Positions 1 to 64,000 of a stretch of 64,000 nucleotides of DNA are shown piece by piece. Every line of letters begins with the position of its first letter. Position 1 is the first letter of the stretch. The notes under the pieces were generated by a model. The model worked only from the letters and a program-made list of their open reading frames with translations. It ran no database searches and had not been told where the DNA came from. This DNA comes from a virus. The DNA is taken from positions 31,097 through 95,096 of the IMG/VR virus record IMGVR_UViG_3300047557_002467. One strand, written 5' to 3'. The position numbers were made by a program, and so were the translations under genes.

Positions 1-522
1 ATATTCTACCATTTTGTCTACAACTTCACCAATCAAAGGTGCTCCTTCATTGTATTCTACTAGAGATAGTTCTATTAGAACGTATGAAGTTCTTTTTAAA
101 GTTTCTTCACCACCTTTCAATATATCTAGTTCTGAGCCTTGAACATCCACTTTGATTAGGTCTATAGGATCTCCAAAAAAGTAATTACGATTATCTAGAG
201 TCTCAGTCTCTACTTCCACTGATTCGTACTTACCTTCACCATACCAATCAGTGTTTTCTTTATACAAGGACGCTCCTGTTCCTACTGGATTAATCTTTTC
301 AACATATAGATTTGCTTTTCCCTTCTTGTCAGACAGTGCTACAATATCGTAGGGTTTACCTAGCAGTCTTAGTGCCGGTCCGCAATTCTTATTTGCCTCA
401 ACCATTATAACCCTACAAACTGGATTTCTGTAGTATAGCTGCTTTGTGAAGTTCCCAACGTGCGCTCCGATGTCGAGTGCTGTGTTTGGGACGATATACT
501 TGAAAAGTTTATTCTGTTCCAT
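1..522 (-). CDS. FkbM-family SAM-dependent methyltransferase (3'-truncated by window edge; not in ORF track)
   Basis: Manual translation from ATG at 522: MEQNKLFKYIVPNTALDIGAHVGNFT...MVEAN...ALSDK...IDLIKVDVQGSELDILKG; LDIGA and K-x-D-V-Q-G-x-E are FkbM motifs; open to position 1. Confidence 0.85.
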   Translation of the reverse strand, partial: MEQNKLFKYIVPNTALDIGAHVGNFTKQLYYRNPVCRVIMVEANKNCGPALRLLGKPYDIVALSDKKGKANLYVEKINPVGTGASLYKENTDWYGEGKYESVEVETETLDNRNYFFGDPIDLIKVDVQGSELDILKGGEETLKRTSYVLIELSLVEYNEGAPLIGEVVDKMVEY

Positions 523-1175
523 AAATCATCGTTTAATAGTAATTCGTAGTAGCCTACTACATGTTCTACACTAGGACCTAAATAATCGTTGTTTAGAATC
601 TCAAACTTAATATCATCTTTCCAAAAAAAACTCATTTCGTAGATTTCTCTGTTAGGATCTCCAATTCCAACAAGTTCTGGTATGTGCTCTATAAAATTAA
701 GCTTTGGCAAAGCTGTATAAACACCGTTCTTGAAAGTGTAAATCCACCTATGATGAATGTATCCGAGCCATGGTTGATCTGCAACCTTTGAAAGTTCTGC
801 ATACTTGCTTGGTGTTGCTATGAAACCCTCCTTTGCTATTTTAGGCATCATCTTTAGAGTAAGAGCAGGTAATGCTAGGTCTTCCAAAGTATGAGAACAT
901 AAACAAAAGTCAAATTTACCATTCTCTTCTACATACCTTTCTACTACTTTCCAATCATTTTCGTAGTTTAGATTAACTTTAAAAACCTTAATCCTACTGC
1001 TTTCAAAATCATTCATGTCTATTATGTAGTCAGTAAGATCATAGGACCAGTTTGTATAGTTTACTGATCCGCCTATATCTACAACCTTATAAGAAGAATT
1101 CTCTTTCTTCTTACTTCTAATATACTCTTTTACGTGTTCTCTTATGCCTGGAGATAATTGTATATTATAAACCAT
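405..1175 (-). CDS. class I SAM-dependent methyltransferase-like protein
   Basis: VVDIGG motif I and FDFCLCSHTLED motif; located in GT/MT cluster. Confidence 0.65.
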   Translation of the reverse strand: MVYNIQLSPGIREHVKEYIRSKKKENSSYKVVDIGGSVNYTNWSYDLTDYIIDMNDFESSRIKVFKVNLNYENDWKVVERYVEENGKFDFCLCSHTLEDLALPALTLKMMPKIAKEGFIATPSKYAELSKVADQPWLGYIHHRWIYTFKNGVYTALPKLNFIEHIPELVGIGDPNREIYEMSFFWKDDIKFEILNNDYLGPSVEHVVGYYELLLNDDLWNRINFSSISSQTQHSTSERTLGTSQSSYTTEIQFVGL

Positions 1176-2070
1176 TTAAAAGATTTGTCCATTCATTAAT
1201 TCTCGTATCCCAACTCCATCTCGGAGCATAAACTTGTTTTTGAAGTTCTAATTCATCATCTAATTTACCTATCTTAATTTTACTAATCTCGTCTTCTAGT
1301 ATGTCTGCAAACACTTTTGCGTGTTTGTCTTTATCCATCAAATAAGGATACATTCTTGCCCATCCTTCTGTCGTTTCAGGTAATGCACCTAAATTAGAAG
1401 TTACTACTCTCAGACCTGCTGATAGTGCTTCGATTACTGCAATGCACGATGTTTCTTCAAAGGTATTTGGATAGGCTAGGATATCAAAAGTAGGAAGCTC
1501 TTTTCTTAAGCTTTCATTTGTACTAAACCCTCTATAAACTATTCCTGGTGTATTTCTACACTCGTCAAATAAATCTTCGTAGTTACCTGCATTCGATATA
1601 GCAAAGTCTTTTCCATAGATCTTTGTACTCGAAAAAACATGCAGTTCACAATCTTTACTATCTATCAATTTCCAAGCCTTTATTAACACATCAAGACCTC
1701 GCCAAGGTGTTGAAATATAACACAACCTAACCTTATCTCTTTTACCTGGCTGTCTTTGTTCTACTCCTATGCATGCATTCTTAATTACTCTAGTTTTGTA
1801 TCCTGGAATGTTGTAGATCTTTCTAAACATCTCTGCTTGCCAGTGCGATACGTATACAAACCTACTTATTTTCTCTACGTTAGCGGGATCAGATAGAAAT
1901 TCTACTGCTTTTTGATCGTATGATAACTGATTCCAATAAACTGTAGGCTTACTAAAATCAGCATACACAGGATAATTAAATATTGATATGTCATTTTTAT
2001 AAGCTCGTGGTAGTCTACTCATGAGCTCTTCATACATAATCTCCGTACCACCCATTGGTTTATCAAGCAT
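1165..2070 (-). CDS. GT-B glycosyltransferase (GT4-like)
   Basis: GGTE N-terminus, VSHWQ, STPWRGL, ETSCIAVIEALSAG (E-x7-E), GALPET. Confidence 0.85.
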   Translation of the reverse strand: MLDKPMGGTEIMYEELMSRLPRAYKNDISIFNYPVYADFSKPTVYWNQLSYDQKAVEFLSDPANVEKISRFVYVSHWQAEMFRKIYNIPGYKTRVIKNACIGVEQRQPGKRDKVRLCYISTPWRGLDVLIKAWKLIDSKDCELHVFSSTKIYGKDFAISNAGNYEDLFDECRNTPGIVYRGFSTNESLRKELPTFDILAYPNTFEETSCIAVIEALSAGLRVVTSNLGALPETTEGWARMYPYLMDKDKHAKVFADILEDEISKIKIGKLDDELELQKQVYAPRWSWDTRINEWTNLLNGL

Positions 2071-2719
2071 ATCCTATACTTTCTATGAATTTATTAAAAT
2101 CACCTTTCCACTTCTTTGTTCCTATGTGATTAAGTGTAATAGTTGGATCTAGCCATACTTTATATCCCAAAGACTTCCATTTATTTCCAATAATATAGTC
2201 TTCTGAAATAAGGTCTCCGTTTTCAACTTTAATATCGCATATCATTCTATGCTCTTCACCTTCTGATAGGTACCCTTCGCTTATTTCCCAGAGGCTTTCT
2301 AATGCAAATCTTGATATTCTCATAAAGCCTGTACCTACCCCATCTACTTCAATGAGCTTTTTATCTTCAGACCATTTGAGCTTTTTATCCACAAGCTTTA
2401 CTGTATAACCTTCTTTTTCAGATTTCTTAACAAGTGCACCACCAACTATGTGTTCTGGTCTGTCTAATAATCTAAAGAACCACTCTGGTTCCCATTCACA
2501 GTCAGAATCAATAAAGAATAGATCGTCATAGTCACCAGTCAAGGCTAAACGAACTAAACTATTTCTTGCACGCTGAATGAGTGAATCGTAGGAAGTGTAA
2601 ATTGCATGAACATGTATGCCTTTCTTTTCTGCAATCTTCACTGTCTGTATTAGTGAATTAGCAAACCATACATCAATTCTACCGTCGTAGGATGGTGTAC
2701 CTATCAAAACTCTTCTCAT
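2063..2719 (-). CDS. GT-A fold glycosyltransferase (GT2-like)
   Basis: RARN, FIDSD (DxD), GTGFM, SEDY, HIG motifs. Confidence 0.75.
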   Translation of the reverse strand: MRRVLIGTPSYDGRIDVWFANSLIQTVKIAEKKGIHVHAIYTSYDSLIQRARNSLVRLALTGDYDDLFFIDSDCEWEPEWFFRLLDRPEHIVGGALVKKSEKEGYTVKLVDKKLKWSEDKKLIEVDGVGTGFMRISRFALESLWEISEGYLSEGEEHRMICDIKVENGDLISEDYIIGNKWKSLGYKVWLDPTITLNHIGTKKWKGDFNKFIESIGYA

Positions 2720-2723
2720 AACT

Positions 2724-2754
2724 AGAATATAATAATTTTTTTAATTCAATCCAA
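2724..2754 (-). promoter_or_regulatory. Bacteroidota-type sigma70 promoter-like site (-33 TTG / -7 TAnnTT)
   Basis: Coding strand TTG-N20-TATATTCT just upstream of the GT gene starting at 2719. Confidence 0.55.
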
Positions 2755-2759
2755 CTTTT

Positions 2760-3995
2760 TTACAGAGTACAAGCGATATTACAATTTGCATTACTTGGAG
2801 CTCCTGATAAATCTATACCATCGTCTGGAGGTACTGTAGAACTAATGACCTTATACACAAAACTGTCACCTATGTTATAGAAGTTGTTAATAGTTAAAGC
2901 TGTGCTACTAAATGCTACAAATGATTGAACATAAGCACAACTATTAGCACAATCGTGTTGATCTACATTATAATAGAAACCTGGTATAGTTGTAGTTGTG
3001 GTTGTAGTACTCGTAGTGGTAGTAGTAGTAGTAGTCGTGGTAGTTGTTGTGGTTGTAGGTATGTTTTGTGTTGAGTATCTACTATAAAACTCATCATATA
3101 GAAATCCTATTTGTTGTACTGTTAAGGAACTCGTCCAAAAGGAAACAGAACCTATCCTATACCCACCATAACTTCCTTCTAGATTTCTTATACCCATTTT
3201 TATATTATAACCTGTTGTAGCAGTTGGTATACTAGTACCAACAGAATCTGATGATACTTCTGAGTTGTTTACATAGGATTTAATTATTGGACTTGCTGGA
3301 TTAGAGCAATCAAAGGTACCAACAAAATGCCACCAGTTATTAAGCAAATTATTGTCTGTATAGAAAGCTGATAAAGAGCTAACACTATCCTTCCATGAAT
3401 TATTTTCTATACTAGAGTTATTAAAATTATTCCTAGTCTCTATTGTCATTCCATTTAAGGAAGAAGTGAAGCTATTCCAAGTATTTACTGCAAAAAGACC
3501 AGCATTAGTATTAAGTCCCGCAAAAGTTATATTCGTAGGAAGAAACATTATGCTTACAGTCCAATTAGATCCTGAAAGATTAGGTCCTGCATTAACCCAG
3601 AAACTTTGGCTTGCAATACTAGTTGAATTTAATTCGTAGTATGATGCTGTTCCAAAGCTTCCGGTTCTAACAGAACCGGTTTGTATTAAATTATACGCTG
3701 ATCCTCCGTTACCTATATTAACTGCAGTAATTCCATCGTAGCTACTACTATACGGATCGTATTTTATAAGGGCTTCTGGAAGAGAGCTAAATGACCCAGC
3801 CGTATATCCATACCAAGAACTGAAGCTATGTGGTGGTGCTTGAGTTAAACTACCACTCTGACCTCCTAAATACACCAACGATCCTACAGTAGGTGTTGAT
3901 GCGCCTGCAAATATAGAATTAGCAGCATTAAATGCTTTACCTACTTCTACACTAAACATACTCATTGATAACGGTCCTGAAGATGGGATTGGCAT
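2760..3995 (-). CDS. virion-associated protein: LamG/ConA-like domain, poly-Thr linker, small Cys-containing C-terminal domain
   Basis: WWHFVGTFD..YVNN and IGSVSFW..SLT..QI LamG-like motifs; T15-S-T7 tract; MPIPSSGPLSMS start typical of phage fibre-associated proteins. Confidence 0.65.
   Translation of the reverse strand: MPIPSSGPLSMSMFSVEVGKAFNAANSIFAGASTPTVGSLVYLGGQSGSLTQAPPHSFSSWYGYTAGSFSSLPEALIKYDPYSSSYDGITAVNIGNGGSAYNLIQTGSVRTGSFGTASYYELNSTSIASQSFWVNAGPNLSGSNWTVSIMFLPTNITFAGLNTNAGLFAVNTWNSFTSSLNGMTIETRNNFNNSSIENNSWKDSVSSLSAFYTDNNLLNNWWHFVGTFDCSNPASPIIKSYVNNSEVSSDSVGTSIPTATTGYNIKMGIRNLEGSYGGYRIGSVSFWTSSLTVQQIGFLYDEFYSRYSTQNIPTTTTTTTTTTTTTTTSTTTTTTTIPGFYYNVDQHDCANSCAYVQSFVAFSSTALTINNFYNIGDSFVYKVISSTVPPDDGIDLSGAPSNANCNIACTL
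2988..3056 (-). repeat. poly-Thr (mucin-like) codon tract
   Basis: 23 codons T15-S-T7 with mixed ACN codons. Confidence 0.9.
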
Positions 3996-3999
3996 AACC

Positions 4000-6900
4000 T
4001 TACTCTAATTTTGATTTAACGTACTCTTCTAGTTTTTTAATTTGTTCACTTTGTTCTTTAATTGCTTGAATAAGAAGCGGAACAATCTTTTCATACTTAA
4101 CTGCCTTATATCCGTTTGCTCTTGTAGTTACTACTTCAGGCAATACTTTTTCTATTTCTTGAGCAATAACACCTATATCGTGACCTTCAAATCCGTGTAT
4201 CTCTTCATTAGGAATCCAATCAAACTCGTATCCCGTAATCTCTGCTATCTTAAACAATGCATCTTGAATAGGTGTTACATTGGTTTTCAATCTTTCATCC
4301 GATGTACTAAACGCTACTACGTCATTTGAAGCATCAATACGACCTACTGTAGCTGATGGTGCTATACCTCCTACTGCAAGTGATCCTGATATACCTGCAC
4401 TACCGGTTATCATATTTAAGGTACCGTTCCAATGAAACCTTACATTACCACCACCATCTGCAAGTACTACGTTGTTATTAGTACCTGCTGCAAGAGTTAC
4501 ATTTGCACCTACGACTGTATTGCAAGCACCTGTTGTTATAGCACATCCAGCAAGTGACCCAATTGTTGTATTTAGAGTACCCGTAGTAACAGAATATAGA
4601 GATCTATCACCTACAGCAGTGTTTTGAGTACCTGTAGTATTTGCTCTCAATGAATTGACACCTACTGCTGTATTACATATTCCAGTAGTGTTTGCTATAA
4701 GAGTGTTTGCACCAAGTGCTGTATTTGCAGCACCAGTAGTGTTTGCACACAAACTAGCATGTCCGAAGGCTAGGTTATCAAATCCGGTCGTATTAGCAAC
4801 AAGTGCATTTGTTCCAACTGCAACGTTTCTAACACCGGTAGTGTTAGAATTTAAAGCTCTATAACCAACAGCTACGTTTGCGTTTGCAGAAGTTGACCCA
4901 AAGTTTTGATTACCTAAAGCACAAAAGCCTACTGCTACGTTGGCATTTCCTGTTGTACTAAACCTCATTGCACTATGGCCTACTACAGTGTTTCGATTAC
5001 CAATGGTATTTAATCCTAGAGTAATGCTACCTAAAGCTGTGTTGTATGCACCGTAGGTGTTACACAACATGGATGAAAAGCCTATTGCTTCGTTGAAGCT
5101 TCCTGTTATATTTTTATAAAGTGCTCCACTACCTACAGCTGTGTTACCTCTTCCTGTAGTATTTACTCTCAAAGCACTCTCTCCTACAGCTGTGCTAGAG
5201 CAACCTGTCGTGTTAGCATCTAAAGCGTAGGATCCAACAGCTGTATTTCTACAACCAATAGTATTCAACCTTAATGCCCTAAATCCAATTCCAACGTTAT
5301 CTGGACCTGTTGTATTAGTTCTTAGTGCTTGAGCACCTACTGCTGTAGTATTCGATGCTGTGTTATATCTTAAAGAATAATAACCAACCGCAACATTATT
5401 TACACCAGTACTATTTGTGTACAATGCACTGCGACCTACAGCTGTATTTCTACAACCAGTAGTGTTAAGTCTCATTGTTTGAATACCTAACGCTACGTTA
5501 TTAGACCCTAGAGTGTTTGAGAAAAGACTTAAGTATCCTACAGCAGTATTATTTGGTGCAACATTATTACGTAAACTGTTTACTCCTACTGCAGTATTAT
5601 TATTGCTTGATACGTTCGCACATAATGCGTAACTACCTACTGCTGTATTAGTGAGACCTGAAGAGTTGAATCTTAAAGCATTTAAACCCAATGCAGTGTT
5701 GTTACTGCCTGATGCATTAGAACAAAGTGCAGCATAGCCTAATGCAGTGTTCTGTGATCCTGATTGATTTAGTCTTAATGCGTTTGTACCAACTGCTGTG
5801 TTGCAAGAAGTTGTTAAGTTACATAAGAGAGCATATCTTCCAACAGCTGTATTATTATTACCAACTGTATTATTCCTTAATGAGTAAGATCCAACTGCTG
5901 TATTGCAATTACCTGTTGTATTAAAAAGTAAAGTTGCTCTACCAACTGCAACATTACTAATACCATATGTGTTATTACGTAATCCCCACAAACCTACTGC
6001 TACGTTATCGTTACCTGTTGTATTACGATTTAATGCGCACAAACCGATTCCTACATTATTATTACCTATTGTATTGCATAATAAAGCTCTATAACCAACT
6101 GCTACGTTATTGAAACCAGTTGTATTAGCGTAAAGTGTTTGAGTTCCTATTGAAGTATTAAAACTACCTATTGTATTAAATCGTAAGGCAGATAGACCTA
6201 AAGCTGTATTAAATGAACCTTCTGTGTTATCTCTTAACGCATTAACACCTAATGCTACGTTACTACTACCCGACGTGTTAGCACAAAGTGCTGCATATCC
6301 TAATGCTGTGTTAAATGAACCAGATTGAGCTAATCTTAGTGCGTTATAACCTACAGCTGTATTACAAGATGTTGTTATGTTACATAGAAGAGCACTTCCT
6401 CCTAAACCAACGTTGAAAGTACCTGTTGTATTATTAAATAATACACCAGAACCTATAGCTGTATTACTTGATACTCTGTTATTAAATAAAGCTTGCTGAC
6501 CTACTGCAGTGTTATTTTGACCTGATGTATTACACCTCATCGCTTGCTCACCTACAGCCACATTCAAATTACCTGTGGTATTTCCGTACAATGCTCCGTA
6601 ACCTACAGCAATATTACTTCTACCCGAAATATTAGAAAATAAAGCACTAGCACCTAAAGCAACATTTCTACATCCAGTTGTATTAACCCTTAATGCAATA
6701 TTACCTACTGCAACATTTCTATCACCAACCGTATTAGCTCTTAGAGCTGTGTTACCAATTGCAACGTTTGCAACTCCTGTTGTATTATATCTTAAAGCAT
6801 CTGCACCAAATGCGTTGTTTGCACTTCCTGATATATTACTGCAAAGTGCATTATATCCAAATGCATTATTAAGAGATCCTGATTGAGATAGTCTTAATGC

Positions 6901-9291
6901 ATTTGCACCTACTGCAGTGTTGCAAGAAGTTGTTAAGTTGCAAAGTAGTGCAGCTGAACCAATAGCTACATTATTAACACCTGTTGTATTAAATCTTAAT
7001 GCACTACCACCTATTGCTATGTTACTGTTTCCAGTTGTATTAAAATATAATGAATAAACTCCTAAAGCAATATTAGAATTACCTGTTGTATTACATCTCA
7101 TTGATACAAAGCCAGATGCAAAGTTAAAACAACCTATAGTGTTAGCAATTAGAGCTTCATGTCCAATAGCAACATTATATCTGCCTGTGGTATTGCTGCC
7201 TAAAGAACGATTACCTATTGCTGTATTACCAATACCTGTGGTATTGTTGAGAAGTGAATAAAAACCCACTGCTGTATTAAGAGATCCTACTGAATTTGCT
7301 CTTAAAGCTAAATGACCTATCGCGGTATTACCACTACCCGATACATTAGAACATAGAGCAGAGAAGCCTAATGCTGTATTAAGTGATCCTGATGCATTAT
7401 ATCTTAATGCGTTTGCACCAACTGCTGTGTTGCAAGAAGTTGTTAGATTAAATTGAAGAGCATTTGAACCAATAGCAGTATTACTTGTACCTGTTGTGTT
7501 TGATGGAAGAGAGTAAGTGCCTAAAGCAGTATTATTTGTACCTATTGTATTAACACCTAAACTTCTGAACCCTACCGCAGTATTACTAAAACCTGTTGTA
7601 TTAAGTCTTAATGAACAAAATCCAACAGCAGTATTATTTTCCCCGGTTGTATTACACTGTAGAGATAAAGTACCGACAGCTGTATTTCTATCAACTAAAC
7701 TACTTTGCAAAGCACCAGAACCTAACGCTACGTTACAAGATGCTGTTACGTTGCTGTATAAAGCATTTGCACCAATTGCTACATTGTTTATCCCTGTAGT
7801 ATTGCACCTCATTGTTAAAGTACCTAGTGCTATGTTATTAGTACCGGTATTTCTGCACAAAGTTATATAGCCTATTGCAATGTTGTTACTTCCACAAGCA
7901 GTAAACATTGCATCATAGCCAATAGCAACATTTCTCGATCCTGCAGCACCAAATAACAAAGTTCTATGTCCTACAGCTACGTTCTTAACGCCACCTGTAT
8001 TGCAGTATAGTGATTGTCTTCCTACAGCTGTATTATTATATCCTGTAAGATTATTTTGTAAAGAGTTTGTACCTACTGCTACATTTTGAAAACCTGATGT
8101 GTTAGCTCTTAAGGCATTAACACCTAGAGCTAAGTTACTACTACCTGATACATTTGCACAAAGTGCTGCGTACCCTAAAGCAGTGTTTTGTGAACCTGAT
8201 TGATTTAATCTTAATGCGTTTCCACCTACTGCAGTGTTTGCTGATGTTGTTATGTTACAGAATAGAGCATGACTGCCTAAACCTGTATTATTGTTACCTG
8301 TTGTATTGTTTCTAAGTGATTGGTATCCTATTGCTGTATTACTGGCACCAGTTGTGTTATTTGATAGTGCTCGATAGCCTACAGCTGTATTTCCTGATAC
8401 CGTATTTGCACGAAGTGCTTGATGACCTATAGCAGTATTACCAGTACCGCTTACAATACTATATAACGATCCTTCTCCAATTGATATATTAAATGAGTTT
8501 CTACCAAATACTTGAGAGTAACCTCCAATAGCAACGTTTTGCTGACCTGTGGTGTTACTTCTTAAAGCACCAATACCAAGTGCAATATTCCTACTTCCAC
8601 CTATATTTGAACACAGTGTGTCTGGTCCAATTGCCACGTTACTATTTCCGGTAGTGTTAAATAACAGAGCAAAAACTCCTACTCCTACATTACCTCCACC
8701 AGATGTAGTACATTGTAATGCTCGATAACCTACAGCCGTGTTGTTAGTACCTGTAGTATTATTTGCTAAGGTAGAAGTACCCAATGCTGTATTAGTAAGT
8801 ACTGCATTGCCACCTCTACCTACAATTATTCCGTCAATTAAGGCATCGTTGATACTAGTTAAATTAGTTACAATAGCACTAGAACCTGATACGTATGATG
8901 CTGAAATTGAAGTAATAGCACTACCGGATATTGATCCTGTAATTCCACCTGATACGTTTAAAGAGCCTGTAATGAAAGTGCTTCCACTAATATCTAGTTT
9001 CCCGTTTAAATTACTTTCTTTTCCAATTCCTACAGAGGATTGGCTTACAAAGAAAGCTCTGGTTCCAAACTGACCAATTCTAACTGTATTATCAGAAAAA
9101 GCTTCAATTACAGGAAGACCGGATACTGTGTTTACGGAAAATAAGGATCCCGACATAGTGTCGTTAATCTGAAATAATCTACCACTGTTTCCGTCCACTG
9201 AAACGAGGGAGGAAGTGGTGGCACTACCAGAACCTATTACACTTAGTACATTTTGAGAACCGGTTACGACCGTACACTGTAAATATGCCAT
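4000..9291 (-). CDS. tail fibre with long array of 14-aa NTAVG repeats and C-terminal intramolecular chaperone (peptidase S74)
   Basis: Tandem N-T-A-V-G-x-x-A-L-x-x-N-T-T-G repeats (YadA-head-like beta-roll); C-terminal SDERLKTNV...GVIAQE...V.YEKIVPLLIQAIKE. Confidence 0.85.
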   Translation of the reverse strand: MAYLQCTVVTGSQNVLSVIGSGSATTSSLVSVDGNSGRLFQINDTMSGSLFSVNTVSGLPVIEAFSDNTVRIGQFGTRAFFVSQSSVGIGKESNLNGKLDISGSTFITGSLNVSGGITGSISGSAITSISASYVSGSSAIVTNLTSINDALIDGIIVGRGGNAVLTNTALGTSTLANNTTGTNNTAVGYRALQCTTSGGGNVGVGVFALLFNTTGNSNVAIGPDTLCSNIGGSRNIALGIGALRSNTTGQQNVAIGGYSQVFGRNSFNISIGEGSLYSIVSGTGNTAIGHQALRANTVSGNTAVGYRALSNNTTGASNTAIGYQSLRNNTTGNNNTGLGSHALFCNITTSANTAVGGNALRLNQSGSQNTALGYAALCANVSGSSNLALGVNALRANTSGFQNVAVGTNSLQNNLTGYNNTAVGRQSLYCNTGGVKNVAVGHRTLLFGAAGSRNVAIGYDAMFTACGSNNIAIGYITLCRNTGTNNIALGTLTMRCNTTGINNVAIGANALYSNVTASCNVALGSGALQSSLVDRNTAVGTLSLQCNTTGENNTAVGFCSLRLNTTGFSNTAVGFRSLGVNTIGTNNTALGTYSLPSNTTGTSNTAIGSNALQFNLTTSCNTAVGANALRYNASGSLNTALGFSALCSNVSGSGNTAIGHLALRANSVGSLNTAVGFYSLLNNTTGIGNTAIGNRSLGSNTTGRYNVAIGHEALIANTIGCFNFASGFVSMRCNTTGNSNIALGVYSLYFNTTGNSNIAIGGSALRFNTTGVNNVAIGSAALLCNLTTSCNTAVGANALRLSQSGSLNNAFGYNALCSNISGSANNAFGADALRYNTTGVANVAIGNTALRANTVGDRNVAVGNIALRVNTTGCRNVALGASALFSNISGRSNIAVGYGALYGNTTGNLNVAVGEQAMRCNTSGQNNTAVGQQALFNNRVSSNTAIGSGVLFNNTTGTFNVGLGGSALLCNITTSCNTAVGYNALRLAQSGSFNTALGYAALCANTSGSSNVALGVNALRDNTEGSFNTALGLSALRFNTIGSFNTSIGTQTLYANTTGFNNVAVGYRALLCNTIGNNNVGIGLCALNRNTTGNDNVAVGLWGLRNNTYGISNVAVGRATLLFNTTGNCNTAVGSYSLRNNTVGNNNTAVGRYALLCNLTTSCNTAVGTNALRLNQSGSQNTALGYAALCSNASGSNNTALGLNALRFNSSGLTNTAVGSYALCANVSSNNNTAVGVNSLRNNVAPNNTAVGYLSLFSNTLGSNNVALGIQTMRLNTTGCRNTAVGRSALYTNSTGVNNVAVGYYSLRYNTASNTTAVGAQALRTNTTGPDNVGIGFRALRLNTIGCRNTAVGSYALDANTTGCSSTAVGESALRVNTTGRGNTAVGSGALYKNITGSFNEAIGFSSMLCNTYGAYNTALGSITLGLNTIGNRNTVVGHSAMRFSTTGNANVAVGFCALGNQNFGSTSANANVAVGYRALNSNTTGVRNVAVGTNALVANTTGFDNLAFGHASLCANTTGAANTALGANTLIANTTGICNTAVGVNSLRANTTGTQNTAVGDRSLYSVTTGTLNTTIGSLAGCAITTGACNTVVGANVTLAAGTNNNVVLADGGGNVRFHWNGTLNMITGSAGISGSLAVGGIAPSATVGRIDASNDVVAFSTSDERLKTNVTPIQDALFKIAEITGYEFDWIPNEEIHGFEGHDIGVIAQEIEKVLPEVVTTRANGYKAVKYEKIVPLLIQAIKEQSEQIKKLEEYVKSKLE

Positions 9292-9330
9292 ATATCTCCT
9301 GCAGTTTTACTTGGATACTTATCCTTGCAT

Positions 9331-9338
9331 ATAAATAG
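9331..9338 (-). promoter_or_regulatory. putative late promoter motif (C/A)TATTTAT
   Basis: CTATTTAT on coding strand upstream of fibre gene; one of about 13 gene-proximal copies. Confidence 0.55.
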
Positions 9339-9363
9339 ATACTTTGACCAAAAGCATGCTTAT

Positions 9364-9630
9364 TTACGGTTCAGGATTTGGATCCGACCACTCCGGAGTT
9401 GCTAGAATTTCTAGTATTTCATTGTAGGTATAAGGACCTTCCTTTGTTGTTAGTGCTGCTACGGAAGACGGGATCGTGGTTCCGTCCCATTTTACAAATG
9501 TCTTAGTTTCGTCTACTGACTTTCTAACTGTGTCAATTGATGTTTCTAATACTTCGTTGAAATTAATTTGATGTAATTCAGATACTTCAAATATCATGAA
9601 TTCTCTGTTATCGTATTGTCCTTCTACCAT
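9364..9630 (-). CDS. small hypothetical protein (fibre cluster)
   Basis: 88-aa ORF co-oriented and tightly packed. Confidence 0.7.
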   Translation of the reverse strand: MVEGQYDNREFMIFEVSELHQINFNEVLETSIDTVRKSVDETKTFVKWDGTTIPSSVAALTTKEGPYTYNEILEILATPEWSDPNPEP

Positions 9631-9642
9631 AGTTTTATTGTT

Positions 9643-10362
9643 TTATAGTCCGAATCTTGATTTTTGTGCGTTGTAGTTTTGTGCTACTTCTGAAGCTGAA
9701 AGGGCTCTGTTATACATTTTTACTGAGCTTATTGCCATGTTTATATTATTAAAACCGTTACTTCTGCTTCCAACTGCTAAGGTTGTTGTAGTGTTTGTGA
9801 TATTAGATGTTATTTGGATAGAAGTTGATTGTAAAACACCGTTAAAATACATTCTATAAAAATTACCGTCGTAGGTACTTAAAAATTGACCCCATTTTTG
9901 TAATACTAAACTTGTTGCTAGAAAAGCATTAGCTCCAGTTTGTACGTTACTTGCAAATCTTTCAGCTGAGAATTGTACAGTTGACTCTGTCATATTTGCT
10001 AATATCAAATTATATCCATCTCTACCAACAACTATACTATTTTCACGGCTTACCATCATTCTAGCACCTGCTTGCAAAGTTTGTAAGTTACCCCAAATCT
10101 CGATTGTAAAAGGATCAACGTTTAAAAAATTTATAACACTATTAGATGCAAAAGTAGTACTATCATCTGTTCCATCATATACAATACTACCGCCGTTAGC
10201 TGAATTAAAAGTAGGTCCGTTGACTAAAGTACCGTTAATGCCATTTCCGGACATATCTCTCCAAGAAGTTCCACTACCCGGATATGAATTCCTATCCGCA
10301 GCATTTAGCGATAATACTAAGCCTGAAGTTACTATTTGACCAAATGCATATTCTGTTGCCAT
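9643..10362 (-). CDS. LamG/concanavalin A-like lectin domain protein
   Basis: GLVLSLNAADRNSYPGSGTSWRD.SG; YNRALSASEVAQNY; paralog of the next two genes. Confidence 0.8.
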   Translation of the reverse strand: MATEYAFGQIVTSGLVLSLNAADRNSYPGSGTSWRDMSGNGINGTLVNGPTFNSANGGSIVYDGTDDSTTFASNSVINFLNVDPFTIEIWGNLQTLQAGARMMVSRENSIVVGRDGYNLILANMTESTVQFSAERFASNVQTGANAFLATSLVLQKWGQFLSTYDGNFYRMYFNGVLQSTSIQITSNITNTTTTLAVGSRSNGFNNINMAISSVKMYNRALSASEVAQNYNAQKSRFGL

Positions 10363-10365
10363 AAC

Positions 10366-12189
10366 TTATAATCCAAATCTTGTTTTAGTTGCGTTATAGT
10401 TTTGTTGAATTTCACCAACCGATAACACTCTATCGTATATGCTAATGTTTGCAACATTATTATTTGATGTCACAAGTCTATCTACTTGTAAATCTAAGTT
10501 TTGAAAAGAAGCTGTAGAAAGAGTATTTGTATTAACAAGAGATCCGTTAATATAAGTTCTCAAAACATTAGACGAGTCTTTAGTGTATGTAATATAATTC
10601 CAACCACTTATACTACTTTGATAAAAAGCTGGTGATTGTCTTGCTCCAGTTGAAGGCCACATGCCTATATTATTGTTTGTTGTTAGAGTTCCTGCTGAGT
10701 TTCTTATTCTAACATCTTGTTGAGCTCTTGAAATGCTATCTGTAAATCCTGAAGAGGTTACAAAAGTGTTATCAACACTTCCGCTCGAGTTTAGTCTTAT
10801 AAATGTTTTGAATGGTGTACCGTTGTAAGTTAAAGTAACGTAAAAGTTGCTACTATTGCCTAATAGTATTTTACCATCTTTTTGTGCTGCTACTACTGTA
10901 GCTATGCTACCGTTATTTATTCCAGTACCTATATTAAATGTGCTGTCATAAGTACCGTCTGTATTTATCCTAACTATGCAGTTTGCAGAACTTCCAGAAT
11001 AAGAGGTAAAGTTTCCTGTTAAAATTACTTTATTGTCTGATTGTATTGTGATATCGTATATAGTTGAAAATCCTCCAAAACTACCTACAACAAAAGTGTC
11101 ATCTCTTGTACCATTCGGATTTATTCTTACTAGTCTTGGGGATACTGATCCGCTGTAAGAATTAAATAACCTGCCCCAACATACAAGTCTGTTTTGAGAA
11201 TCTAATTTACATACTATATTTGCAGTGTTATCAAATCCAACACCAGGATTAAAATTAGGATCTAAGCTACCTGAAACATCTAATTTAACTATTTGTCTAA
11301 TTAAAGTACCCTTATAAGATGTTATAGTTGCTCCAAAAACATACAAATACTTATCACTGGTTAGAAATATTTGACCTGTATTTGGTTGAGCATTTAGACC
11401 ATTTGCTGTATCAAAAACTGTACTTATAGCTAAGGTATCTAAATTAAAAGCACATAAATAATTTCTTGATAAACCAGATACAGATGTATATGCTCCTGAA
11501 TGATAAACTGTTCTATTATCTTCATCAATAACAAAATAAGCACTTATAGATGTAGCAGGATCAAAATAAACCAAGAATTGTCCTGTTTCTCTATTTGCTT
11601 TTCTAAAAAAACCTAAATTAGTTCCTGACGAATATAAAAATCCGTCGTTACCTGGAAGAATTTGATGTTGATTTACTGCCGCACCTGGAGTGTAGTTAAA
11701 ATCAAAGTTTGTATCTAAAGCACCACTAGGGGTTAATTTAATGCCAAACCATCTAGGAGTACTATCCCAAATTCCATTCCCAAAAGTACCAAAATAAATA
11801 CTACCGCTATTATCAAAGTTTATCTGTGATATCCCTTGAAAATAAGATCTTGTCCAAGTAATAGTTCCAGATTTACTTGTTGAGCTAATAGGTAGATTAT
11901 AAAAATTTTGATTGTTAACATTATAAGTGTAAAAGAACCAAGATGCTATGCTCCAATTAGAAGTTAAATTTGTTTCTGTTATCTGAGTTGTGTCGTCAGC
12001 ACCATCGAATAATATATTACCTCCATTTGAACTATTAAATGTAGGTCCATTCAGTAAGGTTCCATTATTGTTCTGTCCACTTAAATCTCTCCAGGTAGTA
12101 CCTGATCCTACATACGAATTCCTGTCTGCTGCATCTAGAGTTAGTACTAATCCGTCTTGAATGATATCTGGTCCTCCTGCTACTGACAT
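10366..12189 (-). CDS. LamG-like protein with inserted beta-propeller (delta-60-type repeats)
   Basis: LamG N- and C-terminal halves flank repeats such as GSLDPNF, RINPNGTRDDTF, IQSDNKVILTGNF, QKDGKILLG. Confidence 0.75.
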   Translation of the reverse strand: MSVAGGPDIIQDGLVLTLDAADRNSYVGSGTTWRDLSGQNNNGTLLNGPTFNSSNGGNILFDGADDTTQITETNLTSNWSIASWFFYTYNVNNQNFYNLPISSTSKSGTITWTRSYFQGISQINFDNSGSIYFGTFGNGIWDSTPRWFGIKLTPSGALDTNFDFNYTPGAAVNQHQILPGNDGFLYSSGTNLGFFRKANRETGQFLVYFDPATSISAYFVIDEDNRTVYHSGAYTSVSGLSRNYLCAFNLDTLAISTVFDTANGLNAQPNTGQIFLTSDKYLYVFGATITSYKGTLIRQIVKLDVSGSLDPNFNPGVGFDNTANIVCKLDSQNRLVCWGRLFNSYSGSVSPRLVRINPNGTRDDTFVVGSFGGFSTIYDITIQSDNKVILTGNFTSYSGSSANCIVRINTDGTYDSTFNIGTGINNGSIATVVAAQKDGKILLGNSSNFYVTLTYNGTPFKTFIRLNSSGSVDNTFVTSSGFTDSISRAQQDVRIRNSAGTLTTNNNIGMWPSTGARQSPAFYQSSISGWNYITYTKDSSNVLRTYINGSLVNTNTLSTASFQNLDLQVDRLVTSNNNVANISIYDRVLSVGEIQQNYNATKTRFGL

Positions 12190-12190
12190 A

Positions 12191-12883
12191 TTATAATCCG
12201 AATCTTGTTTTAGTTGCGTTATAGTTTTGTACTACTTCTGATGCTGAGAGAGCTCTGTTATAATGTCTATGTAATGCTACATCTCCTTTGAAATATTCGG
12301 TTGCTGCACCTGTTCTACCTATAATGTAATCTAAAGTATTACTTACATTTATAGAACCTATATTGCTTGAAGTTACAAATGTACCATTAACGTAACAGGA
12401 TACCTCATTTAAACTATCTCTTGTATAACTAAATTGATACCATGTATCTAAACTAGCTGTAGGAATAGATTGTACAAAAGTACTTGTAACTCCAACAAAA
12501 AATTCTATTCCAGCAAGATAGTGTCCTTCAGGTACTTTTCCAAAAAAACAAATCCAACCAGTTTGTTGCCAGAATCCTTTAGAAACTACCTTACTATAAT
12601 TGATAGTATTTGTTGTAGCTCTTGCATAAAACTCTATACTAAAAGGGCTACTTCCTACGTTCAGAATATTACCCATTGTTACAAAATCATTTGTTCCATC
12701 AAACACAATACTACCACCGTTAGCACTATTGAAAGTAGGTCCGTTAGTCAAAGTACCGTTGAAGTTATTTCCACTTAAATCTCTCCATGTAGTTCCACTA
12801 CCAGGATAAGAATTCCTATCCGCTGCGTCTAGTGATAATACTAATCCTGATGTTACAACAGTGGGTCCGTTTGAAAATGCCAT
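12191..12883 (-). CDS. LamG/concanavalin A-like lectin domain protein
   Basis: GLVLSLDAADRNSYPGSGTTWRDLSG; YNRALSASEVVQNY. Confidence 0.8.
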   Translation of the reverse strand: MAFSNGPTVVTSGLVLSLDAADRNSYPGSGTTWRDLSGNNFNGTLTNGPTFNSANGGSIVFDGTNDFVTMGNILNVGSSPFSIEFYARATTNTINYSKVVSKGFWQQTGWICFFGKVPEGHYLAGIEFFVGVTSTFVQSIPTASLDTWYQFSYTRDSLNEVSCYVNGTFVTSSNIGSINVSNTLDYIIGRTGAATEYFKGDVALHRHYNRALSASEVVQNYNATKTRFGL

Positions 12884-12887
12884 ACCT

Positions 12888-15800
12888 CTATTTTACTTTA
12901 CTCTTTAATACACTAATTTCTTGTGAAAGTTCCTGAATTGCTTTTACCAAAATTGGTACTAACTTGGTGTACGAGATACCTTCCGGTTCGTCATTGCCAT
13001 TCATAGTTACTACCTCAGGTAGAACCTCTTTTACTTCTTCTGCAATTAAACCGAACTGAAGATCGTTACCCTGTGCTGGATTGATCCAGTAGAATGATAC
13101 AGGTCTTAACTTACCTACCACAGTTAACTGAGACGGTAGATTAGTAATGCTACTCTTGTATCTCTTTGAAGAAGTTTCAATCACACACACAGCTCTCATG
13201 GTACCGTTGATGTCTACCTGGAAGCCTGGTACTGTTGTACCAAATCCTGTAAATCCTGTAGAACCAGTTGTAAACATTCTAATATTACCTGCACCGTCTG
13301 ATACTATAATGTTACAGTTTTGTGTAGCTATTAAAGAGCCTGAATTTGCCCCAATTACTACGTTACAAGCACCAGTTGTTATTGAACATCCTGAATTGAC
13401 TCCTAAGCCTGTGTTTCTAATTCCTGTAGTGATGTTGAATAGAGTATTTGATCCTACAGCTGTATTATAAGTTCCACCTGTGTTACAAACTAAAGCATTT
13501 TTACCGACTGCAACGTTGTTTATACCTGTTGTATTAACAAATAATGCGCCATGTCCGACTGCAGTATTTTGTTCTCCTGTCGTATTAGCTCTAAGAGCAC
13601 ATCCGCCAACTGCTGTATTATACCTACCGATTGTATTATTACAAAGTGCGTCAACACCTACACCTACGCTATTCGTACCCGTAGTATTACCTGCCATTGC
13701 ACCGTTACCTACTGCAGTGTTGTTATTTCCACTATTTGAGTATAAAGTTCTAAAACCAACTCCTACACTGCATGAGCCTGCAGTACCGGTTGTCATAGAG
13801 GTAAATCCGATAGCTACATTTCTAATTCCTGTGACGTTACTTCTTAATGCTAATGTTCCAAGAGCTACATTATAAGAACCTCCAGTTAATCCATTACCTG
13901 CACATAATCCGACAGCTACGTTATTCACACCTGTTGTCGCAGCTACTAGAGAACTTACACCGACAGCCGTATTGTTAGAACCTACCGTATTATTAACAAG
14001 TGCATTATAACCTACAGCTACGTTATTAACACCAGTAGTATTAAGTGCTAAAGTTCTAGAACCTAATGCTGTATTACATCCGCCTGTTGTATTTGATGAT
14101 AAAGCAATTCTACCTAATGCAGCGTTGTGATTACCTGTCGTATTGCATAATAATGCGTTATTACCTATTGCTGTGTTATAAGTACCTATCGTGTTATTCT
14201 GTAAAGCAGAAATACCAACTGCGACGTTATTAGATGTCGTATTCGTAGTTAGTGCAGATTGTCCTATTGCTATGTTACTACTTCCAGATACATTAGTAAA
14301 TAAAGCAGAAGTTCCTATCGCTAAGTTACTGCCACCGGAAGTATTATTGTATAGGGCAGCTCTACCTACTGCTACGTTGTTTGATCCTTCATTGTTAGCT
14401 CTTAAAGCTAAAGATCCAATGCTTACATTACACGTTCCTATAGTATTATCTCTACCAGCTAATCTACCTACAGCAGTATTTTCAGTACCTGTAGTATTAC
14501 TTCTTAATGCACAGAATCCAACTGCTGTATTATTAGATGTTGTATTATATCTTAATGCTTGTTGACCAATCGCTGTATTACTTGAACCGGCTACATTTGA
14601 TTGTAACGCACTACTACCTATTGCTACGTTATTTAAACCTACCGTATTACATGTTAATGCAACATTACCTATTGCTGTATTACAGTAACCGGTAGTGTTA
14701 GAGCACAAAGCGCTCATACCTATAGCAGTATTAAAATTACCTGTAGTGTTAAATCTTAATGTATTACCTCCTACTGCTGTATTATAATTGCCTATAGTAT
14801 TCTCTCTTAAAGAGCTAAGACCTACTGATGTGTTGTTGTTTCCTGTTAGGTTAGAAGTAAGAGCAAAAGGACCTACTGCTATGTTACCAGAACCACATGT
14901 ATTAAGTCTTAATGCTTCATTACCTACAGCTACGTTATTTGCACCAGTTACGTTACGGTAAAGAGATTGCCATCCTACTGCGGTTAAGTTTGAACCAGCC
15001 GTATTAGTTCTTAGTGCTTGAGCACCTACTGCTGTATTAAATGAAGCTACGTTCTCTCTTAATGCAAAAACACCTATAGCTGTATTCTGTTGTCCTACTG
15101 TGTTTGTAATTAATGCACTATCACCGACTGCGGTGTTACAGTTACCTGTTGTATTGTATCTAAGAGCAAACCTACCTACAGCAGTGTTTATACTACCAAT
15201 TGTATTGGCAGTCATGGCAAAATCACCAAATGCACTATTGCTGCTTGCAGTATTATTACGAAGTGTTTGAGTACCAAAAGCTGTGTTGTTTCCGCCTGTC
15301 TGGTTACAAGCTAGAGCTAGTTGACCAACAGCTACGTTATTCGAACCTACTGTGTTTGAAGTTAACGCACTATCTCCTACAGCTGTATTTGTAGTACCTG
15401 TTGTATTTGCGACTAATGTACTAAAACCTAAAGCTGTATTTGACGATGCTTCATTAACTCTTAAACTAAGGTGACCTACAGCAGTATTTTGAATTCCTGT
15501 TTGATTATATCTAAGTGCACCGTATCCCACTGCTACTTGATTATTAGATCTCAATCTAAATCCTGCGTTCTGACCTACTGCTACATTTCTACATCCGGTA
15601 CTGTTATATCTTAACGCACCACTTCCTACAGCAACATTTTCTTGACCGGTAGTGTTACCAACCAAAGAACATGCACCTACAGCTACGTTAAATGAACCAA
15701 TAGTGTTTAATCTTAGAGAACATAATCCTATCGCTACGTTATCAGTACCTGAAGTGTTTCCGGCTAGAGCGACAAATCCTAATGCCGTATTATTACTACC

Positions 15801-18800
15801 TGATACGTTTGCACAGAGAGTAGCATATCCTAACGCTGTGTTATTAGACCCTGATCGATTTAATCTTAATGCGTTTGCACCAACTGCTGTGTTAAAAGAG
15901 GTTGTTGTGTTAGAATAAAGTGAATTAACTCCTATAGCAACATTGTTAATACCGCTAACATTATTTTGCAATGCCAAAGAACCTACAGCGGTATTACATG
16001 TACCTACTGTATTTTGTTGTAAAGCACTCCTACCTACGGCTGTATTAAATGTACCTATAGTATTAAAAGTAAGTGTAGATCCACCTACTGCAGTGTTACA
16101 ATTTCCAGTAGTATTAAATTGAAGTGAATTTGCTCCTACTGAAGTATTAGAAAAACCTATAGTATTACTAGCTAATGAACACCTACCTACAGATGTATTA
16201 TATGCACCTGTTGTATTACTTTGAAGTGCTCTTGTACCTATAGCAGTGTTGCTATTACCTGTCCCATTTTGAAATAATGCTCTATAACCAACTGCTACGT
16301 TTGCATTTGAAGTAGTTGAAGCGAAGTTAGAATTAAAAAGTGCGCAACGACCTATAGCTACTTGTCCTATACCTGTAGTGTTTTGATATAGAGCTGATAC
16401 CCCGATTGCTATGTTATAATTACCGGTTGTATTACTTTGTAATGATCTCTGTCCTAGTGCTGTGTTATAACTACCGTACGTGTTACTTACTAATACACTG
16501 TAACCTAAAGCTACGTTACCGCAACCGAGAGTGTTAGCACATAGTGTGTTGACTCCTACCGCTACGTTACACAAACCGGCTGTATTATTCCTTAAAGCAC
16601 TACTACCTACTGCTACATTCTTGTAACCTAATTGATTTTGATTTAATGAATAAACTCCTACCGCCGTATTATATTGACCTCCTGTATTTTGATATAAAGT
16701 ACCAAATCCAACGGCTGTGTTACTAAAGCCGTATGTATTATTTTGTAAAGCATTTATACCAATTGATACGTTTGAAATTATATTACCGCCGCCTTTACCT
16801 ATAGTCAATCCGTTTATTGACGCATCATTAACACTACTTAGATCAGTCACAATCGCACTTGAACCAGATACGTAGGAAGCAGATTCAGCATTCAAAATGA
16901 ATGAAGCAGTTGATGCGTTTATTGCCCAACTCGCTGTGCCTAACAAAGATCCTGTTACTCCTCCTAATGCAGTCAAGCTTCCGCTGACTGTAAACGATCC
17001 TGTTACAAGTTCTGTTGAAGCTGTTACTACTTGAGCAACAAGTGTTTGTACTGTTAGTGTACCTGTAAATAATGCGTTGCTACCTGTGTAAGAATCTGCA
17101 AATACATTGCCATTGACGTGAAGCGATGCTGAAATTGGATCTAGAGTGTTAACACCAATGTTACCTGTTGACCCTGTAGCAAATAAACGAATGTTACCTG
17201 CACCGTCTGATAAGATTATGTTGCAGTTTGAGGCTGCAATTATTGATCCTGTATTACCTCCAATTACGACGTTATTTGCACCAGTTGTTATTGAACAACC
17301 TGAGTTGTTTCCTAATGATGTGTTTGAAGCTCCTGTCGTATTAGCTCTTAATGCACAATTTCCTACTGCTGTATTATTTGATGTTGTATTATATCTTAAA
17401 GAATCAAAACCTATGGCTACATTATTACCGCCTGCAGTATTGCACATACCAGCATTTCTTCCTAATGTTGTATTATTTGAACCGCCTGAGTTGAAAGCAG
17501 ATGCATATACACCAACTGCAGTATTACTGTTGCCATTTACATTATTTCTCAATGAATACAATCCTACAGCTACGTTTGAAGCACCGGTAGTATTCAATCT
17601 TAGTGAACGAGTTCCTACAGCTGTATTATTAAGTCCTGATGTATTGTATCTTAGGGAATCACATCCTATAGCTACATTACTACTACCTACTACGTTGTTT
17701 CTTAGAGCGTTGAAACCCAATGCTGTATTATTACTTCCTGACAGATTAGCACAAAGTGCTGCATAACCTAATGCTGTGTTGTTCGATCCTGACTGCGCTA
17801 ATCTCAATGCATTAAAACCTACTGCAGTATTACCTGAAGTGGTTAGATTACAAAGTAAGGCATTTGTACCTAATGCTATATTACAAGTACCTGTTGTGTT
17901 ATTTCTTAAAGCTTGATAACCTACTGCAATATTGTCGGATGTTGTGTTTAAAAATAAAGCTGCTGCACCTATAGCTATATTCCTACACCCTGTGGTATTA
18001 CATTTTAGTGCTTGTTCACCTATAGAAACGTTGTTATTGCCGAAGGTATTAGCATACATATTACCATAACCTATTGCAATATTGTTTTGCCCTGTTGTAT
18101 TAAAATATAGGGAATTTGCACCAATAGCTACGTTTCTAATACCTGTTGTGTTTCTTCTCAATGCAGAAATACCAACTGCTATGTTGAGTGTGCCAACTGT
18201 ATTTGCTGTTAATGCACGGTATCCTACAGCCGTATTACTTGCACCAGTAGTATTTGTTCTTAATGCACAGAAGCCTACTGCTGTGTTACTACTTCCTATA
18301 GTATTCAATCTTAATGCATCAAAACCTAACGCAGTATTACTACTTCCTGATACATTTGCACAGAGCGCTGAATAACCTAATGCTGTGTTGAGTGAACCGG
18401 ATTGATTTGCATATAATGCATTTACACCAACTGCTGTATTAAAGGATGTTGTAAGATTGCATAAAAGTGCATTAAACCCAACTGCAACATTAGTTGTACC
18501 CGTAGTGTTATTTCTTAATGCATTTGATCCTACAGCAGTGTTATTATTTGCTGTATTTCTATATAAAGAAAAAACACCGACTGCAACATTACCTGAAGCT
18601 GTATTACATCTTAAAGAATAGTTACCAATAGCTACGTTATTGACTCCTACTGTATTTGCTTGTAAAGTAAATGTACCTAGAGCTGTATTAAGATTACCTG
18701 TTGTATTACTTCTTAATGAACAAAAACCTACTGCTGTATTGTTTGAAGCTGTGTTTGCGTATAACGCTTGGTGACCTATTGCTACGTTACTAATACCACC

Positions 18801-21647
18801 AATATTACATCTTAAAGTATTTTGTCCAATAGCTATATTAGTACAACCAGTAGTATTATTTCTCAAAGCATAAGTACCAATAGCTATGTTACTAAAGCCA
18901 GTAGTATTAGCTCTTAGAGCAGAACAACCTATTGCTGTGTTCTCTCTACCTATCGTATTTGCACAAAGAGAATTATACCCTACGGATATATTTGTATCTC
19001 CTGTTGTATTAGAGATTAGTGAATTATTTCCTATAGCCACATTGTTTGCACCTGTGGTATTTGTTCTAAGTGAGTTAGCACCTATTGCAGTGTTGTTTAA
19101 TCCTATAGTGTTACTTCTTAATGCACAAAAGCCTATTGCTGTATTATCTGATACTGTGTTTGCATATAGGGATAGATATCCAAGAGCTGTATTATTAACA
19201 CCTCCTACATTACATCTCAAACTTGCGTGACCTACAGCTACATTTCTTGCACCGGTTGTGTTAGCTCTTAAAGATACTGAACCAACGGATGTGTTGTAAG
19301 CACCTGTAGTATTTGCTAGTAAAACTTGGCTACCTATAGCTGTGTTTCTAGCTCCTGTGTTAGAAAACAATGTTTGAGAACCTAAAGCTGTATTGTAACC
19401 ACCTGCTAGGTTTGAACTTAGTGAACAGAAGCCTACCGCTGTGTTATATAGACCTGTCCTATTAGATCTAAGTGCACAATATCCTACTGCTGTAGCACCA
19501 GAAATCGTATGACACGTAAGTGCAAACATACCGATAGCGGTATTGTTATTACCTGTAACGTTTTGTTCTAATGCGTTTACACCGAGTGCTGTGTTTTGAA
19601 TACCTGTTGTGTTAAATCTAGCACTATATCTACCTACAGCAGTATTTGCAAAACCAGTAGTATTTGCTCTTAGAGTACAGAAACCTACTGCTGTATTGTT
19701 ATTGCCAGATGTATTATACCTCAACGTATCAAAACCAAGTGCAGTATTGTTACTACCTGATACATTTGAACAAAGTGCTGCATAGCCTAATGCAGTGTTA
19801 AGTGATCCCGATTCATTTAGCCTTAATGCGTTTACACCGACTGCTGTGTTACATGATGCTGTTTGGTTAACAAATAGTGCTGAGTTGCCAATAGCAACGT
19901 TGTTTATACCTGATCTATTTTGATACAAAGCACCTCCACCTACCGCAGTATTGCATATACCTGTGATGTTACATCTTAAAGCACTCGTACCTATTGCAGT
20001 GTTATTTATACCCGTAGTGTTTGCAACCATCGAACAAGCACCAATCGATACGTTTATTGTTCCTGTTGTATTAGAACATAAAGCAGCTTGACCTATTGCA
20101 ATATTAAAGACACCGGTTGTATTATTTCTAAGAGTTTCACTACCTATTGCAACATTACAGACTCCTATAGTATTTAGTAGAAGCGAGTTAAGACCAATAG
20201 CTATATTTGCACAACCACTTACATTACACAAAAGTGCATTTTGACCAACTGCTACGTTGTTACTACCAACAGTATTAAAACATAATGCACTAACACCAAC
20301 AGCTGTATTACTACTTCCGCCTGTATTACATCTTACACTATTTATTCCAATCGCTATGTTGCTGTTACCCGATACGTTGTAACGTAGAGTGTTAAGACCT
20401 AAACCAATATTTGAACTTCCTGATACGTTTGCAGCAAGGGAATAAACACCTATACCTATGTTATATTCTCCAATACAATTAAGTCCTAAAGCGAATTGAC
20501 CTATTGCAATATTATTATTTCTTACTGTATTACAGCACAAAGCAAATCCACCTAATGCAATATTTCTACAACCTGATGAATTGAATCTTAAGGCTTGATT
20601 ACCAAAGGCCATGTTGTGTTGACCGTTATTTAAACACAATGCCAAATAACCCATACCTACGTTATCTGCACCTCCACTTCCTGCTGCTACATTAGTCTGA
20701 AAGCCTATAAATACATTTCTACCACCTCCTGTACTAGATAGTGAAGTTCTGTGACCTATTGCAACGTTACCACAACCTGTAGTATTGTTTGCTAAGGTTT
20801 GATAACCCATAGCTACGTTACAAGCACCTGTATTAGTGGCTGCCATTGAACCTCTACCAATAGCATGATTGAAGCTAGCTACTGTATTAGCTCTTAATGC
20901 TGTATATCCTAACGCTATGTTATTACTACCTGAAATGTTTGCACAGAGTGCTTGATTACCGATTGCAACGTTTAAAGAACCAGATTGGTTAAAATATAGC
21001 GCGTTAACACCTACCGCTACGTTATTTGAATTTGTTGTGTTTAACCTTAAAGCATTAGCACCAATAGCTATATTACTCGAACCTGCTGTATTGGTTCTCA
21101 TAGCCAGGCTGCCAATGGCTACGTTATTGTTTCCGGTATTTTGACACAACGGTAGGTAACCTAGAGCTACGTTATTACCACCTCCAGCTGAAAATAGCAT
21201 TGAGTCCTTTCCTATAGCAATATTGTTAGCGCCTGTTACATTTAAAAGTAGTGGTCTATATCCTAAAGCTACGTTACCGCAACCTGTTGTGTTAGAAGTT
21301 AAAGCTGAACGACCTACTGCAGTGTTTTGAATACCTGTCGTATTAGATGCTAAAGCAGATGAACCAATTGCTGTATTTGTAATAATAGTACCACCACCTC
21401 TACCAACCGTAAGTCCGTTTATAGATGCATCGTTGATGCTTGTTAAATTAGTTACAATAGCACTTGATCCTGATACATAAGAAGCAGAAATCGCATTGAG
21501 AACGAAAGAAGCTGTCTGAGCATTTAGAGCCCAACTTGCGGTACCAAATAATGAGCCGGTTATACCATTAGTTACGGTTAGAGAGCCGGAAACGATAGAA
21601 TTATTCTGGGCTATTAATCCCAGCCTTGCTACAAATTCATTAGCCAT
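12888..21647 (-). CDS. giant tail fibre (2919 aa), two tandem NTAVG-repeat modules, C-terminal S74 chaperone
   Basis: 14-aa repeat arrays; SSKRYK...LRPVSFYW...GLIAEEV...ISYTKLVPILVKAIQE C-terminus. Confidence 0.85.
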   Translation of the reverse strand: MANEFVARLGLIAQNNSIVSGSLTVTNGITGSLFGTASWALNAQTASFVLNAISASYVSGSSAIVTNLTSINDASINGLTVGRGGGTIITNTAIGSSALASNTTGIQNTAVGRSALTSNTTGCGNVALGYRPLLLNVTGANNIAIGKDSMLFSAGGGNNVALGYLPLCQNTGNNNVAIGSLAMRTNTAGSSNIAIGANALRLNTTNSNNVAVGVNALYFNQSGSLNVAIGNQALCANISGSNNIALGYTALRANTVASFNHAIGRGSMAATNTGACNVAMGYQTLANNTTGCGNVAIGHRTSLSSTGGGRNVFIGFQTNVAAGSGGADNVGMGYLALCLNNGQHNMAFGNQALRFNSSGCRNIALGGFALCCNTVRNNNIAIGQFALGLNCIGEYNIGIGVYSLAANVSGSSNIGLGLNTLRYNVSGNSNIAIGINSVRCNTGGSSNTAVGVSALCFNTVGSNNVAVGQNALLCNVSGCANIAIGLNSLLLNTIGVCNVAIGSETLRNNTTGVFNIAIGQAALCSNTTGTINVSIGACSMVANTTGINNTAIGTSALRCNITGICNTAVGGGALYQNRSGINNVAIGNSALFVNQTASCNTAVGVNALRLNESGSLNTALGYAALCSNVSGSNNTALGFDTLRYNTSGNNNTAVGFCTLRANTTGFANTAVGRYSARFNTTGIQNTALGVNALEQNVTGNNNTAIGMFALTCHTISGATAVGYCALRSNRTGLYNTAVGFCSLSSNLAGGYNTALGSQTLFSNTGARNTAIGSQVLLANTTGAYNTSVGSVSLRANTTGARNVAVGHASLRCNVGGVNNTALGYLSLYANTVSDNTAIGFCALRSNTIGLNNTAIGANSLRTNTTGANNVAIGNNSLISNTTGDTNISVGYNSLCANTIGRENTAIGCSALRANTTGFSNIAIGTYALRNNTTGCTNIAIGQNTLRCNIGGISNVAIGHQALYANTASNNTAVGFCSLRSNTTGNLNTALGTFTLQANTVGVNNVAIGNYSLRCNTASGNVAVGVFSLYRNTANNNTAVGSNALRNNTTGTTNVAVGFNALLCNLTTSFNTAVGVNALYANQSGSLNTALGYSALCANVSGSSNTALGFDALRLNTIGSSNTAVGFCALRTNTTGASNTAVGYRALTANTVGTLNIAVGISALRRNTTGIRNVAIGANSLYFNTTGQNNIAIGYGNMYANTFGNNNVSIGEQALKCNTTGCRNIAIGAAALFLNTTSDNIAVGYQALRNNTTGTCNIALGTNALLCNLTTSGNTAVGFNALRLAQSGSNNTALGYAALCANLSGSNNTALGFNALRNNVVGSSNVAIGCDSLRYNTSGLNNTAVGTRSLRLNTTGASNVAVGLYSLRNNVNGNSNTAVGVYASAFNSGGSNNTTLGRNAGMCNTAGGNNVAIGFDSLRYNTTSNNTAVGNCALRANTTGASNTSLGNNSGCSITTGANNVVIGGNTGSIIAASNCNIILSDGAGNIRLFATGSTGNIGVNTLDPISASLHVNGNVFADSYTGSNALFTGTLTVQTLVAQVVTASTELVTGSFTVSGSLTALGGVTGSLLGTASWAINASTASFILNAESASYVSGSSAIVTDLSSVNDASINGLTIGKGGGNIISNVSIGINALQNNTYGFSNTAVGFGTLYQNTGGQYNTAVGVYSLNQNQLGYKNVAVGSSALRNNTAGLCNVAVGVNTLCANTLGCGNVALGYSVLVSNTYGSYNTALGQRSLQSNTTGNYNIAIGVSALYQNTTGIGQVAIGRCALFNSNFASTTSNANVAVGYRALFQNGTGNSNTAIGTRALQSNTTGAYNTSVGRCSLASNTIGFSNTSVGANSLQFNTTGNCNTAVGGSTLTFNTIGTFNTAVGRSALQQNTVGTCNTAVGSLALQNNVSGINNVAIGVNSLYSNTTTSFNTAVGANALRLNRSGSNNTALGYATLCANVSGSNNTALGFVALAGNTSGTDNVAIGLCSLRLNTIGSFNVAVGACSLVGNTTGQENVAVGSGALRYNSTGCRNVAVGQNAGFRLRSNNQVAVGYGALRYNQTGIQNTAVGHLSLRVNEASSNTALGFSTLVANTTGTTNTAVGDSALTSNTVGSNNVAVGQLALACNQTGGNNTAFGTQTLRNNTASSNSAFGDFAMTANTIGSINTAVGRFALRYNTTGNCNTAVGDSALITNTVGQQNTAIGVFALRENVASFNTAVGAQALRTNTAGSNLTAVGWQSLYRNVTGANNVAVGNEALRLNTCGSGNIAVGPFALTSNLTGNNNTSVGLSSLRENTIGNYNTAVGGNTLRFNTTGNFNTAIGMSALCSNTTGYCNTAIGNVALTCNTVGLNNVAIGSSALQSNVAGSSNTAIGQQALRYNTTSNNTAVGFCALRSNTTGTENTAVGRLAGRDNTIGTCNVSIGSLALRANNEGSNNVAVGRAALYNNTSGGSNLAIGTSALFTNVSGSSNIAIGQSALTTNTTSNNVAVGISALQNNTIGTYNTAIGNNALLCNTTGNHNAALGRIALSSNTTGGCNTALGSRTLALNTTGVNNVAVGYNALVNNTVGSNNTAVGVSSLVAATTGVNNVAVGLCAGNGLTGGSYNVALGTLALRSNVTGIRNVAIGFTSMTTGTAGSCSVGVGFRTLYSNSGNNNTAVGNGAMAGNTTGTNSVGVGVDALCNNTIGRYNTAVGGCALRANTTGEQNTAVGHGALFVNTTGINNVAVGKNALVCNTGGTYNTAVGSNTLFNITTGIRNTGLGVNSGCSITTGACNVVIGANSGSLIATQNCNIIVSDGAGNIRMFTTGSTGFTGFGTTVPGFQVDINGTMRAVCVIETSSKRYKSSITNLPSQLTVVGKLRPVSFYWINPAQGNDLQFGLIAEEVKEVLPEVVTMNGNDEPEGISYTKLVPILVKAIQELSQEISVLKSKVK

Positions 21648-21695
21648 TACTTAGTACCTCAGATCACTATCCCTAAGGTGCGGGTTTTATTACTA

Positions 21696-21703
21696 ATAAA
21701 TAG
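21696..21703 (-). promoter_or_regulatory. putative late promoter motif CTATTTAT
   Basis: Intergenic copy upstream of the 2919-aa fibre gene. Confidence 0.55.
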
Positions 21704-21704
21704 T

Positions 21705-21881
21705 TTAGATTGCCATAACTCTATACTTTCTTCCTGTAGGATCTTCTGCTTGAAGTTCGTCAGCTTTTGCTTGAGCCTCAGGTTCGTTATCGTACTGGTA
21801 GATTGGATCTGTGGGAGTTAAATGTGCTACCCAAATTGAATCTGAACCTGGAATAAATTGCATTTGTACTTGATATATCAT
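21705..21881 (-). CDS. small hypothetical protein, 58 aa (not in ORF track)
   Basis: Manual translation MIYQVQMQFIPGSDSIWVAHLTPTDPIYQYDNEPEAQAKADELQAEDPTGRKYRVMAI; fills the gap between fibre genes. Confidence 0.7.
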   Translation of the reverse strand: MIYQVQMQFIPGSDSIWVAHLTPTDPIYQYDNEPEAQAKADELQAEDPTGRKYRVMAI

Positions 21882-21892
21882 ATTACTTTATT

Positions 21893-24800
21893 TTATAAAT
21901 AAGTTGCTAGAGCTTTTATGTTCCAACCACTTGTGTTTGTTATTATGTTGAATTGTGCTTCAGCAGATGCGATGACAACTGATGCTGTAACAACAAGCGT
22001 GCTCCCAAGATCAACTGTTGAGAAATCTGTAAATTCTACATTCCCACCGTTCCATACTGCCATAACTTCACCTGTTCTTGCGTTGGTACCGTTTGTTACT
22101 GTGTATTTGTAGAATCCTGCTGTGAAAGATCCTGTTGGTTGAGTAAACAAATTGTTTGTACCTGCGATGGATGAAATTACGGTAGCAGAATCGTTTAAAC
22201 TACCATTAAATCTATAAGTATTTGTTATTACAAAGTTACTACCGCTTGATGCATTTATTGCATAAGATGAACTTAAAGCGTAAGATGAAGATACTGATAT
22301 ACTTCCTGATGCAGCAAAGCTTGCAGTTGTTGCAAATGATGCACTTAATGCTTGAGTAGCATAAGAAGCAGTACCAAATAAACTTCCTGTTAAGTTATTT
22401 GCTGTTACTGGTCCGTTAAATGTGCTAGGTCCGTTTACAGTCAAGCTTCCCGTAATACTTACAGATCCTGTTAAAATCTGTCTGTTAGCTAGATCATTTC
22501 CAAAAATGTTAGAACCAGAAGAATATACAATGGAAGAAGTAACAGTTTGTACTACTAACGTTTGCGCTGTCAACGTACCTGTTACAACAGCGTTGCTTGA
22601 TGTTAAGTTTTGTCTAACTAGGAAGTTATCTGCGCTAGAAGCTGTTGCAGCAAACGATGCTGATATTGCGTTTAGTACAAAAGATGCTGTTTGTGCATTT
22701 TGTGCCCAAGATGCAGTACCGAATAAAGACCCAGTAATTATTGGTGCATTTAATGATCCTGTTACCTGCAGACCTTGTGTATACCTACCTGAGCCTGATA
22801 CATCTAAATTGAATATCGGTAATTCTTGATTAACACCAATAAACCCAGATCCTGATACTCTTAGTATATTATTGAATGATGGTGAATCGATTCTAAATAA
22901 AACTGAGTTATTTGTTGAACCTGAAATATGAACTTTAGCTGATGCTGCTATTGCAAAACTTGGACCAAACATCCAACCGGTAGAATTGGTAACTACTGGA
23001 CCATCACTTAGTCCGGTTAGGTAGGGTGTTTGTACTAAGTCATTGAATTGAGCTGTGCCATTATTTCTTAATTGGATAACTGTAGATCCTCCAGGAGTTC
23101 TGATTTCCAATGCATTAGCTTGAGCTGATGCACTTGATTGTAATATTACAGAAGCACTTAGATTTGTAAGTCTGCCATATAATTCTACATTCTGAAATAG
23201 TGGGTTAACAGAAGATGCTGTTAATGCAAAAGAAGCACTAACTGCATTCAATACAAATGAAGCAGTTGTAGCTTGACTTGAACTAATTGCAAAGCTAGAT
23301 GTTATTGAATTAGAGCTTGATAATGCATAAGAAGAACTTACTGCTTGACTAGATGATACAGTAAACGATGAGCTTACTGCTTGACTAGCAGACACTGCAA
23401 AAGAAGAACTCAAGGCTTGTACTGCATACGATGCTGTACCTAACAATGAACTTGTAATGCTTGTTGCTCTTAGACTACCACTTATATTTAATGAACCTGT
23501 TACAGTATGAAAGTCTGTTATTACACTACCTATATCTACTCCTGTCTGTCTTACTTCAAACTCTCTTAAGCTACCTGTTACTACTATAAAAGATCCTGTA
23601 ACTGTTAGATTGTTTGTTATTTTAGCTGAACCTGATACTTGTAAGTTTTCACCTGAGTCAACAAAAGTTCCTCCTGTTTGAATACCTACCCTTCCAGTAC
23701 CGTAAATTTTAACTGTATTTATGTTGTTTGCACCTAAAATTAAAGAACCAGTGTCTAAATTACGTGCATTTAGTATAATCCTAGAACCTATGTTAATATT
23801 GTCTCCAATAATTGTAAAAGTACCGTTGTTTTGATTACTTATTAGCTGAGTTGGAGTAACTAGTAGTCCTGCACCTACAGTTGTTGATGTATTAGATCCT
23901 ATGTATACTGAGTTTGGAGCTCCGTTTGCAGTTTGAAATAGACTTTCTCCATAAACATTAAAAGATCTAGGTGTTGCATTAAAGATAAACGGAACACCTA
24001 CATTTACTTGACCGCTGCCACTAATAGAAAATATACTAGAAGAAATTGGAGAACCAGCCAATAGTAAATTGCTGTTACTTGAACCTGATATTTGTACTGT
24101 GGCTGTTGGAGCTACGACATTTAATCCTAACCTACTATTAGTTGCATCCCAGAATAAGTTGTTTGAACCTGTTTGTGTATTTGCTCCAGTCCAATAAGTA
24201 ACTTGACCAGATGCACCTGTACCTGTAGGGATTGGTACATTATTCAGACTTAAACTACCTGTAATACTAACAGAACCAGTAAACTGATGTGTGTTAGACA
24301 ACAAACTTCCAAACCTAGTTGAACCAGTTACAAAATCTGTAGAAGATGTAATAGTTTGCGCTACTATTGTTTGAACAGTGAGTGTGTTGTTTATTAATGC
24401 ATTACTTGCAGTCAAGTTACTTCTAACTAAAAAGTCGTCTGCACTTGATGCTGTTGCTGCGAAAGAAGAACTTATAGCAAATAGAGCATGTGAAGATGTC
24501 TGAGCATTTGAGCTGCTCAAAGCATAACTAGCTGATATTGAAAAAGATGCAGAAGTAGCTGTGCTTGCATTACCAACTAATGATGCACTAATAATAGAAG
24601 TGTTAATCCACTTTCCTGCCGTAGTACTGTATGCAAAAGGTTGTAAGTTTGTAGGTCCCGATATTGATACATCAGACAAACCTGCTAAAGTCTGTGTTAT
24701 AACAGAACCACCACCTCCTGATCCTCCTACTTGCCTAAATAAACCTCCTGGTAAAATTGTGAAGTCGTTAGCAGAAGTAAAAACTCCTGTACCGTTTATG

Positions 24801-27800
24801 ACGATAGCACCTAAATAAACTGCATTTGCTGCTGTATTAGGAGCTTCTACAAAAGATTCGATGTTTAAGTTTGCAATAGCATCTGCTTCAGTAGTGTATA
24901 TGTTATTACCGTAATAAACAATAATTGCTTTAGCTACACTATTAGGGAACCAGAATACCCTCTGTATCGACCAGTTACCGGCTCCTACATTAGTTAGAGT
25001 ACCGTTATTAGAATAATTTTGAGGATCAATTGCTCCAAATCCAGCACCTGCATTTGTTAAATATACCCAGCTAGATCCTGATTGATAATATCTATATATT
25101 TTAGAGGTCTGGGTTCCGGGGTCGATAGCATAGGATGGATTGTTTGGATCTATAGTGTAGTTAGATCCTGGAGCATAAGCTGTACCGCTTCCTACCACTA
25201 AGCTACCTGTAGAAGATCCACTAGGTGCTAATGTAAAACCGGATAGTTTTAACGGTCCGAATGCTCTATTAAATATATTTTGCGATTGCTCAAAACCGTA
25301 TGCTACTGAAGGCTGTGTTTTAACAGCATTTATTGTAGATCCGTTTTGAAACAGTACAACACCTACATTAATTACTGTATCGAATTGACCGTCGCTATAC
25401 GGTGTACCTTGCTGAAAAATGTTACCGGTTGAATCAATTGATACAAAAGCTTGTTGATAGGAGGCAGTAAGAGGTGCAATACTAGCTGTTAAATTACCCC
25501 AGTTTAAATATTGGATTGTTGGGTACGGGTTATCGTTTAAGCTTGCGTTTAGATTAACAATAATACCACTACCGCTTGATACGTTGTATACAGTGGAAGA
25601 TTGAGTAGTAATTAAACCTCCATTCAATAGACCCGTATAGAGGTTACCTTCTAACCAGCGTAGACGAGTTGTATTATTATAGCCTTTAGAATTTTGTGTA
25701 AAGTATAAGTCTTGTGTAGAACCGCTTACGTAAATGTAAGATGCAGATATTGAGTTATTAATGTTCGTTGTTACAGGTTCAAATTGAATATAACCGTTAA
25801 TAGTTTCACTACCTGATATATTTAATGCACCTGTTAGGAAAGTTGTACCTATTAGTGTATTAGAACCACTTGTAAATAAGCTACCTGTTACTGTTTGACT
25901 ACCTATGAATACGTTTGATCCAGTAGTAGCAAATACTCTAGATCCTGTACCGTCCAATAATCCTGCATTGAATGCAAAGGAAGCTGTTATTGAATTTGAG
26001 GAACTTATTGCGTTTGAAGAACTAAAAGCATAAGAGCTTGATAAAGCATTAGATGCTGATATCGCATAAGATGCACTTAGTGCTGTTGGTGCGTGTGAAG
26101 CTGTTGTTGCATTTAAAGCCCAACTCGCAGTACCAAATAAACTACCTGTTAAGTTATTAGCTGTTACTCTACCGTTGAAAGTAGAAGCTCCGTTTACAGT
26201 TAAACTGCCTGTTACACTTACTGAACCTGTAAACTGTTGTGTATTTGTTAGCTGATTGCCAAAAATGTTAGAACCAGAAGAGTAGACTATACTAGACGTT
26301 ACAGTTTGTACAACTAAAGTCTGTGCTGTAAGTGTATTAGATATTAAAGCATTACTTGCTGTAAGGTTACCTCTTACAAAAAAGTCATCAGCACTTGATG
26401 CTGTTAATGCATGAGATGCAGTTAATGCATAAGATGCACTTATAGTATTAAGAGAGAAGCTTGATGTCTGAGAATAAGAAGCACTGAATGCATAAGAAGA
26501 ACTTACTGCATTACTGCTACTAACTGCAAAAGAAGATGATAGAGCATAAGAGCTACTTACAGAAACTGATGCACTCTGAGCATTGCTAGCTGATATAGCG
26601 TAAGAAGCGCTTATACTATTACTTCCACTTAAAGCATATGAAGAACTAACACTAACACTACTACTTAAAGCATAGGAAGAACTAACACTAACACTACTAC
26701 TTAAAGCATACGAAGAACTAACGCTATTACTACTGCTTACAGCGTAAGAAGCTGATACTGCAAAAGAAGAGGTTAATGCTGAAGGTGCGTGCGATGCTGA
26801 GACTGCCCAAGATGAAGTACCAAATAGAGAGCCTGTTATACCACTGTTTACATTAAGAGACCCTGTTATACGTTGTGATCCGCTAATGTTGAAAGATCCT
26901 GATAAAATAAGGCCATCTGTATAGATCTGCCTTCCGTGTGTTATATTATCGTTCTGAGTTATGAAAGAATTCATAACACCAGACGAAACAATTAAAGCAC
27001 TAGAGTTTGTTCCATTAAATGATACTCCTAACAATAGTCCATTACCATATGCGAACCCACTCCAGTCATTTAGTGCAGGTGTGATAGCTTCTTCCCACGT
27101 TATACCATCAACAGAATAAATGAATCGGTTTTGTGATGTTGAGAAACATCCCGCTGCAATAAACACACCGCCCGCAAATATACATTTCCAAATTAATCCT
27201 GTCAATGGAGTATCTCTTACGGTCCAATTTATTCCGTCAGGAGATGTCATTACTTTTCCTTGGTTACACGTAACAACAAATAATCCTTTACCGTAAGTGA
27301 TATTATAGGTTGTTAATGTACCTGCTGATGGTCTAGTAACATTGTTCCAACTTATACCGTCAGACGAAATTGCTATTGATCCAGAAACCGTTGATTCTGC
27401 TACTGCAACATACCTATCATTTGCGTAAGTAACACTTGTCCAAGGTAAATCCATTGTTGCAGGTGTTGATACACCTTGCCAGTTTACTCCATTGTAACTT
27501 ATGTCAATTCTATTTAAAGAATTATCAATTTTAGTTACTACAAATTTATCTTTTCCGTAGGTTATACCATACCCTTGTCCACCCAAGCCAACTCCATTAA
27601 ACCAATTAATTCCATCATAGGAATAAAAGGATCTTTGATTTAGGTGTCCAACGGCAACAAATATGCCGTTTTGATAAGTTACATTTATAAGACTCGTTAG
27701 AGATGGTAAAGTTCTAAAAGTCCAATTTACTCCATCAGGGGATGTTGCTATTGAACCTGTAGTTGAAACTGCAGCTCCAGATCTTTGTGCTGCAGCAACA

Positions 27801-29854
27801 AATAATCCATTTCCATAGGTTATTGCCCTCCAAGGAAGGCTTGGAAAATTGCTACCTGATACTGCTCTCCAGTAAGTTCCTTCGTTAAATTGATTACCTT
27901 GTAAAGTTGAATCACCAATAACATCTATAGGTCCATTAACGACCAAACTTCCAGTGATAGATGTTGAACCAGTAAATTGTTGAGTATTGGAAAGACTGTT
28001 TCCAAAAATATTAGAACCTGATGAATATATTACAGACGAGGTCACAGTCTGTACTACTAAAGTCTGTGCTGTTATTGTGCCAGATATTAGTGCATTACTT
28101 GCTGTAACGTTACCTCTTACAAAAAAATTGTCAGCTGAGGATGCTGTTGCTGCAGTTGATGAACTTACTGCAGTTGATGCGGATATTGCAACTGAAGAGC
28201 TCATTGCCCAGCTTGCAGTACCAAATAACGATCCAGTTATTCCTCGATTAACTTTTAAACTACCACTAATTTCTAGTGAACCTGTAATGCTGTGTTCATT
28301 GTTAGGATTAAGCTGTAGTTTATTGTTAGCTGTTACGTCAGAACCACCTACAAAGAAACCTAAATGCTTGTTTGGAGAAGCATTACCAATGTGAAACTCC
28401 GAACCTGTATTGAAAACATACGCATCATTAGGTCCACCAAGAAAACCACTATAGTTTTCACTGTTGATACCCATGTTAACATAGTTACCACTCTCATTAC
28501 CATTATTAGCAGTAGCTACTACATCAGAAGAAGCATTAGTACCTTGATTGGTATTTTGAATATTAAGCTGTAAGTAATTATCCAAATTACCTTTACCGCT
28601 TATAACATTGTAAGAAGTTGTACTTGGCTGCCAAACATACAAAGCTTCAGGTGCATCACTTGTATTTCCTGTCTGGTTTATAATAACACTAAACGATCCT
28701 GACTGAAATATACTACTTGTTGCAAGTGTGTTGGTAGTATTAAATAAAGGAATGTACGTAGGTGTGCCTGCAATGTTGGCTATTGAACCACTAAAGTTTC
28801 CTGTAAATGAACCTGTGAATGATCCTGATAAGCTACCAGTTCCTAAATAAGATCCTGTTAAGGTTGCTGCACCTGTAAATGAACCTGTTAAATTTCCTAC
28901 TCCTGTGAATGAACCAGTAAATGAAGCTGTAGTGTAAGAAGAACTAAATGTTAAGAATGATCCTGATAGTAGACTAATACTTGCACTTAGTGATGCACTA
29001 GTCTGTAGAAAGCTTCCTGATAATAAAGCAATACTACTACTGAAAGAAGCACTATCAATTAAATAAGATCCAGTGAATGAATTAAAAGAAGAGGTAAGTG
29101 TATAAGCAGGTGCTAAACTAGCTGTGTCTGCTATCGATGAACTTATACTGCGACTTGATGTACCAAATAATGAGCCTGTTAAATTAGTTATGTTAACTGG
29201 TCCGTAAAAGCTACTTGATCCGTATACACTAAGTGAACCGGTTATAGAAGTTGATCCAGTAAGTTGTTGTGTGTTTGATAGTTGATTACCAAAAATATTT
29301 GATCCTGAACTGTATACTACTGAAGAGCTTATAGTTACTACTTGTAATGTTTGTGCTGTTATTGTACCACTAAAAAGTGCGTTACTTGCTGTAATGTTAC
29401 CTCTTACTAAAAAGTCATCTGCAGATGATGCTGTAAGAGCGTAAGAAGAAGTTATTGCGTATGAAGCTGTTAAAGAGGTTGGTGCGTGGCTAGCTGAGAC
29501 AGCGTAAGAAGAGCTAAGTGCATAGCTACTGCTTACTGCATTAGAAGAACTAACAGAAAAGGAGCTTGTAAGAGAATATGATGCACTAGTTGCTGTGTTA
29601 GCATTACCAGCATTATTAGCAAATAAAGAAGTTGAGGCACTACCTGCTGTAGCGGCATAATCGGCATAAGAAGCAGTCGAAATGCTACCACTTGTAGATG
29701 CGATTTCTACAATTGATTGACTTACACCAGTATCTCTTTTAAAGTATATTTTACCGTCGTAGGTATTGACAGCTAATTCACCTAAATCAACTTGATCAAT
29801 AGTAGGCGCTTTACCGGGTACGGCACTGCGTTTCAGTTCTATCTTAACTGCCAT
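21893..29854 (-). CDS. giant tail fibre/spike (2653 aa) with gp37/Mtd-like N-terminal anchor, Ser/Ala-rich repeats and Asp-box propeller
   Basis: N-terminus IELKRSAVPGKAP....LGELAVNTYDGKIYFK resembles T4 gp37-type fibre N-termini; repeated S-x-D-G-x-x-W boxes around 26980-27880; recurring AQTLVVQTVTSS..YSSGSNIFGN modules. Confidence 0.75.
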   Translation of the reverse strand: MAVKIELKRSAVPGKAPTIDQVDLGELAVNTYDGKIYFKRDTGVSQSIVEIASTSGSISTASYADYAATAGSASTSLFANNAGNANTATSASYSLTSSFSVSSSNAVSSSYALSSSYAVSASHAPTSLTASYAITSSYALTASSADDFLVRGNITASNALFSGTITAQTLQVVTISSSVVYSSGSNIFGNQLSNTQQLTGSTSITGSLSVYGSSSFYGPVNITNLTGSLFGTSSRSISSSIADTASLAPAYTLTSSFNSFTGSYLIDSASFSSSIALLSGSFLQTSASLSASISLLSGSFLTFSSSYTTASFTGSFTGVGNLTGSFTGAATLTGSYLGTGSLSGSFTGSFTGNFSGSIANIAGTPTYIPLFNTTNTLATSSIFQSGSFSVIINQTGNTSDAPEALYVWQPSTTSYNVISGKGNLDNYLQLNIQNTNQGTNASSDVVATANNGNESGNYVNMGINSENYSGFLGGPNDAYVFNTGSEFHIGNASPNKHLGFFVGGSDVTANNKLQLNPNNEHSITGSLEISGSLKVNRGITGSLFGTASWAMSSSVAISASTAVSSSTAATASSADNFFVRGNVTASNALISGTITAQTLVVQTVTSSVIYSSGSNIFGNSLSNTQQFTGSTSITGSLVVNGPIDVIGDSTLQGNQFNEGTYWRAVSGSNFPSLPWRAITYGNGLFVAAAQRSGAAVSTTGSIATSPDGVNWTFRTLPSLTSLINVTYQNGIFVAVGHLNQRSFYSYDGINWFNGVGLGGQGYGITYGKDKFVVTKIDNSLNRIDISYNGVNWQGVSTPATMDLPWTSVTYANDRYVAVAESTVSGSIAISSDGISWNNVTRPSAGTLTTYNITYGKGLFVVTCNQGKVMTSPDGINWTVRDTPLTGLIWKCIFAGGVFIAAGCFSTSQNRFIYSVDGITWEEAITPALNDWSGFAYGNGLLLGVSFNGTNSSALIVSSGVMNSFITQNDNITHGRQIYTDGLILSGSFNISGSQRITGSLNVNSGITGSLFGTSSWAVSASHAPSALTSSFAVSASYAVSSSNSVSSSYALSSSVSVSSSYALSSSVSVSSSYALSGSNSISASYAISASNAQSASVSVSSSYALSSSFAVSSSNAVSSSYAFSASYSQTSSFSLNTISASYALTASHALTASSADDFFVRGNLTASNALISNTLTAQTLVVQTVTSSIVYSSGSNIFGNQLTNTQQFTGSVSVTGSLTVNGASTFNGRVTANNLTGSLFGTASWALNATTASHAPTALSASYAISASNALSSSYAFSSSNAISSSNSITASFAFNAGLLDGTGSRVFATTGSNVFIGSQTVTGSLFTSGSNTLIGTTFLTGALNISGSETINGYIQFEPVTTNINNSISASYIYVSGSTQDLYFTQNSKGYNNTTRLRWLEGNLYTGLLNGGLITTQSSTVYNVSSGSGIIVNLNASLNDNPYPTIQYLNWGNLTASIAPLTASYQQAFVSIDSTGNIFQQGTPYSDGQFDTVINVGVVLFQNGSTINAVKTQPSVAYGFEQSQNIFNRAFGPLKLSGFTLAPSGSSTGSLVVGSGTAYAPGSNYTIDPNNPSYAIDPGTQTSKIYRYYQSGSSWVYLTNAGAGFGAIDPQNYSNNGTLTNVGAGNWSIQRVFWFPNSVAKAIIVYYGNNIYTTEADAIANLNIESFVEAPNTAANAVYLGAIVINGTGVFTSANDFTILPGGLFRQVGGSGGGGSVITQTLAGLSDVSISGPTNLQPFAYSTTAGKWINTSIISASLVGNASTATSASFSISASYALSSSNAQTSSHALFAISSSFAATASSADDFLVRSNLTASNALINNTLTVQTIVAQTITSSTDFVTGSTRFGSLLSNTHQFTGSVSITGSLSLNNVPIPTGTGASGQVTYWTGANTQTGSNNLFWDATNSRLGLNVVAPTATVQISGSSNSNLLLAGSPISSSIFSISGSGQVNVGVPFIFNATPRSFNVYGESLFQTANGAPNSVYIGSNTSTTVGAGLLVTPTQLISNQNNGTFTIIGDNINIGSRIILNARNLDTGSLILGANNINTVKIYGTGRVGIQTGGTFVDSGENLQVSGSAKITNNLTVTGSFIVVTGSLREFEVRQTGVDIGSVITDFHTVTGSLNISGSLRATSITSSLLGTASYAVQALSSSFAVSASQAVSSSFTVSSSQAVSSSYALSSSNSITSSFAISSSQATTASFVLNAVSASFALTASSVNPLFQNVELYGRLTNLSASVILQSSASAQANALEIRTPGGSTVIQLRNNGTAQFNDLVQTPYLTGLSDGPVVTNSTGWMFGPSFAIAASAKVHISGSTNNSVLFRIDSPSFNNILRVSGSGFIGVNQELPIFNLDVSGSGRYTQGLQVTGSLNAPIITGSLFGTASWAQNAQTASFVLNAISASFAATASSADNFLVRQNLTSSNAVVTGTLTAQTLVVQTVTSSIVYSSGSNIFGNDLANRQILTGSVSITGSLTVNGPSTFNGPVTANNLTGSLFGTASYATQALSASFATTASFAASGSISVSSSYALSSSYAINASSGSNFVITNTYRFNGSLNDSATVISSIAGTNNLFTQPTGSFTAGFYKYTVTNGTNARTGEVMAVWNGGNVEFTDFSTVDLGSTLVVTASVVIASAEAQFNIITNTSGWNIKALATYL
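26627..26722. repeat. 36-bp tandem repeat (about 2.7 copies) encoding SSSVSVSSSYAL
   Basis: acttaaagcataNgaagaactaacactaacactact repeated nearly exactly. Confidence 0.85.
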
Positions 29855-29911
29855 ATATAGGACGCTTTAAAAGTATATACTAACGAATACAAGGGCTTAT
29901 ATAAGCCGGTA

Positions 29912-29919
29912 ATAAATAG
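29912..29919 (-). promoter_or_regulatory. putative late promoter motif CTATTTAT
   Basis: Intergenic copy upstream of the 2653-aa fibre gene. Confidence 0.55.
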
Positions 29920-29924
29920 TATAA

Positions 29925-30713
29925 TTAATAGAACCCTCCATCTATTCCAGTGCCAATCATAGAACCAGAAATGGATTGAGGGAACTCTTCGTTTGGAATA
30001 AATGGTAATATGAGACTTGAAGAAAGATTTGTAGATCCTGTAACTTGCAAACTTCCAGATAGTATAATAAGATTTGGATTAATACCGTTAAGAGCGTTAA
30101 TTATACGAAGTAAGTGCTCAGCCTCTATTATAGCTCCAGGTCTTATACCTGTTGTTGGTATTGTTCCGTTGACAGGTGTTGGTACTTGATAGAGGATAGG
30201 AACGCCTGCTACATTAGAACCTGAAGTAAATGTTACGCTGGTGCCTGGAATGCTGTAACCTGTTAGATTGTTTAGATAGTTTATAATATCGTTTACAGAA
30301 CCACTACTTAATGCTGATGAAGCACTAATTATATACCCACTGGCTGTTGGTAAATTGTAGCCGGTTAGCTGGTTAATTGTAGATATTATGCTGTTTATAG
30401 ATCCACTTCCTGTTGCCATAGACGATGTTGCTAAAGATCCACTTGTTTGAGGTAATGTATAACCTGATACTTGGTTAATATAATTAATTAAGTTATTTAC
30501 TGATCCTGTTCCTGCTGTGAAAGATGAAGTAGTTTCAGGTGTATCTTCAGTAGGTATTAGAAATCCCGACAATGAGTTCACTAAACCTATGATACTATTC
30601 ACAGAACCACTTGCATTAGATACAGAAGCTGTTACAACAGACCCGCTAGGTATTGGTATCCTAAAGTCTGTTATAGAGTTAATTTGCGATATAATGTCAG
30701 ATAGTGCACTCAC
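29925..30713 (-). CDS. putative structural protein with about five ~35-40 aa internal repeats
   Basis: Repeated SGS(V/I)NxIIxxINxLxGYxLP; C-terminal IDGGFY as in fibre-associated proteins. Confidence 0.65.
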   Translation of the reverse strand: MSALSDIISQINSITDFRIPIPSGSVVTASVSNASGSVNSIIGLVNSLSGFLIPTEDTPETTSSFTAGTGSVNNLINYINQVSGYTLPQTSGSLATSSMATGSGSINSIISTINQLTGYNLPTASGYIISASSALSSGSVNDIINYLNNLTGYSIPGTSVTFTSGSNVAGVPILYQVPTPVNGTIPTTGIRPGAIIEAEHLLRIINALNGINPNLIILSGSLQVTGSTNLSSSLILPFIPNEEFPQSISGSMIGTGIDGGFY

Positions 30714-31570
30714 TGTACTAATTCTGTACTAAATACAACTTTACAAATGTTATATGTCTTACTAGTCAACTGTGCAAGGTATGCATTAAGTGAATCAGGA
30801 ATGAGATAACCGTTTAAATTCATAGTAAACTCAGTCTTAATTAGCCTGTCTTCACCTTGATCATAGGTCTGTGCATCAGTAAACGAGTCAATCTTAGTAA
30901 GAAATTGAAATCTAGAAGGATCACCCCAGTAACTATTAGAAGCAAAGTTAAGAGCCTCTATCAATTTATCCATCTGTTCAATGTAGTTTGTCCACATTAT
31001 ACACCTATAGTTGATAGTAACATAGTCGGGTGTCACTACTACATAGTATTCCTTTTGAGGTATCTGATTCTGTAATGTAAAGAAGTTGTCGTAGATGTTT
31101 CTACGATTAAACAACTTTTCAAATAACTGTACATTATACGCTCTATTACCGTCTAGCTTATTACCTAAGTTTCTTCTCTGTTCAATCGATTCTCTTTTGA
31201 ACATAATAAGAGGCGACATGATTTGTGAAGCATTATTTCTATAGTAGCCGTCAGCTTGTACTGCTTTCCATTTTTCTGGTGAACCGTATATGATTGGCAC
31301 TAGAATGGTGTCGTTGTTTTGGAAAACCTCTAACTTAAGATGTTGATTGAAGTAATACATGATTGCTTCATCGATGTCTTTTATGCCTATAGAAAATTTC
31401 TTAGTAGGCTCTTCATCATAACTTGTCTCATATGCTCTGTTAAACTCAGGTTGACCAGGTTTAAAAGGCTCTGAGTAGATGATATTTGGATTACCGTACT
31501 CAGGATCTTTTGGTACGATGATCTTATCGAGAAACTCTCTTCTGTTCTGTGGTCTAACTTGCTGTGGCAT
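30710..31570 (-). CDS. tail completion / sheath stabilizer, T4 gp15-like
   Basis: VPIIYGSPEKW, PLIMFKR, PDYVTINY..MWT..IEQM..LIE; position after neck genes. Confidence 0.65.
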   Translation of the reverse strand: MPQQVRPQNRREFLDKIIVPKDPEYGNPNIIYSEPFKPGQPEFNRAYETSYDEEPTKKFSIGIKDIDEAIMYYFNQHLKLEVFQNNDTILVPIIYGSPEKWKAVQADGYYRNNASQIMSPLIMFKRESIEQRRNLGNKLDGNRAYNVQLFEKLFNRRNIYDNFFTLQNQIPQKEYYVVVTPDYVTINYRCIMWTNYIEQMDKLIEALNFASNSYWGDPSRFQFLTKIDSFTDAQTYDQGEDRLIKTEFTMNLNGYLIPDSLNAYLAQLTSKTYNICKVVFSTELVQ

Positions 31571-31571
31571 A

Positions 31572-32063
31572 TTATAGTCTTTCTTTTGCTATACCCAATC
31601 TCTCTGGAGAAGTTAGGTGAGTGAAACAAATTATTGAGAAGCTCTGACCAAAGTTCTGTAAACCGTTTGAATAAGCATAAGAGTTGTCCTTACCTAAGAA
31701 GAATTGATTTTCGTTGACATTATCTACTTCATAGTAAAGCTCGTTGTACATAATAATATCACCTGTTTCTGGCACTACGTTGGCTATTGTTAGGTCATCT
31801 CTTAAGAATCTAAACTCTGTATCTCTTCTTGTGTCAGGACCAAAGTTATCACTTACTGTAGTGAAGTCACCTCTAACTATCAAACAGTTAAGCAAGACAG
31901 GACCAATGTAACTTTTTACTAAGGCTTCACCGTATATGTTGGCTGGTGAATCGTTCAGTACTATCTGATAATATCCTACCTGCTGAGTTACTACGTTACC
32001 TACAAACTCAGAAGCTACACCTACTTGCATTAATGCATCTCTAGTTGATCCGAATAGTGCCAT
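31572..32063 (-). CDS. neck/head closure protein, T4 gp14-like
   Basis: NIYGE, P.TGDII.Y..LYYEV motifs; synteny between gp13-like and gp15-like genes. Confidence 0.55.
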   Translation of the reverse strand: MALFGSTRDALMQVGVASEFVGNVVTQQVGYYQIVLNDSPANIYGEALVKSYIGPVLLNCLIVRGDFTTVSDNFGPDTRRDTEFRFLRDDLTIANVVPETGDIIMYNELYYEVDNVNENQFFLGKDNSYAYSNGLQNFGQSFSIICFTHLTSPERLGIAKERL

Positions 32064-32064
32064 T

Positions 32065-33255
32065 TTACCCTATGTATACTTGTAAAGGAATATTATTAAG
32101 AGTATTTTGTAACGAATCATTCTCAGATTGCTTTCTTTGTAACTGAGCTTGCCTTGACATATCCTCTAAGTCTTGTCTCAGCTTCTCTCTTAATGTTGTC
32201 TGCATTGCTTGACCTCTTGAAATTAAGTCGGTATAGTTAAGTGTTACCTCACTACCAGGTACTGCTACCTGTTGATACTTACCTCTAATAAGTCCTAATA
32301 TTTCTGATGTCAGAGCAGCTGTATATTCCTTGATCCATTGCTTGCCAGGTTGATTAATATCTCCATATGTGATAAGACCGTAGGGTGCTAAAGAAGGATT
32401 TGCAACAAGTCCTTGATTAGCTCCATAAGGACTATTCTCTGTAAGACTCATTAGGTCTGATTGGAAGCAATACTGAATAGACACATATCTACCACCAACC
32501 ATTGGAACAGGCATTATTCTTAACATTGTTCCTATAATTTCAAAGCTCCAGTTAGGCAATCTAACTGTGTTTGACATCTCAAGTTGTTGTATTCTTTGTA
32601 TATCCCAATAAACTGGATAGAGAGTTGCACTATTAGAACCTCCACCTACACCAACACCTGCACCCATTCCATATCCACCCCAATCACCTGGCCATGCACC
32701 TGCACCACCTAACTGAGGGTAGTATGCACCATAACCGTATCCATAGATAGCAGGAGGTGCTTGATACATTACTCTTTGTACTATTAATCTATCAGTAGCA
32801 GACATACCTTGTGTACTTCTTGCCCAATCATACAAATCGTAACTTTGTACACTTGCAGTGAGCATCAATGAACCTGATTTCCACGACACAAATCCACCTA
32901 CACCTGCTACTTGACCGTATGTTTCAGATATGTTTATAAGGTTTGTTAAGTTTGGACTTACAACAGTGTTATTAAGTAATGAACTAGTTGGTTGACCCTC
33001 TAAAGTGAGGTAATTATCTTTGATCTTAAGCTGGTAAAGTTCTTCAGCATAGATGGATACTGCTTCTTCAAACGCAGCATAAATGTTCAAATCATCCAAT
33101 TCAACGTCTAGCACAGGATACCCCAACTTTCTTGCACAGTAGTTGGCTACTTTTGGACCGTCTGATTGGAACTGAGGATCGTTATCATAAAAGCCAAAAG
33201 GTGTACTACCTGATATTGGACCTGGTGAACCGTCGTATATTACTGGATTAGCCAT
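32065..33255 (-). CDS. neck/head-tail adaptor, T4 gp13-like
   Basis: YCARKLGYPVLDVELDD, WIKEYTAAL..EILG.IRGKY, PGSEVTLN. Confidence 0.8.
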   Translation of the reverse strand: MANPVIYDGSPGPISGSTPFGFYDNDPQFQSDGPKVANYCARKLGYPVLDVELDDLNIYAAFEEAVSIYAEELYQLKIKDNYLTLEGQPTSSLLNNTVVSPNLTNLINISETYGQVAGVGGFVSWKSGSLMLTASVQSYDLYDWARSTQGMSATDRLIVQRVMYQAPPAIYGYGYGAYYPQLGGAGAWPGDWGGYGMGAGVGVGGGSNSATLYPVYWDIQRIQQLEMSNTVRLPNWSFEIIGTMLRIMPVPMVGGRYVSIQYCFQSDLMSLTENSPYGANQGLVANPSLAPYGLITYGDINQPGKQWIKEYTAALTSEILGLIRGKYQQVAVPGSEVTLNYTDLISRGQAMQTTLREKLRQDLEDMSRQAQLQRKQSENDSLQNTLNNIPLQVYIG

Positions 33256-33947
33256 TAGTTTCTTAGTTGTTTATAGATGTTTAGTACTTCTTCTACTATT
33301 GGATGTCTGTGATTGTGTTTCAGATGCATTGAATTTACACCTCCTACTGCACCAGGTACTGCTTTGTTTAAGAATATTAAAGCAGAATCCTTTTTTTCTT
33401 TCAAATCAATCTGACCAACATCACCTACTATAACCATTTTTGAACCTTCACAAAGTCTTGAAATTGCCATTTCCATCTGTGAATCTGTAACGTTTTGAGC
33501 TTCATCTAAGATAATAAAAGCATTTGAAAAGTTACGTCCACGCATGAAAGCAAACGGAATAATCTCAATTTGACCTTCTACAAGTAGCTTATCTACCTTA
33601 GCTCTGTCATACAACCTATACATGTTATCATAGATTGGTGCAATATAAGGATCTAGTTTCTCCTTCATTCCACCCGGCAAAAAACCTATTTCTTCTTTTG
33701 CTGTAACAACAGGCCTAGCAACTATTATCTTCTCAAATTCCTTGTTAAACAAAGCGTCAAGCGCTGCTTGACAAGCTACAAGTGTTTTACCTGATCCTGC
33801 TTGTCCTGTTAGTATCGTAATCGTACTGTTTAGGATAACCTGTTTAGCTTGCTTTTGCTCTTCATTTAACTGTACCTGAAACTTAATTGGGTTTTTTAGC
33901 TTTCTTTTTACCTGACCTGCACTTTGATTCATGTGTAACTCTTTCAA
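33255..33947 (-). CDS. phoH: PhoH-family ATPase
   Basis: GQAGSGKT Walker A, IGFLPG, FMRGR, LDEAQN, GD..QID, HRH. Confidence 0.92.
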   Translation of the reverse strand: MKELHMNQSAGQVKRKLKNPIKFQVQLNEEQKQAKQVILNSTITILTGQAGSGKTLVACQAALDALFNKEFEKIIVARPVVTAKEEIGFLPGGMKEKLDPYIAPIYDNMYRLYDRAKVDKLLVEGQIEIIPFAFMRGRNFSNAFIILDEAQNVTDSQMEMAISRLCEGSKMVIVGDVGQIDLKEKKDSALIFLNKAVPGAVGGVNSMHLKHNHRHPIVEEVLNIYKQLRN

Positions 33948-33970
33948 ATAAATAGTTTCTAAATGTAAAT

Positions 33971-33997
33971 AAAAAAGCCGGTCTTACGGGACCGGCT
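33971..33997 (-). terminator. rho-independent terminator downstream of major capsid gene
   Basis: Coding strand AGCCGGTC-CCGTAA-GACCGGCT followed by TTTTT. Confidence 0.85.
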
Positions 33998-34022
33998 CTT
34001 TATGTTTTAGCTTTTAGCTAGA

Positions 34023-35720
34023 TTAGCTAGCTTGAGCTACTTGTAGGTCAGATACATATACCTTACCATAGTATTCAGGACGGATGATCTTCTTAGCGTA
34101 ACGAGTCATGATACCTTTTCTTGGAGTGAAGGTATTTGGATCGTACACTAATGGAGTCATGATCAATGGTACGTAAGGAGCGTATACGGCACCACACTCA
34201 AGGAACTGATTACCACGGAAGCCCATAAGGATTGTGTTCTCAGTCATGTATGGATTCTTATACACTTTATAACGGCTGTTAAGAGCACCGATCTTCTGTA
34301 CGCCGAATGCATACTTCATAGTGTCTGCTGCACCGTCTGTATCAGCTGCAAATCCAGGAATAGATTCCAAGATAGTAGCTACAGTTGGAGAACATACTAG
34401 GAAGTTAGCACCACCACGTAAAGTCAACTGATGGATCTTGTTAGATACAGCCTGAAGCTTGATACCCAAAGTTTGGAACCAAGACATTTGGTTGTAGTAA
34501 GCACCTGCTGTGTTAGATACATAAGCTGTACCAGCAGCATTGATTTGGTTACCGATTTGAGCAGACCAGTTTGCTACAGTTTGAGCATTCTCAATCAACA
34601 TGTCAAGGATTTCGAGGTCAATCTCAAGAGAGATGTACTCAGAAAGCATGCCAGTCAATTCAGCTTCAGCGTCAAGGCTGTGGTAAGCATTCAAGTCTTG
34701 AGCAAATTCTGGAGTCCATTGTGCTTTCAACTTACGAGTTTTAGCAGAAATGGTCTCAGACTTCATTTGTACGTTGATCTCAGGGATAACGATTGAAGCA
34801 GAGTTTGCAGCATTCGGGTTAGAGAAAGGAGCAGGTGTGTCGTTTGGAGCATCTTCGAAATCACCACGAGTTTGGAAGTTGGTAGATTTGTTATAGAACA
34901 AAGTTGAACCAGTAGCAAGAGATAGGTTAACGTTAGCAAGTGTAGAACCGCTCACGAAAAACACTAAGTTTGCACCTTCTACTACAGTGAAATCAGAGAT
35001 AATAGTGCTAGGATTAACTGCACCACCACCGCCAGATGAACCAGAAAGTTCAAATGCACGAACACCATTGGTATCAAGTACTAAAGAGCCTGTGTTAACA
35101 AAAACTTTAACCATTGTATTACCTACGATAGAAGCAGAGTAAGCAGAGTTAAAATTAATGTCTTTGAAAGTTGCAAGAGCTGCAGTGGTAGAACCAGAAG
35201 CATAAGAAGCAGAGAACTGGTTGATTGAATAACCAAAGCGACCTTGGCCATAAAGACCACCTTCAGCTAGGTTACCAAATCCACTGTTCAAAGTTTGGTT
35301 CAAAGTACCATAAACTGACTGACCAGCTTGGAATGGCTTAGGGATGCTGTTACCATACTGGAAGTCAAGGTAGAATACTAGACCTGCAGGAAGATTCATA
35401 GGCTGTACAGAAACGAATTCTTTAGCAGCAATCTGTCCAAAGATCTTACGAACCAATGGAAGAGCTACACCAGCCCACTGCTCACCATTACCTGGTGTGA
35501 AAGTAGCACCGTTTGTTACGTTACCGCCTGTTGAAGATTGCTCCATTACGAGCTGCTTTGCTTGGTTTTCCAAGATAACGGCCATGTTGTTGCGATCGTA
35601 GTCCTTAAGACCTTCGAGCAAACCAGACTTTGACCATTTCTTAGCAAGCCTCTGGCTAACACCAAGTTGATCTTGGTATGGGTTAGCACTTTCTAAAAGT
35701 GATTGTACGAGGTTTGACAT
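34023..35720 (-). CDS. major capsid protein, T4 gp23-like
   Basis: AVILENQ, VQPMNLPAGLVFYL, TRKLKAQWTPEFAQDL.AYH..DAEAEL, YAPYVPL, PRKGIMTRYA. Confidence 0.95.
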   Translation of the reverse strand: MSNLVQSLLESANPYQDQLGVSQRLAKKWSKSGLLEGLKDYDRNNMAVILENQAKQLVMEQSSTGGNVTNGATFTPGNGEQWAGVALPLVRKIFGQIAAKEFVSVQPMNLPAGLVFYLDFQYGNSIPKPFQAGQSVYGTLNQTLNSGFGNLAEGGLYGQGRFGYSINQFSASYASGSTTAALATFKDINFNSAYSASIVGNTMVKVFVNTGSLVLDTNGVRAFELSGSSGGGGAVNPSTIISDFTVVEGANLVFFVSGSTLANVNLSLATGSTLFYNKSTNFQTRGDFEDAPNDTPAPFSNPNAANSASIVIPEINVQMKSETISAKTRKLKAQWTPEFAQDLNAYHSLDAEAELTGMLSEYISLEIDLEILDMLIENAQTVANWSAQIGNQINAAGTAYVSNTAGAYYNQMSWFQTLGIKLQAVSNKIHQLTLRGGANFLVCSPTVATILESIPGFAADTDGAADTMKYAFGVQKIGALNSRYKVYKNPYMTENTILMGFRGNQFLECGAVYAPYVPLIMTPLVYDPNTFTPRKGIMTRYAKKIIRPEYYGKVYVSDLQVAQAS

Positions 35721-35752
35721 TTTAAAAATGTATTAAAGTTAAAAAAAAATTA

Positions 35753-36946
35753 TTATCTAATTCCAGCTAATTGCTGCCATCTTGTTACAAATGAGTCAGC
35801 TTCTACAATTGGTCTAGCTGGAGCATGTCCAATTGGTTTTGAAGCAAATCCTACAGACTCTCTAAGTGAACCTTTCTTAGTTTCTGAACCAAGAGATTCA
35901 AGAAGTGTTTTGTAGGTGTTCTCAACTTCTTTAACAGAAACATTCCTGTCAAATGCGTCGATTACTTTTTTCTTCTGTGCTTCAGACAGATTCTTAGCTT
36001 TGAAGATCTTATTTACATAAAGCATCTTAGCAGAGAAAAGATTTACTTCGTTAAGTTCAGACTTAAGAGCCTTAATGGTTCTTACTGCTTCATTTAACTC
36101 TTTCTTCATTTCTTCTACTTGATGCACTTCTTCAGCATCAGTTTTAATTGAACCAGGAACTTTTGCAGCTTCTTCCATTTTCTTCTCTTCGTTTTCGAGT
36201 TCAGCAAGAATTTCTTCAAGAGAAATTTCTTCTTCATCGTCTACTTCCATCTCATCTCCACCTAAATCGGCAGCAAGATCAGTGTCAGCATCGAGAGCAG
36301 GACCCATATCACCAGCACCACTTTGAAGTTGCATAAATACATCACGAATGATTTCTTTAAGATCTCCAACTTCCAATTCAACTACTTCAGTTGCATCAGA
36401 AACAGGTTCGTCGGCTTTAGGGGCTTTAGAAGCAGGCTTGTCATCTTCAGCGCTTTCATCTTCATCGTTATCTGATTCTTCATCATCTGCTTCGTGGATT
36501 GAACTTTTTGCTTTTTCTGGATAGCCTGTACCTCCTTTAGTAGTACGTGCCTTCTCATCGTATCCAGTGTCGCCACTTACAGTGTGAGCTTTTTCAGAAT
36601 AACCAGCTGTGGTTCCTTGTTTTTTGGCTTCATCGATGTTGCCGTCCATTTCTTCAGATAAAGCGTCAAGTTCTGCAAGAATTTCATCGAGCGTGCTCTC
36701 ATCGACCATGTCGCTCATTTCTTCCATCTTGTGCTTTTTCTTTTCCATGTCATGCTTCATCTCTTCCATTTTGTCAGATTCTTCCATGTCAGCCATGTCG
36801 TCTTCAGACAGGGTTTTAGCCATGGATTCCTTAACGAAAGGTTCGAAATGTTCAGCGAGTGTTGCTTTAGCTGCAGCCATAGCTGTCTCACGAACTGCCT
36901 TTGCGTCAAGGATTGCTTGTTTGAACAATTCTTGATTTTCCATCAT
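35753..36946 (-). CDS. prohead core/scaffolding protein, T4 gp22-like (start adjusted to MMENQ)
   Basis: Acidic coiled-coil protein directly upstream of MCP; many L/I-x-E sites; internal LDEILAEL/LEEILAEL and GYxEKA repeats; ends RWQQLAGIR. Confidence 0.75.
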   Translation of the reverse strand: MMENQELFKQAILDAKAVRETAMAAAKATLAEHFEPFVKESMAKTLSEDDMADMEESDKMEEMKHDMEKKKHKMEEMSDMVDESTLDEILAELDALSEEMDGNIDEAKKQGTTAGYSEKAHTVSGDTGYDEKARTTKGGTGYPEKAKSSIHEADDEESDNDEDESAEDDKPASKAPKADEPVSDATEVVELEVGDLKEIIRDVFMQLQSGAGDMGPALDADTDLAADLGGDEMEVDDEEEISLEEILAELENEEKKMEEAAKVPGSIKTDAEEVHQVEEMKKELNEAVRTIKALKSELNEVNLFSAKMLYVNKIFKAKNLSEAQKKKVIDAFDRNVSVKEVENTYKTLLESLGSETKKGSLRESVGFASKPIGHAPARPIVEADSFVTRWQQLAGIR

Positions 36947-37035
36947 AAATTTGTTTCGGGGATTGCTAATTAGATTGTGTAGCAATATAAGGGTAAGAGT
37001 AATTCTTAGACACCATATTAGAATGGGGTACTATG

Positions 37036-37043
37036 ATAAATAG
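37036..37043 (-). promoter_or_regulatory. putative late promoter motif CTATTTAT for scaffold-MCP transcript
   Basis: Intergenic copy about 90 nt upstream of the scaffold start. Confidence 0.55.
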
Positions 37044-37079
37044 TCCGTTGGTTACTAAAACGTTGACTTTCTAAGAAAT

Positions 37080-37400
37080 TTATTTAATACCAAACGGTTC
37101 ACCTGTAACACTGTGTACAGCTTTTCTATAAGCTTTTTGAAATTCGCTTTGGAGTACTTTCATGAGAAGGTCTTGTAGTGGTTGGTTATTTTTAAGTAGT
37201 GCTATCTTACCTTCACCTTCGTCATGGAAGAATGCACTAACCTCTACAAACATTGTATCTCTACCTTGAGAATCGTCTATTGTAAGTCTTATTGATGGTA
37301 CATCGTCATAGATGTTTGGATCATCTATAGAGTTTACTTCGTTTTCAACAACTCCTGCCAGTTCTTGGAGTCTTTTAACTTCGTTAAGTTGTTGTTTCAT
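37080..37400 (-). CDS. leader-tagged small protein (divergent QKIAG-family member)
   Basis: Starts MKQQLNEVKRLQELAGVVENE; lies between protease and scaffold; start adjusted to ATG at 37400. Confidence 0.65.
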   Translation of the reverse strand: MKQQLNEVKRLQELAGVVENEVNSIDDPNIYDDVPSIRLTIDDSQGRDTMFVEVSAFFHDEGEGKIALLKNNQPLQDLLMKVLQSEFQKAYRKAVHSVTGEPFGIK

Positions 37401-37402
37401 AG

Positions 37403-38035
37403 TTAAGGCTTTAAGCAACAAACACCTGATTGAGTGCAGATGATGTCTGAAATAAGTTTGTTAACACTGTCGTATTTGTTGTAACTAATTAATGGATTAT
37501 ATGACTCATTAATCCCTGAAATTGGTTTTACATATGCACCAAACGTTGATGGTATTGATACAAAGTCCCAACAAATTAACTCTAGGTCGTCTTCAACTTG
37601 CACAAGTCCTTCTCCAATTGGTGTTACAGAACCCATTGCACGAGATGATACGCCTACGTTAATGCCTGCCATAAACAATTGTCTTAGAATATTGCCAGAT
37701 GGAGTATCAAGAATTTCAAACTCACCATACAAATCCTTATCCTGCCACCATAGTTTGGTAATGTTATGACATACATTCTTAAGGTTTATAACAGAAGACT
37801 CAGGATGATCTAACTCTCCTAAAGCTCTTTTCTCCATAACAGGACCTTCTACATACAACTGTACCTGCTTTGCTAATACATCATAATCATAGATACGACG
37901 GTTAGCATTAGGCTTATTGGCAGCTTGTACCTTTCCTGCAACCAAAAAAGGTTTATTAGGATTGTATCTAGCCTCATTAAGCTGCTGCTGTAAAGGCTCA
38001 AAAAGCATGTGTTCTATCAGTACTTGTTTGGCCAT
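37403..38035 (-). CDS. prohead maturation protease, T4 gp21-like
   Basis: N.N.RIY, ALGELDHP, GVSSRAMGS, WDFVSIPS. Confidence 0.93.
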   Translation of the reverse strand: MAKQVLIEHMLFEPLQQQLNEARYNPNKPFLVAGKVQAANKPNANRRIYDYDVLAKQVQLYVEGPVMEKRALGELDHPESSVINLKNVCHNITKLWWQDKDLYGEFEILDTPSGNILRQLFMAGINVGVSSRAMGSVTPIGEGLVQVEDDLELICWDFVSIPSTFGAYVKPISGINESYNPLISYNKYDSVNKLISDIICTQSGVCCLKP

Positions 38036-38036
38036 A

Positions 38037-39260
38037 TTATACGTTCTTAGTTAATCCTGTTTTAGTATCAGTAACATCAACTTGCTGTCCTAACTTTTTC
38101 TCCATACTCCTAGCAGTCTGTGTTACTCTGTTTACATCTTTACCAACATCTACTGTAACACCTGTATCAGTCTTAGCAATAGCACCTTCCTTCTTAATTT
38201 TATCAATAGCTTTTACAAGCTTTGCTTTTATCTTTTCTAGTAGAGACGCTTCGTTGTCCTTTTCTTCCGTTTGAGTTAGTTTGGGATCAACACCTGTATC
38301 AGGACCTCGAACACTACCCATATTTGGAAGAGAACTAAATGTTTTTGGTGCTTCAGGATGTTGAGGAATATCTTTTTTAGTTAGAACATTTTTCTGTAAA
38401 TGATAACCATAGGTTTTATCAGGATCTTCACCTTCTCCATCTTTATTGTACTTAGCTTTCGCTGCTTCATACGCATCAGAATCCTTATCAAAAACTACAA
38501 TAGCAGTATGTGTGTCAAAGCCAATAACATTACCTACACCGTTCTCGTCATACCCTTTTAGAGATTTTTTTTTTACTCTTGAACCTATACCAATATCTTC
38601 AAATTTATCATTGTTATTAGTTAGATCTTCAAGTAAATGCTCTTTTAAAGCCATTACTTTTTCCTTACCTGGTGTTGCAAAAGCCTGTAGTTTACCTTTA
38701 GGAGTTTGAGTCATCTGAGCTACTTTCTCCTTCTTTTTAACATCCTTAGTAACGTGGTTGGCACTTGCAGGAGCATCTTTCTTAACTACTTTAAGCTCGT
38801 TTGCTTTATCTACATTGCCTACCTTCTTGTATTCTTTCATCTTGAGATTTTCATCTCTTTTCTTAATCTCATCGTAGTTAGCAATCATTAATTCTCTGTA
38901 TGCGTCAGGATCCTTAAGCATCTTAGCTACTACCTTTTTTCTAGCCTTCACATAATTTTCATCTGTGATTTCAGGCATCTTAGACAATTCGTACTTGATA
39001 GCACGGTCTGCTACATAAACATTCAAGTGATCCATACCTCTATACAAATCGTCTTCAGCGTTTGGATTATGCTTGTAAACGCCTTCTGGCTTCTTAACTT
39101 CGTTTAAGATACGTTTACCTTTCAAGATCTTTACTGAGTCATCGTACGATGTCACTGGAGATATATGTTGAGGAAACTGCATACGTATATTACGCATAAA
39201 GTTTGCTTTTGACATCTTGCCTTCTAAAAGGTCTTGGTACTGTGCTTGAATATTTTTCAT
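38037..39260 (-). CDS. hypothetical head-associated protein
   Basis: Between portal and protease; Lys/Glu-rich with multiple L-x-E sites (LLE, LNE, LKE). Confidence 0.6.
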   Translation of the reverse strand: MKNIQAQYQDLLEGKMSKANFMRNIRMQFPQHISPVTSYDDSVKILKGKRILNEVKKPEGVYKHNPNAEDDLYRGMDHLNVYVADRAIKYELSKMPEITDENYVKARKKVVAKMLKDPDAYRELMIANYDEIKKRDENLKMKEYKKVGNVDKANELKVVKKDAPASANHVTKDVKKKEKVAQMTQTPKGKLQAFATPGKEKVMALKEHLLEDLTNNNDKFEDIGIGSRVKKKSLKGYDENGVGNVIGFDTHTAIVVFDKDSDAYEAAKAKYNKDGEGEDPDKTYGYHLQKNVLTKKDIPQHPEAPKTFSSLPNMGSVRGPDTGVDPKLTQTEEKDNEASLLEKIKAKLVKAIDKIKKEGAIAKTDTGVTVDVGKDVNRVTQTARSMEKKLGQQVDVTDTKTGLTKNV

Positions 39261-39278
39261 ACTAATAAATAGTTAAAT

Positions 39279-39770
39279 TTAATCTTCGTTATCCCAACCT
39301 AAAGCTTTGCTTAAATTTGTGTAACCCTTTGCTAAATCTTTTATATTACCAACCATGTCATCTAAACCCATAACCTCCATATCAAAACTATCAAGTTCGT
39401 TTGTCAAGTCTTCAAGTTTTACTACATTATCTGGTCTTTCAAAGAAATCATATTGCTCTATTACAGAGTAGTAGTCTCCAATACTTTTTTCTGTTCTTTT
39501 TCTAATATCCTTCAAAGTGGCTTGATATTCGTCCAGCTTTTTTGGATCCTTTGATAGGTCTTTTACTGATAGATCTTCAATTTTACCTGTAATTGAGGCT
39601 ACTGTTTTTTTATTATCATCAAGTAACTTGGCAGCTTCTTTTACATACTTCTCTGCTTTTTTTTCAGGTCTATCAGAAAGAGGGTTATCGGATAGTTCAA
39701 GTTCTTCTTTAAGAAGACCTGCTATCTTTTGTAATTCGTGTACCTCTTTTATCAATACCTTTCTTTTCAT
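39279..39770 (-). CDS. QKIAG-leader family protein (helical cargo)
   Basis: Start adjusted to MKRKVLIKEVHELQKIAGLLKEELELSDNPL. Confidence 0.75.
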   Translation of the reverse strand: MKRKVLIKEVHELQKIAGLLKEELELSDNPLSDRPEKKAEKYVKEAAKLLDDNKKTVASITGKIEDLSVKDLSKDPKKLDEYQATLKDIRKRTEKSIGDYYSVIEQYDFFERPDNVVKLEDLTNELDSFDMEVMGLDDMVGNIKDLAKGYTNLSKALGWDNED

Positions 39771-39771
39771 A

Positions 39772-39903
39772 CTATCTTCCTTGTCCTCGGTAGTTCTTTT
39801 CAGATCTATCGTGTTTGTTAAATGATTTCTGAGACTTACCTTTTTTGCGTTTACCAAAGGTAACCTTTACTGATTCACCACTTTTTCCTTTTACTTTTGC
39901 CAT
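39772..39903 (-). CDS. small basic protein ending YRGQGR, 43 aa (not in ORF track)
   Basis: Manual translation MAKVKGKSGESVKVTFGKRKKGKSQKSFNKHDRSEKNYRGQGR; exactly fills the gap. Confidence 0.7.
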   Translation of the reverse strand: MAKVKGKSGESVKVTFGKRKKGKSQKSFNKHDRSEKNYRGQGR

Positions 39904-39913
39904 GACTTAAAAT

Positions 39914-40948
39914 TTAATAACGATCTTTCATTCTTCTTGTCATATAATCACTTAGATGTTCACCACCAAACACACCTTCTATTCTAGCGTTTATATCGTA
40001 TTGATCTAACCCTTTTTGAATCCATCTTTCTAATTCATTGTATAGATCTTCTTGTTCTTCAAAAAACCAATATCCTTCACGTGCATTCCACTCAGCGTGT
40101 AACTCCATATCCTCTACCATCTCTGCAATCTTTGTATTGTCTTCTGGTGTTCTACCAACGACCATTAATCCTGATCTCTGTGCTGCTTCTTTTAGTTTTG
40201 GTTTTTCTTCACCTTTCAACTTCTTAATCTTCGAATACACTTCGACTACTCTAGTATGAATTTTTTCAAATACTTTTTTAGTATTACTACTATATTCTAT
40301 TGTTTCATCACCTTCTGATAATTCTGATCTCATCTGTCTAGTGAATTCTAATAGCTTGTTAATCTCTTCTAACTTATTACTAATGATCTTAGCTGCTTCG
40401 TGCATTTGTTGAGGCTTACTTCTTAGCGCAGCTTCTTTTTTAAATTGAGAATACCTTTTAGATTCCCACAACTCTTCTACGTCAATACTTTTCAATTTCT
40501 TACCTGCTTCTGCTGCTGAGGGTGCTTTTGTAAATCCTACACTGGAGTAGCCTGATAAATTTTTTGAACCTTGCTTATTAGTCTTAGCGGGTGAACCTGC
40601 TAATCTTGGTGCATCTTCTTGGTATTGCTTTTTACGTGTTCCTGCTGCATACTGCTCTCCTGTACCGGTAGGACCTTGTGGATCCCAGCTTGCACCATCT
40701 GTTGTTCCGCCGCCTACTGTATTTCCGCCGCCTACTCCACTCGATCCTGTCATTTCATCGATTTGAGGATTTTCTATAATTTGAATAGCTGTCTCGAGAG
40801 TAATAATACCTTCTATAACAGCATTAGTCATAATCCTAATTAAATCTACATCAGTAGCTCCGGCATCTTGTAGAGCAGACTGTACTATGTTTTTCAGTTC
40901 TGAGGTATCCTCCAATAAAAACTGTGTAGCGAATTGATTATTCATCAC
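39914..40948 (-). CDS. hypothetical multi-module head-associated protein
   Basis: Segments separated by LLE, IDE, LWE, LKE sites; downstream of portal. Confidence 0.6.
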   Translation of the reverse strand: MMNNQFATQFLLEDTSELKNIVQSALQDAGATDVDLIRIMTNAVIEGIITLETAIQIIENPQIDEMTGSSGVGGGNTVGGGTTDGASWDPQGPTGTGEQYAAGTRKKQYQEDAPRLAGSPAKTNKQGSKNLSGYSSVGFTKAPSAAEAGKKLKSIDVEELWESKRYSQFKKEAALRSKPQQMHEAAKIISNKLEEINKLLEFTRQMRSELSEGDETIEYSSNTKKVFEKIHTRVVEVYSKIKKLKGEEKPKLKEAAQRSGLMVVGRTPEDNTKIAEMVEDMELHAEWNAREGYWFFEEQEDLYNELERWIQKGLDQYDINARIEGVFGGEHLSDYMTRRMKDRY

Positions 40949-41796
40949 TTTATGTCTTTTAATTCGCTTATTAATTGATAGTATTGCATTAGACCTATAA
41001 CAACTTCATCTCTAATTGGATCGTTTGCACCAATTGGTTTAATGAAGTTTAGTACTTCGTTGAGTTTAATCTTAAGTACTTGATCTTTTGTATTAGTTTT
41101 TATATCCACTATTTCAGACTTAACTTCTAAAAGCTTAGTGTTAAGATATGCTTTAAGATTTTTTGTATCTGAAACGTTGTTGATATACTCTTTTAACAAG
41201 TCCTTTTGCTCTGCTGATAAAACAGAATACTTGTCATTAAACTTTTCAATTAATATTTTGTGAGCTAGGAATCTAATTTCTTTATCTTCCTTCATAAACT
41301 CTTCTACAACCTTAGAAGCAACCTTACGCTCTGTTAAAGTTTCCTTAGTTACATGCTCAAGAAGAGTAAGTTTATTTGTAATGATTTGCTTAGTATCGGC
41401 CGGATTCTTAGTTGATTTAGATTCAATCAATGTATAGATTGATGCTGAGATTCTATAGTTATCGATCTTAGCTTTAAAAAAATCATCTAAATCGTAGTGT
41501 TTTTTGATCTCCTTAATAAGGTTATACTTCTCTTTATCGAGTTTAGTTCTATCTAAATGAGTAGCTTGCTCTGCAACAGTATTTATCAAAACTTCAGCCT
41601 TAGATTCACTTAATTTAGGTGCGTTGATTACCGTATTATACAAATTATATTCTTTACCAAGCTCAGTGTTGATAAAGTATTTTTTGAATATTTTAGCAGC
41701 TCTCGGATCCTTATTTGTCATAAGGTCTGAAGTAGCTTGTCTTACCAGCAATTCAAAAAGAATACCGGTATTTTTGTATTTGCTATGTTTAATCAT
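40945..41796 (-). CDS. hypothetical protein immediately downstream of portal
   Basis: 283-aa helical ORF starting MIKHSKYKNTGILFELLVRQ; own TATTTAT motif at 41814-41821. Confidence 0.7.
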   Translation of the reverse strand: MIKHSKYKNTGILFELLVRQATSDLMTNKDPRAAKIFKKYFINTELGKEYNLYNTVINAPKLSESKAEVLINTVAEQATHLDRTKLDKEKYNLIKEIKKHYDLDDFFKAKIDNYRISASIYTLIESKSTKNPADTKQIITNKLTLLEHVTKETLTERKVASKVVEEFMKEDKEIRFLAHKILIEKFNDKYSVLSAEQKDLLKEYINNVSDTKNLKAYLNTKLLEVKSEIVDIKTNTKDQVLKIKLNEVLNFIKPIGANDPIRDEVVIGLMQYYQLISELKDIK

Positions 41797-41828
41797 TACA
41801 GTTTGCCTTAATTATAAATATCTGTTTA

Positions 41829-43769
41829 TCACAATAAATCCGGCTTAATTTGGTTTTCATTAAGCAAGTCACTCTCTTTGTAGAGGTTTACTCTTCTACT
41901 CCATGCTTCGAGTGCTGTTTTATTCTTTAGATAAGCAGCTTTTGTTATTGCATTTTCCTTCAAACTCAACGGATTACCACCTTTATACTTTACTTTTAAG
42001 TTATCTTCTGCTGTGGTTGGTTTAGATTTTAGATCATAAACACCCATCCTATCACGTCCTAACGGATCGTCAGATGTGTTAATAAGAGATACTTTGTCTT
42101 GTGGTCTACCAGGAAGTTTAACAGGTTCAGAAGGATTGATTTCATCGTATCCTTGAGGTACTTCATTACCTGCTAGATTAGTGTTACCATACCCACCGTA
42201 CATTGAAGCAATTTGGTGTGGTGTACCGTATGCCTGACCGCTTTCTGCTGGATCGTTACCTTCTTCTTCAATCTGTTTCATACGGAACATTCTCTTCTTA
42301 TCCTCAACAACCAAGTCACGATACTCGTCAAATTCCTCTTCAGAGAAGTGGAACAATTTATCGTAAATCCAGTCAGTAGGCAAGAAGCTTGTTTCCATCA
42401 TCTGTGCTGCTAGATCCATCTTCTCTTTCATCAATGCTACCCTCTCCTGCTCGTAAATGATAGATGGAGTTGTGAGCATTAGATCGAAATTGGTTAATGA
42501 CTCATCGTCATAGCCATGGGCATAAAGGTGAACAAGAGCAATCTTAGTAAGTTCAGATAGTACAATACGTTGTATTCTCTCGATAGTACGAGCAAATCGA
42601 ATGTCCTCAGCAGCAAGTGTTGCCTTACCTGTAAGATCTTTTTCATACCCTAAAAATGCTTTTGGAATTTTAAGTGCCGCAAACAATTTGTTAAGTAAGT
42701 AGTTAACGTCTTCAATACCGTTATACTCCAGTGGTGGTGCATTATCAATCCTTGTTGACTGATCATTTCCTCTTACAGGAATGAAAAAGTCTTCAAGCAT
42801 ATTCTGCACATTATAATTAAGATTATACTGTCCTGTTTTACCGTCAACAAGAGGAGTTTTCTTCATCTTGCTGATCATTCTTTGCATGTAGTTTTCTACT
42901 TCATTTGGAGGAATGGCACCTACATTCACATAGAAAATTCTACGTTGAGGAGCACGTGTTATACGATGAATTAACATCGCATCTTCCATCAACACATACT
43001 GCTTATACAACCTTCTACCTGGCTCTAAATAAGAACGTCCGTAGGGTAGGTAGTTCATATCACCAATCAATCTTAGGTGAGCCATTTCGTAATTGTAGAA
43101 AGTAATACCTAAGTCTGTGTTTTGGTATGAAGTAGAGTAACCTGCTGTTGCACCAAGTGCAGCTGTTGGATCGTACTTGAATATAACCTCAGATGGATTA
43201 CTTGGATTAGTACCTTCAAGCCTAACAATGTTGTATGCTGAGAAAGGAATCACATTGTAAACACCAAACTTCTCTGCTATTTCTAGCTTCAAGAAGAAAT
43301 CTCCGTACTTACACATATTCCTAATCCAGAACCATAGGTTAAATTCTATGTTTAGGATATCATAGAAAAGACTGTAAAGGATTTTTTGGATGTTTTCATC
43401 AGCAGATCTAATCTGTAACACTTCACCTTGAGTGTTTTTCAGTGTGCATTCGTCTGCAATAATATCCAAAGCAGAAGCAACAATCGGATCTGTGTCCATT
43501 GCTTCGTAGTCTGCGTAGATTTGTACGCGCATACTTTGGTAGTTCTGCGCTAAATTTAGGTTTACACCATAAGAAGTTGACGTGGTGTATATACGATTAA
43601 ACCTATCTACAAGTGCATTCGTCTGCAGAACACCATTAACCTGTATGTTCTCAACGTCTACGGTCTTTAATTCTCCTCCGTCATTACGAATAATAACATC
43701 GGTAGAAAATAACCTTTTTAACGCTGAAAATAGGTTATTACGGGGTTGTTGAATTTGTTCTTCTGCCAT
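41829..43769 (-). CDS. portal protein, T4 gp20-like
   Basis: SYLEP.RR..KQ..LMEDAMLIHRITRAP.RRIFYVNVG.IP, MLEDFFIPVRG, YL..KLFAALKIP, EDIRFAR.I.RIQ. Confidence 0.95.
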   Translation of the reverse strand: MAEEQIQQPRNNLFSALKRLFSTDVIIRNDGGELKTVDVENIQVNGVLQTNALVDRFNRIYTTSTSYGVNLNLAQNYQSMRVQIYADYEAMDTDPIVASALDIIADECTLKNTQGEVLQIRSADENIQKILYSLFYDILNIEFNLWFWIRNMCKYGDFFLKLEIAEKFGVYNVIPFSAYNIVRLEGTNPSNPSEVIFKYDPTAALGATAGYSTSYQNTDLGITFYNYEMAHLRLIGDMNYLPYGRSYLEPGRRLYKQYVLMEDAMLIHRITRAPQRRIFYVNVGAIPPNEVENYMQRMISKMKKTPLVDGKTGQYNLNYNVQNMLEDFFIPVRGNDQSTRIDNAPPLEYNGIEDVNYLLNKLFAALKIPKAFLGYEKDLTGKATLAAEDIRFARTIERIQRIVLSELTKIALVHLYAHGYDDESLTNFDLMLTTPSIIYEQERVALMKEKMDLAAQMMETSFLPTDWIYDKLFHFSEEEFDEYRDLVVEDKKRMFRMKQIEEEGNDPAESGQAYGTPHQIASMYGGYGNTNLAGNEVPQGYDEINPSEPVKLPGRPQDKVSLINTSDDPLGRDRMGVYDLKSKPTTAEDNLKVKYKGGNPLSLKENAITKAAYLKNKTALEAWSRRVNLYKESDLLNENQIKPDLL

Positions 43770-43787
43770 ATATGTAATAAATATCTT

Positions 43788-45377
43788 TTATCCAAGAAGC
43801 CAGCTAATATCATCTACTTGATTGTTACCAGTTGATATTTGCCATGGATTGTTGGTGCCAGTTTGGCGTCCGTTATAAATTTCGTAACTCTGATTTGAAT
43901 TACTAAAGTTCTTGAGACTTGCATACGTTAGATCCATAGCTGTTTGCCTGAATCTAATTGCTGTATCTCTCAAAAAGAGTGCTATATTGAAAGACATTAC
44001 AAGGTCGTCATTATATCCGTGTAAAGCTTGTGCTTTTCCGTTCTTCCAAATGAACACTCTATACTCGTCTAAGAGTCTTTGTGAACGTATAATAACAGTT
44101 TTCTCTTCGATAAATGATCTTGCTTTTTCAATTACAAGAGGTCTTGTTCTCTGGTTCATACTAAAGCCAGCAACCATTCCGTCACCCTTATCAAATCTCT
44201 CAACATAAAGATCAATTTGAGTACCTACAATCTCGGATTTTGGAGAGTAATACAAGTTGTGATAGCCACTCTCTTGTATAGATGTTACTACATCCCATCC
44301 AATACTTGCATTTTCAATTACAAGCAAAGCATTGTTCCATTCAATTGCAGTTGCTAAAAGTTTACGACCAAAATCTTTAGTTGAAATTTGATCTTTAAAC
44401 TCTGCTACTTGCATTAAGTTGTCTACATCTATGACATGGAAAGTAGAAAAGTCCATACCATCACCTCTAGCTACGTCTGCTACAACCATATAAGTTTTAA
44501 GAGGATCTGGATATTCAAACAACCAATACACACCACCCATATCTCTTCTTTCTAAAGGTTCTCTTACAGTTTCAACTTGGTAGTAATTTAGTACATCAGG
44601 TTCAATAACAGTGTTACCTGAAGTTGAAAAGTCACAATCACACTCCTGTGCAGCTGCTCTAGGACCTAACTGAGCTGTCTGTTCATCTCTCCACTCTTGT
44701 GTTCTCTCAGGATGTACTGTCCAAGGTAATGCTATTGGAGTAAATTTATTCTCTCCAATTTGAGCTCTTGAGAATTCTCTGTGAAACCAGTTACCTACAC
44801 CGTTTGGAGTAGAGATAGCAATACATCTACCACCAGTAGCAAGTGTTTGTTGTGCTGCTGTGAAGATCTCTTCTATTCTTTCAATGAAAGCTGCCTCATC
44901 TATTACTAGCAAAGATACTGCTTCAGAACGTGCTGAGTCAGTTGCTGCTGATACTGCTTTGATTTGAGAACCATTTTTTAGTCTTAGACTCAATCTGTTG
45001 TGTTCCATTACAGGCAACTTCATCCAGTTAGGTAGATTGTCGTATGCAAACCTAACCTTAGTTACCATGTTCTTAGCTGTTGCTTGTGTGGTAGCAAGTA
45101 CAAGGATGTTTTTATCTCTTTCAAAGAGCATCATCCACAATGAAAATGCAGAAGTCAACGTTGATAAACCAAGCTGTCTTGACTTGTTAATTATAGAATA
45201 ATCGTGCTTTTGAAGTAGTTTGAGTATCTTCTCTTGAAACGGATACAAATTAAACATCATTCTACCTTTTGTAGGATGTTGTATCGTATAATACTTCTTC
45301 ATAAAGTAAACAGGATCCTGCTTACATTTAATTAATTCTTGCTTTATTGCATCACTTATTGCTGCTTGTGTAGCCAT
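43788..45377 (-). CDS. terminase large subunit, T4 gp17-like
   Basis: LYPFQ, KSRQLGLST, VIDEAAF, STPNG, ADVARG.G.D, G.NDDLVM. Confidence 0.95.
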   Translation of the reverse strand: MATQAAISDAIKQELIKCKQDPVYFMKKYYTIQHPTKGRMMFNLYPFQEKILKLLQKHDYSIINKSRQLGLSTLTSAFSLWMMLFERDKNILVLATTQATAKNMVTKVRFAYDNLPNWMKLPVMEHNRLSLRLKNGSQIKAVSAATDSARSEAVSLLVIDEAAFIERIEEIFTAAQQTLATGGRCIAISTPNGVGNWFHREFSRAQIGENKFTPIALPWTVHPERTQEWRDEQTAQLGPRAAAQECDCDFSTSGNTVIEPDVLNYYQVETVREPLERRDMGGVYWLFEYPDPLKTYMVVADVARGDGMDFSTFHVIDVDNLMQVAEFKDQISTKDFGRKLLATAIEWNNALLVIENASIGWDVVTSIQESGYHNLYYSPKSEIVGTQIDLYVERFDKGDGMVAGFSMNQRTRPLVIEKARSFIEEKTVIIRSQRLLDEYRVFIWKNGKAQALHGYNDDLVMSFNIALFLRDTAIRFRQTAMDLTYASLKNFSNSNQSYEIYNGRQTGTNNPWQISTGNNQVDDISWLLG

Positions 45378-45820
45378 TAGATTTCTTCGTTACCTTCTTC
45401 ATCTCCAAGTGAAACTTGAGGATAAAACTTCTTTTCTAAACTCTTAATCTTCTTAATTATATTACCGTAATTAACGTCGTGATAAACCTTCTCTTTGTAA
45501 TCTTCTATTGATATAAGGTTTTGTTTATATTGTTGAATGAGGGTTTTTAAGTAAGCTTTCAATTTATCTAGTTCCCTTTCTTCTTCACCGCTAATATCTT
45601 CACCTCTATCAACTGGTTCCTCAGGTTGTACTGGTTGTTGCTCAAAGTCTTCGCTGTCATCTGGATCGGGTTTATTCCAACTATCTTCAGTATCATCTAT
45701 ATCAGCATCTTCAAAATCGTCGTTTGCAAGCTGTGGTTCGAGTATGTCATCCTCCTCTCTCATGTAAGATTGAAGAGTAAGTTTGTTCTCCATTAGATAC
45801 TTTTGAATATTGAATTCCAT
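45377..45820 (-). CDS. acidic hypothetical protein
   Basis: 147 aa, very D/E-rich, N-terminus FNIQKYLMENKLT. Confidence 0.65.
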   Translation of the reverse strand: MEFNIQKYLMENKLTLQSYMREEDDILEPQLANDDFEDADIDDTEDSWNKPDPDDSEDFEQQPVQPEEPVDRGEDISGEEERELDKLKAYLKTLIQQYKQNLISIEDYKEKVYHDVNYGNIIKKIKSLEKKFYPQVSLGDEEGNEEI

Positions 45821-45850
45821 ACTACTTGTTTAGTAATAAATAGTTTCTAT

Positions 45851-46099
45851 TTACATATCGAATTGGAAAGCGTCAGCTATAGGCATTGCTTTGTGTTGAT
45901 TTACAAGCTCTTGCCACCTGTCTTTCTTGTACTTGATTCCGTAAATGTAGTATTCAGATGCTGTTTCTTCGCTTTCAGGATAGATTAAAGCAGGACCTGT
46001 GAGTGAGTGTATTTTTCCGTTGCCTGGTCCGTATAAAACGTATGAAATAGTTTTACCACAAGTAGTTCTCATGGTCTTGGTTTCAAAGGAAGTTCTCAT
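45851..46099 (-). CDS. small protein with a single G-K-x-H-x-x-x-G-P-A motif
   Basis: GKIHSLTGPALIYP...EYYIYG resembles the LHR.DGPA repeat unit common in viral proteins. Confidence 0.65.
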   Translation of the reverse strand: MRTSFETKTMRTTCGKTISYVLYGPGNGKIHSLTGPALIYPESEETASEYYIYGIKYKKDRWQELVNQHKAMPIADAFQFDM

Positions 46100-46114
46100 C
46101 GTATTGGTTTTGTA

Positions 46115-46145
46115 AGAAGTTACAAAACTTTAATCACATTTCCAA
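46115..46145 (-). promoter_or_regulatory. Bacteroidota-type promoter-like site overlapped by 9-bp inverted repeat
   Basis: TTG-N20-TAACTTCT; GTTTTGTAA-gaag-TTACAAAAC at 46107-46128. Confidence 0.55.
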
Positions 46146-46146
46146 C

Positions 46147-46899
46147 TTAATCTTCGTCGTCAACTAAAAGTTCTTTGATACGATTTATCATTTCCTCATT
46201 ATCGTAGTCTACATCCAATAACTCACCAGCAATTAATTCGACTAAAAAATCTGTGTTTTCTGTAGGTAAACCTATTTCTTGTTGTATTGTAATTAGAAGA
46301 TTGTATAAATCTGTAAGAGGTCTTTCGTCTTCCTCATCTCTTCTCCTCTTTTTAAAAATTCTAATAAGTTGACTCTTGTACTTATCTACTACATAATCAA
46401 TATTCTTTTTTCTCTCTGGACCGAGTGGATTGAAGGATAGATCGAGATCTTCAGTTAATTTAATTGCTCTTTCTATACTCTTTATTCTATTGTTTTTTAA
46501 CTTTTTTAAAGCTTCTACAAACCTTATAAAGTAGTCTATGAAGTCATCAGCTGTATTATATTTTTCAGGCTCTGCTTCGAATTTAGATAATATAGCATCC
46601 CATATTTGATCAAACTTTTGTAAGTCTTCTTCCTCTTCGTAGAAACCATCAATCCATTCCCCAAAATCACCTACCCATCCTAATAGACTCCCTTCATGTC
46701 TATATAATTCTTCTTCACCATCAGCTTGCACTTTAGAAATATGACCTGCAGCATCTGCAATAAAATTAATAAGAGGAGCTATATCTAAAGTATCTCCTCC
46801 TGATAAAGGATTGCTAGAGAAATCTAAATCATCTTCTTTCAAAAGACCTGCTATCTTTTGTAGTTGTCGTACTTCGTTGATGTTTGCTTTCTTTTTCAT
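46147..46899 (-). CDS. QKIAG-leader family protein, two acidic cargo modules
   Basis: Start adjusted to MKKKANINEVRQLQKIAGLLKEDDLDFSSNPL; internal IKLTEDLDLSFNPL. Confidence 0.8.
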   Translation of the reverse strand: MKKKANINEVRQLQKIAGLLKEDDLDFSSNPLSGGDTLDIAPLINFIADAAGHISKVQADGEEELYRHEGSLLGWVGDFGEWIDGFYEEEEDLQKFDQIWDAILSKFEAEPEKYNTADDFIDYFIRFVEALKKLKNNRIKSIERAIKLTEDLDLSFNPLGPERKKNIDYVVDKYKSQLIRIFKKRRRDEEDERPLTDLYNLLITIQQEIGLPTENTDFLVELIAGELLDVDYDNEEMINRIKELLVDDED

Positions 46900-46903
46900 A
46901 TTG

Positions 46904-47407
46904 CTAGTCTTCTTCGTCTTCATCATCTGATCCTTGTTCGTAATACTCTGCTTTACCTTCCATAAACAAGTCGTAAATATCGTCGCTCAATCCAGGTACC
47001 AATTCGTCTAGTTGATTTTTGGATTCTAGATAGGTTCTTTCTTCGCCGTCTTCTACATAGCCTGCTCCAAGAATGTGTACGTCAGCAACATCTCCGTCGA
47101 ATTCCCCATCGTAAAAATAATCGTCGTAGGTTCTCCAACCTGATTCCAAAACATCCACATAAGTGTTTACTGCTCTCATTAATCTAGGACTACCACCTTT
47201 ATCTAATACTTGAGATTTAACTAAAGCATCTAACTTTGCTAAATATTCATCGCTTAAAAAAATATCAGTATTTGCAAAAGGATACTTAGTTAAATGCTTG
47301 TCAGATTTAGTGCGTAGTGGATTGTCACTAAAATCAAGATTATCCTCCTTGAGAAGACCTGCTATTTTCTGTAGTTGTTTAATCTCGTTTATAAATTTTT
47401 TTTTCAT
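46904..47407 (-). CDS. QKIAG-leader family protein (acidic cargo)
   Basis: MKKKFINEIKQLQKIAGLLKEDNLDFSDNPL. Confidence 0.8.
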   Translation of the reverse strand: MKKKFINEIKQLQKIAGLLKEDNLDFSDNPLRTKSDKHLTKYPFANTDIFLSDEYLAKLDALVKSQVLDKGGSPRLMRAVNTYVDVLESGWRTYDDYFYDGEFDGDVADVHILGAGYVEDGEERTYLESKNQLDELVPGLSDDIYDLFMEGKAEYYEQGSDDEDEED

Positions 47408-47850
47408 CGTTGTAAACCCTCAGCTAATTTATCAAAAAAATTAACATAATCTCTTGCTGATTTAAAGCTCTCGTCGTTTTTGTTTATCTTTTCCATTATT
47501 ATATCGTACCAAATATATTCGAATTCATCCATCTCTTCTTCTGTTTCAAAGTAGTCACCACTATCTTCTCCAAAATCAGAAATATGTCCAGACAATATAC
47601 CTGGGGTATCATAAGGTTCGTCTAAGTTTTTTTCTGTTGATGCTATATAACCTGATACAATCTCACATACTTCTGCCAAACTATTTTTAATTTTCTGATC
47701 CCTGTTTTGTATTTCACTTACAACTTCCTTAACTAGTTTTTCTATATTTCCTAATTTTAATGGATTGTCACCTAAATCAAATTCATCTTCCCTTAAAAGA
47801 CCTGCGATCTTCTGTAGTTTTTGAACTTCGTATAGATAGTTTTTGTTCAT
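47404..47850 (-). CDS. QKIAG-leader family protein (acidic cargo, paralog of 48300-48995)
   Basis: Start adjusted to MNKNYLYEVQKLQKIAGLLREDEFDLGDNPL. Confidence 0.8.
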   Translation of the reverse strand: MNKNYLYEVQKLQKIAGLLREDEFDLGDNPLKLGNIEKLVKEVVSEIQNRDQKIKNSLAEVCEIVSGYIASTEKNLDEPYDTPGILSGHISDFGEDSGDYFETEEEMDEFEYIWYDIIMEKINKNDESFKSARDYVNFFDKLAEGLQR

Positions 47851-47860
47851 AATTACTAAC

Positions 47861-48283
47861 TCAATACCCATCAATACTCTCTACATATTCTTCAGGAAAC
47901 CAACCTTCGTGTCCACCTTTTCTATTTCGTATTCCATACCAAATACCATTTTTATGTTTAGATACATAGTCATTTACCCAATCTTCAAATAAATCATATC
48001 CGTAATCTTCAGCAGCTTCTTCATTGTTAAACAATTGATCCCAATCACTAAGATCACCACCCCTTTTAACTGCTTCATCATAGTTTTTAGCTACTTGATC
48101 AACATATCCAAACATAGGTGGTTCACCTTCAAATCTAAAAGCTACTTCATCCCCTTTTTTAAATTTCCCTTTTGAGTAGTTTGGAATTAGAGGATTCATG
48201 TTAGTATCTAAGTCATCTTCTTTCAAAAGACCGGCAATTTTCTGAAGCTGTTTCACTTCTTTAAGTAGAGATTTTTTTTTCAT
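47861..48283 (-). CDS. QKIAG-leader family protein (SH3-like cargo)
   Basis: MKKKSLLKEVKQLQKIAGLLKEDD; FKKGDEV...WYG....GGHEGWFPEEYV. Confidence 0.8.
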   Translation of the reverse strand: MKKKSLLKEVKQLQKIAGLLKEDDLDTNMNPLIPNYSKGKFKKGDEVAFRFEGEPPMFGYVDQVAKNYDEAVKRGGDLSDWDQLFNNEEAAEDYGYDLFEDWVNDYVSKHKNGIWYGIRNRKGGHEGWFPEEYVESIDGY

Positions 48284-48299
48284 TTTTTATCTTTAAAAT

Positions 48300-48995
48300 T
48301 TAATATCCTTCGTACTTATCTAAATCACTTAATTCTACAAAAGCATCTGGGTCTGAGCTGTCTTCTAAATCAAGAAAGAAATCTTCAACGTCAGTTGTTC
48401 CTGCATTTTTCATCTCTTCTTTATAAATGTTTACGAGTTTTTTTATTTCTTCTGGTGTTGGGTCAGAATCTTCGTAATAATATTTTACTTTTTCTTCGAT
48501 TTCTTTTTCAATTTTATTAAAAGGGTCGTCTTTCGATTGAATATCATCATCTGATTTTCTTATTGTTTTAGCTAAAGTGTCAAAATAATTAATATAATCT
48601 CTTGTAGTTTTAAATAGTTTTTTATTGTTTACAACACTTGTTAGTATTAGACCAAACCAATTGTTATTAAATTCGTAATTTTCTTCATCAGAAAAAGAAT
48701 CATCGTAGTCACTACTAAAATCCTCTATGTAATCTGTTAAAAAACCTGGTGTATTTAAAGGTTCGTCTAAATTTTTAAAAATTCTACTTAAATAGGTTGA
48801 AACCTTTCCGAGAAATTTAATTAGTTTAATCCTAAATTGATCATCTTCAATTTGTAAATTGTTAGCAGTTGTACTTACTAATTTATCAAAATTCACAGCT
48901 TGAAATGGATTATCATCCAAATCTAAATCTTCTTTTAGAAGACCAGCAATCTTCTGTAATTGTCTTACTTCGTTAATTAAGGATTTCTTTTTCAT
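48300..48995 (-). CDS. QKIAG-leader family protein (acidic cargo)
   Basis: MKKKSLINEVRQLQKIAGLLKEDLDLDDNPF. Confidence 0.8.
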   Translation of the reverse strand: MKKKSLINEVRQLQKIAGLLKEDLDLDDNPFQAVNFDKLVSTTANNLQIEDDQFRIKLIKFLGKVSTYLSRIFKNLDEPLNTPGFLTDYIEDFSSDYDDSFSDEENYEFNNNWFGLILTSVVNNKKLFKTTRDYINYFDTLAKTIRKSDDDIQSKDDPFNKIEKEIEEKVKYYYEDSDPTPEEIKKLVNIYKEEMKNAGTTDVEDFFLDLEDSSDPDAFVELSDLDKYEGY

Positions 48996-48997
48996 AA

Positions 48998-49489
48998 TTA
49001 TGATTCTGTTTCTTCTGCTGCTGCTACTTCTGGTGACGTTTCTTCAGGTGCTTCCTCTGGCTCTCCTGCTGATGATGTTTGCTCTTCTCCTTCAGGTCCT
49101 TTTGTTTGAATTGGATTACCCATTGCTAGAAGCCTTGCAATAGCGTTAATACATCTTTCTCTTTCGCCAATTGTTTGAAGATAGAACTTCTTACCAGCTA
49201 CAGTAGCTTCATAAGCCTTACCCATAAACGTCAAAAGGAAGTCTTGATCGTTATGCAACACGCATTTGAAAGTTGTTGGCTTTGGTGCTACAATATAGAT
49301 ACCTGTAAGATAATCTTTATACGCATCAGACATTAGCATTGAAAGTGTCTTATCTAGTGTTGGATACTTACCTAATATGAATGCTATAGGATTATCTTCA
49401 AAAGATTGAACTTTTGCTTCCATCTTCTCAACTTCATTGAGAATTAGTCTTCTTACTATGTCTTTTTTTGTCATATTAATTGTATTCAT
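48998..49489 (-). CDS. hypothetical protein with acidic tail
   Basis: 163-aa ORF, N-terminal IVRRLILNE; true start may be the second Met. Confidence 0.65.
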   Translation of the reverse strand: MNTINMTKKDIVRRLILNEVEKMEAKVQSFEDNPIAFILGKYPTLDKTLSMLMSDAYKDYLTGIYIVAPKPTTFKCVLHNDQDFLLTFMGKAYEATVAGKKFYLQTIGERERCINAIARLLAMGNPIQTKGPEGEEQTSSAGEPEEAPEETSPEVAAAEETES

Positions 49490-49865
49490 TTGGTTGAAGT
49501 TGGTCTTCCGGGAACCAGCCTCTGATTTGTCCTTGATTATTCTTTACTTGGTACCAAACACCTTGTTTTAATTCTTGAAATCTTCTAGGATCCATTGAAA
49601 AACCATAGTCCCAATAAAACCAATCACCGTTAGGATCTTTTCTTTTTGCTTCATCGTAGTTTTTTGCTACATCCTCTATAACATAAAATTCAGCTTCCTC
49701 ATTTCCTTGATAACTAAAAGTATGTACTACCTCATCTCCAATTGTAAATTCGCCATATCTTGATTTTGTACTAAGAGGATTGGTTGACAAATCAAAATCA
49801 TCCTCCCTCAAAAGACCCGCTATCTTTTGTAGTTGTTTAACTTCGTTTATGTATCTTTTTTTCAC
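49476..49865 (-). CDS. QKIAG-leader family protein (SH3-like cargo)
   Basis: GTG start; KKRYINEVKQLQKIAGLLREDDFDLSTNPL; WYQVKN...RGWFPED. Confidence 0.8.
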   Translation of the reverse strand: MKKRYINEVKQLQKIAGLLREDDFDLSTNPLSTKSRYGEFTIGDEVVHTFSYQGNEEAEFYVIEDVAKNYDEAKRKDPNGDWFYWDYGFSMDPRRFQELKQGVWYQVKNNQGQIRGWFPEDQLQPNEYN

Positions 49866-49877
49866 TATTATTCAATC

Positions 49878-50282
49878 TTACTTATACCATACAATAAATG
49901 GTCCGTATTGCTTAAGATACATATCAAAGAATTTTTTACCTCTTCTATATTCTTGTGGTGGAAGAAAACTCCATTTTATTTTTATGTTGTTTTCTTTGTT
50001 CACTTCTCCAATTTCACTATCCATAAGTTCATCGTAAGAATTAAAAACTTTTTTAGTATAACCATTAGACGGATCATCTAATTTTGCAATAATTTCATCT
50101 ACATTGTCCCAATATGGTCTATCCTTTTGATCATGTATCCTGTCTTCTTCTGTAAATTTTCCCCAGAAATCGCTTAAATTAATACTTTCTGAGTCAGCTT
50201 CAGGTTTAAACTCATATTCATTCAAAAGACCAGCGATTTTCTGTAGTTGTCTTACTTCGTTGATTAGTTTTTTGTTTTTCAT
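49878..50282 (-). CDS. QKIAG-leader family protein
   Basis: MKNKKLINEVRQLQKIAGLLNE; lacks the DLSDNP extension. Confidence 0.8.
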   Translation of the reverse strand: MKNKKLINEVRQLQKIAGLLNEYEFKPEADSESINLSDFWGKFTEEDRIHDQKDRPYWDNVDEIIAKLDDPSNGYTKKVFNSYDELMDSEIGEVNKENNIKIKWSFLPPQEYRRGKKFFDMYLKQYGPFIVWYK

Positions 50283-50288
50283 ATTTTT

Positions 50289-50888
50289 TTAAGCTAATAA
50301 TGAATAATACTCTTTAAAATGTTTTAGTCTATCTGCAAGTCCGATAGTACCACCGTTTACTCTTTTTGTAACTTCTGTTACTACTGCATCAGTTGCACCT
50401 TTATCTGCAATCTTATGTAGACCGTTCTTGTGAAAGAACCAAGCAGCTGACATAAGTGGGTACTTTGTTGCTACAAGATCAGGATTTTCTAAAATGTTTT
50501 CTGTAACAACAGCGTCAAACGCTTTGTAGTTATCTTTACCTGTAAGTTGAATGTAACCACGACCGCGGAATTTAAAACCTTCACCGCTTGTTTCAGGACC
50601 GTTACCCATTCTACTTCCGTATACTAAGTTAGCAATTTTTTCAGGCTTTCTTTCGTATAGCTTAGCTTTTTCTTCTGTAGGAAAATATTTTTTGAAAATA
50701 CTCAATAATCCCTTTGCACCATAATTCAAGTTCTCGTTCACAGCCTTAAATCCACCTGACTCATGTCCTGCTTGAGCAAGAAAATGTGCAAGACGAAGTG
50801 GAGTATTGATTTCAAACTTAGTCTGTATGTCAGGGATCTGAGCAATTACTGAATCCGGAATGTGTCCTTTTAATTTTTGTAGGTTCAT
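50289..50888 (-). CDS. GH19 chitinase-like endolysin/muramidase
   Basis: AHFLAQ..HES, ENLNY, FRGRGYIQLTGKDNY, SAAWFF, T.RVNGG..GL.DR. Confidence 0.92.
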   Translation of the reverse strand: MNLQKLKGHIPDSVIAQIPDIQTKFEINTPLRLAHFLAQAGHESGGFKAVNENLNYGAKGLLSIFKKYFPTEEKAKLYERKPEKIANLVYGSRMGNGPETSGEGFKFRGRGYIQLTGKDNYKAFDAVVTENILENPDLVATKYPLMSAAWFFHKNGLHKIADKGATDAVVTEVTKRVNGGTIGLADRLKHFKEYYSLLA

Positions 50889-50890
50889 AT

Positions 50891-51112
50891 CTATTTAAAA
50901 TTTGGGTGTACTGGAATCACTTTTTCTAAATTCTGTTTCTCTTGTTCAGAGAACTCGTAACCCATTGTATTTTTAACACTTCTTGTTGCAAAATCTACTG
51001 CTTCTTTAGGATCATAACCTCTCTTAGATAAACTATATGCAATTTCAAGAGCATCTTTCATTGCTCTTCTTTTGTTTTGCACTTCTTGTAATATGTTGTT
51101 TAGTTTAATCAT
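50891..51112 (-). CDS. small protein with MIKL-type leader
   Basis: MIKLNNILQE start. Confidence 0.65.
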   Translation of the reverse strand: MIKLNNILQEVQNKRRAMKDALEIAYSLSKRGYDPKEAVDFATRSVKNTMGYEFSEQEKQNLEKVIPVHPNFK

Positions 51113-51810
51113 GCTCTAAGAGAATTTAACCATGCATACATTTCAGCTTCATACTCTGCGTTGTATTCTATATTTGGAATTTCACCATGAAAAAATCCTT
51201 CTACTTTACCCATGTCTATTACTTTTTTCACAGTTAATCCTCTTTTTAATGGATAAATGTCTATTTCCATAGAATCACCTACTACTTCTCCTTTAGAATC
51301 CAACATGTAGCATCTCCCTTCAAAATCTCCAAATCCAATAGAATCTCCAAATGTATAAGGAACGACCCCCGTTTTATCATTTCTTACTAATTGAAAAGTA
51401 TTACTGTTAGTTATATCATCAAATGAAACATCTCTTCTTGCAAGTGGGTTATCACTCAAATCTAAATCTTCTTTTTCGTTAATACGATTTTTTACTCTTT
51501 TCTTTACTTCTGGATATATTACATTTTCCATTGTATGATCGAACTTTTCGAATCCTATAGAAGTTTCTAATTCTCTAAGTGCATCATATATCTCACTTGC
51601 TTGAAAGTCCAATTGACCTTCATACCACCAATCAAAGTCACCATCGTAATTTTGTATGCAATCCTCTACCATCAAATCTACTATCTTATTCACTAATCTC
51701 TTTTTCCTCAAAGCACTAAAAGGATTATCGCTTAAATCAAAATCATCCTCTTTCAAAAGACCTGCTATCTTTTTTAGTTGGCGTACTTCGTTTATGTTTA
51801 TCTGTTTCAC
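51109..51810 (-). CDS. QKIAG-leader family protein, two cargo modules
   Basis: GTG start KQININEVRQLKKIAGLLKEDDFDLSDNPF; internal RINEKEDLDLSDNPL. Confidence 0.8.
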   Translation of the reverse strand: MKQININEVRQLKKIAGLLKEDDFDLSDNPFSALRKKRLVNKIVDLMVEDCIQNYDGDFDWWYEGQLDFQASEIYDALRELETSIGFEKFDHTMENVIYPEVKKRVKNRINEKEDLDLSDNPLARRDVSFDDITNSNTFQLVRNDKTGVVPYTFGDSIGFGDFEGRCYMLDSKGEVVGDSMEIDIYPLKRGLTVKKVIDMGKVEGFFHGEIPNIEYNAEYEAEMYAWLNSLRA

Positions 51811-51831
51811 TATAGTACTATAAAAAACTAA

Positions 51832-52254
51832 TTATTGCCAGATCCAATAAGTATGAGAGTCTTCTATTCCTATTGCAAGTTTAAATTCGTAGCCGTCTAA
51901 TTCTTCATTATCACCACCATACTCTTCAGGAGACCTAAAATCAGAAGGAAATTCATAGCTCATAAAAAACTTTCCTTCATCTTCTTGTCTATTTAATGTT
52001 ACCTCTTTTTGTATTCTCTTTGCAACATCAATTGCTCTTAGTACTAATGGTGGTTTTTCCCTACCAAAATGGGTATATTCGACCACACAATCCTTGTTCA
52101 AATCTATACCAGCTTCTCTAAATTTGGTAAGCACTTCTTTTTGAACAGCTAAAGGATTATTAGAAAGATCTAAACCCAAGTTTTCTTCTTCTTTCAGAAG
52201 ACCAGCAATTCTCTGTAGTTGTCTTACTTCGTTAATTAGTTTCTTGTTTTTCAT
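51832..52254 (-). CDS. QKIAG-leader family protein
   Basis: MKNKKLINEVRQLQRIAGLLKEEENLGLDLSNNPL. Confidence 0.8.
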   Translation of the reverse strand: MKNKKLINEVRQLQRIAGLLKEEENLGLDLSNNPLAVQKEVLTKFREAGIDLNKDCVVEYTHFGREKPPLVLRAIDVAKRIQKEVTLNRQEDEGKFFMSYEFPSDFRSPEEYGGDNEELDGYEFKLAIGIEDSHTYWIWQ

Positions 52255-52260
52255 AATATC

Positions 52261-52731
52261 TTACTTACGTTTAACGTTTTTCCACATTGCAGCTGCTGCT
52301 ATCTTCTGACCTTTCTTACCACCTCCTGCTTCTTTTGCTACATCTTCAAATCCTTTACCCTTCTTTCCAATATCTCCACCTGCTTTAGCTTTCTTAACTA
52401 CGTCTGACTTTTGTTTTTTAGTAAGACCTGCAGAAGGTTTTTTCTTCTTTGCTTCGTACATAGCGTATCCAGGACCAGCTTCTTCTTCTCTGCTAGACTC
52501 ACCACCTAAATACTCAGCTACTGAATGCATGTAGTCTGCTGCAAGACTAATATAAGCTGATACCCAACCTGGTAGATTGTCGCTCTCACCAACCATGCTA
52601 TCTATCTTAGAAGCATTGGATATCATGTCTCTAAGTTCGTTTTTGGCCATGCTAGACTCGTGATCATGACCATGATTCCAATCACGTCCACATTCGTTGC
52701 ATTTTCCTAGTAATTCAGATAGCTTTATCAT
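52261..52731 (-). CDS. MIKL-leader protein with acidic helical module and Lys-rich C-terminal module
   Basis: MIKLSELL; HDHESSMAK..L...LPGWVSAYI; basic tail after MYE. Confidence 0.7.
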   Translation of the reverse strand: MIKLSELLGKCNECGRDWNHGHDHESSMAKNELRDMISNASKIDSMVGESDNLPGWVSAYISLAADYMHSVAEYLGGESSREEEAGPGYAMYEAKKKKPSAGLTKKQKSDVVKKAKAGGDIGKKGKGFEDVAKEAGGGKKGQKIAAAAMWKNVKRK

Positions 52732-52764
52732 TTTTTATAATTTGCTCTTAGTTATAAATAGTGT

Positions 52765-53760
52765 TTAACGACCTTCTAATGACTTAATTGTACTGTCAAC
52801 CCACCTCTGTTGCTCTGGCGTTAGTGACTCCTTGACAGCGTTTTCAATAAAAGACCTTAACTGATTATAGTCTAACTTAATAAGTTTATCCAAAAATCGC
52901 TCTCTCACGCTTGTATCTTTAACATCACTATCTGCAAATACTTGATTAATAGCGTTGTAGATTACTTTACCATACATAAAATCCTCAGGTTCGTGCTCAG
53001 GTCTGTCTACAGCTTTCATTGCTGCTTTCATCTTTTCTTCATCGTCAGATGGTGTACCACCTGTACCTATAATCATGTATAGACCTTTAACGATTTCATG
53101 AACTAAGATTGGAAAATTGATAGCTCTAGCACGTATAACAAACCTATCATTCATGTCATCCCAGTAGATATGACTTTCTCCTGATTGACCCATATGACGA
53201 CCTTGTGCAAGTTGATTCATCATAAACGCTACTTGACTTTCGTCGTCGAGCATTGCATCAGATGTTTTTTGTAATGACACGTACTTATCTACTAATTCAG
53301 GATCAATTTGATCGATATACTCTCTGAACATTAGAAAAGAAAAAGTACCCTTAAGTGCAGCACCTTGTTCTATTGCTTGTATAAGCCTTATCTTAGCTTT
53401 AGTTTCCTCAAAATCATCATCACCAAACTCAGGTTCAGTTGGATCTTCTTCGTAAGATCTCATTCTTCTTGCATCACCTACTTGTGCTTGTGGTACAATC
53501 TTTGCGTCTATCTCAATATCTTCTTCATCTATAATAGGATAAGCATCCTTTACAATTAAAGTAGCAATCTGTTCGAGTTCATCTTCATACCCTTTTTCTA
53601 GATTAGCCACTTCTCTTGCCAATCTCGGTAAGTCTCTAAACAATTCTTGACCTGTTCTTCCTTGAAGAGCATCTATGTAGTTTTGTTTACTCTTTCCTTT
53701 CAACACGTTTAGTGTCTCAGGACTAAATATATCTTCATATTTCTTTTCAAGAAGTCTCAT
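52765..53760 (-). CDS. hypothetical protein
   Basis: 331 aa; IRARAINFPILVHEIVKG motif; function unclear. Confidence 0.7.
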   Translation of the reverse strand: MRLLEKKYEDIFSPETLNVLKGKSKQNYIDALQGRTGQELFRDLPRLAREVANLEKGYEDELEQIATLIVKDAYPIIDEEDIEIDAKIVPQAQVGDARRMRSYEEDPTEPEFGDDDFEETKAKIRLIQAIEQGAALKGTFSFLMFREYIDQIDPELVDKYVSLQKTSDAMLDDESQVAFMMNQLAQGRHMGQSGESHIYWDDMNDRFVIRARAINFPILVHEIVKGLYMIIGTGGTPSDDEEKMKAAMKAVDRPEHEPEDFMYGKVIYNAINQVFADSDVKDTSVRERFLDKLIKLDYNQLRSFIENAVKESLTPEQQRWVDSTIKSLEGR

Positions 53761-54005
53761 TACTTACCTGATTTAAGTCTTTTTGCTATCTGATCTATTT
53801 TTTCTTTTTCGCTTTCACTCATCTTAGCTCTGGGCTGTTTGTATGGAGAAACTTTAGGATTACCAATACCTGGTTCTTTTTTAGGTTGAGGTGTTGGTTT
53901 AGTTTGCGGTTTAGTAGCAGGCTTAGTTTTAGGCTTGACTTCTGGTTCTGCTATTTCGTTTTCTACTAACTTTTGGATCAATCTTCTAACAAAAAGGTTT
54001 TTCAT
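53760..54005 (-). CDS. small Pro/Lys-rich protein
   Basis: KPKTKPATKPQTKPTP repeats after an LVENE site. Confidence 0.65.
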   Translation of the reverse strand: MKNLFVRRLIQKLVENEIAEPEVKPKTKPATKPQTKPTPQPKKEPGIGNPKVSPYKQPRAKMSESEKEKIDQIAKRLKSGK

Positions 54006-54006
54006 A

Positions 54007-55212
54007 TTATTTGATTATTTCACCATCGACTTTTAAGTTCTGTGGTAGGTTTTTAATTTTTGTATCTGAAATATCTAAGTCTCCTTGGATGTGTAAATTG
54101 TCTGGTAACTTATCTAAATCTGTACCTGAAACATCAAGTCCGTCAGGTATAACCCAATACTCTCCAGATGCTTTTTCAGGAACATCTAAGTTCAATAACA
54201 ATCTGTAGATGCCAGGGAATACTTTAGTATTACCTTGTTCTTTTAACTCATTATAAACCTCTTTTGTAAAGCTCATGTAGGGTTCTTTGAATAATAATTC
54301 TATTCTCATGTTACCACCCTTCACATCTTTAAATTTCTTGATGTCTGGATCGTAATAAAAAGCTGTATTGTTTATGATAGTATAGAGCTTATTGCCTACT
54401 TTGTATAGAGGTAGTTTGCCTGATGGTGAATCGTAATCTCCTATTTTGTATTCAGGTAAGTTTTGAAGCTGATCTGCATCATAAAGTCTTCCATCAACCT
54501 TACCTAAAAACTCTTTAAACTTTTTTAAGAGTTCTGGTTCATGTCGATTCATATCTCTGTTACCACTACCCTTCCACTCTCCACTATATTGATCGTGCTG
54601 AAATCTCTTATCTCCTTTTACAAATATAAACAAAGCATCTTGTCTGTTGTATCTATTGTACATTCCACTCGTTGTACACAGACCCATTCCCTTAGCAAGA
54701 TCGCATGCAACAGGTTCTAGATCAGGTCTTGATTGTGGTAATTTGTAAACAGTATAACCATCTACATTGCCTATTACTAACTCAGGATATTTTGATGCTG
54801 CTTCTTTACCTTTACTAAGTTCTACATCACCAAGCTTTTCCTTAACTTCTGCAGATACGTTTTGAAACTCATCAAACCCGTAGTCTTGTATATTCTTCTT
54901 AGGAAATTTAGCACCTATCCTATTGAATAACTCTAAATTCTCTTTTGTAGCTGGTAGATCCTCAAAGAATCTCATTACCTCTCTTCTTGATCCTGGATTA
55001 ATGTTTCCTTTATCGTCGAGATTAGGCTTTTTGAAGTCTTTGTAATACTTGTTCATTAGCCACTCTGAGTACTTCTTAATGTTGGTGGGATCTGCTTCAA
55101 TAATTTTGTCAAATTCTTGATCAGTTAGCTTACCTGTCTTTACAAAGTTCTTACGAAGTTGTGCTTCTTTGCTTTCAACTAATAGCTCATATAGTAATCT
55201 ACTTAGATTCAT
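54007..55212 (-). CDS. hypothetical protein with C-terminal LRR-like repeats
   Basis: MNLSRLLYELLVE leader; ADPT..KKYSEWL; C-terminal LDVSGTDLDKLPDNL / LDISDTKIKNLPQNL. Confidence 0.7.
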   Translation of the reverse strand: MNLSRLLYELLVESKEAQLRKNFVKTGKLTDQEFDKIIEADPTNIKKYSEWLMNKYYKDFKKPNLDDKGNINPGSRREVMRFFEDLPATKENLELFNRIGAKFPKKNIQDYGFDEFQNVSAEVKEKLGDVELSKGKEAASKYPELVIGNVDGYTVYKLPQSRPDLEPVACDLAKGMGLCTTSGMYNRYNRQDALFIFVKGDKRFQHDQYSGEWKGSGNRDMNRHEPELLKKFKEFLGKVDGRLYDADQLQNLPEYKIGDYDSPSGKLPLYKVGNKLYTIINNTAFYYDPDIKKFKDVKGGNMRIELLFKEPYMSFTKEVYNELKEQGNTKVFPGIYRLLLNLDVPEKASGEYWVIPDGLDVSGTDLDKLPDNLHIQGDLDISDTKIKNLPQNLKVDGEIIK

Positions 55213-55366
55213 CTTCCTGCTTGTTTATTCTTTTAGCAGAATCAACTGCTTTTTTATAAGCTTTCGTACCTTTCTTGGCAGGTTTTTCACCTCGAGCTCT
55301 TTTAGCTCTAATGTTGTGCCATAGTCCTTTTGACTCTTCCTTTAGTAAGTCTGCTATTTTAATCAT
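55199..55366 (-). CDS. small basic protein with MIKIADLLKE leader, 55 aa (not in ORF track)
   Basis: Manual translation MIKIADLLKEESKGLWHNIRAKRARGEKPAKKGTKAYKKAVDSAKRINKQEDESK. Confidence 0.7.
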   Translation of the reverse strand: MIKIADLLKEESKGLWHNIRAKRARGEKPAKKGTKAYKKAVDSAKRINKQEDESK

Positions 55367-56131
55367 CTACCAAGCTTTACAGGACCAGTAACGTGCTTTC
55401 CACCTTGGTCCAGGGTTATCACAATTATGTCTTGCTCTAAAACTCTTCCTACGTTTAGGATTTGATTTTTTTATTTTGAGATTTGGATCTCCAAAGTTTA
55501 CTTTTACTACATTACCTTTTGCATTCTTAACATATACTGAACGCTTTTTCGGACCGTCTGGAGTTAGGAAAGGTTTACCTAACGATACTTTACGACCTTT
55601 GTATTCTGCTTCTTCAAGCTTCTGCTCGTACTCCATCAAGTATTCAGTGAGACAGGCTTCACAAAATTGATCCGTTTCGTATGATTCTTGATAATCAGCT
55701 GGTAGAACTTGATGTTCGGTTGAGTTAAAGTCATCCATTGTAGATAGCTCGCTAATCTTGAGTTTATCTGCTAACTCTTCTGCTTCTTCTTTACCAACTT
55801 CACTTCTCAAATAATCTTGAATCTTTGCTAGTAACTCTTCAGTGTCTAGGTTTGAGTACTGATTAATGTACTTGAATTTATCGGAAGGATCGTCTACTTG
55901 GAAGTTAATTATATCTGCTGCTGCTTTAGCTTTGTTTTCACTCTGCTTGAAATAATCTATAAAAAGATCATATCTCCAGTCACGTTCACCTATCTCATTA
56001 ACATCTACGGATTCATTCTTTCTTCTTTCACAACTACGCTTACCTGTTAGATAGGGTTTAGGACATGCAGTACCCTTTACGTGAACATGTCCACACTTAT
56101 GACAGCATGTACCTTTCTTTTCGTCTATCAT
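55367..56131 (-). CDS. multi-module protein: Cys/His N-terminal motif, acidic middle, basic C-terminal domain
   Basis: CCHKCGHVH; C-terminal VYVKN..G.VVKVNFGDP...RRKSFRARHNC...ARYWSCKAW. Confidence 0.7.
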   Translation of the reverse strand: MIDEKKGTCCHKCGHVHVKGTACPKPYLTGKRSCERRKNESVDVNEIGERDWRYDLFIDYFKQSENKAKAAADIINFQVDDPSDKFKYINQYSNLDTEELLAKIQDYLRSEVGKEEAEELADKLKISELSTMDDFNSTEHQVLPADYQESYETDQFCEACLTEYLMEYEQKLEEAEYKGRKVSLGKPFLTPDGPKKRSVYVKNAKGNVVKVNFGDPNLKIKKSNPKRRKSFRARHNCDNPGPRWKARYWSCKAW

Positions 56132-56493
56132 TAGTGAAGAAATTTAAGCTTGTACTTAGTTGATTGGATCAATGTAGATACTTCGTCATATTGATTTACA
56201 AGAAAAGTATCTTGAGGTAGTTGACCTTTAATCATATCCAAAAACTTACTCAGGCCTTCAAAGTACATTGCAGGATTATCATCTTCTTTCAAAAGATTAG
56301 CCATCTTGTATCCTCTAAGAATACCATACTGACCTTGATAGCTTTCAACAAGACCGTCAATTAAATCTACAATACCTTCGTAGTAATCTTGCAAAGCTTT
56401 ATGCTGTGCATAAGAGGTGGTCTGTAGATGATAAATGTGAGCTTGATTGCGGCTCTGCATTAGTGTACCTATGTAGGTTGCAAATTGATCCAT
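56131..56493 (-). CDS. ferritin/Dps-like four-helix protein
   Basis: HIYHLQT.SYAQHKAL..YYE.I..LID.LVESYQG. Confidence 0.65.
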   Translation of the reverse strand: MDQFATYIGTLMQSRNQAHIYHLQTTSYAQHKALQDYYEGIVDLIDGLVESYQGQYGILRGYKMANLLKEDDNPAMYFEGLSKFLDMIKGQLPQDTFLVNQYDEVSTLIQSTKYKLKFLH

Positions 56494-57083
56494 TACTTTT
56501 CCTCCTCTGGTTTAATAAGTTCTTTTTTAGATGCGCCAACCATTTTATGTTTATTTCTTAATTCTTTGATAGTCGACATTTTCATTTCAGCCATTTGATG
56601 ATGTCTGTCAGCTGCATCTGGATCTACACTAGCTTCTTTCATGTGTTGATTAATCTCTCTTTGTAGTCTGTTAATGTGTTTATCTAGTTTACCAAGTACT
56701 ACTTCTTTCTTTTCTTCAAGAGATTTAGCTGATTCAAATGCAGAACTTACTAGGTCATGAGCTACACTAAAAGCTTCATCTTCGTCAAGGAAAAAACCAA
56801 ACACCTCATCAGGAGTAAGTCCAGCAATAACTTGCTTAGCAAACATGAAGGGATCCGATTTGAATACCAACATACTTGGGTTTTCAGTTGGACTCTTTGG
56901 TTTTTCTACTACGAAAAAAGGAACATTATTTTCAAACTTAACAAGCTTAGCTTCATCCACATTTGGAGACATCTCCCCAATATTAGGTGTTTGATGAGCA
57001 AATTGAGGAGCTCTTTTTTCCATTCTTGGACCCAAGTGACCACCCATTGATTCACTTATTCGTGCTTTTGATTTAGAAGGCAT
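56493..57083 (-). CDS. hypothetical protein
   Basis: 196-aa ORF with upstream ATATTTAT motif (57106-57113). Confidence 0.65.
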   Translation of the reverse strand: MPSKSKARISESMGGHLGPRMEKRAPQFAHQTPNIGEMSPNVDEAKLVKFENNVPFFVVEKPKSPTENPSMLVFKSDPFMFAKQVIAGLTPDEVFGFFLDEDEAFSVAHDLVSSAFESAKSLEEKKEVVLGKLDKHINRLQREINQHMKEASVDPDAADRHHQMAEMKMSTIKELRNKHKMVGASKKELIKPEEEK

Positions 57084-57087
57084 AATA

Positions 57088-57672
57088 TTATAGGTTTTGA
57101 CTCTTATAAATATCGAGTTCTCTTAGTTCAGCAATTCGTTCCTTCACCCTTTTATACACTGATTTCTTATCTCCACCACCCCATTTTTCAACTTCTCCTG
57201 TTTCTGAGACAAATGTATCACCTTCTTCAACCCATTCTTCTAAGAAAGTTTCAATGTCATCCAGTTCAGAATTCTTATTTCTATTCATAATGTTGGCTAC
57301 ATAGTCGTCATACTTACCAAGTCTCTTAAGTTCACTTTCATGTTTGATTACACAGTCAAAACACTTGCTATGTAAACCCCACATTTTCTTATTGTAATCA
57401 TCAAGCTTCATTACTGTCCCGCAGTTTGGACAAGATAGTGGCATTAATACCAAACTCTTAATGTGATCTAACTTAGTAACGCTTTGCTTAATGCCATTTT
57501 TAATGGTCCATTTCTTTCCATCTTCATCCCAAACATCACCTTCCTTATGTACTTGGTTGTTCTTTTCGTATCCGGTTTGTATTTGAGTTCTATCACCAGT
57601 ATTGCCTGTGATAATGTTTCTCATCCTCTGTACATCTCGAGGATTAAATTCCTTTTTAAGATTGTTTTCCAT
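57088..57672 (-). CDS. hypothetical protein with putative zinc-binding motif
   Basis: CPNC...HSKCFDC. Confidence 0.65.
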   Translation of the reverse strand: MENNLKKEFNPRDVQRMRNIITGNTGDRTQIQTGYEKNNQVHKEGDVWDEDGKKWTIKNGIKQSVTKLDHIKSLVLMPLSCPNCGTVMKLDDYNKKMWGLHSKCFDCVIKHESELKRLGKYDDYVANIMNRNKNSELDDIETFLEEWVEEGDTFVSETGEVEKWGGGDKKSVYKRVKERIAELRELDIYKSQNL

Positions 57673-57676
57673 AACA

Positions 57677-58105
57677 TTATTTTTTTATCCAATATAGTGC
57701 ACCACCTAGATCTACCATTTGGTAATCTTTTGGTTTAGCTTTTTGCATGTAAGCTTTGTATACGTTGTATCTTCTTTTATCGTCTTCACCTTTAGTTTGT
57801 ATTGGAGTTACTTTAATTTCTTCGGGTTGGTACTTATTTGCAAAACTTGCCATTATATCAAACACTGTTGACATTACTTTTAATGCAACACCTTCTTCTG
57901 TATCTCCAACAGGTCCTCCAACAGTACTAAAAAACGCTTCGTAATAGCCTTCACCCCACAAACTAAAAGCTACAGTATACTCATGTTTAGGTGATTTAAA
58001 TTTATATATTATATTACCTTCGTTATCCTCGAATTCATAGTTCCAAGGGTAAGGTTTATCACCTATTTCATTTAGTTGTTTTAGTATTTGATTGAGACGT
58101 ATCAT
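57677..58105 (-). CDS. hypothetical protein with MIRL-type leader
   Basis: MIRLNQILKQLNE then globular domain. Confidence 0.7.
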   Translation of the reverse strand: MIRLNQILKQLNEIGDKPYPWNYEFEDNEGNIIYKFKSPKHEYTVAFSLWGEGYYEAFFSTVGGPVGDTEEGVALKVMSTVFDIMASFANKYQPEEIKVTPIQTKGEDDKRRYNVYKAYMQKAKPKDYQMVDLGGALYWIKK

Positions 58106-58611
58106 TCGAATCCTAATTCTTTCAGTTTTTCTATAGTGTTTTCTGCACTTGTATGATGAATACCTATACCACCTGCTTTATTCCATCTTTCAATTATATC
58201 TTCTCGATCGTCTATCAGTATTGCATTTGGTTCTGCATATACTTGTTTGTTATTTGACTGCTCTAAATTTAACTTAACACCTGGTAGATTCTTTTCCATC
58301 CACTCTTCTTTACCTACTACAGAGGTTTGAGAGTTTGAAGGAGAAGATAATATCTCTGGATTGTACGGAGCAATGAAATTCCAAAGTTCATGACCGTCTT
58401 TCATCCACTCTAAATTAGCCCAAAACTCTCCACCTGATTTATCAATAGGTCTCCAGAATTCCTTCTTGTCAAACTTTGATTCGTAAGGTGGGGGTTTCTT
58501 GCCTGTTAGATTAATATAACCTTTAGTGAAATCTACTAAAACACTGTCTAAATCACAGTAAATCTTATATTGAGAAGCAACTTCCTTTAGTAACCTACCT
58601 AGTTTTATCAT
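58102..58611 (-). CDS. HAD-family 5'(3')-deoxyribonucleotidase (NT5C-like) with MIKL-type leader
   Basis: IYCDLDSVLVDF (DxD), FWANLEW, GKEEW, LIDDR, W..AGG.GI. Confidence 0.8.
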   Translation of the reverse strand: MIKLGRLLKEVASQYKIYCDLDSVLVDFTKGYINLTGKKPPPYESKFDKKEFWRPIDKSGGEFWANLEWMKDGHELWNFIAPYNPEILSSPSNSQTSVVGKEEWMEKNLPGVKLNLEQSNNKQVYAEPNAILIDDREDIIERWNKAGGIGIHHTSAENTIEKLKELGFE

Positions 58612-58979
58612 AAAACATCTATATCGTAAACGCTTAAATTTAATTTTCCGTAATCTCTCATTAGTATACCTGCCAAAGCATTAGCTTCATTTTCTATCTC
58701 ACTACCAGTTTCACCTGCTTCATCGTATATCATATTAAGTTCATTCTGTCTATGATGTACAAGTTCGTGTGCTAAACTTCTACATACATCTGCAAGATTT
58801 CTTCCTGAATAGAAAACTCTAATAGTGTTCTTACCGGGATTATACTCTCCAAAAGATCTGTAATCAGATACAAAAGATTTGTCTGCTATAAAGCTTATCT
58901 GAGGTAGGGACTGTATTGCAAGTTCCTTTTTTACATAAGCAATGAAATGCTTAACTATATCAAGCTTCTTTTGGTTCAT
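58608..58979 (-). CDS. zincin-like metallopeptidase (HExxH)
   Basis: RSLAHELVHHRQ ... ENEAN. Confidence 0.7.
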   Translation of the reverse strand: MNQKKLDIVKHFIAYVKKELAIQSLPQISFIADKSFVSDYRSFGEYNPGKNTIRVFYSGRNLADVCRSLAHELVHHRQNELNMIYDEAGETGSEIENEANALAGILMRDYGKLNLSVYDIDVL

Positions 58980-59559
58980 CTTCTCTCTTTACTTTACCTG
59001 CTAATTTTTTAAATATCTCTTGAGCTTTACCTTTATTATATGCAGCTACAGGAATAGCGTCTACAAGTGAATCGTAATCACCATACTCTAAATAATTTCT
59101 AACTACTGGTGCTGAAATATCACCATACTTTTCGTTGGCTGGTATCACTTTAACCCTATCTCCATAATTTTCTTGGAAGTAAGTTGCGTAATCTTGATCA
59201 TCTGACTCATCATTACCTTTAACTAGGTAAACTGGATCAGCATTACTCTTACCTAAAAACTTTACAATGTCTTTTATCGGTGAATCAAACTCAGAAGTTT
59301 GAACAACTACGTTAGGAATCTTAGCCGTTTCCAAATAATCTTGCCAGATAGACATTGAATCTTCAGGTGTAATTCCGTCAACTACCTTGTTACTAACTAT
59401 AATAGTGATTTGTCCAATGTATCCTTTACTTCTAAGATCCTTTACAACCTCAAAATGACCAATGTGAGGTGGCTTAAACTTACCAGGATACAAACAAGGA
59501 CCTGGATCATTTAGCAAAGCTTCTGCTACTAACTGACCTAATTTAACTGCGTTTACCAT
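58960..59559 (-). CDS. HIGH-motif nucleotidyl/cytidylyltransferase-like protein
   Basis: PGKFKPPHIGH; ISAPVVR. Confidence 0.75.
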   Translation of the reverse strand: MVNAVKLGQLVAEALLNDPGPCLYPGKFKPPHIGHFEVVKDLRSKGYIGQITIIVSNKVVDGITPEDSMSIWQDYLETAKIPNVVVQTSEFDSPIKDIVKFLGKSNADPVYLVKGNDESDDQDYATYFQENYGDRVKVIPANEKYGDISAPVVRNYLEYGDYDSLVDAIPVAAYNKGKAQEIFKKLAGKVKREDEPKEA

Positions 59560-59577
59560 ATTACTAATAAATAGATA

Positions 59578-60246
59578 CTATTCTGGTACCTTATTAGTAT
59601 TTTCTAGCTTCTCTAATAGCTCTTTCATGTACTTAACAGCTATTTCTAGCTTGTTATTGATGTTATCAACCTCTTCTTGGTTCCTATGAAGCCTGTAAAC
59701 AAACATTTTATACTTAGATTCTACCCTTGGATCAAAGGAAATAAAGTCACACCAATCAGCATCAGCACATATAATATTTGACATACATTGGTAGTAGTAA
59801 TTGGGAGCTACTTTTTTGAAGTCGTTTTCATCTTTTATTAGTCCGTGCTTGAAATGATTTGCAGAAGAGAACGGACATTTTACTTCAATTATGCCTTTTG
59901 GTGGTAATAATCCGTCAGGAGAACCACCGTAATGCTCATTAACAGGAATGAATGAAGCCTTTTGAACCTCTAAATTGTTGGCTTCATTATAATACTGTAT
60001 CGCTACATCCTCCAATTCTGTACCCCATTCTAATGCAGCAGGCTTAGCACCAGTTGGATATGATACGTTTGGAGACCCTCCTAGGATTTCAGACACTCTT
60101 TCGAGTAGGTAAGTTTTGGCTGTTTCGGTTAATCCGTCCTCTTTTCGTCCGTTACCCATAATTTTATAGATCTCAGAACTTGTAATCTTTCCTTTTCTAA
60201 GTTCAAACCAGGCATCGGATCTTTGTTCAATAAGTAATTCACTCAT
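59578..60246 (-). CDS. YqaJ/lambda-type exonuclease
   Basis: QRSDAWFELRKGKITSS, WGTELE, GSPDG, IEVKCP, YYYQC, CDFISFDPR. Confidence 0.9.
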   Translation of the reverse strand: MSELLIEQRSDAWFELRKGKITSSEIYKIMGNGRKEDGLTETAKTYLLERVSEILGGSPNVSYPTGAKPAALEWGTELEDVAIQYYNEANNLEVQKASFIPVNEHYGGSPDGLLPPKGIIEVKCPFSSANHFKHGLIKDENDFKKVAPNYYYQCMSNIICADADWCDFISFDPRVESKYKMFVYRLHRNQEEVDNINNKLEIAVKYMKELLEKLENTNKVPE

Positions 60247-61169
60247 TTAAGTTGCATTTTTTTAAGCATTAACTCACCAAAAGTGAGCTGTTTAGCTGTA
60301 TGTAAGAATTTTGTCATGTTCTCAAAGCCAATATCCGAAGGATCTTTACCTTGTAGTTCGATCAAATAAACGTCTTTACCAAGGTTTATCAGTTGTTGAG
60401 AGTAGTTCAATGCTTCCTTTAAAGCATCGTTGTCTAGTGCTAAATAAACAGTTTTAACATCATTTTCAACTAGCTTCATCATGAGTGATTTCGGTATTGT
60501 TTTACCAAAAAGTGGAATGGCGTTACGTTTCAAAGCAATAGCATCAAAAATACCTTCACAAAGTATTACTGGTATCTTCCAGTTTATATAGTATTCGAAG
60601 CCTATTAACTCATTTTTATTGCAAGAAGGTGCATTGTATTTGCGTGCAGGATCTTTCTCAAATGACCTTGAAATGAAGTAATTAATCTGTCCATTCTTAT
60701 CGTAGGATGGAATGATGATAGAATTAGCATACTTTCCTGACTCACAATAACCTATGTTGTATTTTATAACATCAATATCTGTTATACCTCTTCTACCAAT
60801 GTAGGCTTTTGCGTGTCTGTAAGCTAGTTTTGTGCTTATTTTATTAAGAGGAACAAACTCTTTTGGAAGTTGTACAGCTGCGTATTTCTTTTCGTTTATT
60901 TCTACCTTTCCATCTGGAAAATAGGTTTTCATTTCTTGAATTTGTTCGCTACTAGCGTGAAGCTTTTTTAGCAAACTAACGAGATTTCTACCCTTTGTAG
61001 CTGGTTCACAAGTCCAACAATGGAAAAATCCAGTGTTTGGATCTATTTCTAATTTAGGTTTATGGTGTTTGCAGAACGGACAATGGAAGGCGTGATTACC
61101 TTTTGTAGATGGTTTAGATTTTCCTAAAACACTGTGTAATAAACCAAGAACTAACCTAGCTTTCTCCAT
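60243..61169 (-). CDS. DNA primase (zinc finger + TOPRIM)
   Basis: CPFC...HCWTC; EGIFDA; LALDND; KDPS. Confidence 0.9.
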   Translation of the reverse strand: MEKARLVLGLLHSVLGKSKPSTKGNHAFHCPFCKHHKPKLEIDPNTGFFHCWTCEPATKGRNLVSLLKKLHASSEQIQEMKTYFPDGKVEINEKKYAAVQLPKEFVPLNKISTKLAYRHAKAYIGRRGITDIDVIKYNIGYCESGKYANSIIIPSYDKNGQINYFISRSFEKDPARKYNAPSCNKNELIGFEYYINWKIPVILCEGIFDAIALKRNAIPLFGKTIPKSLMMKLVENDVKTVYLALDNDALKEALNYSQQLINLGKDVYLIELQGKDPSDIGFENMTKFLHTAKQLTFGELMLKKMQLK

Positions 61170-61173
61170 AAGA

Positions 61174-61203
61174 AAAAGATACGAAATTAATTCTACTCTT
61201 CAA
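61174..61203 (-). promoter_or_regulatory. Bacteroidota-type promoter-like site upstream of primase
   Basis: TTG-N19-TATCTTTT. Confidence 0.55.
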
Positions 61204-61660
61204 CCGTATTGATAAGATCTTTTCTAAAGAACTTTGCTAAGATATTATCGTTGTAAGATTTGTCTGTAGTTAAAACTCCTTGTACACATTGGTGATGCAT
61301 TTCCCAATAAGTTAACTGCTTTTTGTTATAACAGAGCTGTATTATCTCTTTTCTAAAATCCCCAGAGCCAGTTACTTTTAATTCCTCTAATAATGTCTTA
61401 TTAGATCCCCAATAGTCTAACCAATTAGTTTCCTTTGTTACCTTTTTGAAGATTGGCTTCTTGCCTGGTCCTTCTAATTCAGCAAGTTCTTTCTTAGTTA
61501 ATCTCTTTTTAGTAGTAGAGTATAAAGACTTCTTTCCGATATAAAACTTACCAGTCTTTATGTTTGTAATCTTGTACACGAATCCGACACATCCAACAGG
61601 AAACTTAGATATGTTATCGTACTCTTGTATGTTACCATTTATGTATATAAACCAATTCAT
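61193..61660 (-). CDS. GIY-YIG family nuclease
   Basis: GFVYKITN..TGKFYIGKK, YWGS, F.KEII, YNDNI. Confidence 0.75.
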   Translation of the reverse strand: MNWFIYINGNIQEYDNISKFPVGCVGFVYKITNIKTGKFYIGKKSLYSTTKKRLTKKELAELEGPGKKPIFKKVTKETNWLDYWGSNKTLLEELKVTGSGDFRKEIIQLCYNKKQLTYWEMHHQCVQGVLTTDKSYNDNILAKFFRKDLINTVEE

Positions 61661-61671
61661 TGATATTTGAA

Positions 61672-61983
61672 TTAACTATCCCACTTAACAATAAATGTAA
61701 TGTCCGTATTCTCAGGTATCGGATATGGTGTTGCTAATTTACCAACAACTAACAGTTGATTTGAATCATTGTAAAGTCCTATAGTAGTGGCGTATGGATT
61801 AAAAGCAGACCCTGTTACGTTATTTGCAAGTTGACCTCCACTGCCTGAAATACTTTGACTAAGTGCTGTTGGATTTTGAGTGTAGTTAAAATCGTTTTCT
61901 AACACTCTACACTTCACTTCATTTTGGTATATGGTAGTTTCACTACCTAAAGTTAACACATATGGTACGTAAGAAATAGGCAT
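61672..61983 (-). CDS. putative virion structural protein
   Basis: PYATTIGLYND..QLLVVGKL..P...DITFIVKWD; ATATTTAT motif at 61988-61995 directly upstream. Confidence 0.6.
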   Translation of the reverse strand: MPISYVPYVLTLGSETTIYQNEVKCRVLENDFNYTQNPTALSQSISGSGGQLANNVTGSAFNPYATTIGLYNDSNQLLVVGKLATPYPIPENTDITFIVKWDS

Positions 61984-61985
61984 AA

Positions 61986-62744
61986 TTATAAATATTCAGG
62001 AATCCAGTCTTTTAAAATACTATGTATATACTGCATTTCGTAGTCGTGTCTAATGTAGTGGTGTGTTAGATGCTTATTTATAAATGTTTTGGTTTCATTA
62101 TCCACTATCCTTTCTATTATAATCCTATGATAATCATGTTGAAAACCTTCTTTTTCTTCTAGAATATTCTTCTCTCTATGAAAAGGCCACCATCCATTTA
62201 ATGCAAAACGGTGTTCCTTATCACCTATAAAAACAGATTGTGATATCTTTTGATTATTTTCGTTCAACCAATTACCTACTACAACATCTTCAGAACCTCC
62301 ACTTGTATAGACCGGTCTATAGATTGGTGTAAATGTTTTAAAAAGCGATGGTGATATTATGTATCCTGATCCTCCCGAAGGAAATACTAAAGAGGGATTA
62401 TTAGGATAGCCACCCATAATAAGACCATAAAATTTACTTTTATCTAAATATGGTAAAAGATATTTTAAGTAGTTTACGTTCAAATAAGCATCGTCGTCTA
62501 TAAAGAATAAAAAGTCGTATTCATTAAGAAAGTCTGTTTCTATTACTTTATTAATTAAGTTTACAGTTTTCTCTTCATTACTATTGTAATTATCGTTATC
62601 TGAACCTGAGAATTCGTTGAATTCCCCTGTTATTTTGTCAGTAAGACAAACATAATCTAAACCTTTGAGCCAAGTATCTAAACAGTTATTAACTCTGTGT
62701 GAGTTCTTATGTGTAGTTTTTAGAATTATTTTACAGTTATCCAT
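61986..62744 (-). CDS. GT31/Fringe-like glycosyltransferase
   Basis: DTW, EEKT, FIDDDAY, SGGSGYIIS, SEDV..G.W. Confidence 0.7.
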   Translation of the reverse strand: MDNCKIILKTTHKNSHRVNNCLDTWLKGLDYVCLTDKITGEFNEFSGSDNDNYNSNEEKTVNLINKVIETDFLNEYDFLFFIDDDAYLNVNYLKYLLPYLDKSKFYGLIMGGYPNNPSLVFPSGGSGYIISPSLFKTFTPIYRPVYTSGGSEDVVVGNWLNENNQKISQSVFIGDKEHRFALNGWWPFHREKNILEEKEGFQHDYHRIIIERIVDNETKTFINKHLTHHYIRHDYEMQYIHSILKDWIPEYL

Positions 62745-63706
62745 TCCAATAAACAGCTTTTAGATTCAACATCTTTAATCTCTTGGTAGTAGTTGTAATT
62801 ACATCTTGTGTCTTTTATTCTTAACTCATATCCATAAGGTAGTTCGTTAACGTAAGCACCTTTATAAAAATTACCTCCACAAGAACAGGTTACTCCTGCA
62901 TTATGGTAGATTGATCTCTGATTCCAATATTCGATAGGATCTGTTGCCCAGCAAAAATCTAATCTTTTATCTACGATTGTTTCATGACCAAATAACCAAG
63001 CATTCCATAGCAATGACCACATTCCTGCAGTCCATTTTTGTATAGGATAGTCCCCATCATTAACCTTTTCGTAATTAGGTTCTATTGATATAAAGTAATT
63101 ATACATTTCTATAGAATCTCTCTCTACTTTATCCCAGTACTCGTATGTTGTATTCTTAACTAAATGTTGTGCTCCTCCTGAATTAGAGTTCATTAATTTA
63201 GGAATTAATGGATCTATTCCAACTATGTTACACATACCATTATACACATCGTAATTTGGTTGTATTTTAGTTTTAATGTATTGATGACCTATGTATCCTA
63301 CTGTGTCACTTAGATACCATTTGTCATCGTTAACCATAGGAGTTAAATCTAACTGACGAGTAAAAATAGTATCGCAATCAAACAAGAATAATGCTTCATT
63401 TTCAAGCTCAGGATAAGCTTTAATGTGTTGTTTTAGAATATTAAAATAGATTGAAGGAATGTAATTTTTTACAGGTCTAGTATCCTCATAAAAAAAGAAT
63501 CTTACATAATTGTAAGTGTCTGCAAGCTTTCTCCACATTGCAATATTCTCCTCATTCGACGTATCATCATTTGGATTTGTTGCAACTAAAATATCTAGGT
63601 TATTTAAGTTAATTCCTAACTTTTTAAAGTTGTGAATAACTACTTCTACTTGCCAAGTGTAATACTTAATTCTAGGCTGTACACAAATGTAACGTAAATT
63701 TTTCAT
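62726..63706 (-). CDS. GT-A glycosyltransferase resembling SGT1/HPAT (GT96/GT95) protein O-glycosyltransferases
   Basis: YYTWQ..V.IHNF, YIPS, LFDCDTIF (DxD), KWTAGMW. Confidence 0.5.
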   Translation of the reverse strand: MKNLRYICVQPRIKYYTWQVEVVIHNFKKLGINLNNLDILVATNPNDDTSNEENIAMWRKLADTYNYVRFFFYEDTRPVKNYIPSIYFNILKQHIKAYPELENEALFLFDCDTIFTRQLDLTPMVNDDKWYLSDTVGYIGHQYIKTKIQPNYDVYNGMCNIVGIDPLIPKLMNSNSGGAQHLVKNTTYEYWDKVERDSIEMYNYFISIEPNYEKVNDGDYPIQKWTAGMWSLLWNAWLFGHETIVDKRLDFCWATDPIEYWNQRSIYHNAGVTCSCGGNFYKGAYVNELPYGYELRIKDTRCNYNYYQEIKDVESKSCLLEWITVK

Positions 63707-63724
63707 AACAAATATTATTTTATA

Positions 63725-64000
63725 TTAACAGAATGCAGAACCAATTATTGCTCCTATTCCACTTACTCTTATCCATCTAGTATTTAAAGCATTAGGACAA
63801 CCAACAGCTAAGCAGTAATAACCTGCTGGTGCTGGTATTGTAAATGCCGGATCTGTTGTTAATCCTGAGAATAGATTAAGTGTTGCTGAGTTAGAGTAGT
63901 AGGTTGCTGATGTTGGTTCAGCACAAGCTTCTGTACCTCCAATAGCACTAAACTTCATCGAAAACGCATAGATTCCGGGTGGAAGTGTTGTGGTAGTAGT
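63725..64000 (-). CDS. C-terminal part of a Thr-linker virion-type protein (5'-truncated by window edge)
   Basis: Frame stays open upstream of 63958 to the edge: TTTTTLPPGIYAFS-MKFS...; Cys-containing C-terminal domain. Confidence 0.65.
   Translation of the reverse strand, partial: TTTTTLPPGIYAFSMKFSAIGGTEACAEPTSATYYSNSATLNLFSGLTTDPAFTIPAPAGYYCLAVGCPNALNTRWIRVSGIGAIIGSAFC

Follow-up and report, generated by a model that had tools for sequence, protein, structure and literature searches.

The source of this DNA is an uncultured T4-like phage. The stretch that was analysed (64,000 nucleotides, here termed the window) carries a T4-type head module in the order gp20-gp21-gp22-gp23, with every gene of the region on the minus strand (Table 1). 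The nearest cultured relative is Flavobacterium phage immuto, whose capsid protein is 57% identical to that of the window. The gene in the gp22 position has its likely start at the ATG at 36946, within an ORF that is open from 36985 (397-410 residues), and encodes an acidic protein (pI 4.5, 25% D+E) with no match in Pfam or among the PHROGs and nothing significant against T4 gp22 by BLASTP. Profile alignment to T4 gp22 with hhalign recovered 13 columns (K-D-L-T-E-S-Q-K-x-K-V) at an E-value of 1.3e-3, with a probability of 18% only. The protein contains 22 [LIV]-x-E sites, a twofold excess over the 10.2 ± 2.8 found in shuffled sequences. The product of 35753-36985 is called the scaffold here because of its position, its acidic composition, the excess of [LIV]-x-E sites and the short match to T4 gp22. 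Its orthologue in immuto, gp067 (L001:19140-20381), carries the annotation 'DNA polymerase phi-like protein', which is probably a low-complexity acidic false match.

Table 1. Coordinates of the head module, the scaffold tail and the leaders of small genes in the window
Feature	Position	Strand	Evidence or remark
Large terminase	43788-45377	minus	
Portal, gp20 family	41829-43769	minus	
Prohead core serine protease, S77 / gp21 family	37403-38035	minus	Pfam PF03420 7.4e-25; phrog_207 4.1e-46
Small gene immediately following the protease gene, ahead of the scaffold gene	37080-37400	minus	
Divergent leader of that small gene, ends V-V-E	37344-37400	minus	
Scaffold (gp22-position) gene	35753-36946	minus	Between the S77 protease gene and the gp23-like capsid gene
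I-V-E, putative prohead-protease site just upstream of the tail	35801-35809	minus	Conserved position
Scaffold tail, last 15 residues: amphipathic helix S-F-V-T-R-W-Q-Q-L and C-terminal hook A-G-I-R	35756-35800	minus	Translation, AF2
Major capsid protein, gp23 family	34023-35720	minus	Pfam PF07068 5.9e-77; candidate receptor of tail and leaders
Leader of gene 39279-39770, ends L-K-E	39705-39770	minus	
Leader of gene 46147-46899	46834-46899	minus	
Leader of gene 46904-47407	47345-47407	minus	
Leader of gene 47404-47850	47788-47850	minus	
Leader of gene 47861-48283	48218-48283	minus	Cargo C-terminus SH3-like
Leader of gene 48300-48995	48930-48995	minus	
Leader of gene 49476-49865	49803-49865	minus	GTG start
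Leader of gene 49878-50282	50217-50282	minus	
Leader of gene 51109-51810	51748-51810	minus	GTG start
Leader of gene 51832-52254	52189-52254	minus	

The scaffold tail and the leaders of eleven small genes

A sequence-only reading of the window had reported that the scaffold ends in a short element which recurs at the start of neighbouring small genes. Both sequences were recovered as described: translation of 35756-35791 on the minus strand gives the reported 12 residues, followed by a TAA stop at 35753-35755 (the range given at the time, 35753-35790, misses the twelfth codon by one base), and the divergent leader of the adjacent gene (core 37347-37379) and ten further family leaders read as that account had them. 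In the AF2 model of the last 80 scaffold residues, two confident helices are followed by a linker of ~30 residues modelled with low confidence (pLDDT 57-63) and then by a helix at residues 68-76; the last four residues (A-G-I-R) are non-helical. The tail is modelled with a pLDDT of ~78 and has a hydrophobic moment of 0.42. Across 54 orthologues of the window scaffold R72, A77 and G78 (numbered within the last 80 residues) are invariant, in a protein that is otherwise largely free to vary. At 12-13 residues before the Ala of the tail there is a conserved [ILV]-x-[ED] site. It is I-V-E in the window, and takes the form [IVL]-x-[ED] in clade A and [IL]-x-E-G in clade B. By analogy with the specificity of T4 gp21, the scaffold would be cleaved at I-V-E upstream of the tail.

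Eleven small genes of the window open with a leader of 19-22 residues built around the core [VI]-x-x-L-Q-x-[IL]-A-G-[LV]-[LV]-x-E. The leaders end in A-G-[LV]-[LV]-x-E or V-V-E, so placed that [LV]-x-E sits 3-4 residues past the Gly. AF2 models the leader as a single helix (residues 2-24) followed by a low-confidence linker that is acidic and contains proline. The helices of tail and leader are amphipathic (hydrophobic moment 0.42-0.52) and have a hydrophobic face in common. Among residues that are identical in the eleven leaders, 48% of the codons differ synonymously, which argues that selection acts on the leader peptide; an RNA-level element was dropped as a candidate on this variation. When a profile of the window leaders was run against 1.84 billion proteins, 312 cluster representatives were matched, and in about 146 of the 150 best of these clusters the match begins within the first six residues of the protein (protein length 35-444 residues). 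The divergent leader gene has syntenic copies in four close relatives (L004, L005, L009 and L011).

The mature parts of the eleven leader proteins have no Pfam family in common. Two of them, encoded by 47861-48283 and 49476-49865, end in an SH3-like segment, G-W-F-P-E-[ED]; Pfam SH3_2 matches the first at 6.7e-4, under the curated cut-off. Two others (46147-46899 and 51109-51810) repeat the post-leader linker, E-D-L-D-L-S-x-N-P-L, in their interior but not the helix; the repeat is perhaps an internal processing site.

Tail and leader across related phages

When tail and leader of the window are aligned on A-G, ~7 of 10 positions are alike: V at -7, a hydrophobic residue at -4, Q at -3, L or I at -1, the A and G themselves, and I or L at +2. 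Residues differ at -8, with E in leaders against F in tails, and at -4, where leaders have L and tails W or M. A PSSM built from the leaders only placed the scaffold end at rank 18 (6.4 bits) among 67,947 windows of ten residues, and with a leader-only HMM run on the window the scaffold end was absent from the best matches. The reverse search used a tail-only HMM, built from scaffold tails without that of the window and without any leader. Among the 806 ORFs of the window it matched leaders at E-values of ~0.5-1.2 each, and nine of the ten best non-scaffold matches were leader proteins, although these are paralogues and count as roughly one observation. By the window alone, the likeness of tail and leader is only suggestive and not statistically convincing.

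Related phages were sampled as loci surrounding capsid genes, with 80 for the closest capsid genes, 80 for Mel-JY01-like and 33 for RM378-like ones. The L-A-G motif closes the ORF immediately upstream of the capsid gene in 73 loci of the clade of the window, 73 of the Mel-JY01 clade and 31 of the distant clade (177 contigs), in the form [RK]-h-x-x-L-A-G-[ILM] followed by 0-4 residues and the stop. Cultured RM378, XacN1 and MIJ3 have the same ending, and GAP32 has a variant, K-L-S-G-M plus four residues. In a few marine variants N or K replaces the G; a marine subgroup of the Mel-JY01 clade (L090, L100 and several of L107-L131) ends in R-W-K-K-L-A-N-[LI], where the otherwise invariant Gly is Asn. 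In the distant clade (capsid proteins ~34% identical to that of RM378, some contigs > 350 kb) the tails read L-R-K-L-A-G-M and the leaders M-D-x-N-x-L-R-K-L-A-G-L-P, and several proteins begin with two tandem tags 25-35 residues apart (L170:2458; L179:7915 and 8370; L187:525). Even at ~35% capsid-protein identity, no part of the scaffold is better conserved than the tail, and the remainder changes fast.

T4 gp22 (L087:5118-5927) and the scaffold of the T4-like Synechococcus phage DSL-LC03 (L202:1383-2471) have a different conserved tail, Y-x-K-x-x-S-R-F, and the L-A-G rule therefore fails for some T4-like phages. Y-x-K-x-x-S-R-F may be the counterpart of the L-A-G tail in the T4/cyanophage branch. 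A propeptide motif of the capsid protein, K-W-x(2-4)-L-L-E-G then [IL]-[LF]-E-N-Q, is common to the window, RM378 and T4 gp23 (N-terminus at 35550-35720 of the window; L087:5946-6200; L084:2769-3023) and is kept even in T4, which is without the L-A-G tail.

Run against 16,290 six-frame ORFs of 82 related loci, the tail-only HMM gave five matches with E < 0.01 other than scaffold ends, and all five were N-terminal leaders; the matches at E 0.01-0.4 outside scaffold ends were leaders as well. The resemblance of tail and leader thus exceeds chance. Single genomes can be closer still. In one (L073) the leader V-A-R-M-Q-Q-L-A-G-I and the tail V-A-R-M-Q-K-L-A-G-I are one position apart, and in immuto Q-K-L-A-G-I-I is common to the leader of gp083 and the scaffold tail. 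The two elements also vary together, with Q at -3 in both tail and leader in the clade of the window and R or K in both in the distant clade. Covariation of the scaffold end with the leader motif, which the sequence-only reading had put forward as a check, is present at the level of clades: at six variable positions, leaders match the tails of their own clade at 2.0-2.1 and those of the other clade at 1.09, a comparison that amounts to effectively one independent phylogenetic contrast. It does not extend to single genomes, as leaders resemble the tail of their own genome no more than other tails of the same clade (1.98 vs 2.10 of 6 positions). That reading is supported in part: a copying of the C-terminal element of the scaffold by the leaders is borne out by many genomes and by two distant clades, in which tail and leader vary together, and the docking of both at one site of the capsid protein is a candidate mechanism. 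The window itself is a modest instance of a widespread and well-supported sequence pattern.

The distribution of the two elements bears on the direction of copying. In the Mel-JY01 clade 0 of 73 loci have a leader within 10 kb of the capsid gene, though the tail is present. A whole-genome search of Mel-JY01 with the leader profile found none, and leader profiles found nothing in GAP32, XacN1 or RM378, in both cases with a first-look filter that may miss such short motifs. In Pseudomonas phage MIJ3 there is a single weak internal match (E 0.06), A-K-L-A-G-I-S-T-I-T-E inside a 742-residue ORF (L205, record 102050-102109), possibly an internal tag with its cleavage site. As the tail persists in the Mel-JY01 clade, in which these searches turned up no leaders, its role would be independent of them. 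On this distribution the tail seems to have come first, with the leaders as later copies which draw on its function. The motif is also met at the other end of a protein: a ParB-like, nuclease-like protein (D-G-H-H-R-W) encoded between protease and scaffold (L039:7581-8486) ends in I-A-R-L-K-K-L-A-G-L and a stop, so the tag may be able to act from the C-terminus too.

A proposed clip-off address for the prohead

We infer packaging, cleavage and a receptor of the tag as follows. The last ~15 residues of the scaffold would form a helix and hook on a flexible linker, serving as a conserved anchor inside the prohead, and the leaders of the eleven small proteins would copy this anchor (core [VI]-x-[RQK]-h-Q-x-[LI]-A-G-[LI]). 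A leader-bearing protein could then make the contact of the scaffold tail and be built into the prohead. The S77 prohead protease would cut past the Glu of [LIV]-x-E, a site found at the junction of leader and cargo (A-G-L-L-K-E) and immediately ahead of the tail (I-V-E). This would release a tail peptide of ~15 residues and a leader peptide of ~20 residues with similar C-terminal ends; the cargo would be freed inside the head, and both small docking peptides could leave with the scaffold fragments. Stated without regard to the receptor, the reading of the leader as a clip-off address which brings cargo into the prohead via the contact of the scaffold tail is given a probability of roughly three in four.

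The receptor favoured here, by analogy, is the capsid protein. In 80alpha and P22, among others, the coat protein is bound by the C-terminus of the scaffold (PMC5644958). The tail is much better conserved than the remainder of the scaffold, as would be expected if its partner evolves slowly, and eleven types of cargo would need an abundant receptor. When the capsid protein and the final 50 residues of the scaffold were modelled as a complex, without controls, the score of 0.01 against a mark of 0.32 weighed neither for nor against binding. The whole reading, with the capsid protein as receptor of tail and leader alike, is put at slightly worse than even odds. The portal was dropped as a candidate receptor, as it would have too few copies for eleven types of cargo.

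The serious rival is a receptor in the scaffold core, as in T4. The same tag would then make its contacts within the core, by like-with-like association of helices with scaffold tails or by binding another core protein, and the leader proteins would co-assemble into the core instead of docking on the capsid protein. Published accounts of T4 credit its targeting sequences with an affinity for the core (PMC9026906, PMC5694885), and the T4 internal proteins are core components (PMC9026906, PMC5694885, PMC3012670). The common hydrophobic face of the tail and leader helices would suit such an association, and the tandem double tags of the distant clade suggest avidity in a multivalent assembly. However, the tail is retained where no leaders were found, and its conservation points to a slowly evolving partner, whereas a self-binding element could drift with itself. 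On balance a core receptor is considered unlikely, if still a real contender.

A processing role finds some footing in the position of the motif, which adjoins the [ILV]-x-E site in tail and leader alike, and in the small gene with the divergent leader lying directly after the protease gene. The common element would in that case be a docking or recognition site (exosite) for the S77 prohead protease and would reflect processing, not loading. This is improbable, since the motif is absent from the capsid protein and from the remaining 21 [LIV]-x-E sites in the scaffold, the T4 protease needs little besides its short site (PMC9026906), and a low-copy protease would hardly hold eleven kinds of cargo in quantity. 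Likeness without common function (generic K/R/Q-rich helices with a small-residue break, or a leader that is a translation/RNA element or serves secretion) would fit the non-significant match within the window, but is very improbable in view of the cross-genome statistics, the near-identical pairs and the clade-level co-change, with synonymous variation among leaders speaking against an RNA element and the lack, by eye, of a hydrophobic signal-peptide core against secretion.

The reading of the leader as a prohead address could extend well beyond the window. In its broadest form, the L-A-G helix-and-hook would serve as a general code for entry into the prohead in a very large branch of T4-like phages, one that does not include T4 and spans flavobacterial and cyanobacterial phages to jumbo phages. 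The element at either end would load a protein via the scaffold-tail site on the capsid protein, and the dose of each cargo would be set by competition with the scaffold. The weaker hydrophobic residues of leaders at -8 and -4 and the tandem tags on some proteins would provide the basis for such dosing. We regard this extension as speculative and rather unlikely.

Relation to known packaging systems

In T4, the capsid targeting sequence (CTS) is found on the internal proteins IPI-III and Alt and is removed by gp21 (Mullaney & Black 1996, reviewed in PMC9026906, PMC5694885), and prohead proteases of the T4 family cleave past a Glu following a short motif (PMC9026906). The leaders are like the CTS in being short N-terminal propeptides on diverse, fast-changing small proteins and in ending at a Glu site, and the phage of the window is like T4 in having a gp21-family protease and a gp20-gp21-gp22-gp23 head module. 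Unlike the CTS, which has 10 residues, the leader has ~20 and is a recognisable copy of the C-terminal tail of the phage's own scaffold. By eye, the leader sequences do not resemble the CTS that the literature gives for T4, and T4 gp22, with its other C-terminus and without an L-A-G tail, has no obvious likeness to the CTS either.

A parallel for the copied element is offered by the 80alpha scaffolding protein and SaPI1 CpmB, which have in common a C-terminal helix-and-hook (R-I-I-K) that sits on the N-arm of the capsid protein (PMC5644958). As there, the scaffold of the window ends in an extreme C-terminal amphipathic helix and a short hook with hydrophobic residues and Lys/Arg. In the 80alpha case a second protein with a homologous copy uses the same site, and here it is the leaders that carry a homologous copy. 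However, the 80alpha mimic is the alternative scaffold of a satellite, changes capsid size, and carries its copy at the C-terminus like the scaffold itself, whereas the copies described here are N-terminal, stand on the phage's own cargo proteins and are followed by a protease site. For 80alpha the structure of the bound element has been solved, and for the phage of the window a contact with the capsid protein is a candidate.

Encapsulin cargo-loading peptides and engineered P22 scaffold-tail fusions, which load enzymes into capsids, demonstrate that a short terminal peptide suffices to send unrelated proteins to the inner face of an HK97-fold shell. Encapsulin tags differ in that they are not known to copy a scaffold or to be clipped off, and the P22 fusions are products of engineering. 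Searches of the literature on T4-like phages found no account of a targeting tag that resembles a scaffold tail. Both the targeting sequence of T4 and the mimicry of scaffold tails are known, and the tag is a new variation on them.

Since the 1990s, all that has been known of how T4-type heads pick their cargo is that a short N-terminal sequence has an affinity for the core. A tag copied from the anchor of the scaffold would give this choice a concrete mechanism, and such tags an evolutionary origin. It would also provide a sequence rule by which candidate injected proteins of uncultured phages can be listed, and injected phage proteins are often anti-defence factors. At least one cultured phage, Flavobacterium phage immuto, has both a leader (on gp083) and the scaffold tail, so direct tests are possible. 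If the general-code reading is true, the tag would be a natural, portable and predictable handle with which to read or programme what these phages inject.

A departure from the L-A-G tail is met in the uncultured 484-kb phage LR756508 (L085). Its scaffold tail is R-M-Q-K-L-A-D-I-S, with the G replaced by D, and two N-terminal leaders at L085:2105 and 2376 keep L-A-G. The same phage has, at L085:9085-10841, four tandem small genes with another common N-terminal leader, K-x-L-R-x-h-h-x-E-E-h.

Follow-up and report, generated by a model that had tools for sequence, protein, structure and literature searches.

Our analyses of the window (the whole stretch of 64,000 nucleotides examined here) and of the 95,096-bp record to which it belongs have identified eleven minus-strand genes that open with a common 22-residue leader, MKKxx(L/I)NEV(R/K)QLQKIAG(L/I)LKE. 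Their starts lie at 37400, 39770, 46899, 47407, 47850, 48283, 48995, 49865, 50282, 51810, and 52254, with GTG as the start codon of the genes at 49865 and 51810 and ATG for the other nine. A first-pass annotation of this DNA had proposed eleven genes with a common QKIAG leader, including a divergent one at 37400, and all of these starts are real: an HMM of the leader, run against the six-frame translation of the record, recovered exactly these genes (domain E-values of 2e-13 to 6e-22) and no twelfth copy. The extension D-x-D-(L/F)-S-D-N-P-(L/F), which had been ascribed to most of them, is clear in nine of the eleven (as D-x-D-L-S-D-N-P-(L/F)); the gene at 50282 lacks it and that at 37400 has a divergent form. 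A second, internal DLSDNP(L/F)-type extension is present in two genes (46899 and 51810). Third-position identity is 0.61 at leader codons with an identical residue, and fixed residues are encoded by diverse codons (four for Ala, three for Ile, and up to six for Leu); because synonymous positions vary, the leader is conserved at the protein level. The leader genes belong to one co-directional block, with gaps of 0–47 nt or overlaps, in which no enrichment of terminators was found.

The same block holds the genes of the head module, all on the minus strand. These comprise a T4-type major capsid protein (MCP) of the Gp23 family (34023..35720; Pfam E 6e-77), an acidic scaffold protein (35753..36946) recognized by its position and by homologues in the phages immuto, Mel-JY01, and RM378, a prohead protease of the T4 gp21 family (Peptidase_S77; 37403..38035; Pfam E 7e-25), a T4-type portal (Portal_T4; 41829..43769; Pfam E 8e-69), and the large terminase, TerL (43788..45377; Pfam). 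The leader genes had been described as flanking terminase, portal, protease, and scaffold, which is correct, and to these neighbours can be added the MCP and a GH19 lysin (50289..50888, minus strand; Pfam E 3.5e-8) that lies within the array of leader genes. This genome hence encodes a scaffold core together with a protease of the gp21 family and a capsid protein of the gp23 family. The GELDHP and GVSSR motifs of the protease match GELNHP and GVSSR of T4 gp21, and it is the presumed processing enzyme for the leader proteins. The cut that removes the MCP propeptide is predicted at QLVME/QSS (the slash marks the cut), and the T4 gp23 site FLTE/A aligns with VME/Q in the window, VSE/A in immuto, LME/T in RM378, and ISE/A in Mel-JY01.

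Two of the leader genes occupy fixed positions in the head module across the clade, viz. the protease/scaffold gap and the portal/protease gap. The former gap holds a gene of 106 aa with the divergent leader MKQQLNEVKRLQELAGVVENE (37080..37400, minus strand; HMM E 2e-13), a conserved core member immediately downstream of the protease, which has orthologues (P0054, P0093, P0095, and P0120) and whose position is kept in the loci L016, L019, L021, and L027. The gene of 163 aa between portal and protease (39279..39770, minus strand; leader HMM) has a cargo that is a helical bundle, as its Atlas model is helical, and its position is kept in L011, L013, L016, L019, L025, and L027. The other nine leader genes, likewise on the minus strand, were characterized by blastp and the leader HMM. 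The gene at 46147..46899 (250 aa) encodes two cargo modules, one of family A and a second that in another protein (P0035) sits straight behind a leader; a junction scan places the internal junction L-T-E / DLDLSFNPL between them (46423..46461, minus strand). Beside it lie a gene of 167 aa whose cargo is a singleton within this genome (46904..47407), a gene of 148 aa with a family A cargo (47404..47850), a gene of 140 aa with a family B cargo (47861..48283), and a gene of 231 aa in which a family A module is followed by a C-terminal module (48300..48995). Further along are a gene of 129 aa with a family B cargo (49476..49865), a cargo that in L011 follows another module, joined to it at a junction, and the gene of 134 aa that lacks the DLSDNPL extension (49878..50282). 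The gene at 51109..51810 (233 aa) has two cargo modules, and its internal junction I-N-E-K-E / DLDLSDNPL (51442..51483, minus strand) marks a breakpoint of the rearrangements that separate this locus from L011. The last gene (51832..52254; 140 aa) has a cargo homologous to a module that is widespread among metagenomic cargos.

The cargos had been thought mostly unrelated, and this description holds only in part: blastp (E 3e-7 to 4e-20) unites the cargos of 46899, 47850, and 48995 (family A) and those of 48283 and 49865 (family B), and several window modules recur in metagenomic proteins, so that the set is modular and partly paralogous. A scan of ten of the leader proteins (all except that of the 52254 gene) against Pfam and PHROGs gave no match above cut-off; the sub-threshold matches were to SH3 and DUF7553 only. 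Structure prediction with AF2 was carried out for two proteins, and in both of the models a leader helix and a disordered linker precede a confident globular cargo. In the model of the 48283 gene product, the leader helix spans residues 4–18, residues 18–36 are disordered, and the cargo (pLDDT about 90) is predicted to form an SH3/Tudor-like barrel with a helical insertion (Foldseek). The 48995 gene product is modelled as all helical, with a leader helix at 3–21 and disorder at 18–34 and 149–159, and structure searches returned no fold match for it. The acidity that had been noted for the cargos is present in all eleven window cargos, which have a pI of 4.1–4.8 when computed after residue 22, and across the wider set of cargos the median pI is 4.24, with 88% below 5. 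About 90% of the cargo families are acidic although they differ widely from one another, which suggests that acidity is imposed by the delivery system and not by the individual targets. For a putative role of the cargos as DNA mimics or anti-defence effectors, acidity is the one feature that speaks. Expelled core proteins would account for it no less well than injected ones would.

Beyond this genome, the leader is found in 826 protein cluster representatives (50% identity) from public metagenomes. The expectation that an HMM search of related sequences would reveal a constant tag with variable cargo was borne out by these 826 clusters and by 73 blast-independent cargo groups. In 147 of the best 150 of the 826 clusters the leader begins at residue 1–6; in some metagenomic proteins the motif is also internal or at the extreme C-terminus, as expected for a docking helix. 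Cultured phages in the phage collection lack the leader, except for one weak copy in Flavobacterium phage immuto, whose gp187 has a single divergent leader, RRMQKLAGIITE, ending in I-T-E. The boundary of the leader is sharp. Its information content is 3–4.3 bits at positions 7–22 and falls to 1.9 at position 23 and 0.6 at position 24, such that conservation collapses straight after L20-K21-E22, and E22 is present in 223 of 228 leaders. Like the MCP sites, the leader sites have L, I or V at P3. In multi-module proteins a hydrophobic-x-Glu motif (h-x-E) and then a DLDLSDNP(L/F) junction are repeated before the modules, one of these proteins (P0007) being a three-module chain, and among 17 internal DLSxNP junctions h-x-E lies 0–5 residues upstream in 16 by eye and in 11 by a stricter regular expression.

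Within the cargos this same motif is avoided. In 73 independent cargo families, h-x-E occurs 114 times where 143.8 would be expected (53 families fall short of expectation and 19 exceed it; sign test, p 8e-5), and h-x-D is enriched (190 vs. 149.8 expected). In the head-module proteins h-x-E is enriched 1.66-fold, and other acidic open reading frames are neutral. For the eleven window cargos alone the depletion is not significant (24 vs. 30.7; z -1.5). The avoidance of h-x-E argues for survival of the cargos inside the head and not for their degradation.

The leader also bears a likeness to the end of the scaffold protein. Scaffolding proteins, e.g., P22 gp8, carry a C-terminal coat-binding helix, and in both P22 gp8 and the system described here a terminal amphipathic helix would serve as an address for the procapsid interior, the leader being a putative address of this kind. 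The scaffold C-terminus of this phage carries the motif FVTRWQQLAGIR (35756..35791, minus strand), which in sequence comparison resembles the leader core VRQLQKIAGLL, and the pattern +xxQ/K-x-LAG-I/L is conserved from RM378 to the clade of this phage. Conserved across distant relatives, the scaffold end ...WQQLAGI resembles the leader core over about 10 residues and is a putative capsid-binding element. In this proteome h-Q-x-h-A-G-h is found only in the leaders and the scaffold end (0.12 expected), the immuto gp187 leader matches RWQKLAGIIK of the immuto scaffold, and in the 190-kb Mel-JY01 genome the sole match to the leader HMM is the scaffold C-terminus (E 0.11). This similarity is short (about 10 residues) and statistically weak, and the leader HMM fails to recover the window's own scaffold end.

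Judged from its genes, this uncultured freshwater T4-like phage most likely employs the leader to load eleven small acidic proteins into its head, where the head protease would trim them. We lean toward the more specific explanation that the leader, with its 22 residues, acts as a propeptide for capsid targeting, new in sequence type, which docks in the prohead and is cut by the S77 protease, the acidic cargo being kept in the head and most likely delivered with the DNA. We infer that the leader would fold into an amphipathic helix, basic in character and notched by small residues (I-A-G-L), through which the protein would dock with the core of the assembling prohead, probably where the ...WQQLAGI helix of the scaffold itself docks. 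After shell assembly, the gp21-type S77 protease would recognize h-x-E and cut behind it, at L-K-E22, perhaps at (L/I)-N-E9 as well, and in multi-module proteins at (I/L)-N-E ahead of each DLDLSDNP(L/F) junction, releasing folded acidic cargo modules of 10–25 kDa. Modules of this size would be too large to leave the shell and would therefore stay in the head, most likely to be delivered with the DNA. A bolder version, which we regard as conceivable but on balance doubtful, holds that the leader mimics the scaffold's C-terminal docking helix as a position-independent prohead address, that together with the junction cassette it loads and releases strings of protease-proof acidic modules, and that the cargo families, unannotated and numbering in the hundreds, are a large reservoir of injected proteins of freshwater phages of the Bacteroidota type.

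The leader proteins could instead be auxiliary, scaffold-like proteins of the prohead core, targeted by the leader, acting in assembly only, and then degraded or expelled rather than delivered as effectors. This explanation, which we consider unlikely, accords with a uniform acidity like that of the scaffold and of the T4 gp67/gp22 fragments, with the two leader genes conserved inside the head module, and with the carriers that have the motif at both ends, as a scaffold might; however, the AF2 cargos are confident globular folds and not extended coils, and the specific avoidance of h-x-E points to survival in the head. In addition, the array is hypervariable among phages with 99% identical terminases, which would be unusual for assembly factors: the TerL proteins of the window and L011 are 99% identical, yet several cargos differ, and the array between lysin and terminase varies by phage from one to seven leader genes. 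Somewhat less probable again is that these are non-virion accessory or host-takeover proteins in which the N-terminal helix is a hub adaptor or an oligomerisation element, uncleaved and unrelated to the capsid. Small, acidic, fast-evolving genes in variable regions do typify accessory and anti-defence genes, and on distant contigs (fragments 10–20% complete) carriers occur among replication and chaperonin genes, adjoining those for GroEL, DNA polymerase A, and RecA-like proteins. Such a role would nevertheless leave unexplained the near-invariant Glu at the module boundary, the h-x-E ahead of the internal junctions, the depletion of h-x-E with enrichment of h-x-D, the conserved members between portal, protease, and scaffold, and the resemblance to the scaffold C-terminus.

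T4-type phages have PeSL regulatory cassettes, and the leader repeat might similarly be mainly a recombination or regulatory cassette at the DNA level, with incidental coding content. Of the six breakpoints at which the window is rearranged relative to L011, five fall in leader or junction sequence, similarity-block ends are fourfold enriched at leaders and junctions in ten loci, and the hexamer GGTCTT is shared without change by ten leaders of this genome. However, a constant tag in front of variable cargo would produce block ends at leaders in any case, relatives do not conserve GGTCTT, synonymous sites are diverse while the residues are fixed, and the peptide is conserved in the 826 clusters, which makes this explanation very improbable. 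The preferred reading of the leader as a capsid-targeting propeptide retains the earlier idea of a portable tag with a gp21-type site, for which the L-K-E boundary, the h-x-E column of the MCP, the junctions, the avoidance of h-x-E, and the cassette exchange all speak as far as sequence goes.

In T4, a capsid targeting sequence (CTS) is present on IPI, IPII, IPIII, and Alt and is removed by the gp21 prohead protease, and the internal-protein (IP) loci of T-even phages are polymorphic (PMC3012670; PMC5694885; PMC2839356). Both systems have a short N-terminal tag that is common to otherwise different proteins and ends in hydrophobic-x-Glu, a gp21-family protease, a gp23-family capsid protein, an acidic scaffold, and variable loci with cassette exchange (PMC3012670; PMC5694885; PMC2839356), and the leader system thus appears from its genes to be a new sequence variant of the T4 CTS/internal-protein system that extends the known T4 mechanism. 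The two differ in that the T4 ipII/ipIII tag, MKTYQEFIAE, has only the MK start and the h-x-E end in common with the leader, and in that the tag is 10 residues long in T4 but 22 here, often with a DLDLSDNP(L/F) linker. The cargos here are acidic (pI about 4.2), whereas T4 IPII and IPIII are basic (pI 9.6–9.7) and DNA-associated. Multi-module polyproteins with repeated junctions also set the present system apart, as do the eleven leader genes in one genome and the resemblance of the tag to the scaffold C-terminus, a likeness that T4 gp22 lacks. In the giant phages phiKZ, 201phi2-1, and SPN3US, inner-head or ejection proteins are cut by a gp21-related protease at A/S/G-x-E, and their propeptides are mostly longer than 100 residues (PMC5694885). 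As would be the case here on the preferred reading, many paralogous head-internal proteins, varying in number between relatives, have N-terminal propeptides that are removed after x-x-Glu (PMC5694885). The tag described here is unlike these in being short (22 residues) and uniform, with L, I or V at P3 and not A/S/G.

If the preferred reading is correct, the virion-packaged and probably injected proteins of a whole uncultured clade of freshwater phages could be recognized by a simple sequence tag. They would amount to 826 protein clusters or more and span some 70 or more unrelated cargo families, in none of which a known domain occurs. The T4 CTS principle would then extend beyond T-even phages, the new elements being mimicry of the scaffold end, polyprotein junctions, and an acidity rule coupled to protease-motif avoidance, and the leader, as a portable tag of natural origin, would offer a means of packing foreign proteins into the T4-type capsids of phages of the Bacteroidota. 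The cultured relative immuto, with its gp187, makes the prediction directly testable. In T4, ipII and ipIII adjoin the lysozyme gene e, much as the leader genes here lie beside the GH19 lysin.

Our analyses have confirmed the overall sequence observation of the first-pass annotation, that eleven genes of this phage share an N-terminal leader joined to different acidic cargos. All eleven of the proposed leader starts (viz. 37400, 39770, 46899, 47407, 47850, 48283, 48995, 49865, 50282, 51810, and 52254, on the minus strand) proved real. A profile HMM of the 22-residue leader, searched against the six-frame translation of the whole 95,096-bp viral record (CheckV completeness 57%), gives exactly 11 matches (E 2e-13 to 6e-22), no further copies being found in that record, and it also gives weak second, internal DLDLSxNPL matches in the 46899 and 51810 genes. 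Related phages carry the leader as well: it was found in 34 more IMG/VR loci (1–7 copies per locus), and among 1.84 billion cluster representatives a profile search recovered 826 carriers (E ≤ 0.001), with the tag starting at residue 1–6 in 147 of the best 150. No Pfam domain or name was found among the carriers, a tblastn search of 50,697 phage records with the leader gave chance matches only (E 2 or more), and a full-text literature search for the leader motif strings returned no match. The leader residues are fixed while their synonymous codons vary, indicating that selection acts on the peptide.

The window, which spans bases 31097–95096 of the record, has a G+C content of ~35%, and no DNA-level match to phage records was found; in a sequencing-run search its best DNA match is a freshwater metagenome, possibly the sample from which the record came, and there were no RNA runs among the matches listed. 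Among cultured phages the nearest relative is Flavobacterium phage immuto, whose major capsid protein (MCP) is 57.5% identical; Microcystis phage Mel-JY01 and Rhodothermus phage RM378 are more remote. Every gene at 34–55 kb lies on the minus strand, including those identified by Pfam as the Gp23 MCP (34023–35720), a Peptidase_S77 protease of the T4 gp21 family (37403–38035), a T4-type portal (41829–43769), the large terminase TerL (43788–45377), and a GH19 lysin (50289–50888). The leader genes are separated by gaps of 0–47 nt or overlap, and they are continuous with the terminase and portal genes. A terminator scan found no terminator signal in the leader block, and scans for sigma-70 promoters and terminators and for the Bacteroidota -7 motif gave nothing above shuffles. 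Because this packed block runs into the terminase and portal genes with no terminator signal, co-transcription of the leader genes with late genes is likely. The 39770-type and 37400-type leader genes hold fixed places in the head module across the whole clade, and 1–7 leader genes lie between lysin and terminase in different loci, the window having the largest array.

Across 228 leader sequences, positions 7–22 carry 3–4.3 bits each, and positions 23 and 24 only 1.9 and 0.6 bits, respectively, which places the end of the module exactly after L-K-E. Both of the gp21-type sites previously proposed are present, viz. (L/I)-N-E at positions 7–9, with E9 in 224 of 227 sequences, and L-K-E at the module end, with E22 in 223 of 228; the latter is a hydrophobic-x-Glu (h-x-E) site such as T4 gp21 cuts. 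FLTE65↓A, the cleavage site established by experiment in T4 gp23, is matched in the alignment by QLVME↓Q in the window MCP and by QIVSE↓A, HLME↓T, and QLISE↓A in those of immuto, RM378, and Mel-JY01, respectively, and the window S77 protease retains the gp21 motifs GELxHP and GVSSR. From this alignment and these motifs it is reasonable to infer that the h-x-E specificity of the protease is conserved.

A cargo exposed to an active h-x-E protease inside the prohead would be expected to avoid h-x-E. When a single representative was taken from each of 73 cargo groups that are independent by blast, and compared with residue shuffles, [LIV]-x-E was observed 114 times against 143.8 expected, with 53 groups under expectation and 19 over (sign test p 8e-5); the control, [LIV]-x-D, was commoner than expected (190 vs. 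149.8). In the window phage h-x-E is enriched 1.66-fold in head-module proteins and 1.18-fold in other ORFs, and other acidic ORFs show no bias (0.93). Taken by themselves, the eleven window cargos follow the same trend (24 vs. 30.7 expected), which is not significant.

The first-pass view of the cargos as mostly unrelated holds in part: they are modular, but include paralogues, viz. family A (46899, 47850, and 48995) and family B (48283 and 49865), all on the minus strand. In metagenomic proteins the cargo modules recur singly or as chains, and one type of junction, an h-x-E followed by DLDLSDNP(L/F), precedes every downstream module (e.g., YINEEEDFDLSTNPL, IINNIEEDLDLSDNPL, KLTEDLDLSFNPL, RINEKEDLDLSDNPL); an h-x-E lies within 5 residues upstream in 16 of 17 internal junctions judged by eye and in 11 of 17 by a stricter regular expression. 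The D-x-x-x-N-P of the junction was considered as a viral 2A skipping motif and dropped, as it has no G-P and 2A skipping works on eukaryotic ribosomes only. In some proteins the whole leader is repeated internally, placed at residues 72–95, or found at the extreme C-terminus, and a docking helix therefore fits better than a signal peptide. Four metagenomic proteins (P0037, P0047, P0051, and P0092) have a leader copy at each end, one N-terminal and the other, NINEVRRLQKIAFKK, at the very C-terminus, which by analogy is a scaffold-like arrangement.

Exchange of cassettes is evident in the near-identical phage of locus L011, whose TerL is 99% identical to that of the window and whose cargo set is different. 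Five of the six breakpoints between the two lie within leader or junction sequence, among them a deletion that brings the leader of 52254 up to the second 51810 module and a fusion at L011:3045–3700 (+). In this fusion the 49865 cargo follows, in frame, a module that is related to the first one in 51810, and the resulting two-cargo protein, P0004, has its cargos linked by YINEEEDFDLSTNPL (cf. window 49476–49865 and 51109–51810). Over ten loci similarity blocks end at leaders and junctions four times as often as expected (79 vs. 19.6), although part of this excess arises because a constant tag stands ahead of variable cargo.

As modelled by AF2, the 48995 and 48283 proteins consist of a leader helix (residues 3–21), a disordered linker (~18–36), and a confident globular cargo, which is helical in family A and an SH3/Tudor-like barrel with a helical insertion in family B. 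Neither model has a significant fold match in the PDB (Foldseek), BFVD, or VIA-wide: family B gives a generic SH3/Tudor-like resemblance only (best E 0.03) and family A background-level matches to helical bundles (Z at most 8.6). DNA-mimic or anti-defence folds, as suggested in the first-pass annotation, are absent from the fold matches of these two models. Pfam and PHROGs searches with ten of the eleven leader proteins (all except 52254) gave nothing above threshold, a word-based homologue search with the family A cargo added one protein, and the 39770 protein is a helical bundle with no assigned function (Atlas look-up).

T-even phages possess diverse internal proteins that have only the capsid targeting sequence in common, are cut by gp21, and are encoded at polymorphic loci (PMC3012670, PMC5694885, PMC2839356). 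The T4 tag, MKTYQEFIAE, precedes basic cargo (pI 9.6–9.7), whereas the window tag is basic and its cargo acidic: the leader cargos (n = 222) have a median pI of 4.24, and 88% of them fall under 5, the median for the phage's remaining ORFs being 5.5. This acidity is general across unrelated folds, and it therefore speaks for a constraint imposed by loading or delivery rather than for shared DNA mimicry. It is also compatible with a less likely alternative, in which the leader proteins are core proteins that are expelled later. On balance, and with moderate confidence, we regard a leader that serves as a capsid address and is released by the protease as the best explanation; any effector role of the cargos is hypothetical.

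The leader also resembles the C-termini of the clade's scaffolds, which end in TRWQQLAGIR (window), SRWQKLAGIIK (immuto), ERMKKLAGIVK (Mel-JY01), and ERIKRLAGL (RM378), unlike T4 gp22, which lacks such a LAGI-type end. Within the 96-ORF proteome, h-Q-x-h-A-G-h occurs only in the leaders and the scaffold end (0.12 expected). The sole leader-profile match in the 190-kb Mel-JY01 genome is the scaffold C-terminus (E 0.11), and the single leader-like gene of immuto, gp187 (RRMQKLAGIITE), closely matches the immuto scaffold end. These likenesses are suggestive of mimicry of the scaffold C-terminus by the leader, a point which is weak because the leader HMM gives no match to the window's own scaffold end.

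Several other features of these loci were observed. The GH19 lysin is flanked on both sides by the leader array, and in T4 (L048:3417–4998) ipII and ipIII likewise directly adjoin the lysozyme gene e, a proximity that may be fortuitous or may reflect a common setting of late expression. A 147-aa protein (45377–45820, minus strand), very acidic and with no match in a Pfam scan, lies directly upstream of and overlaps the TerL start, the usual position of the small terminase. On distant contigs (L036:964–2595, L041:6544–8172, L041:1569–3884, and L033:7175–8257) leader genes have as neighbours a phage-encoded Cpn60/GroEL chaperonin, a family A DNA polymerase, and a RecA-like gene; Gp23 and S77 had no match on five distant leader contigs, a negative that says little, since these are fragments only 10–20% complete. 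The Gly-Leu of I-A-G-L is coded GGTCTT in all ten canonical leaders (39714–52203) while adjacent codons vary; a role as a DNA signal was considered and rejected as improbable, since in relatives the codons differ, and both GGT and CTT are preferred codons here. A conserved 163-aa gene within the array (48998–49489, minus strand; ~80% identity in relatives and 43% in immuto) starts ...RRLILNEVEKMEAKVQSFEDNPIAF, keeping LNEV and EDNP(I/L) and missing the QKIAGLLKE core, and hence it could be either a degenerate member or an ancestral one. Several further genes (55360 on the minus strand and others with starts at 50891–59559) begin with MIK(L/I)xxLLKE-like sequence, MIKIADLLKEE being the best non-leader match of the leader profile (E 0.49), and they possibly form a second leader class, as the first-pass annotation suggested.
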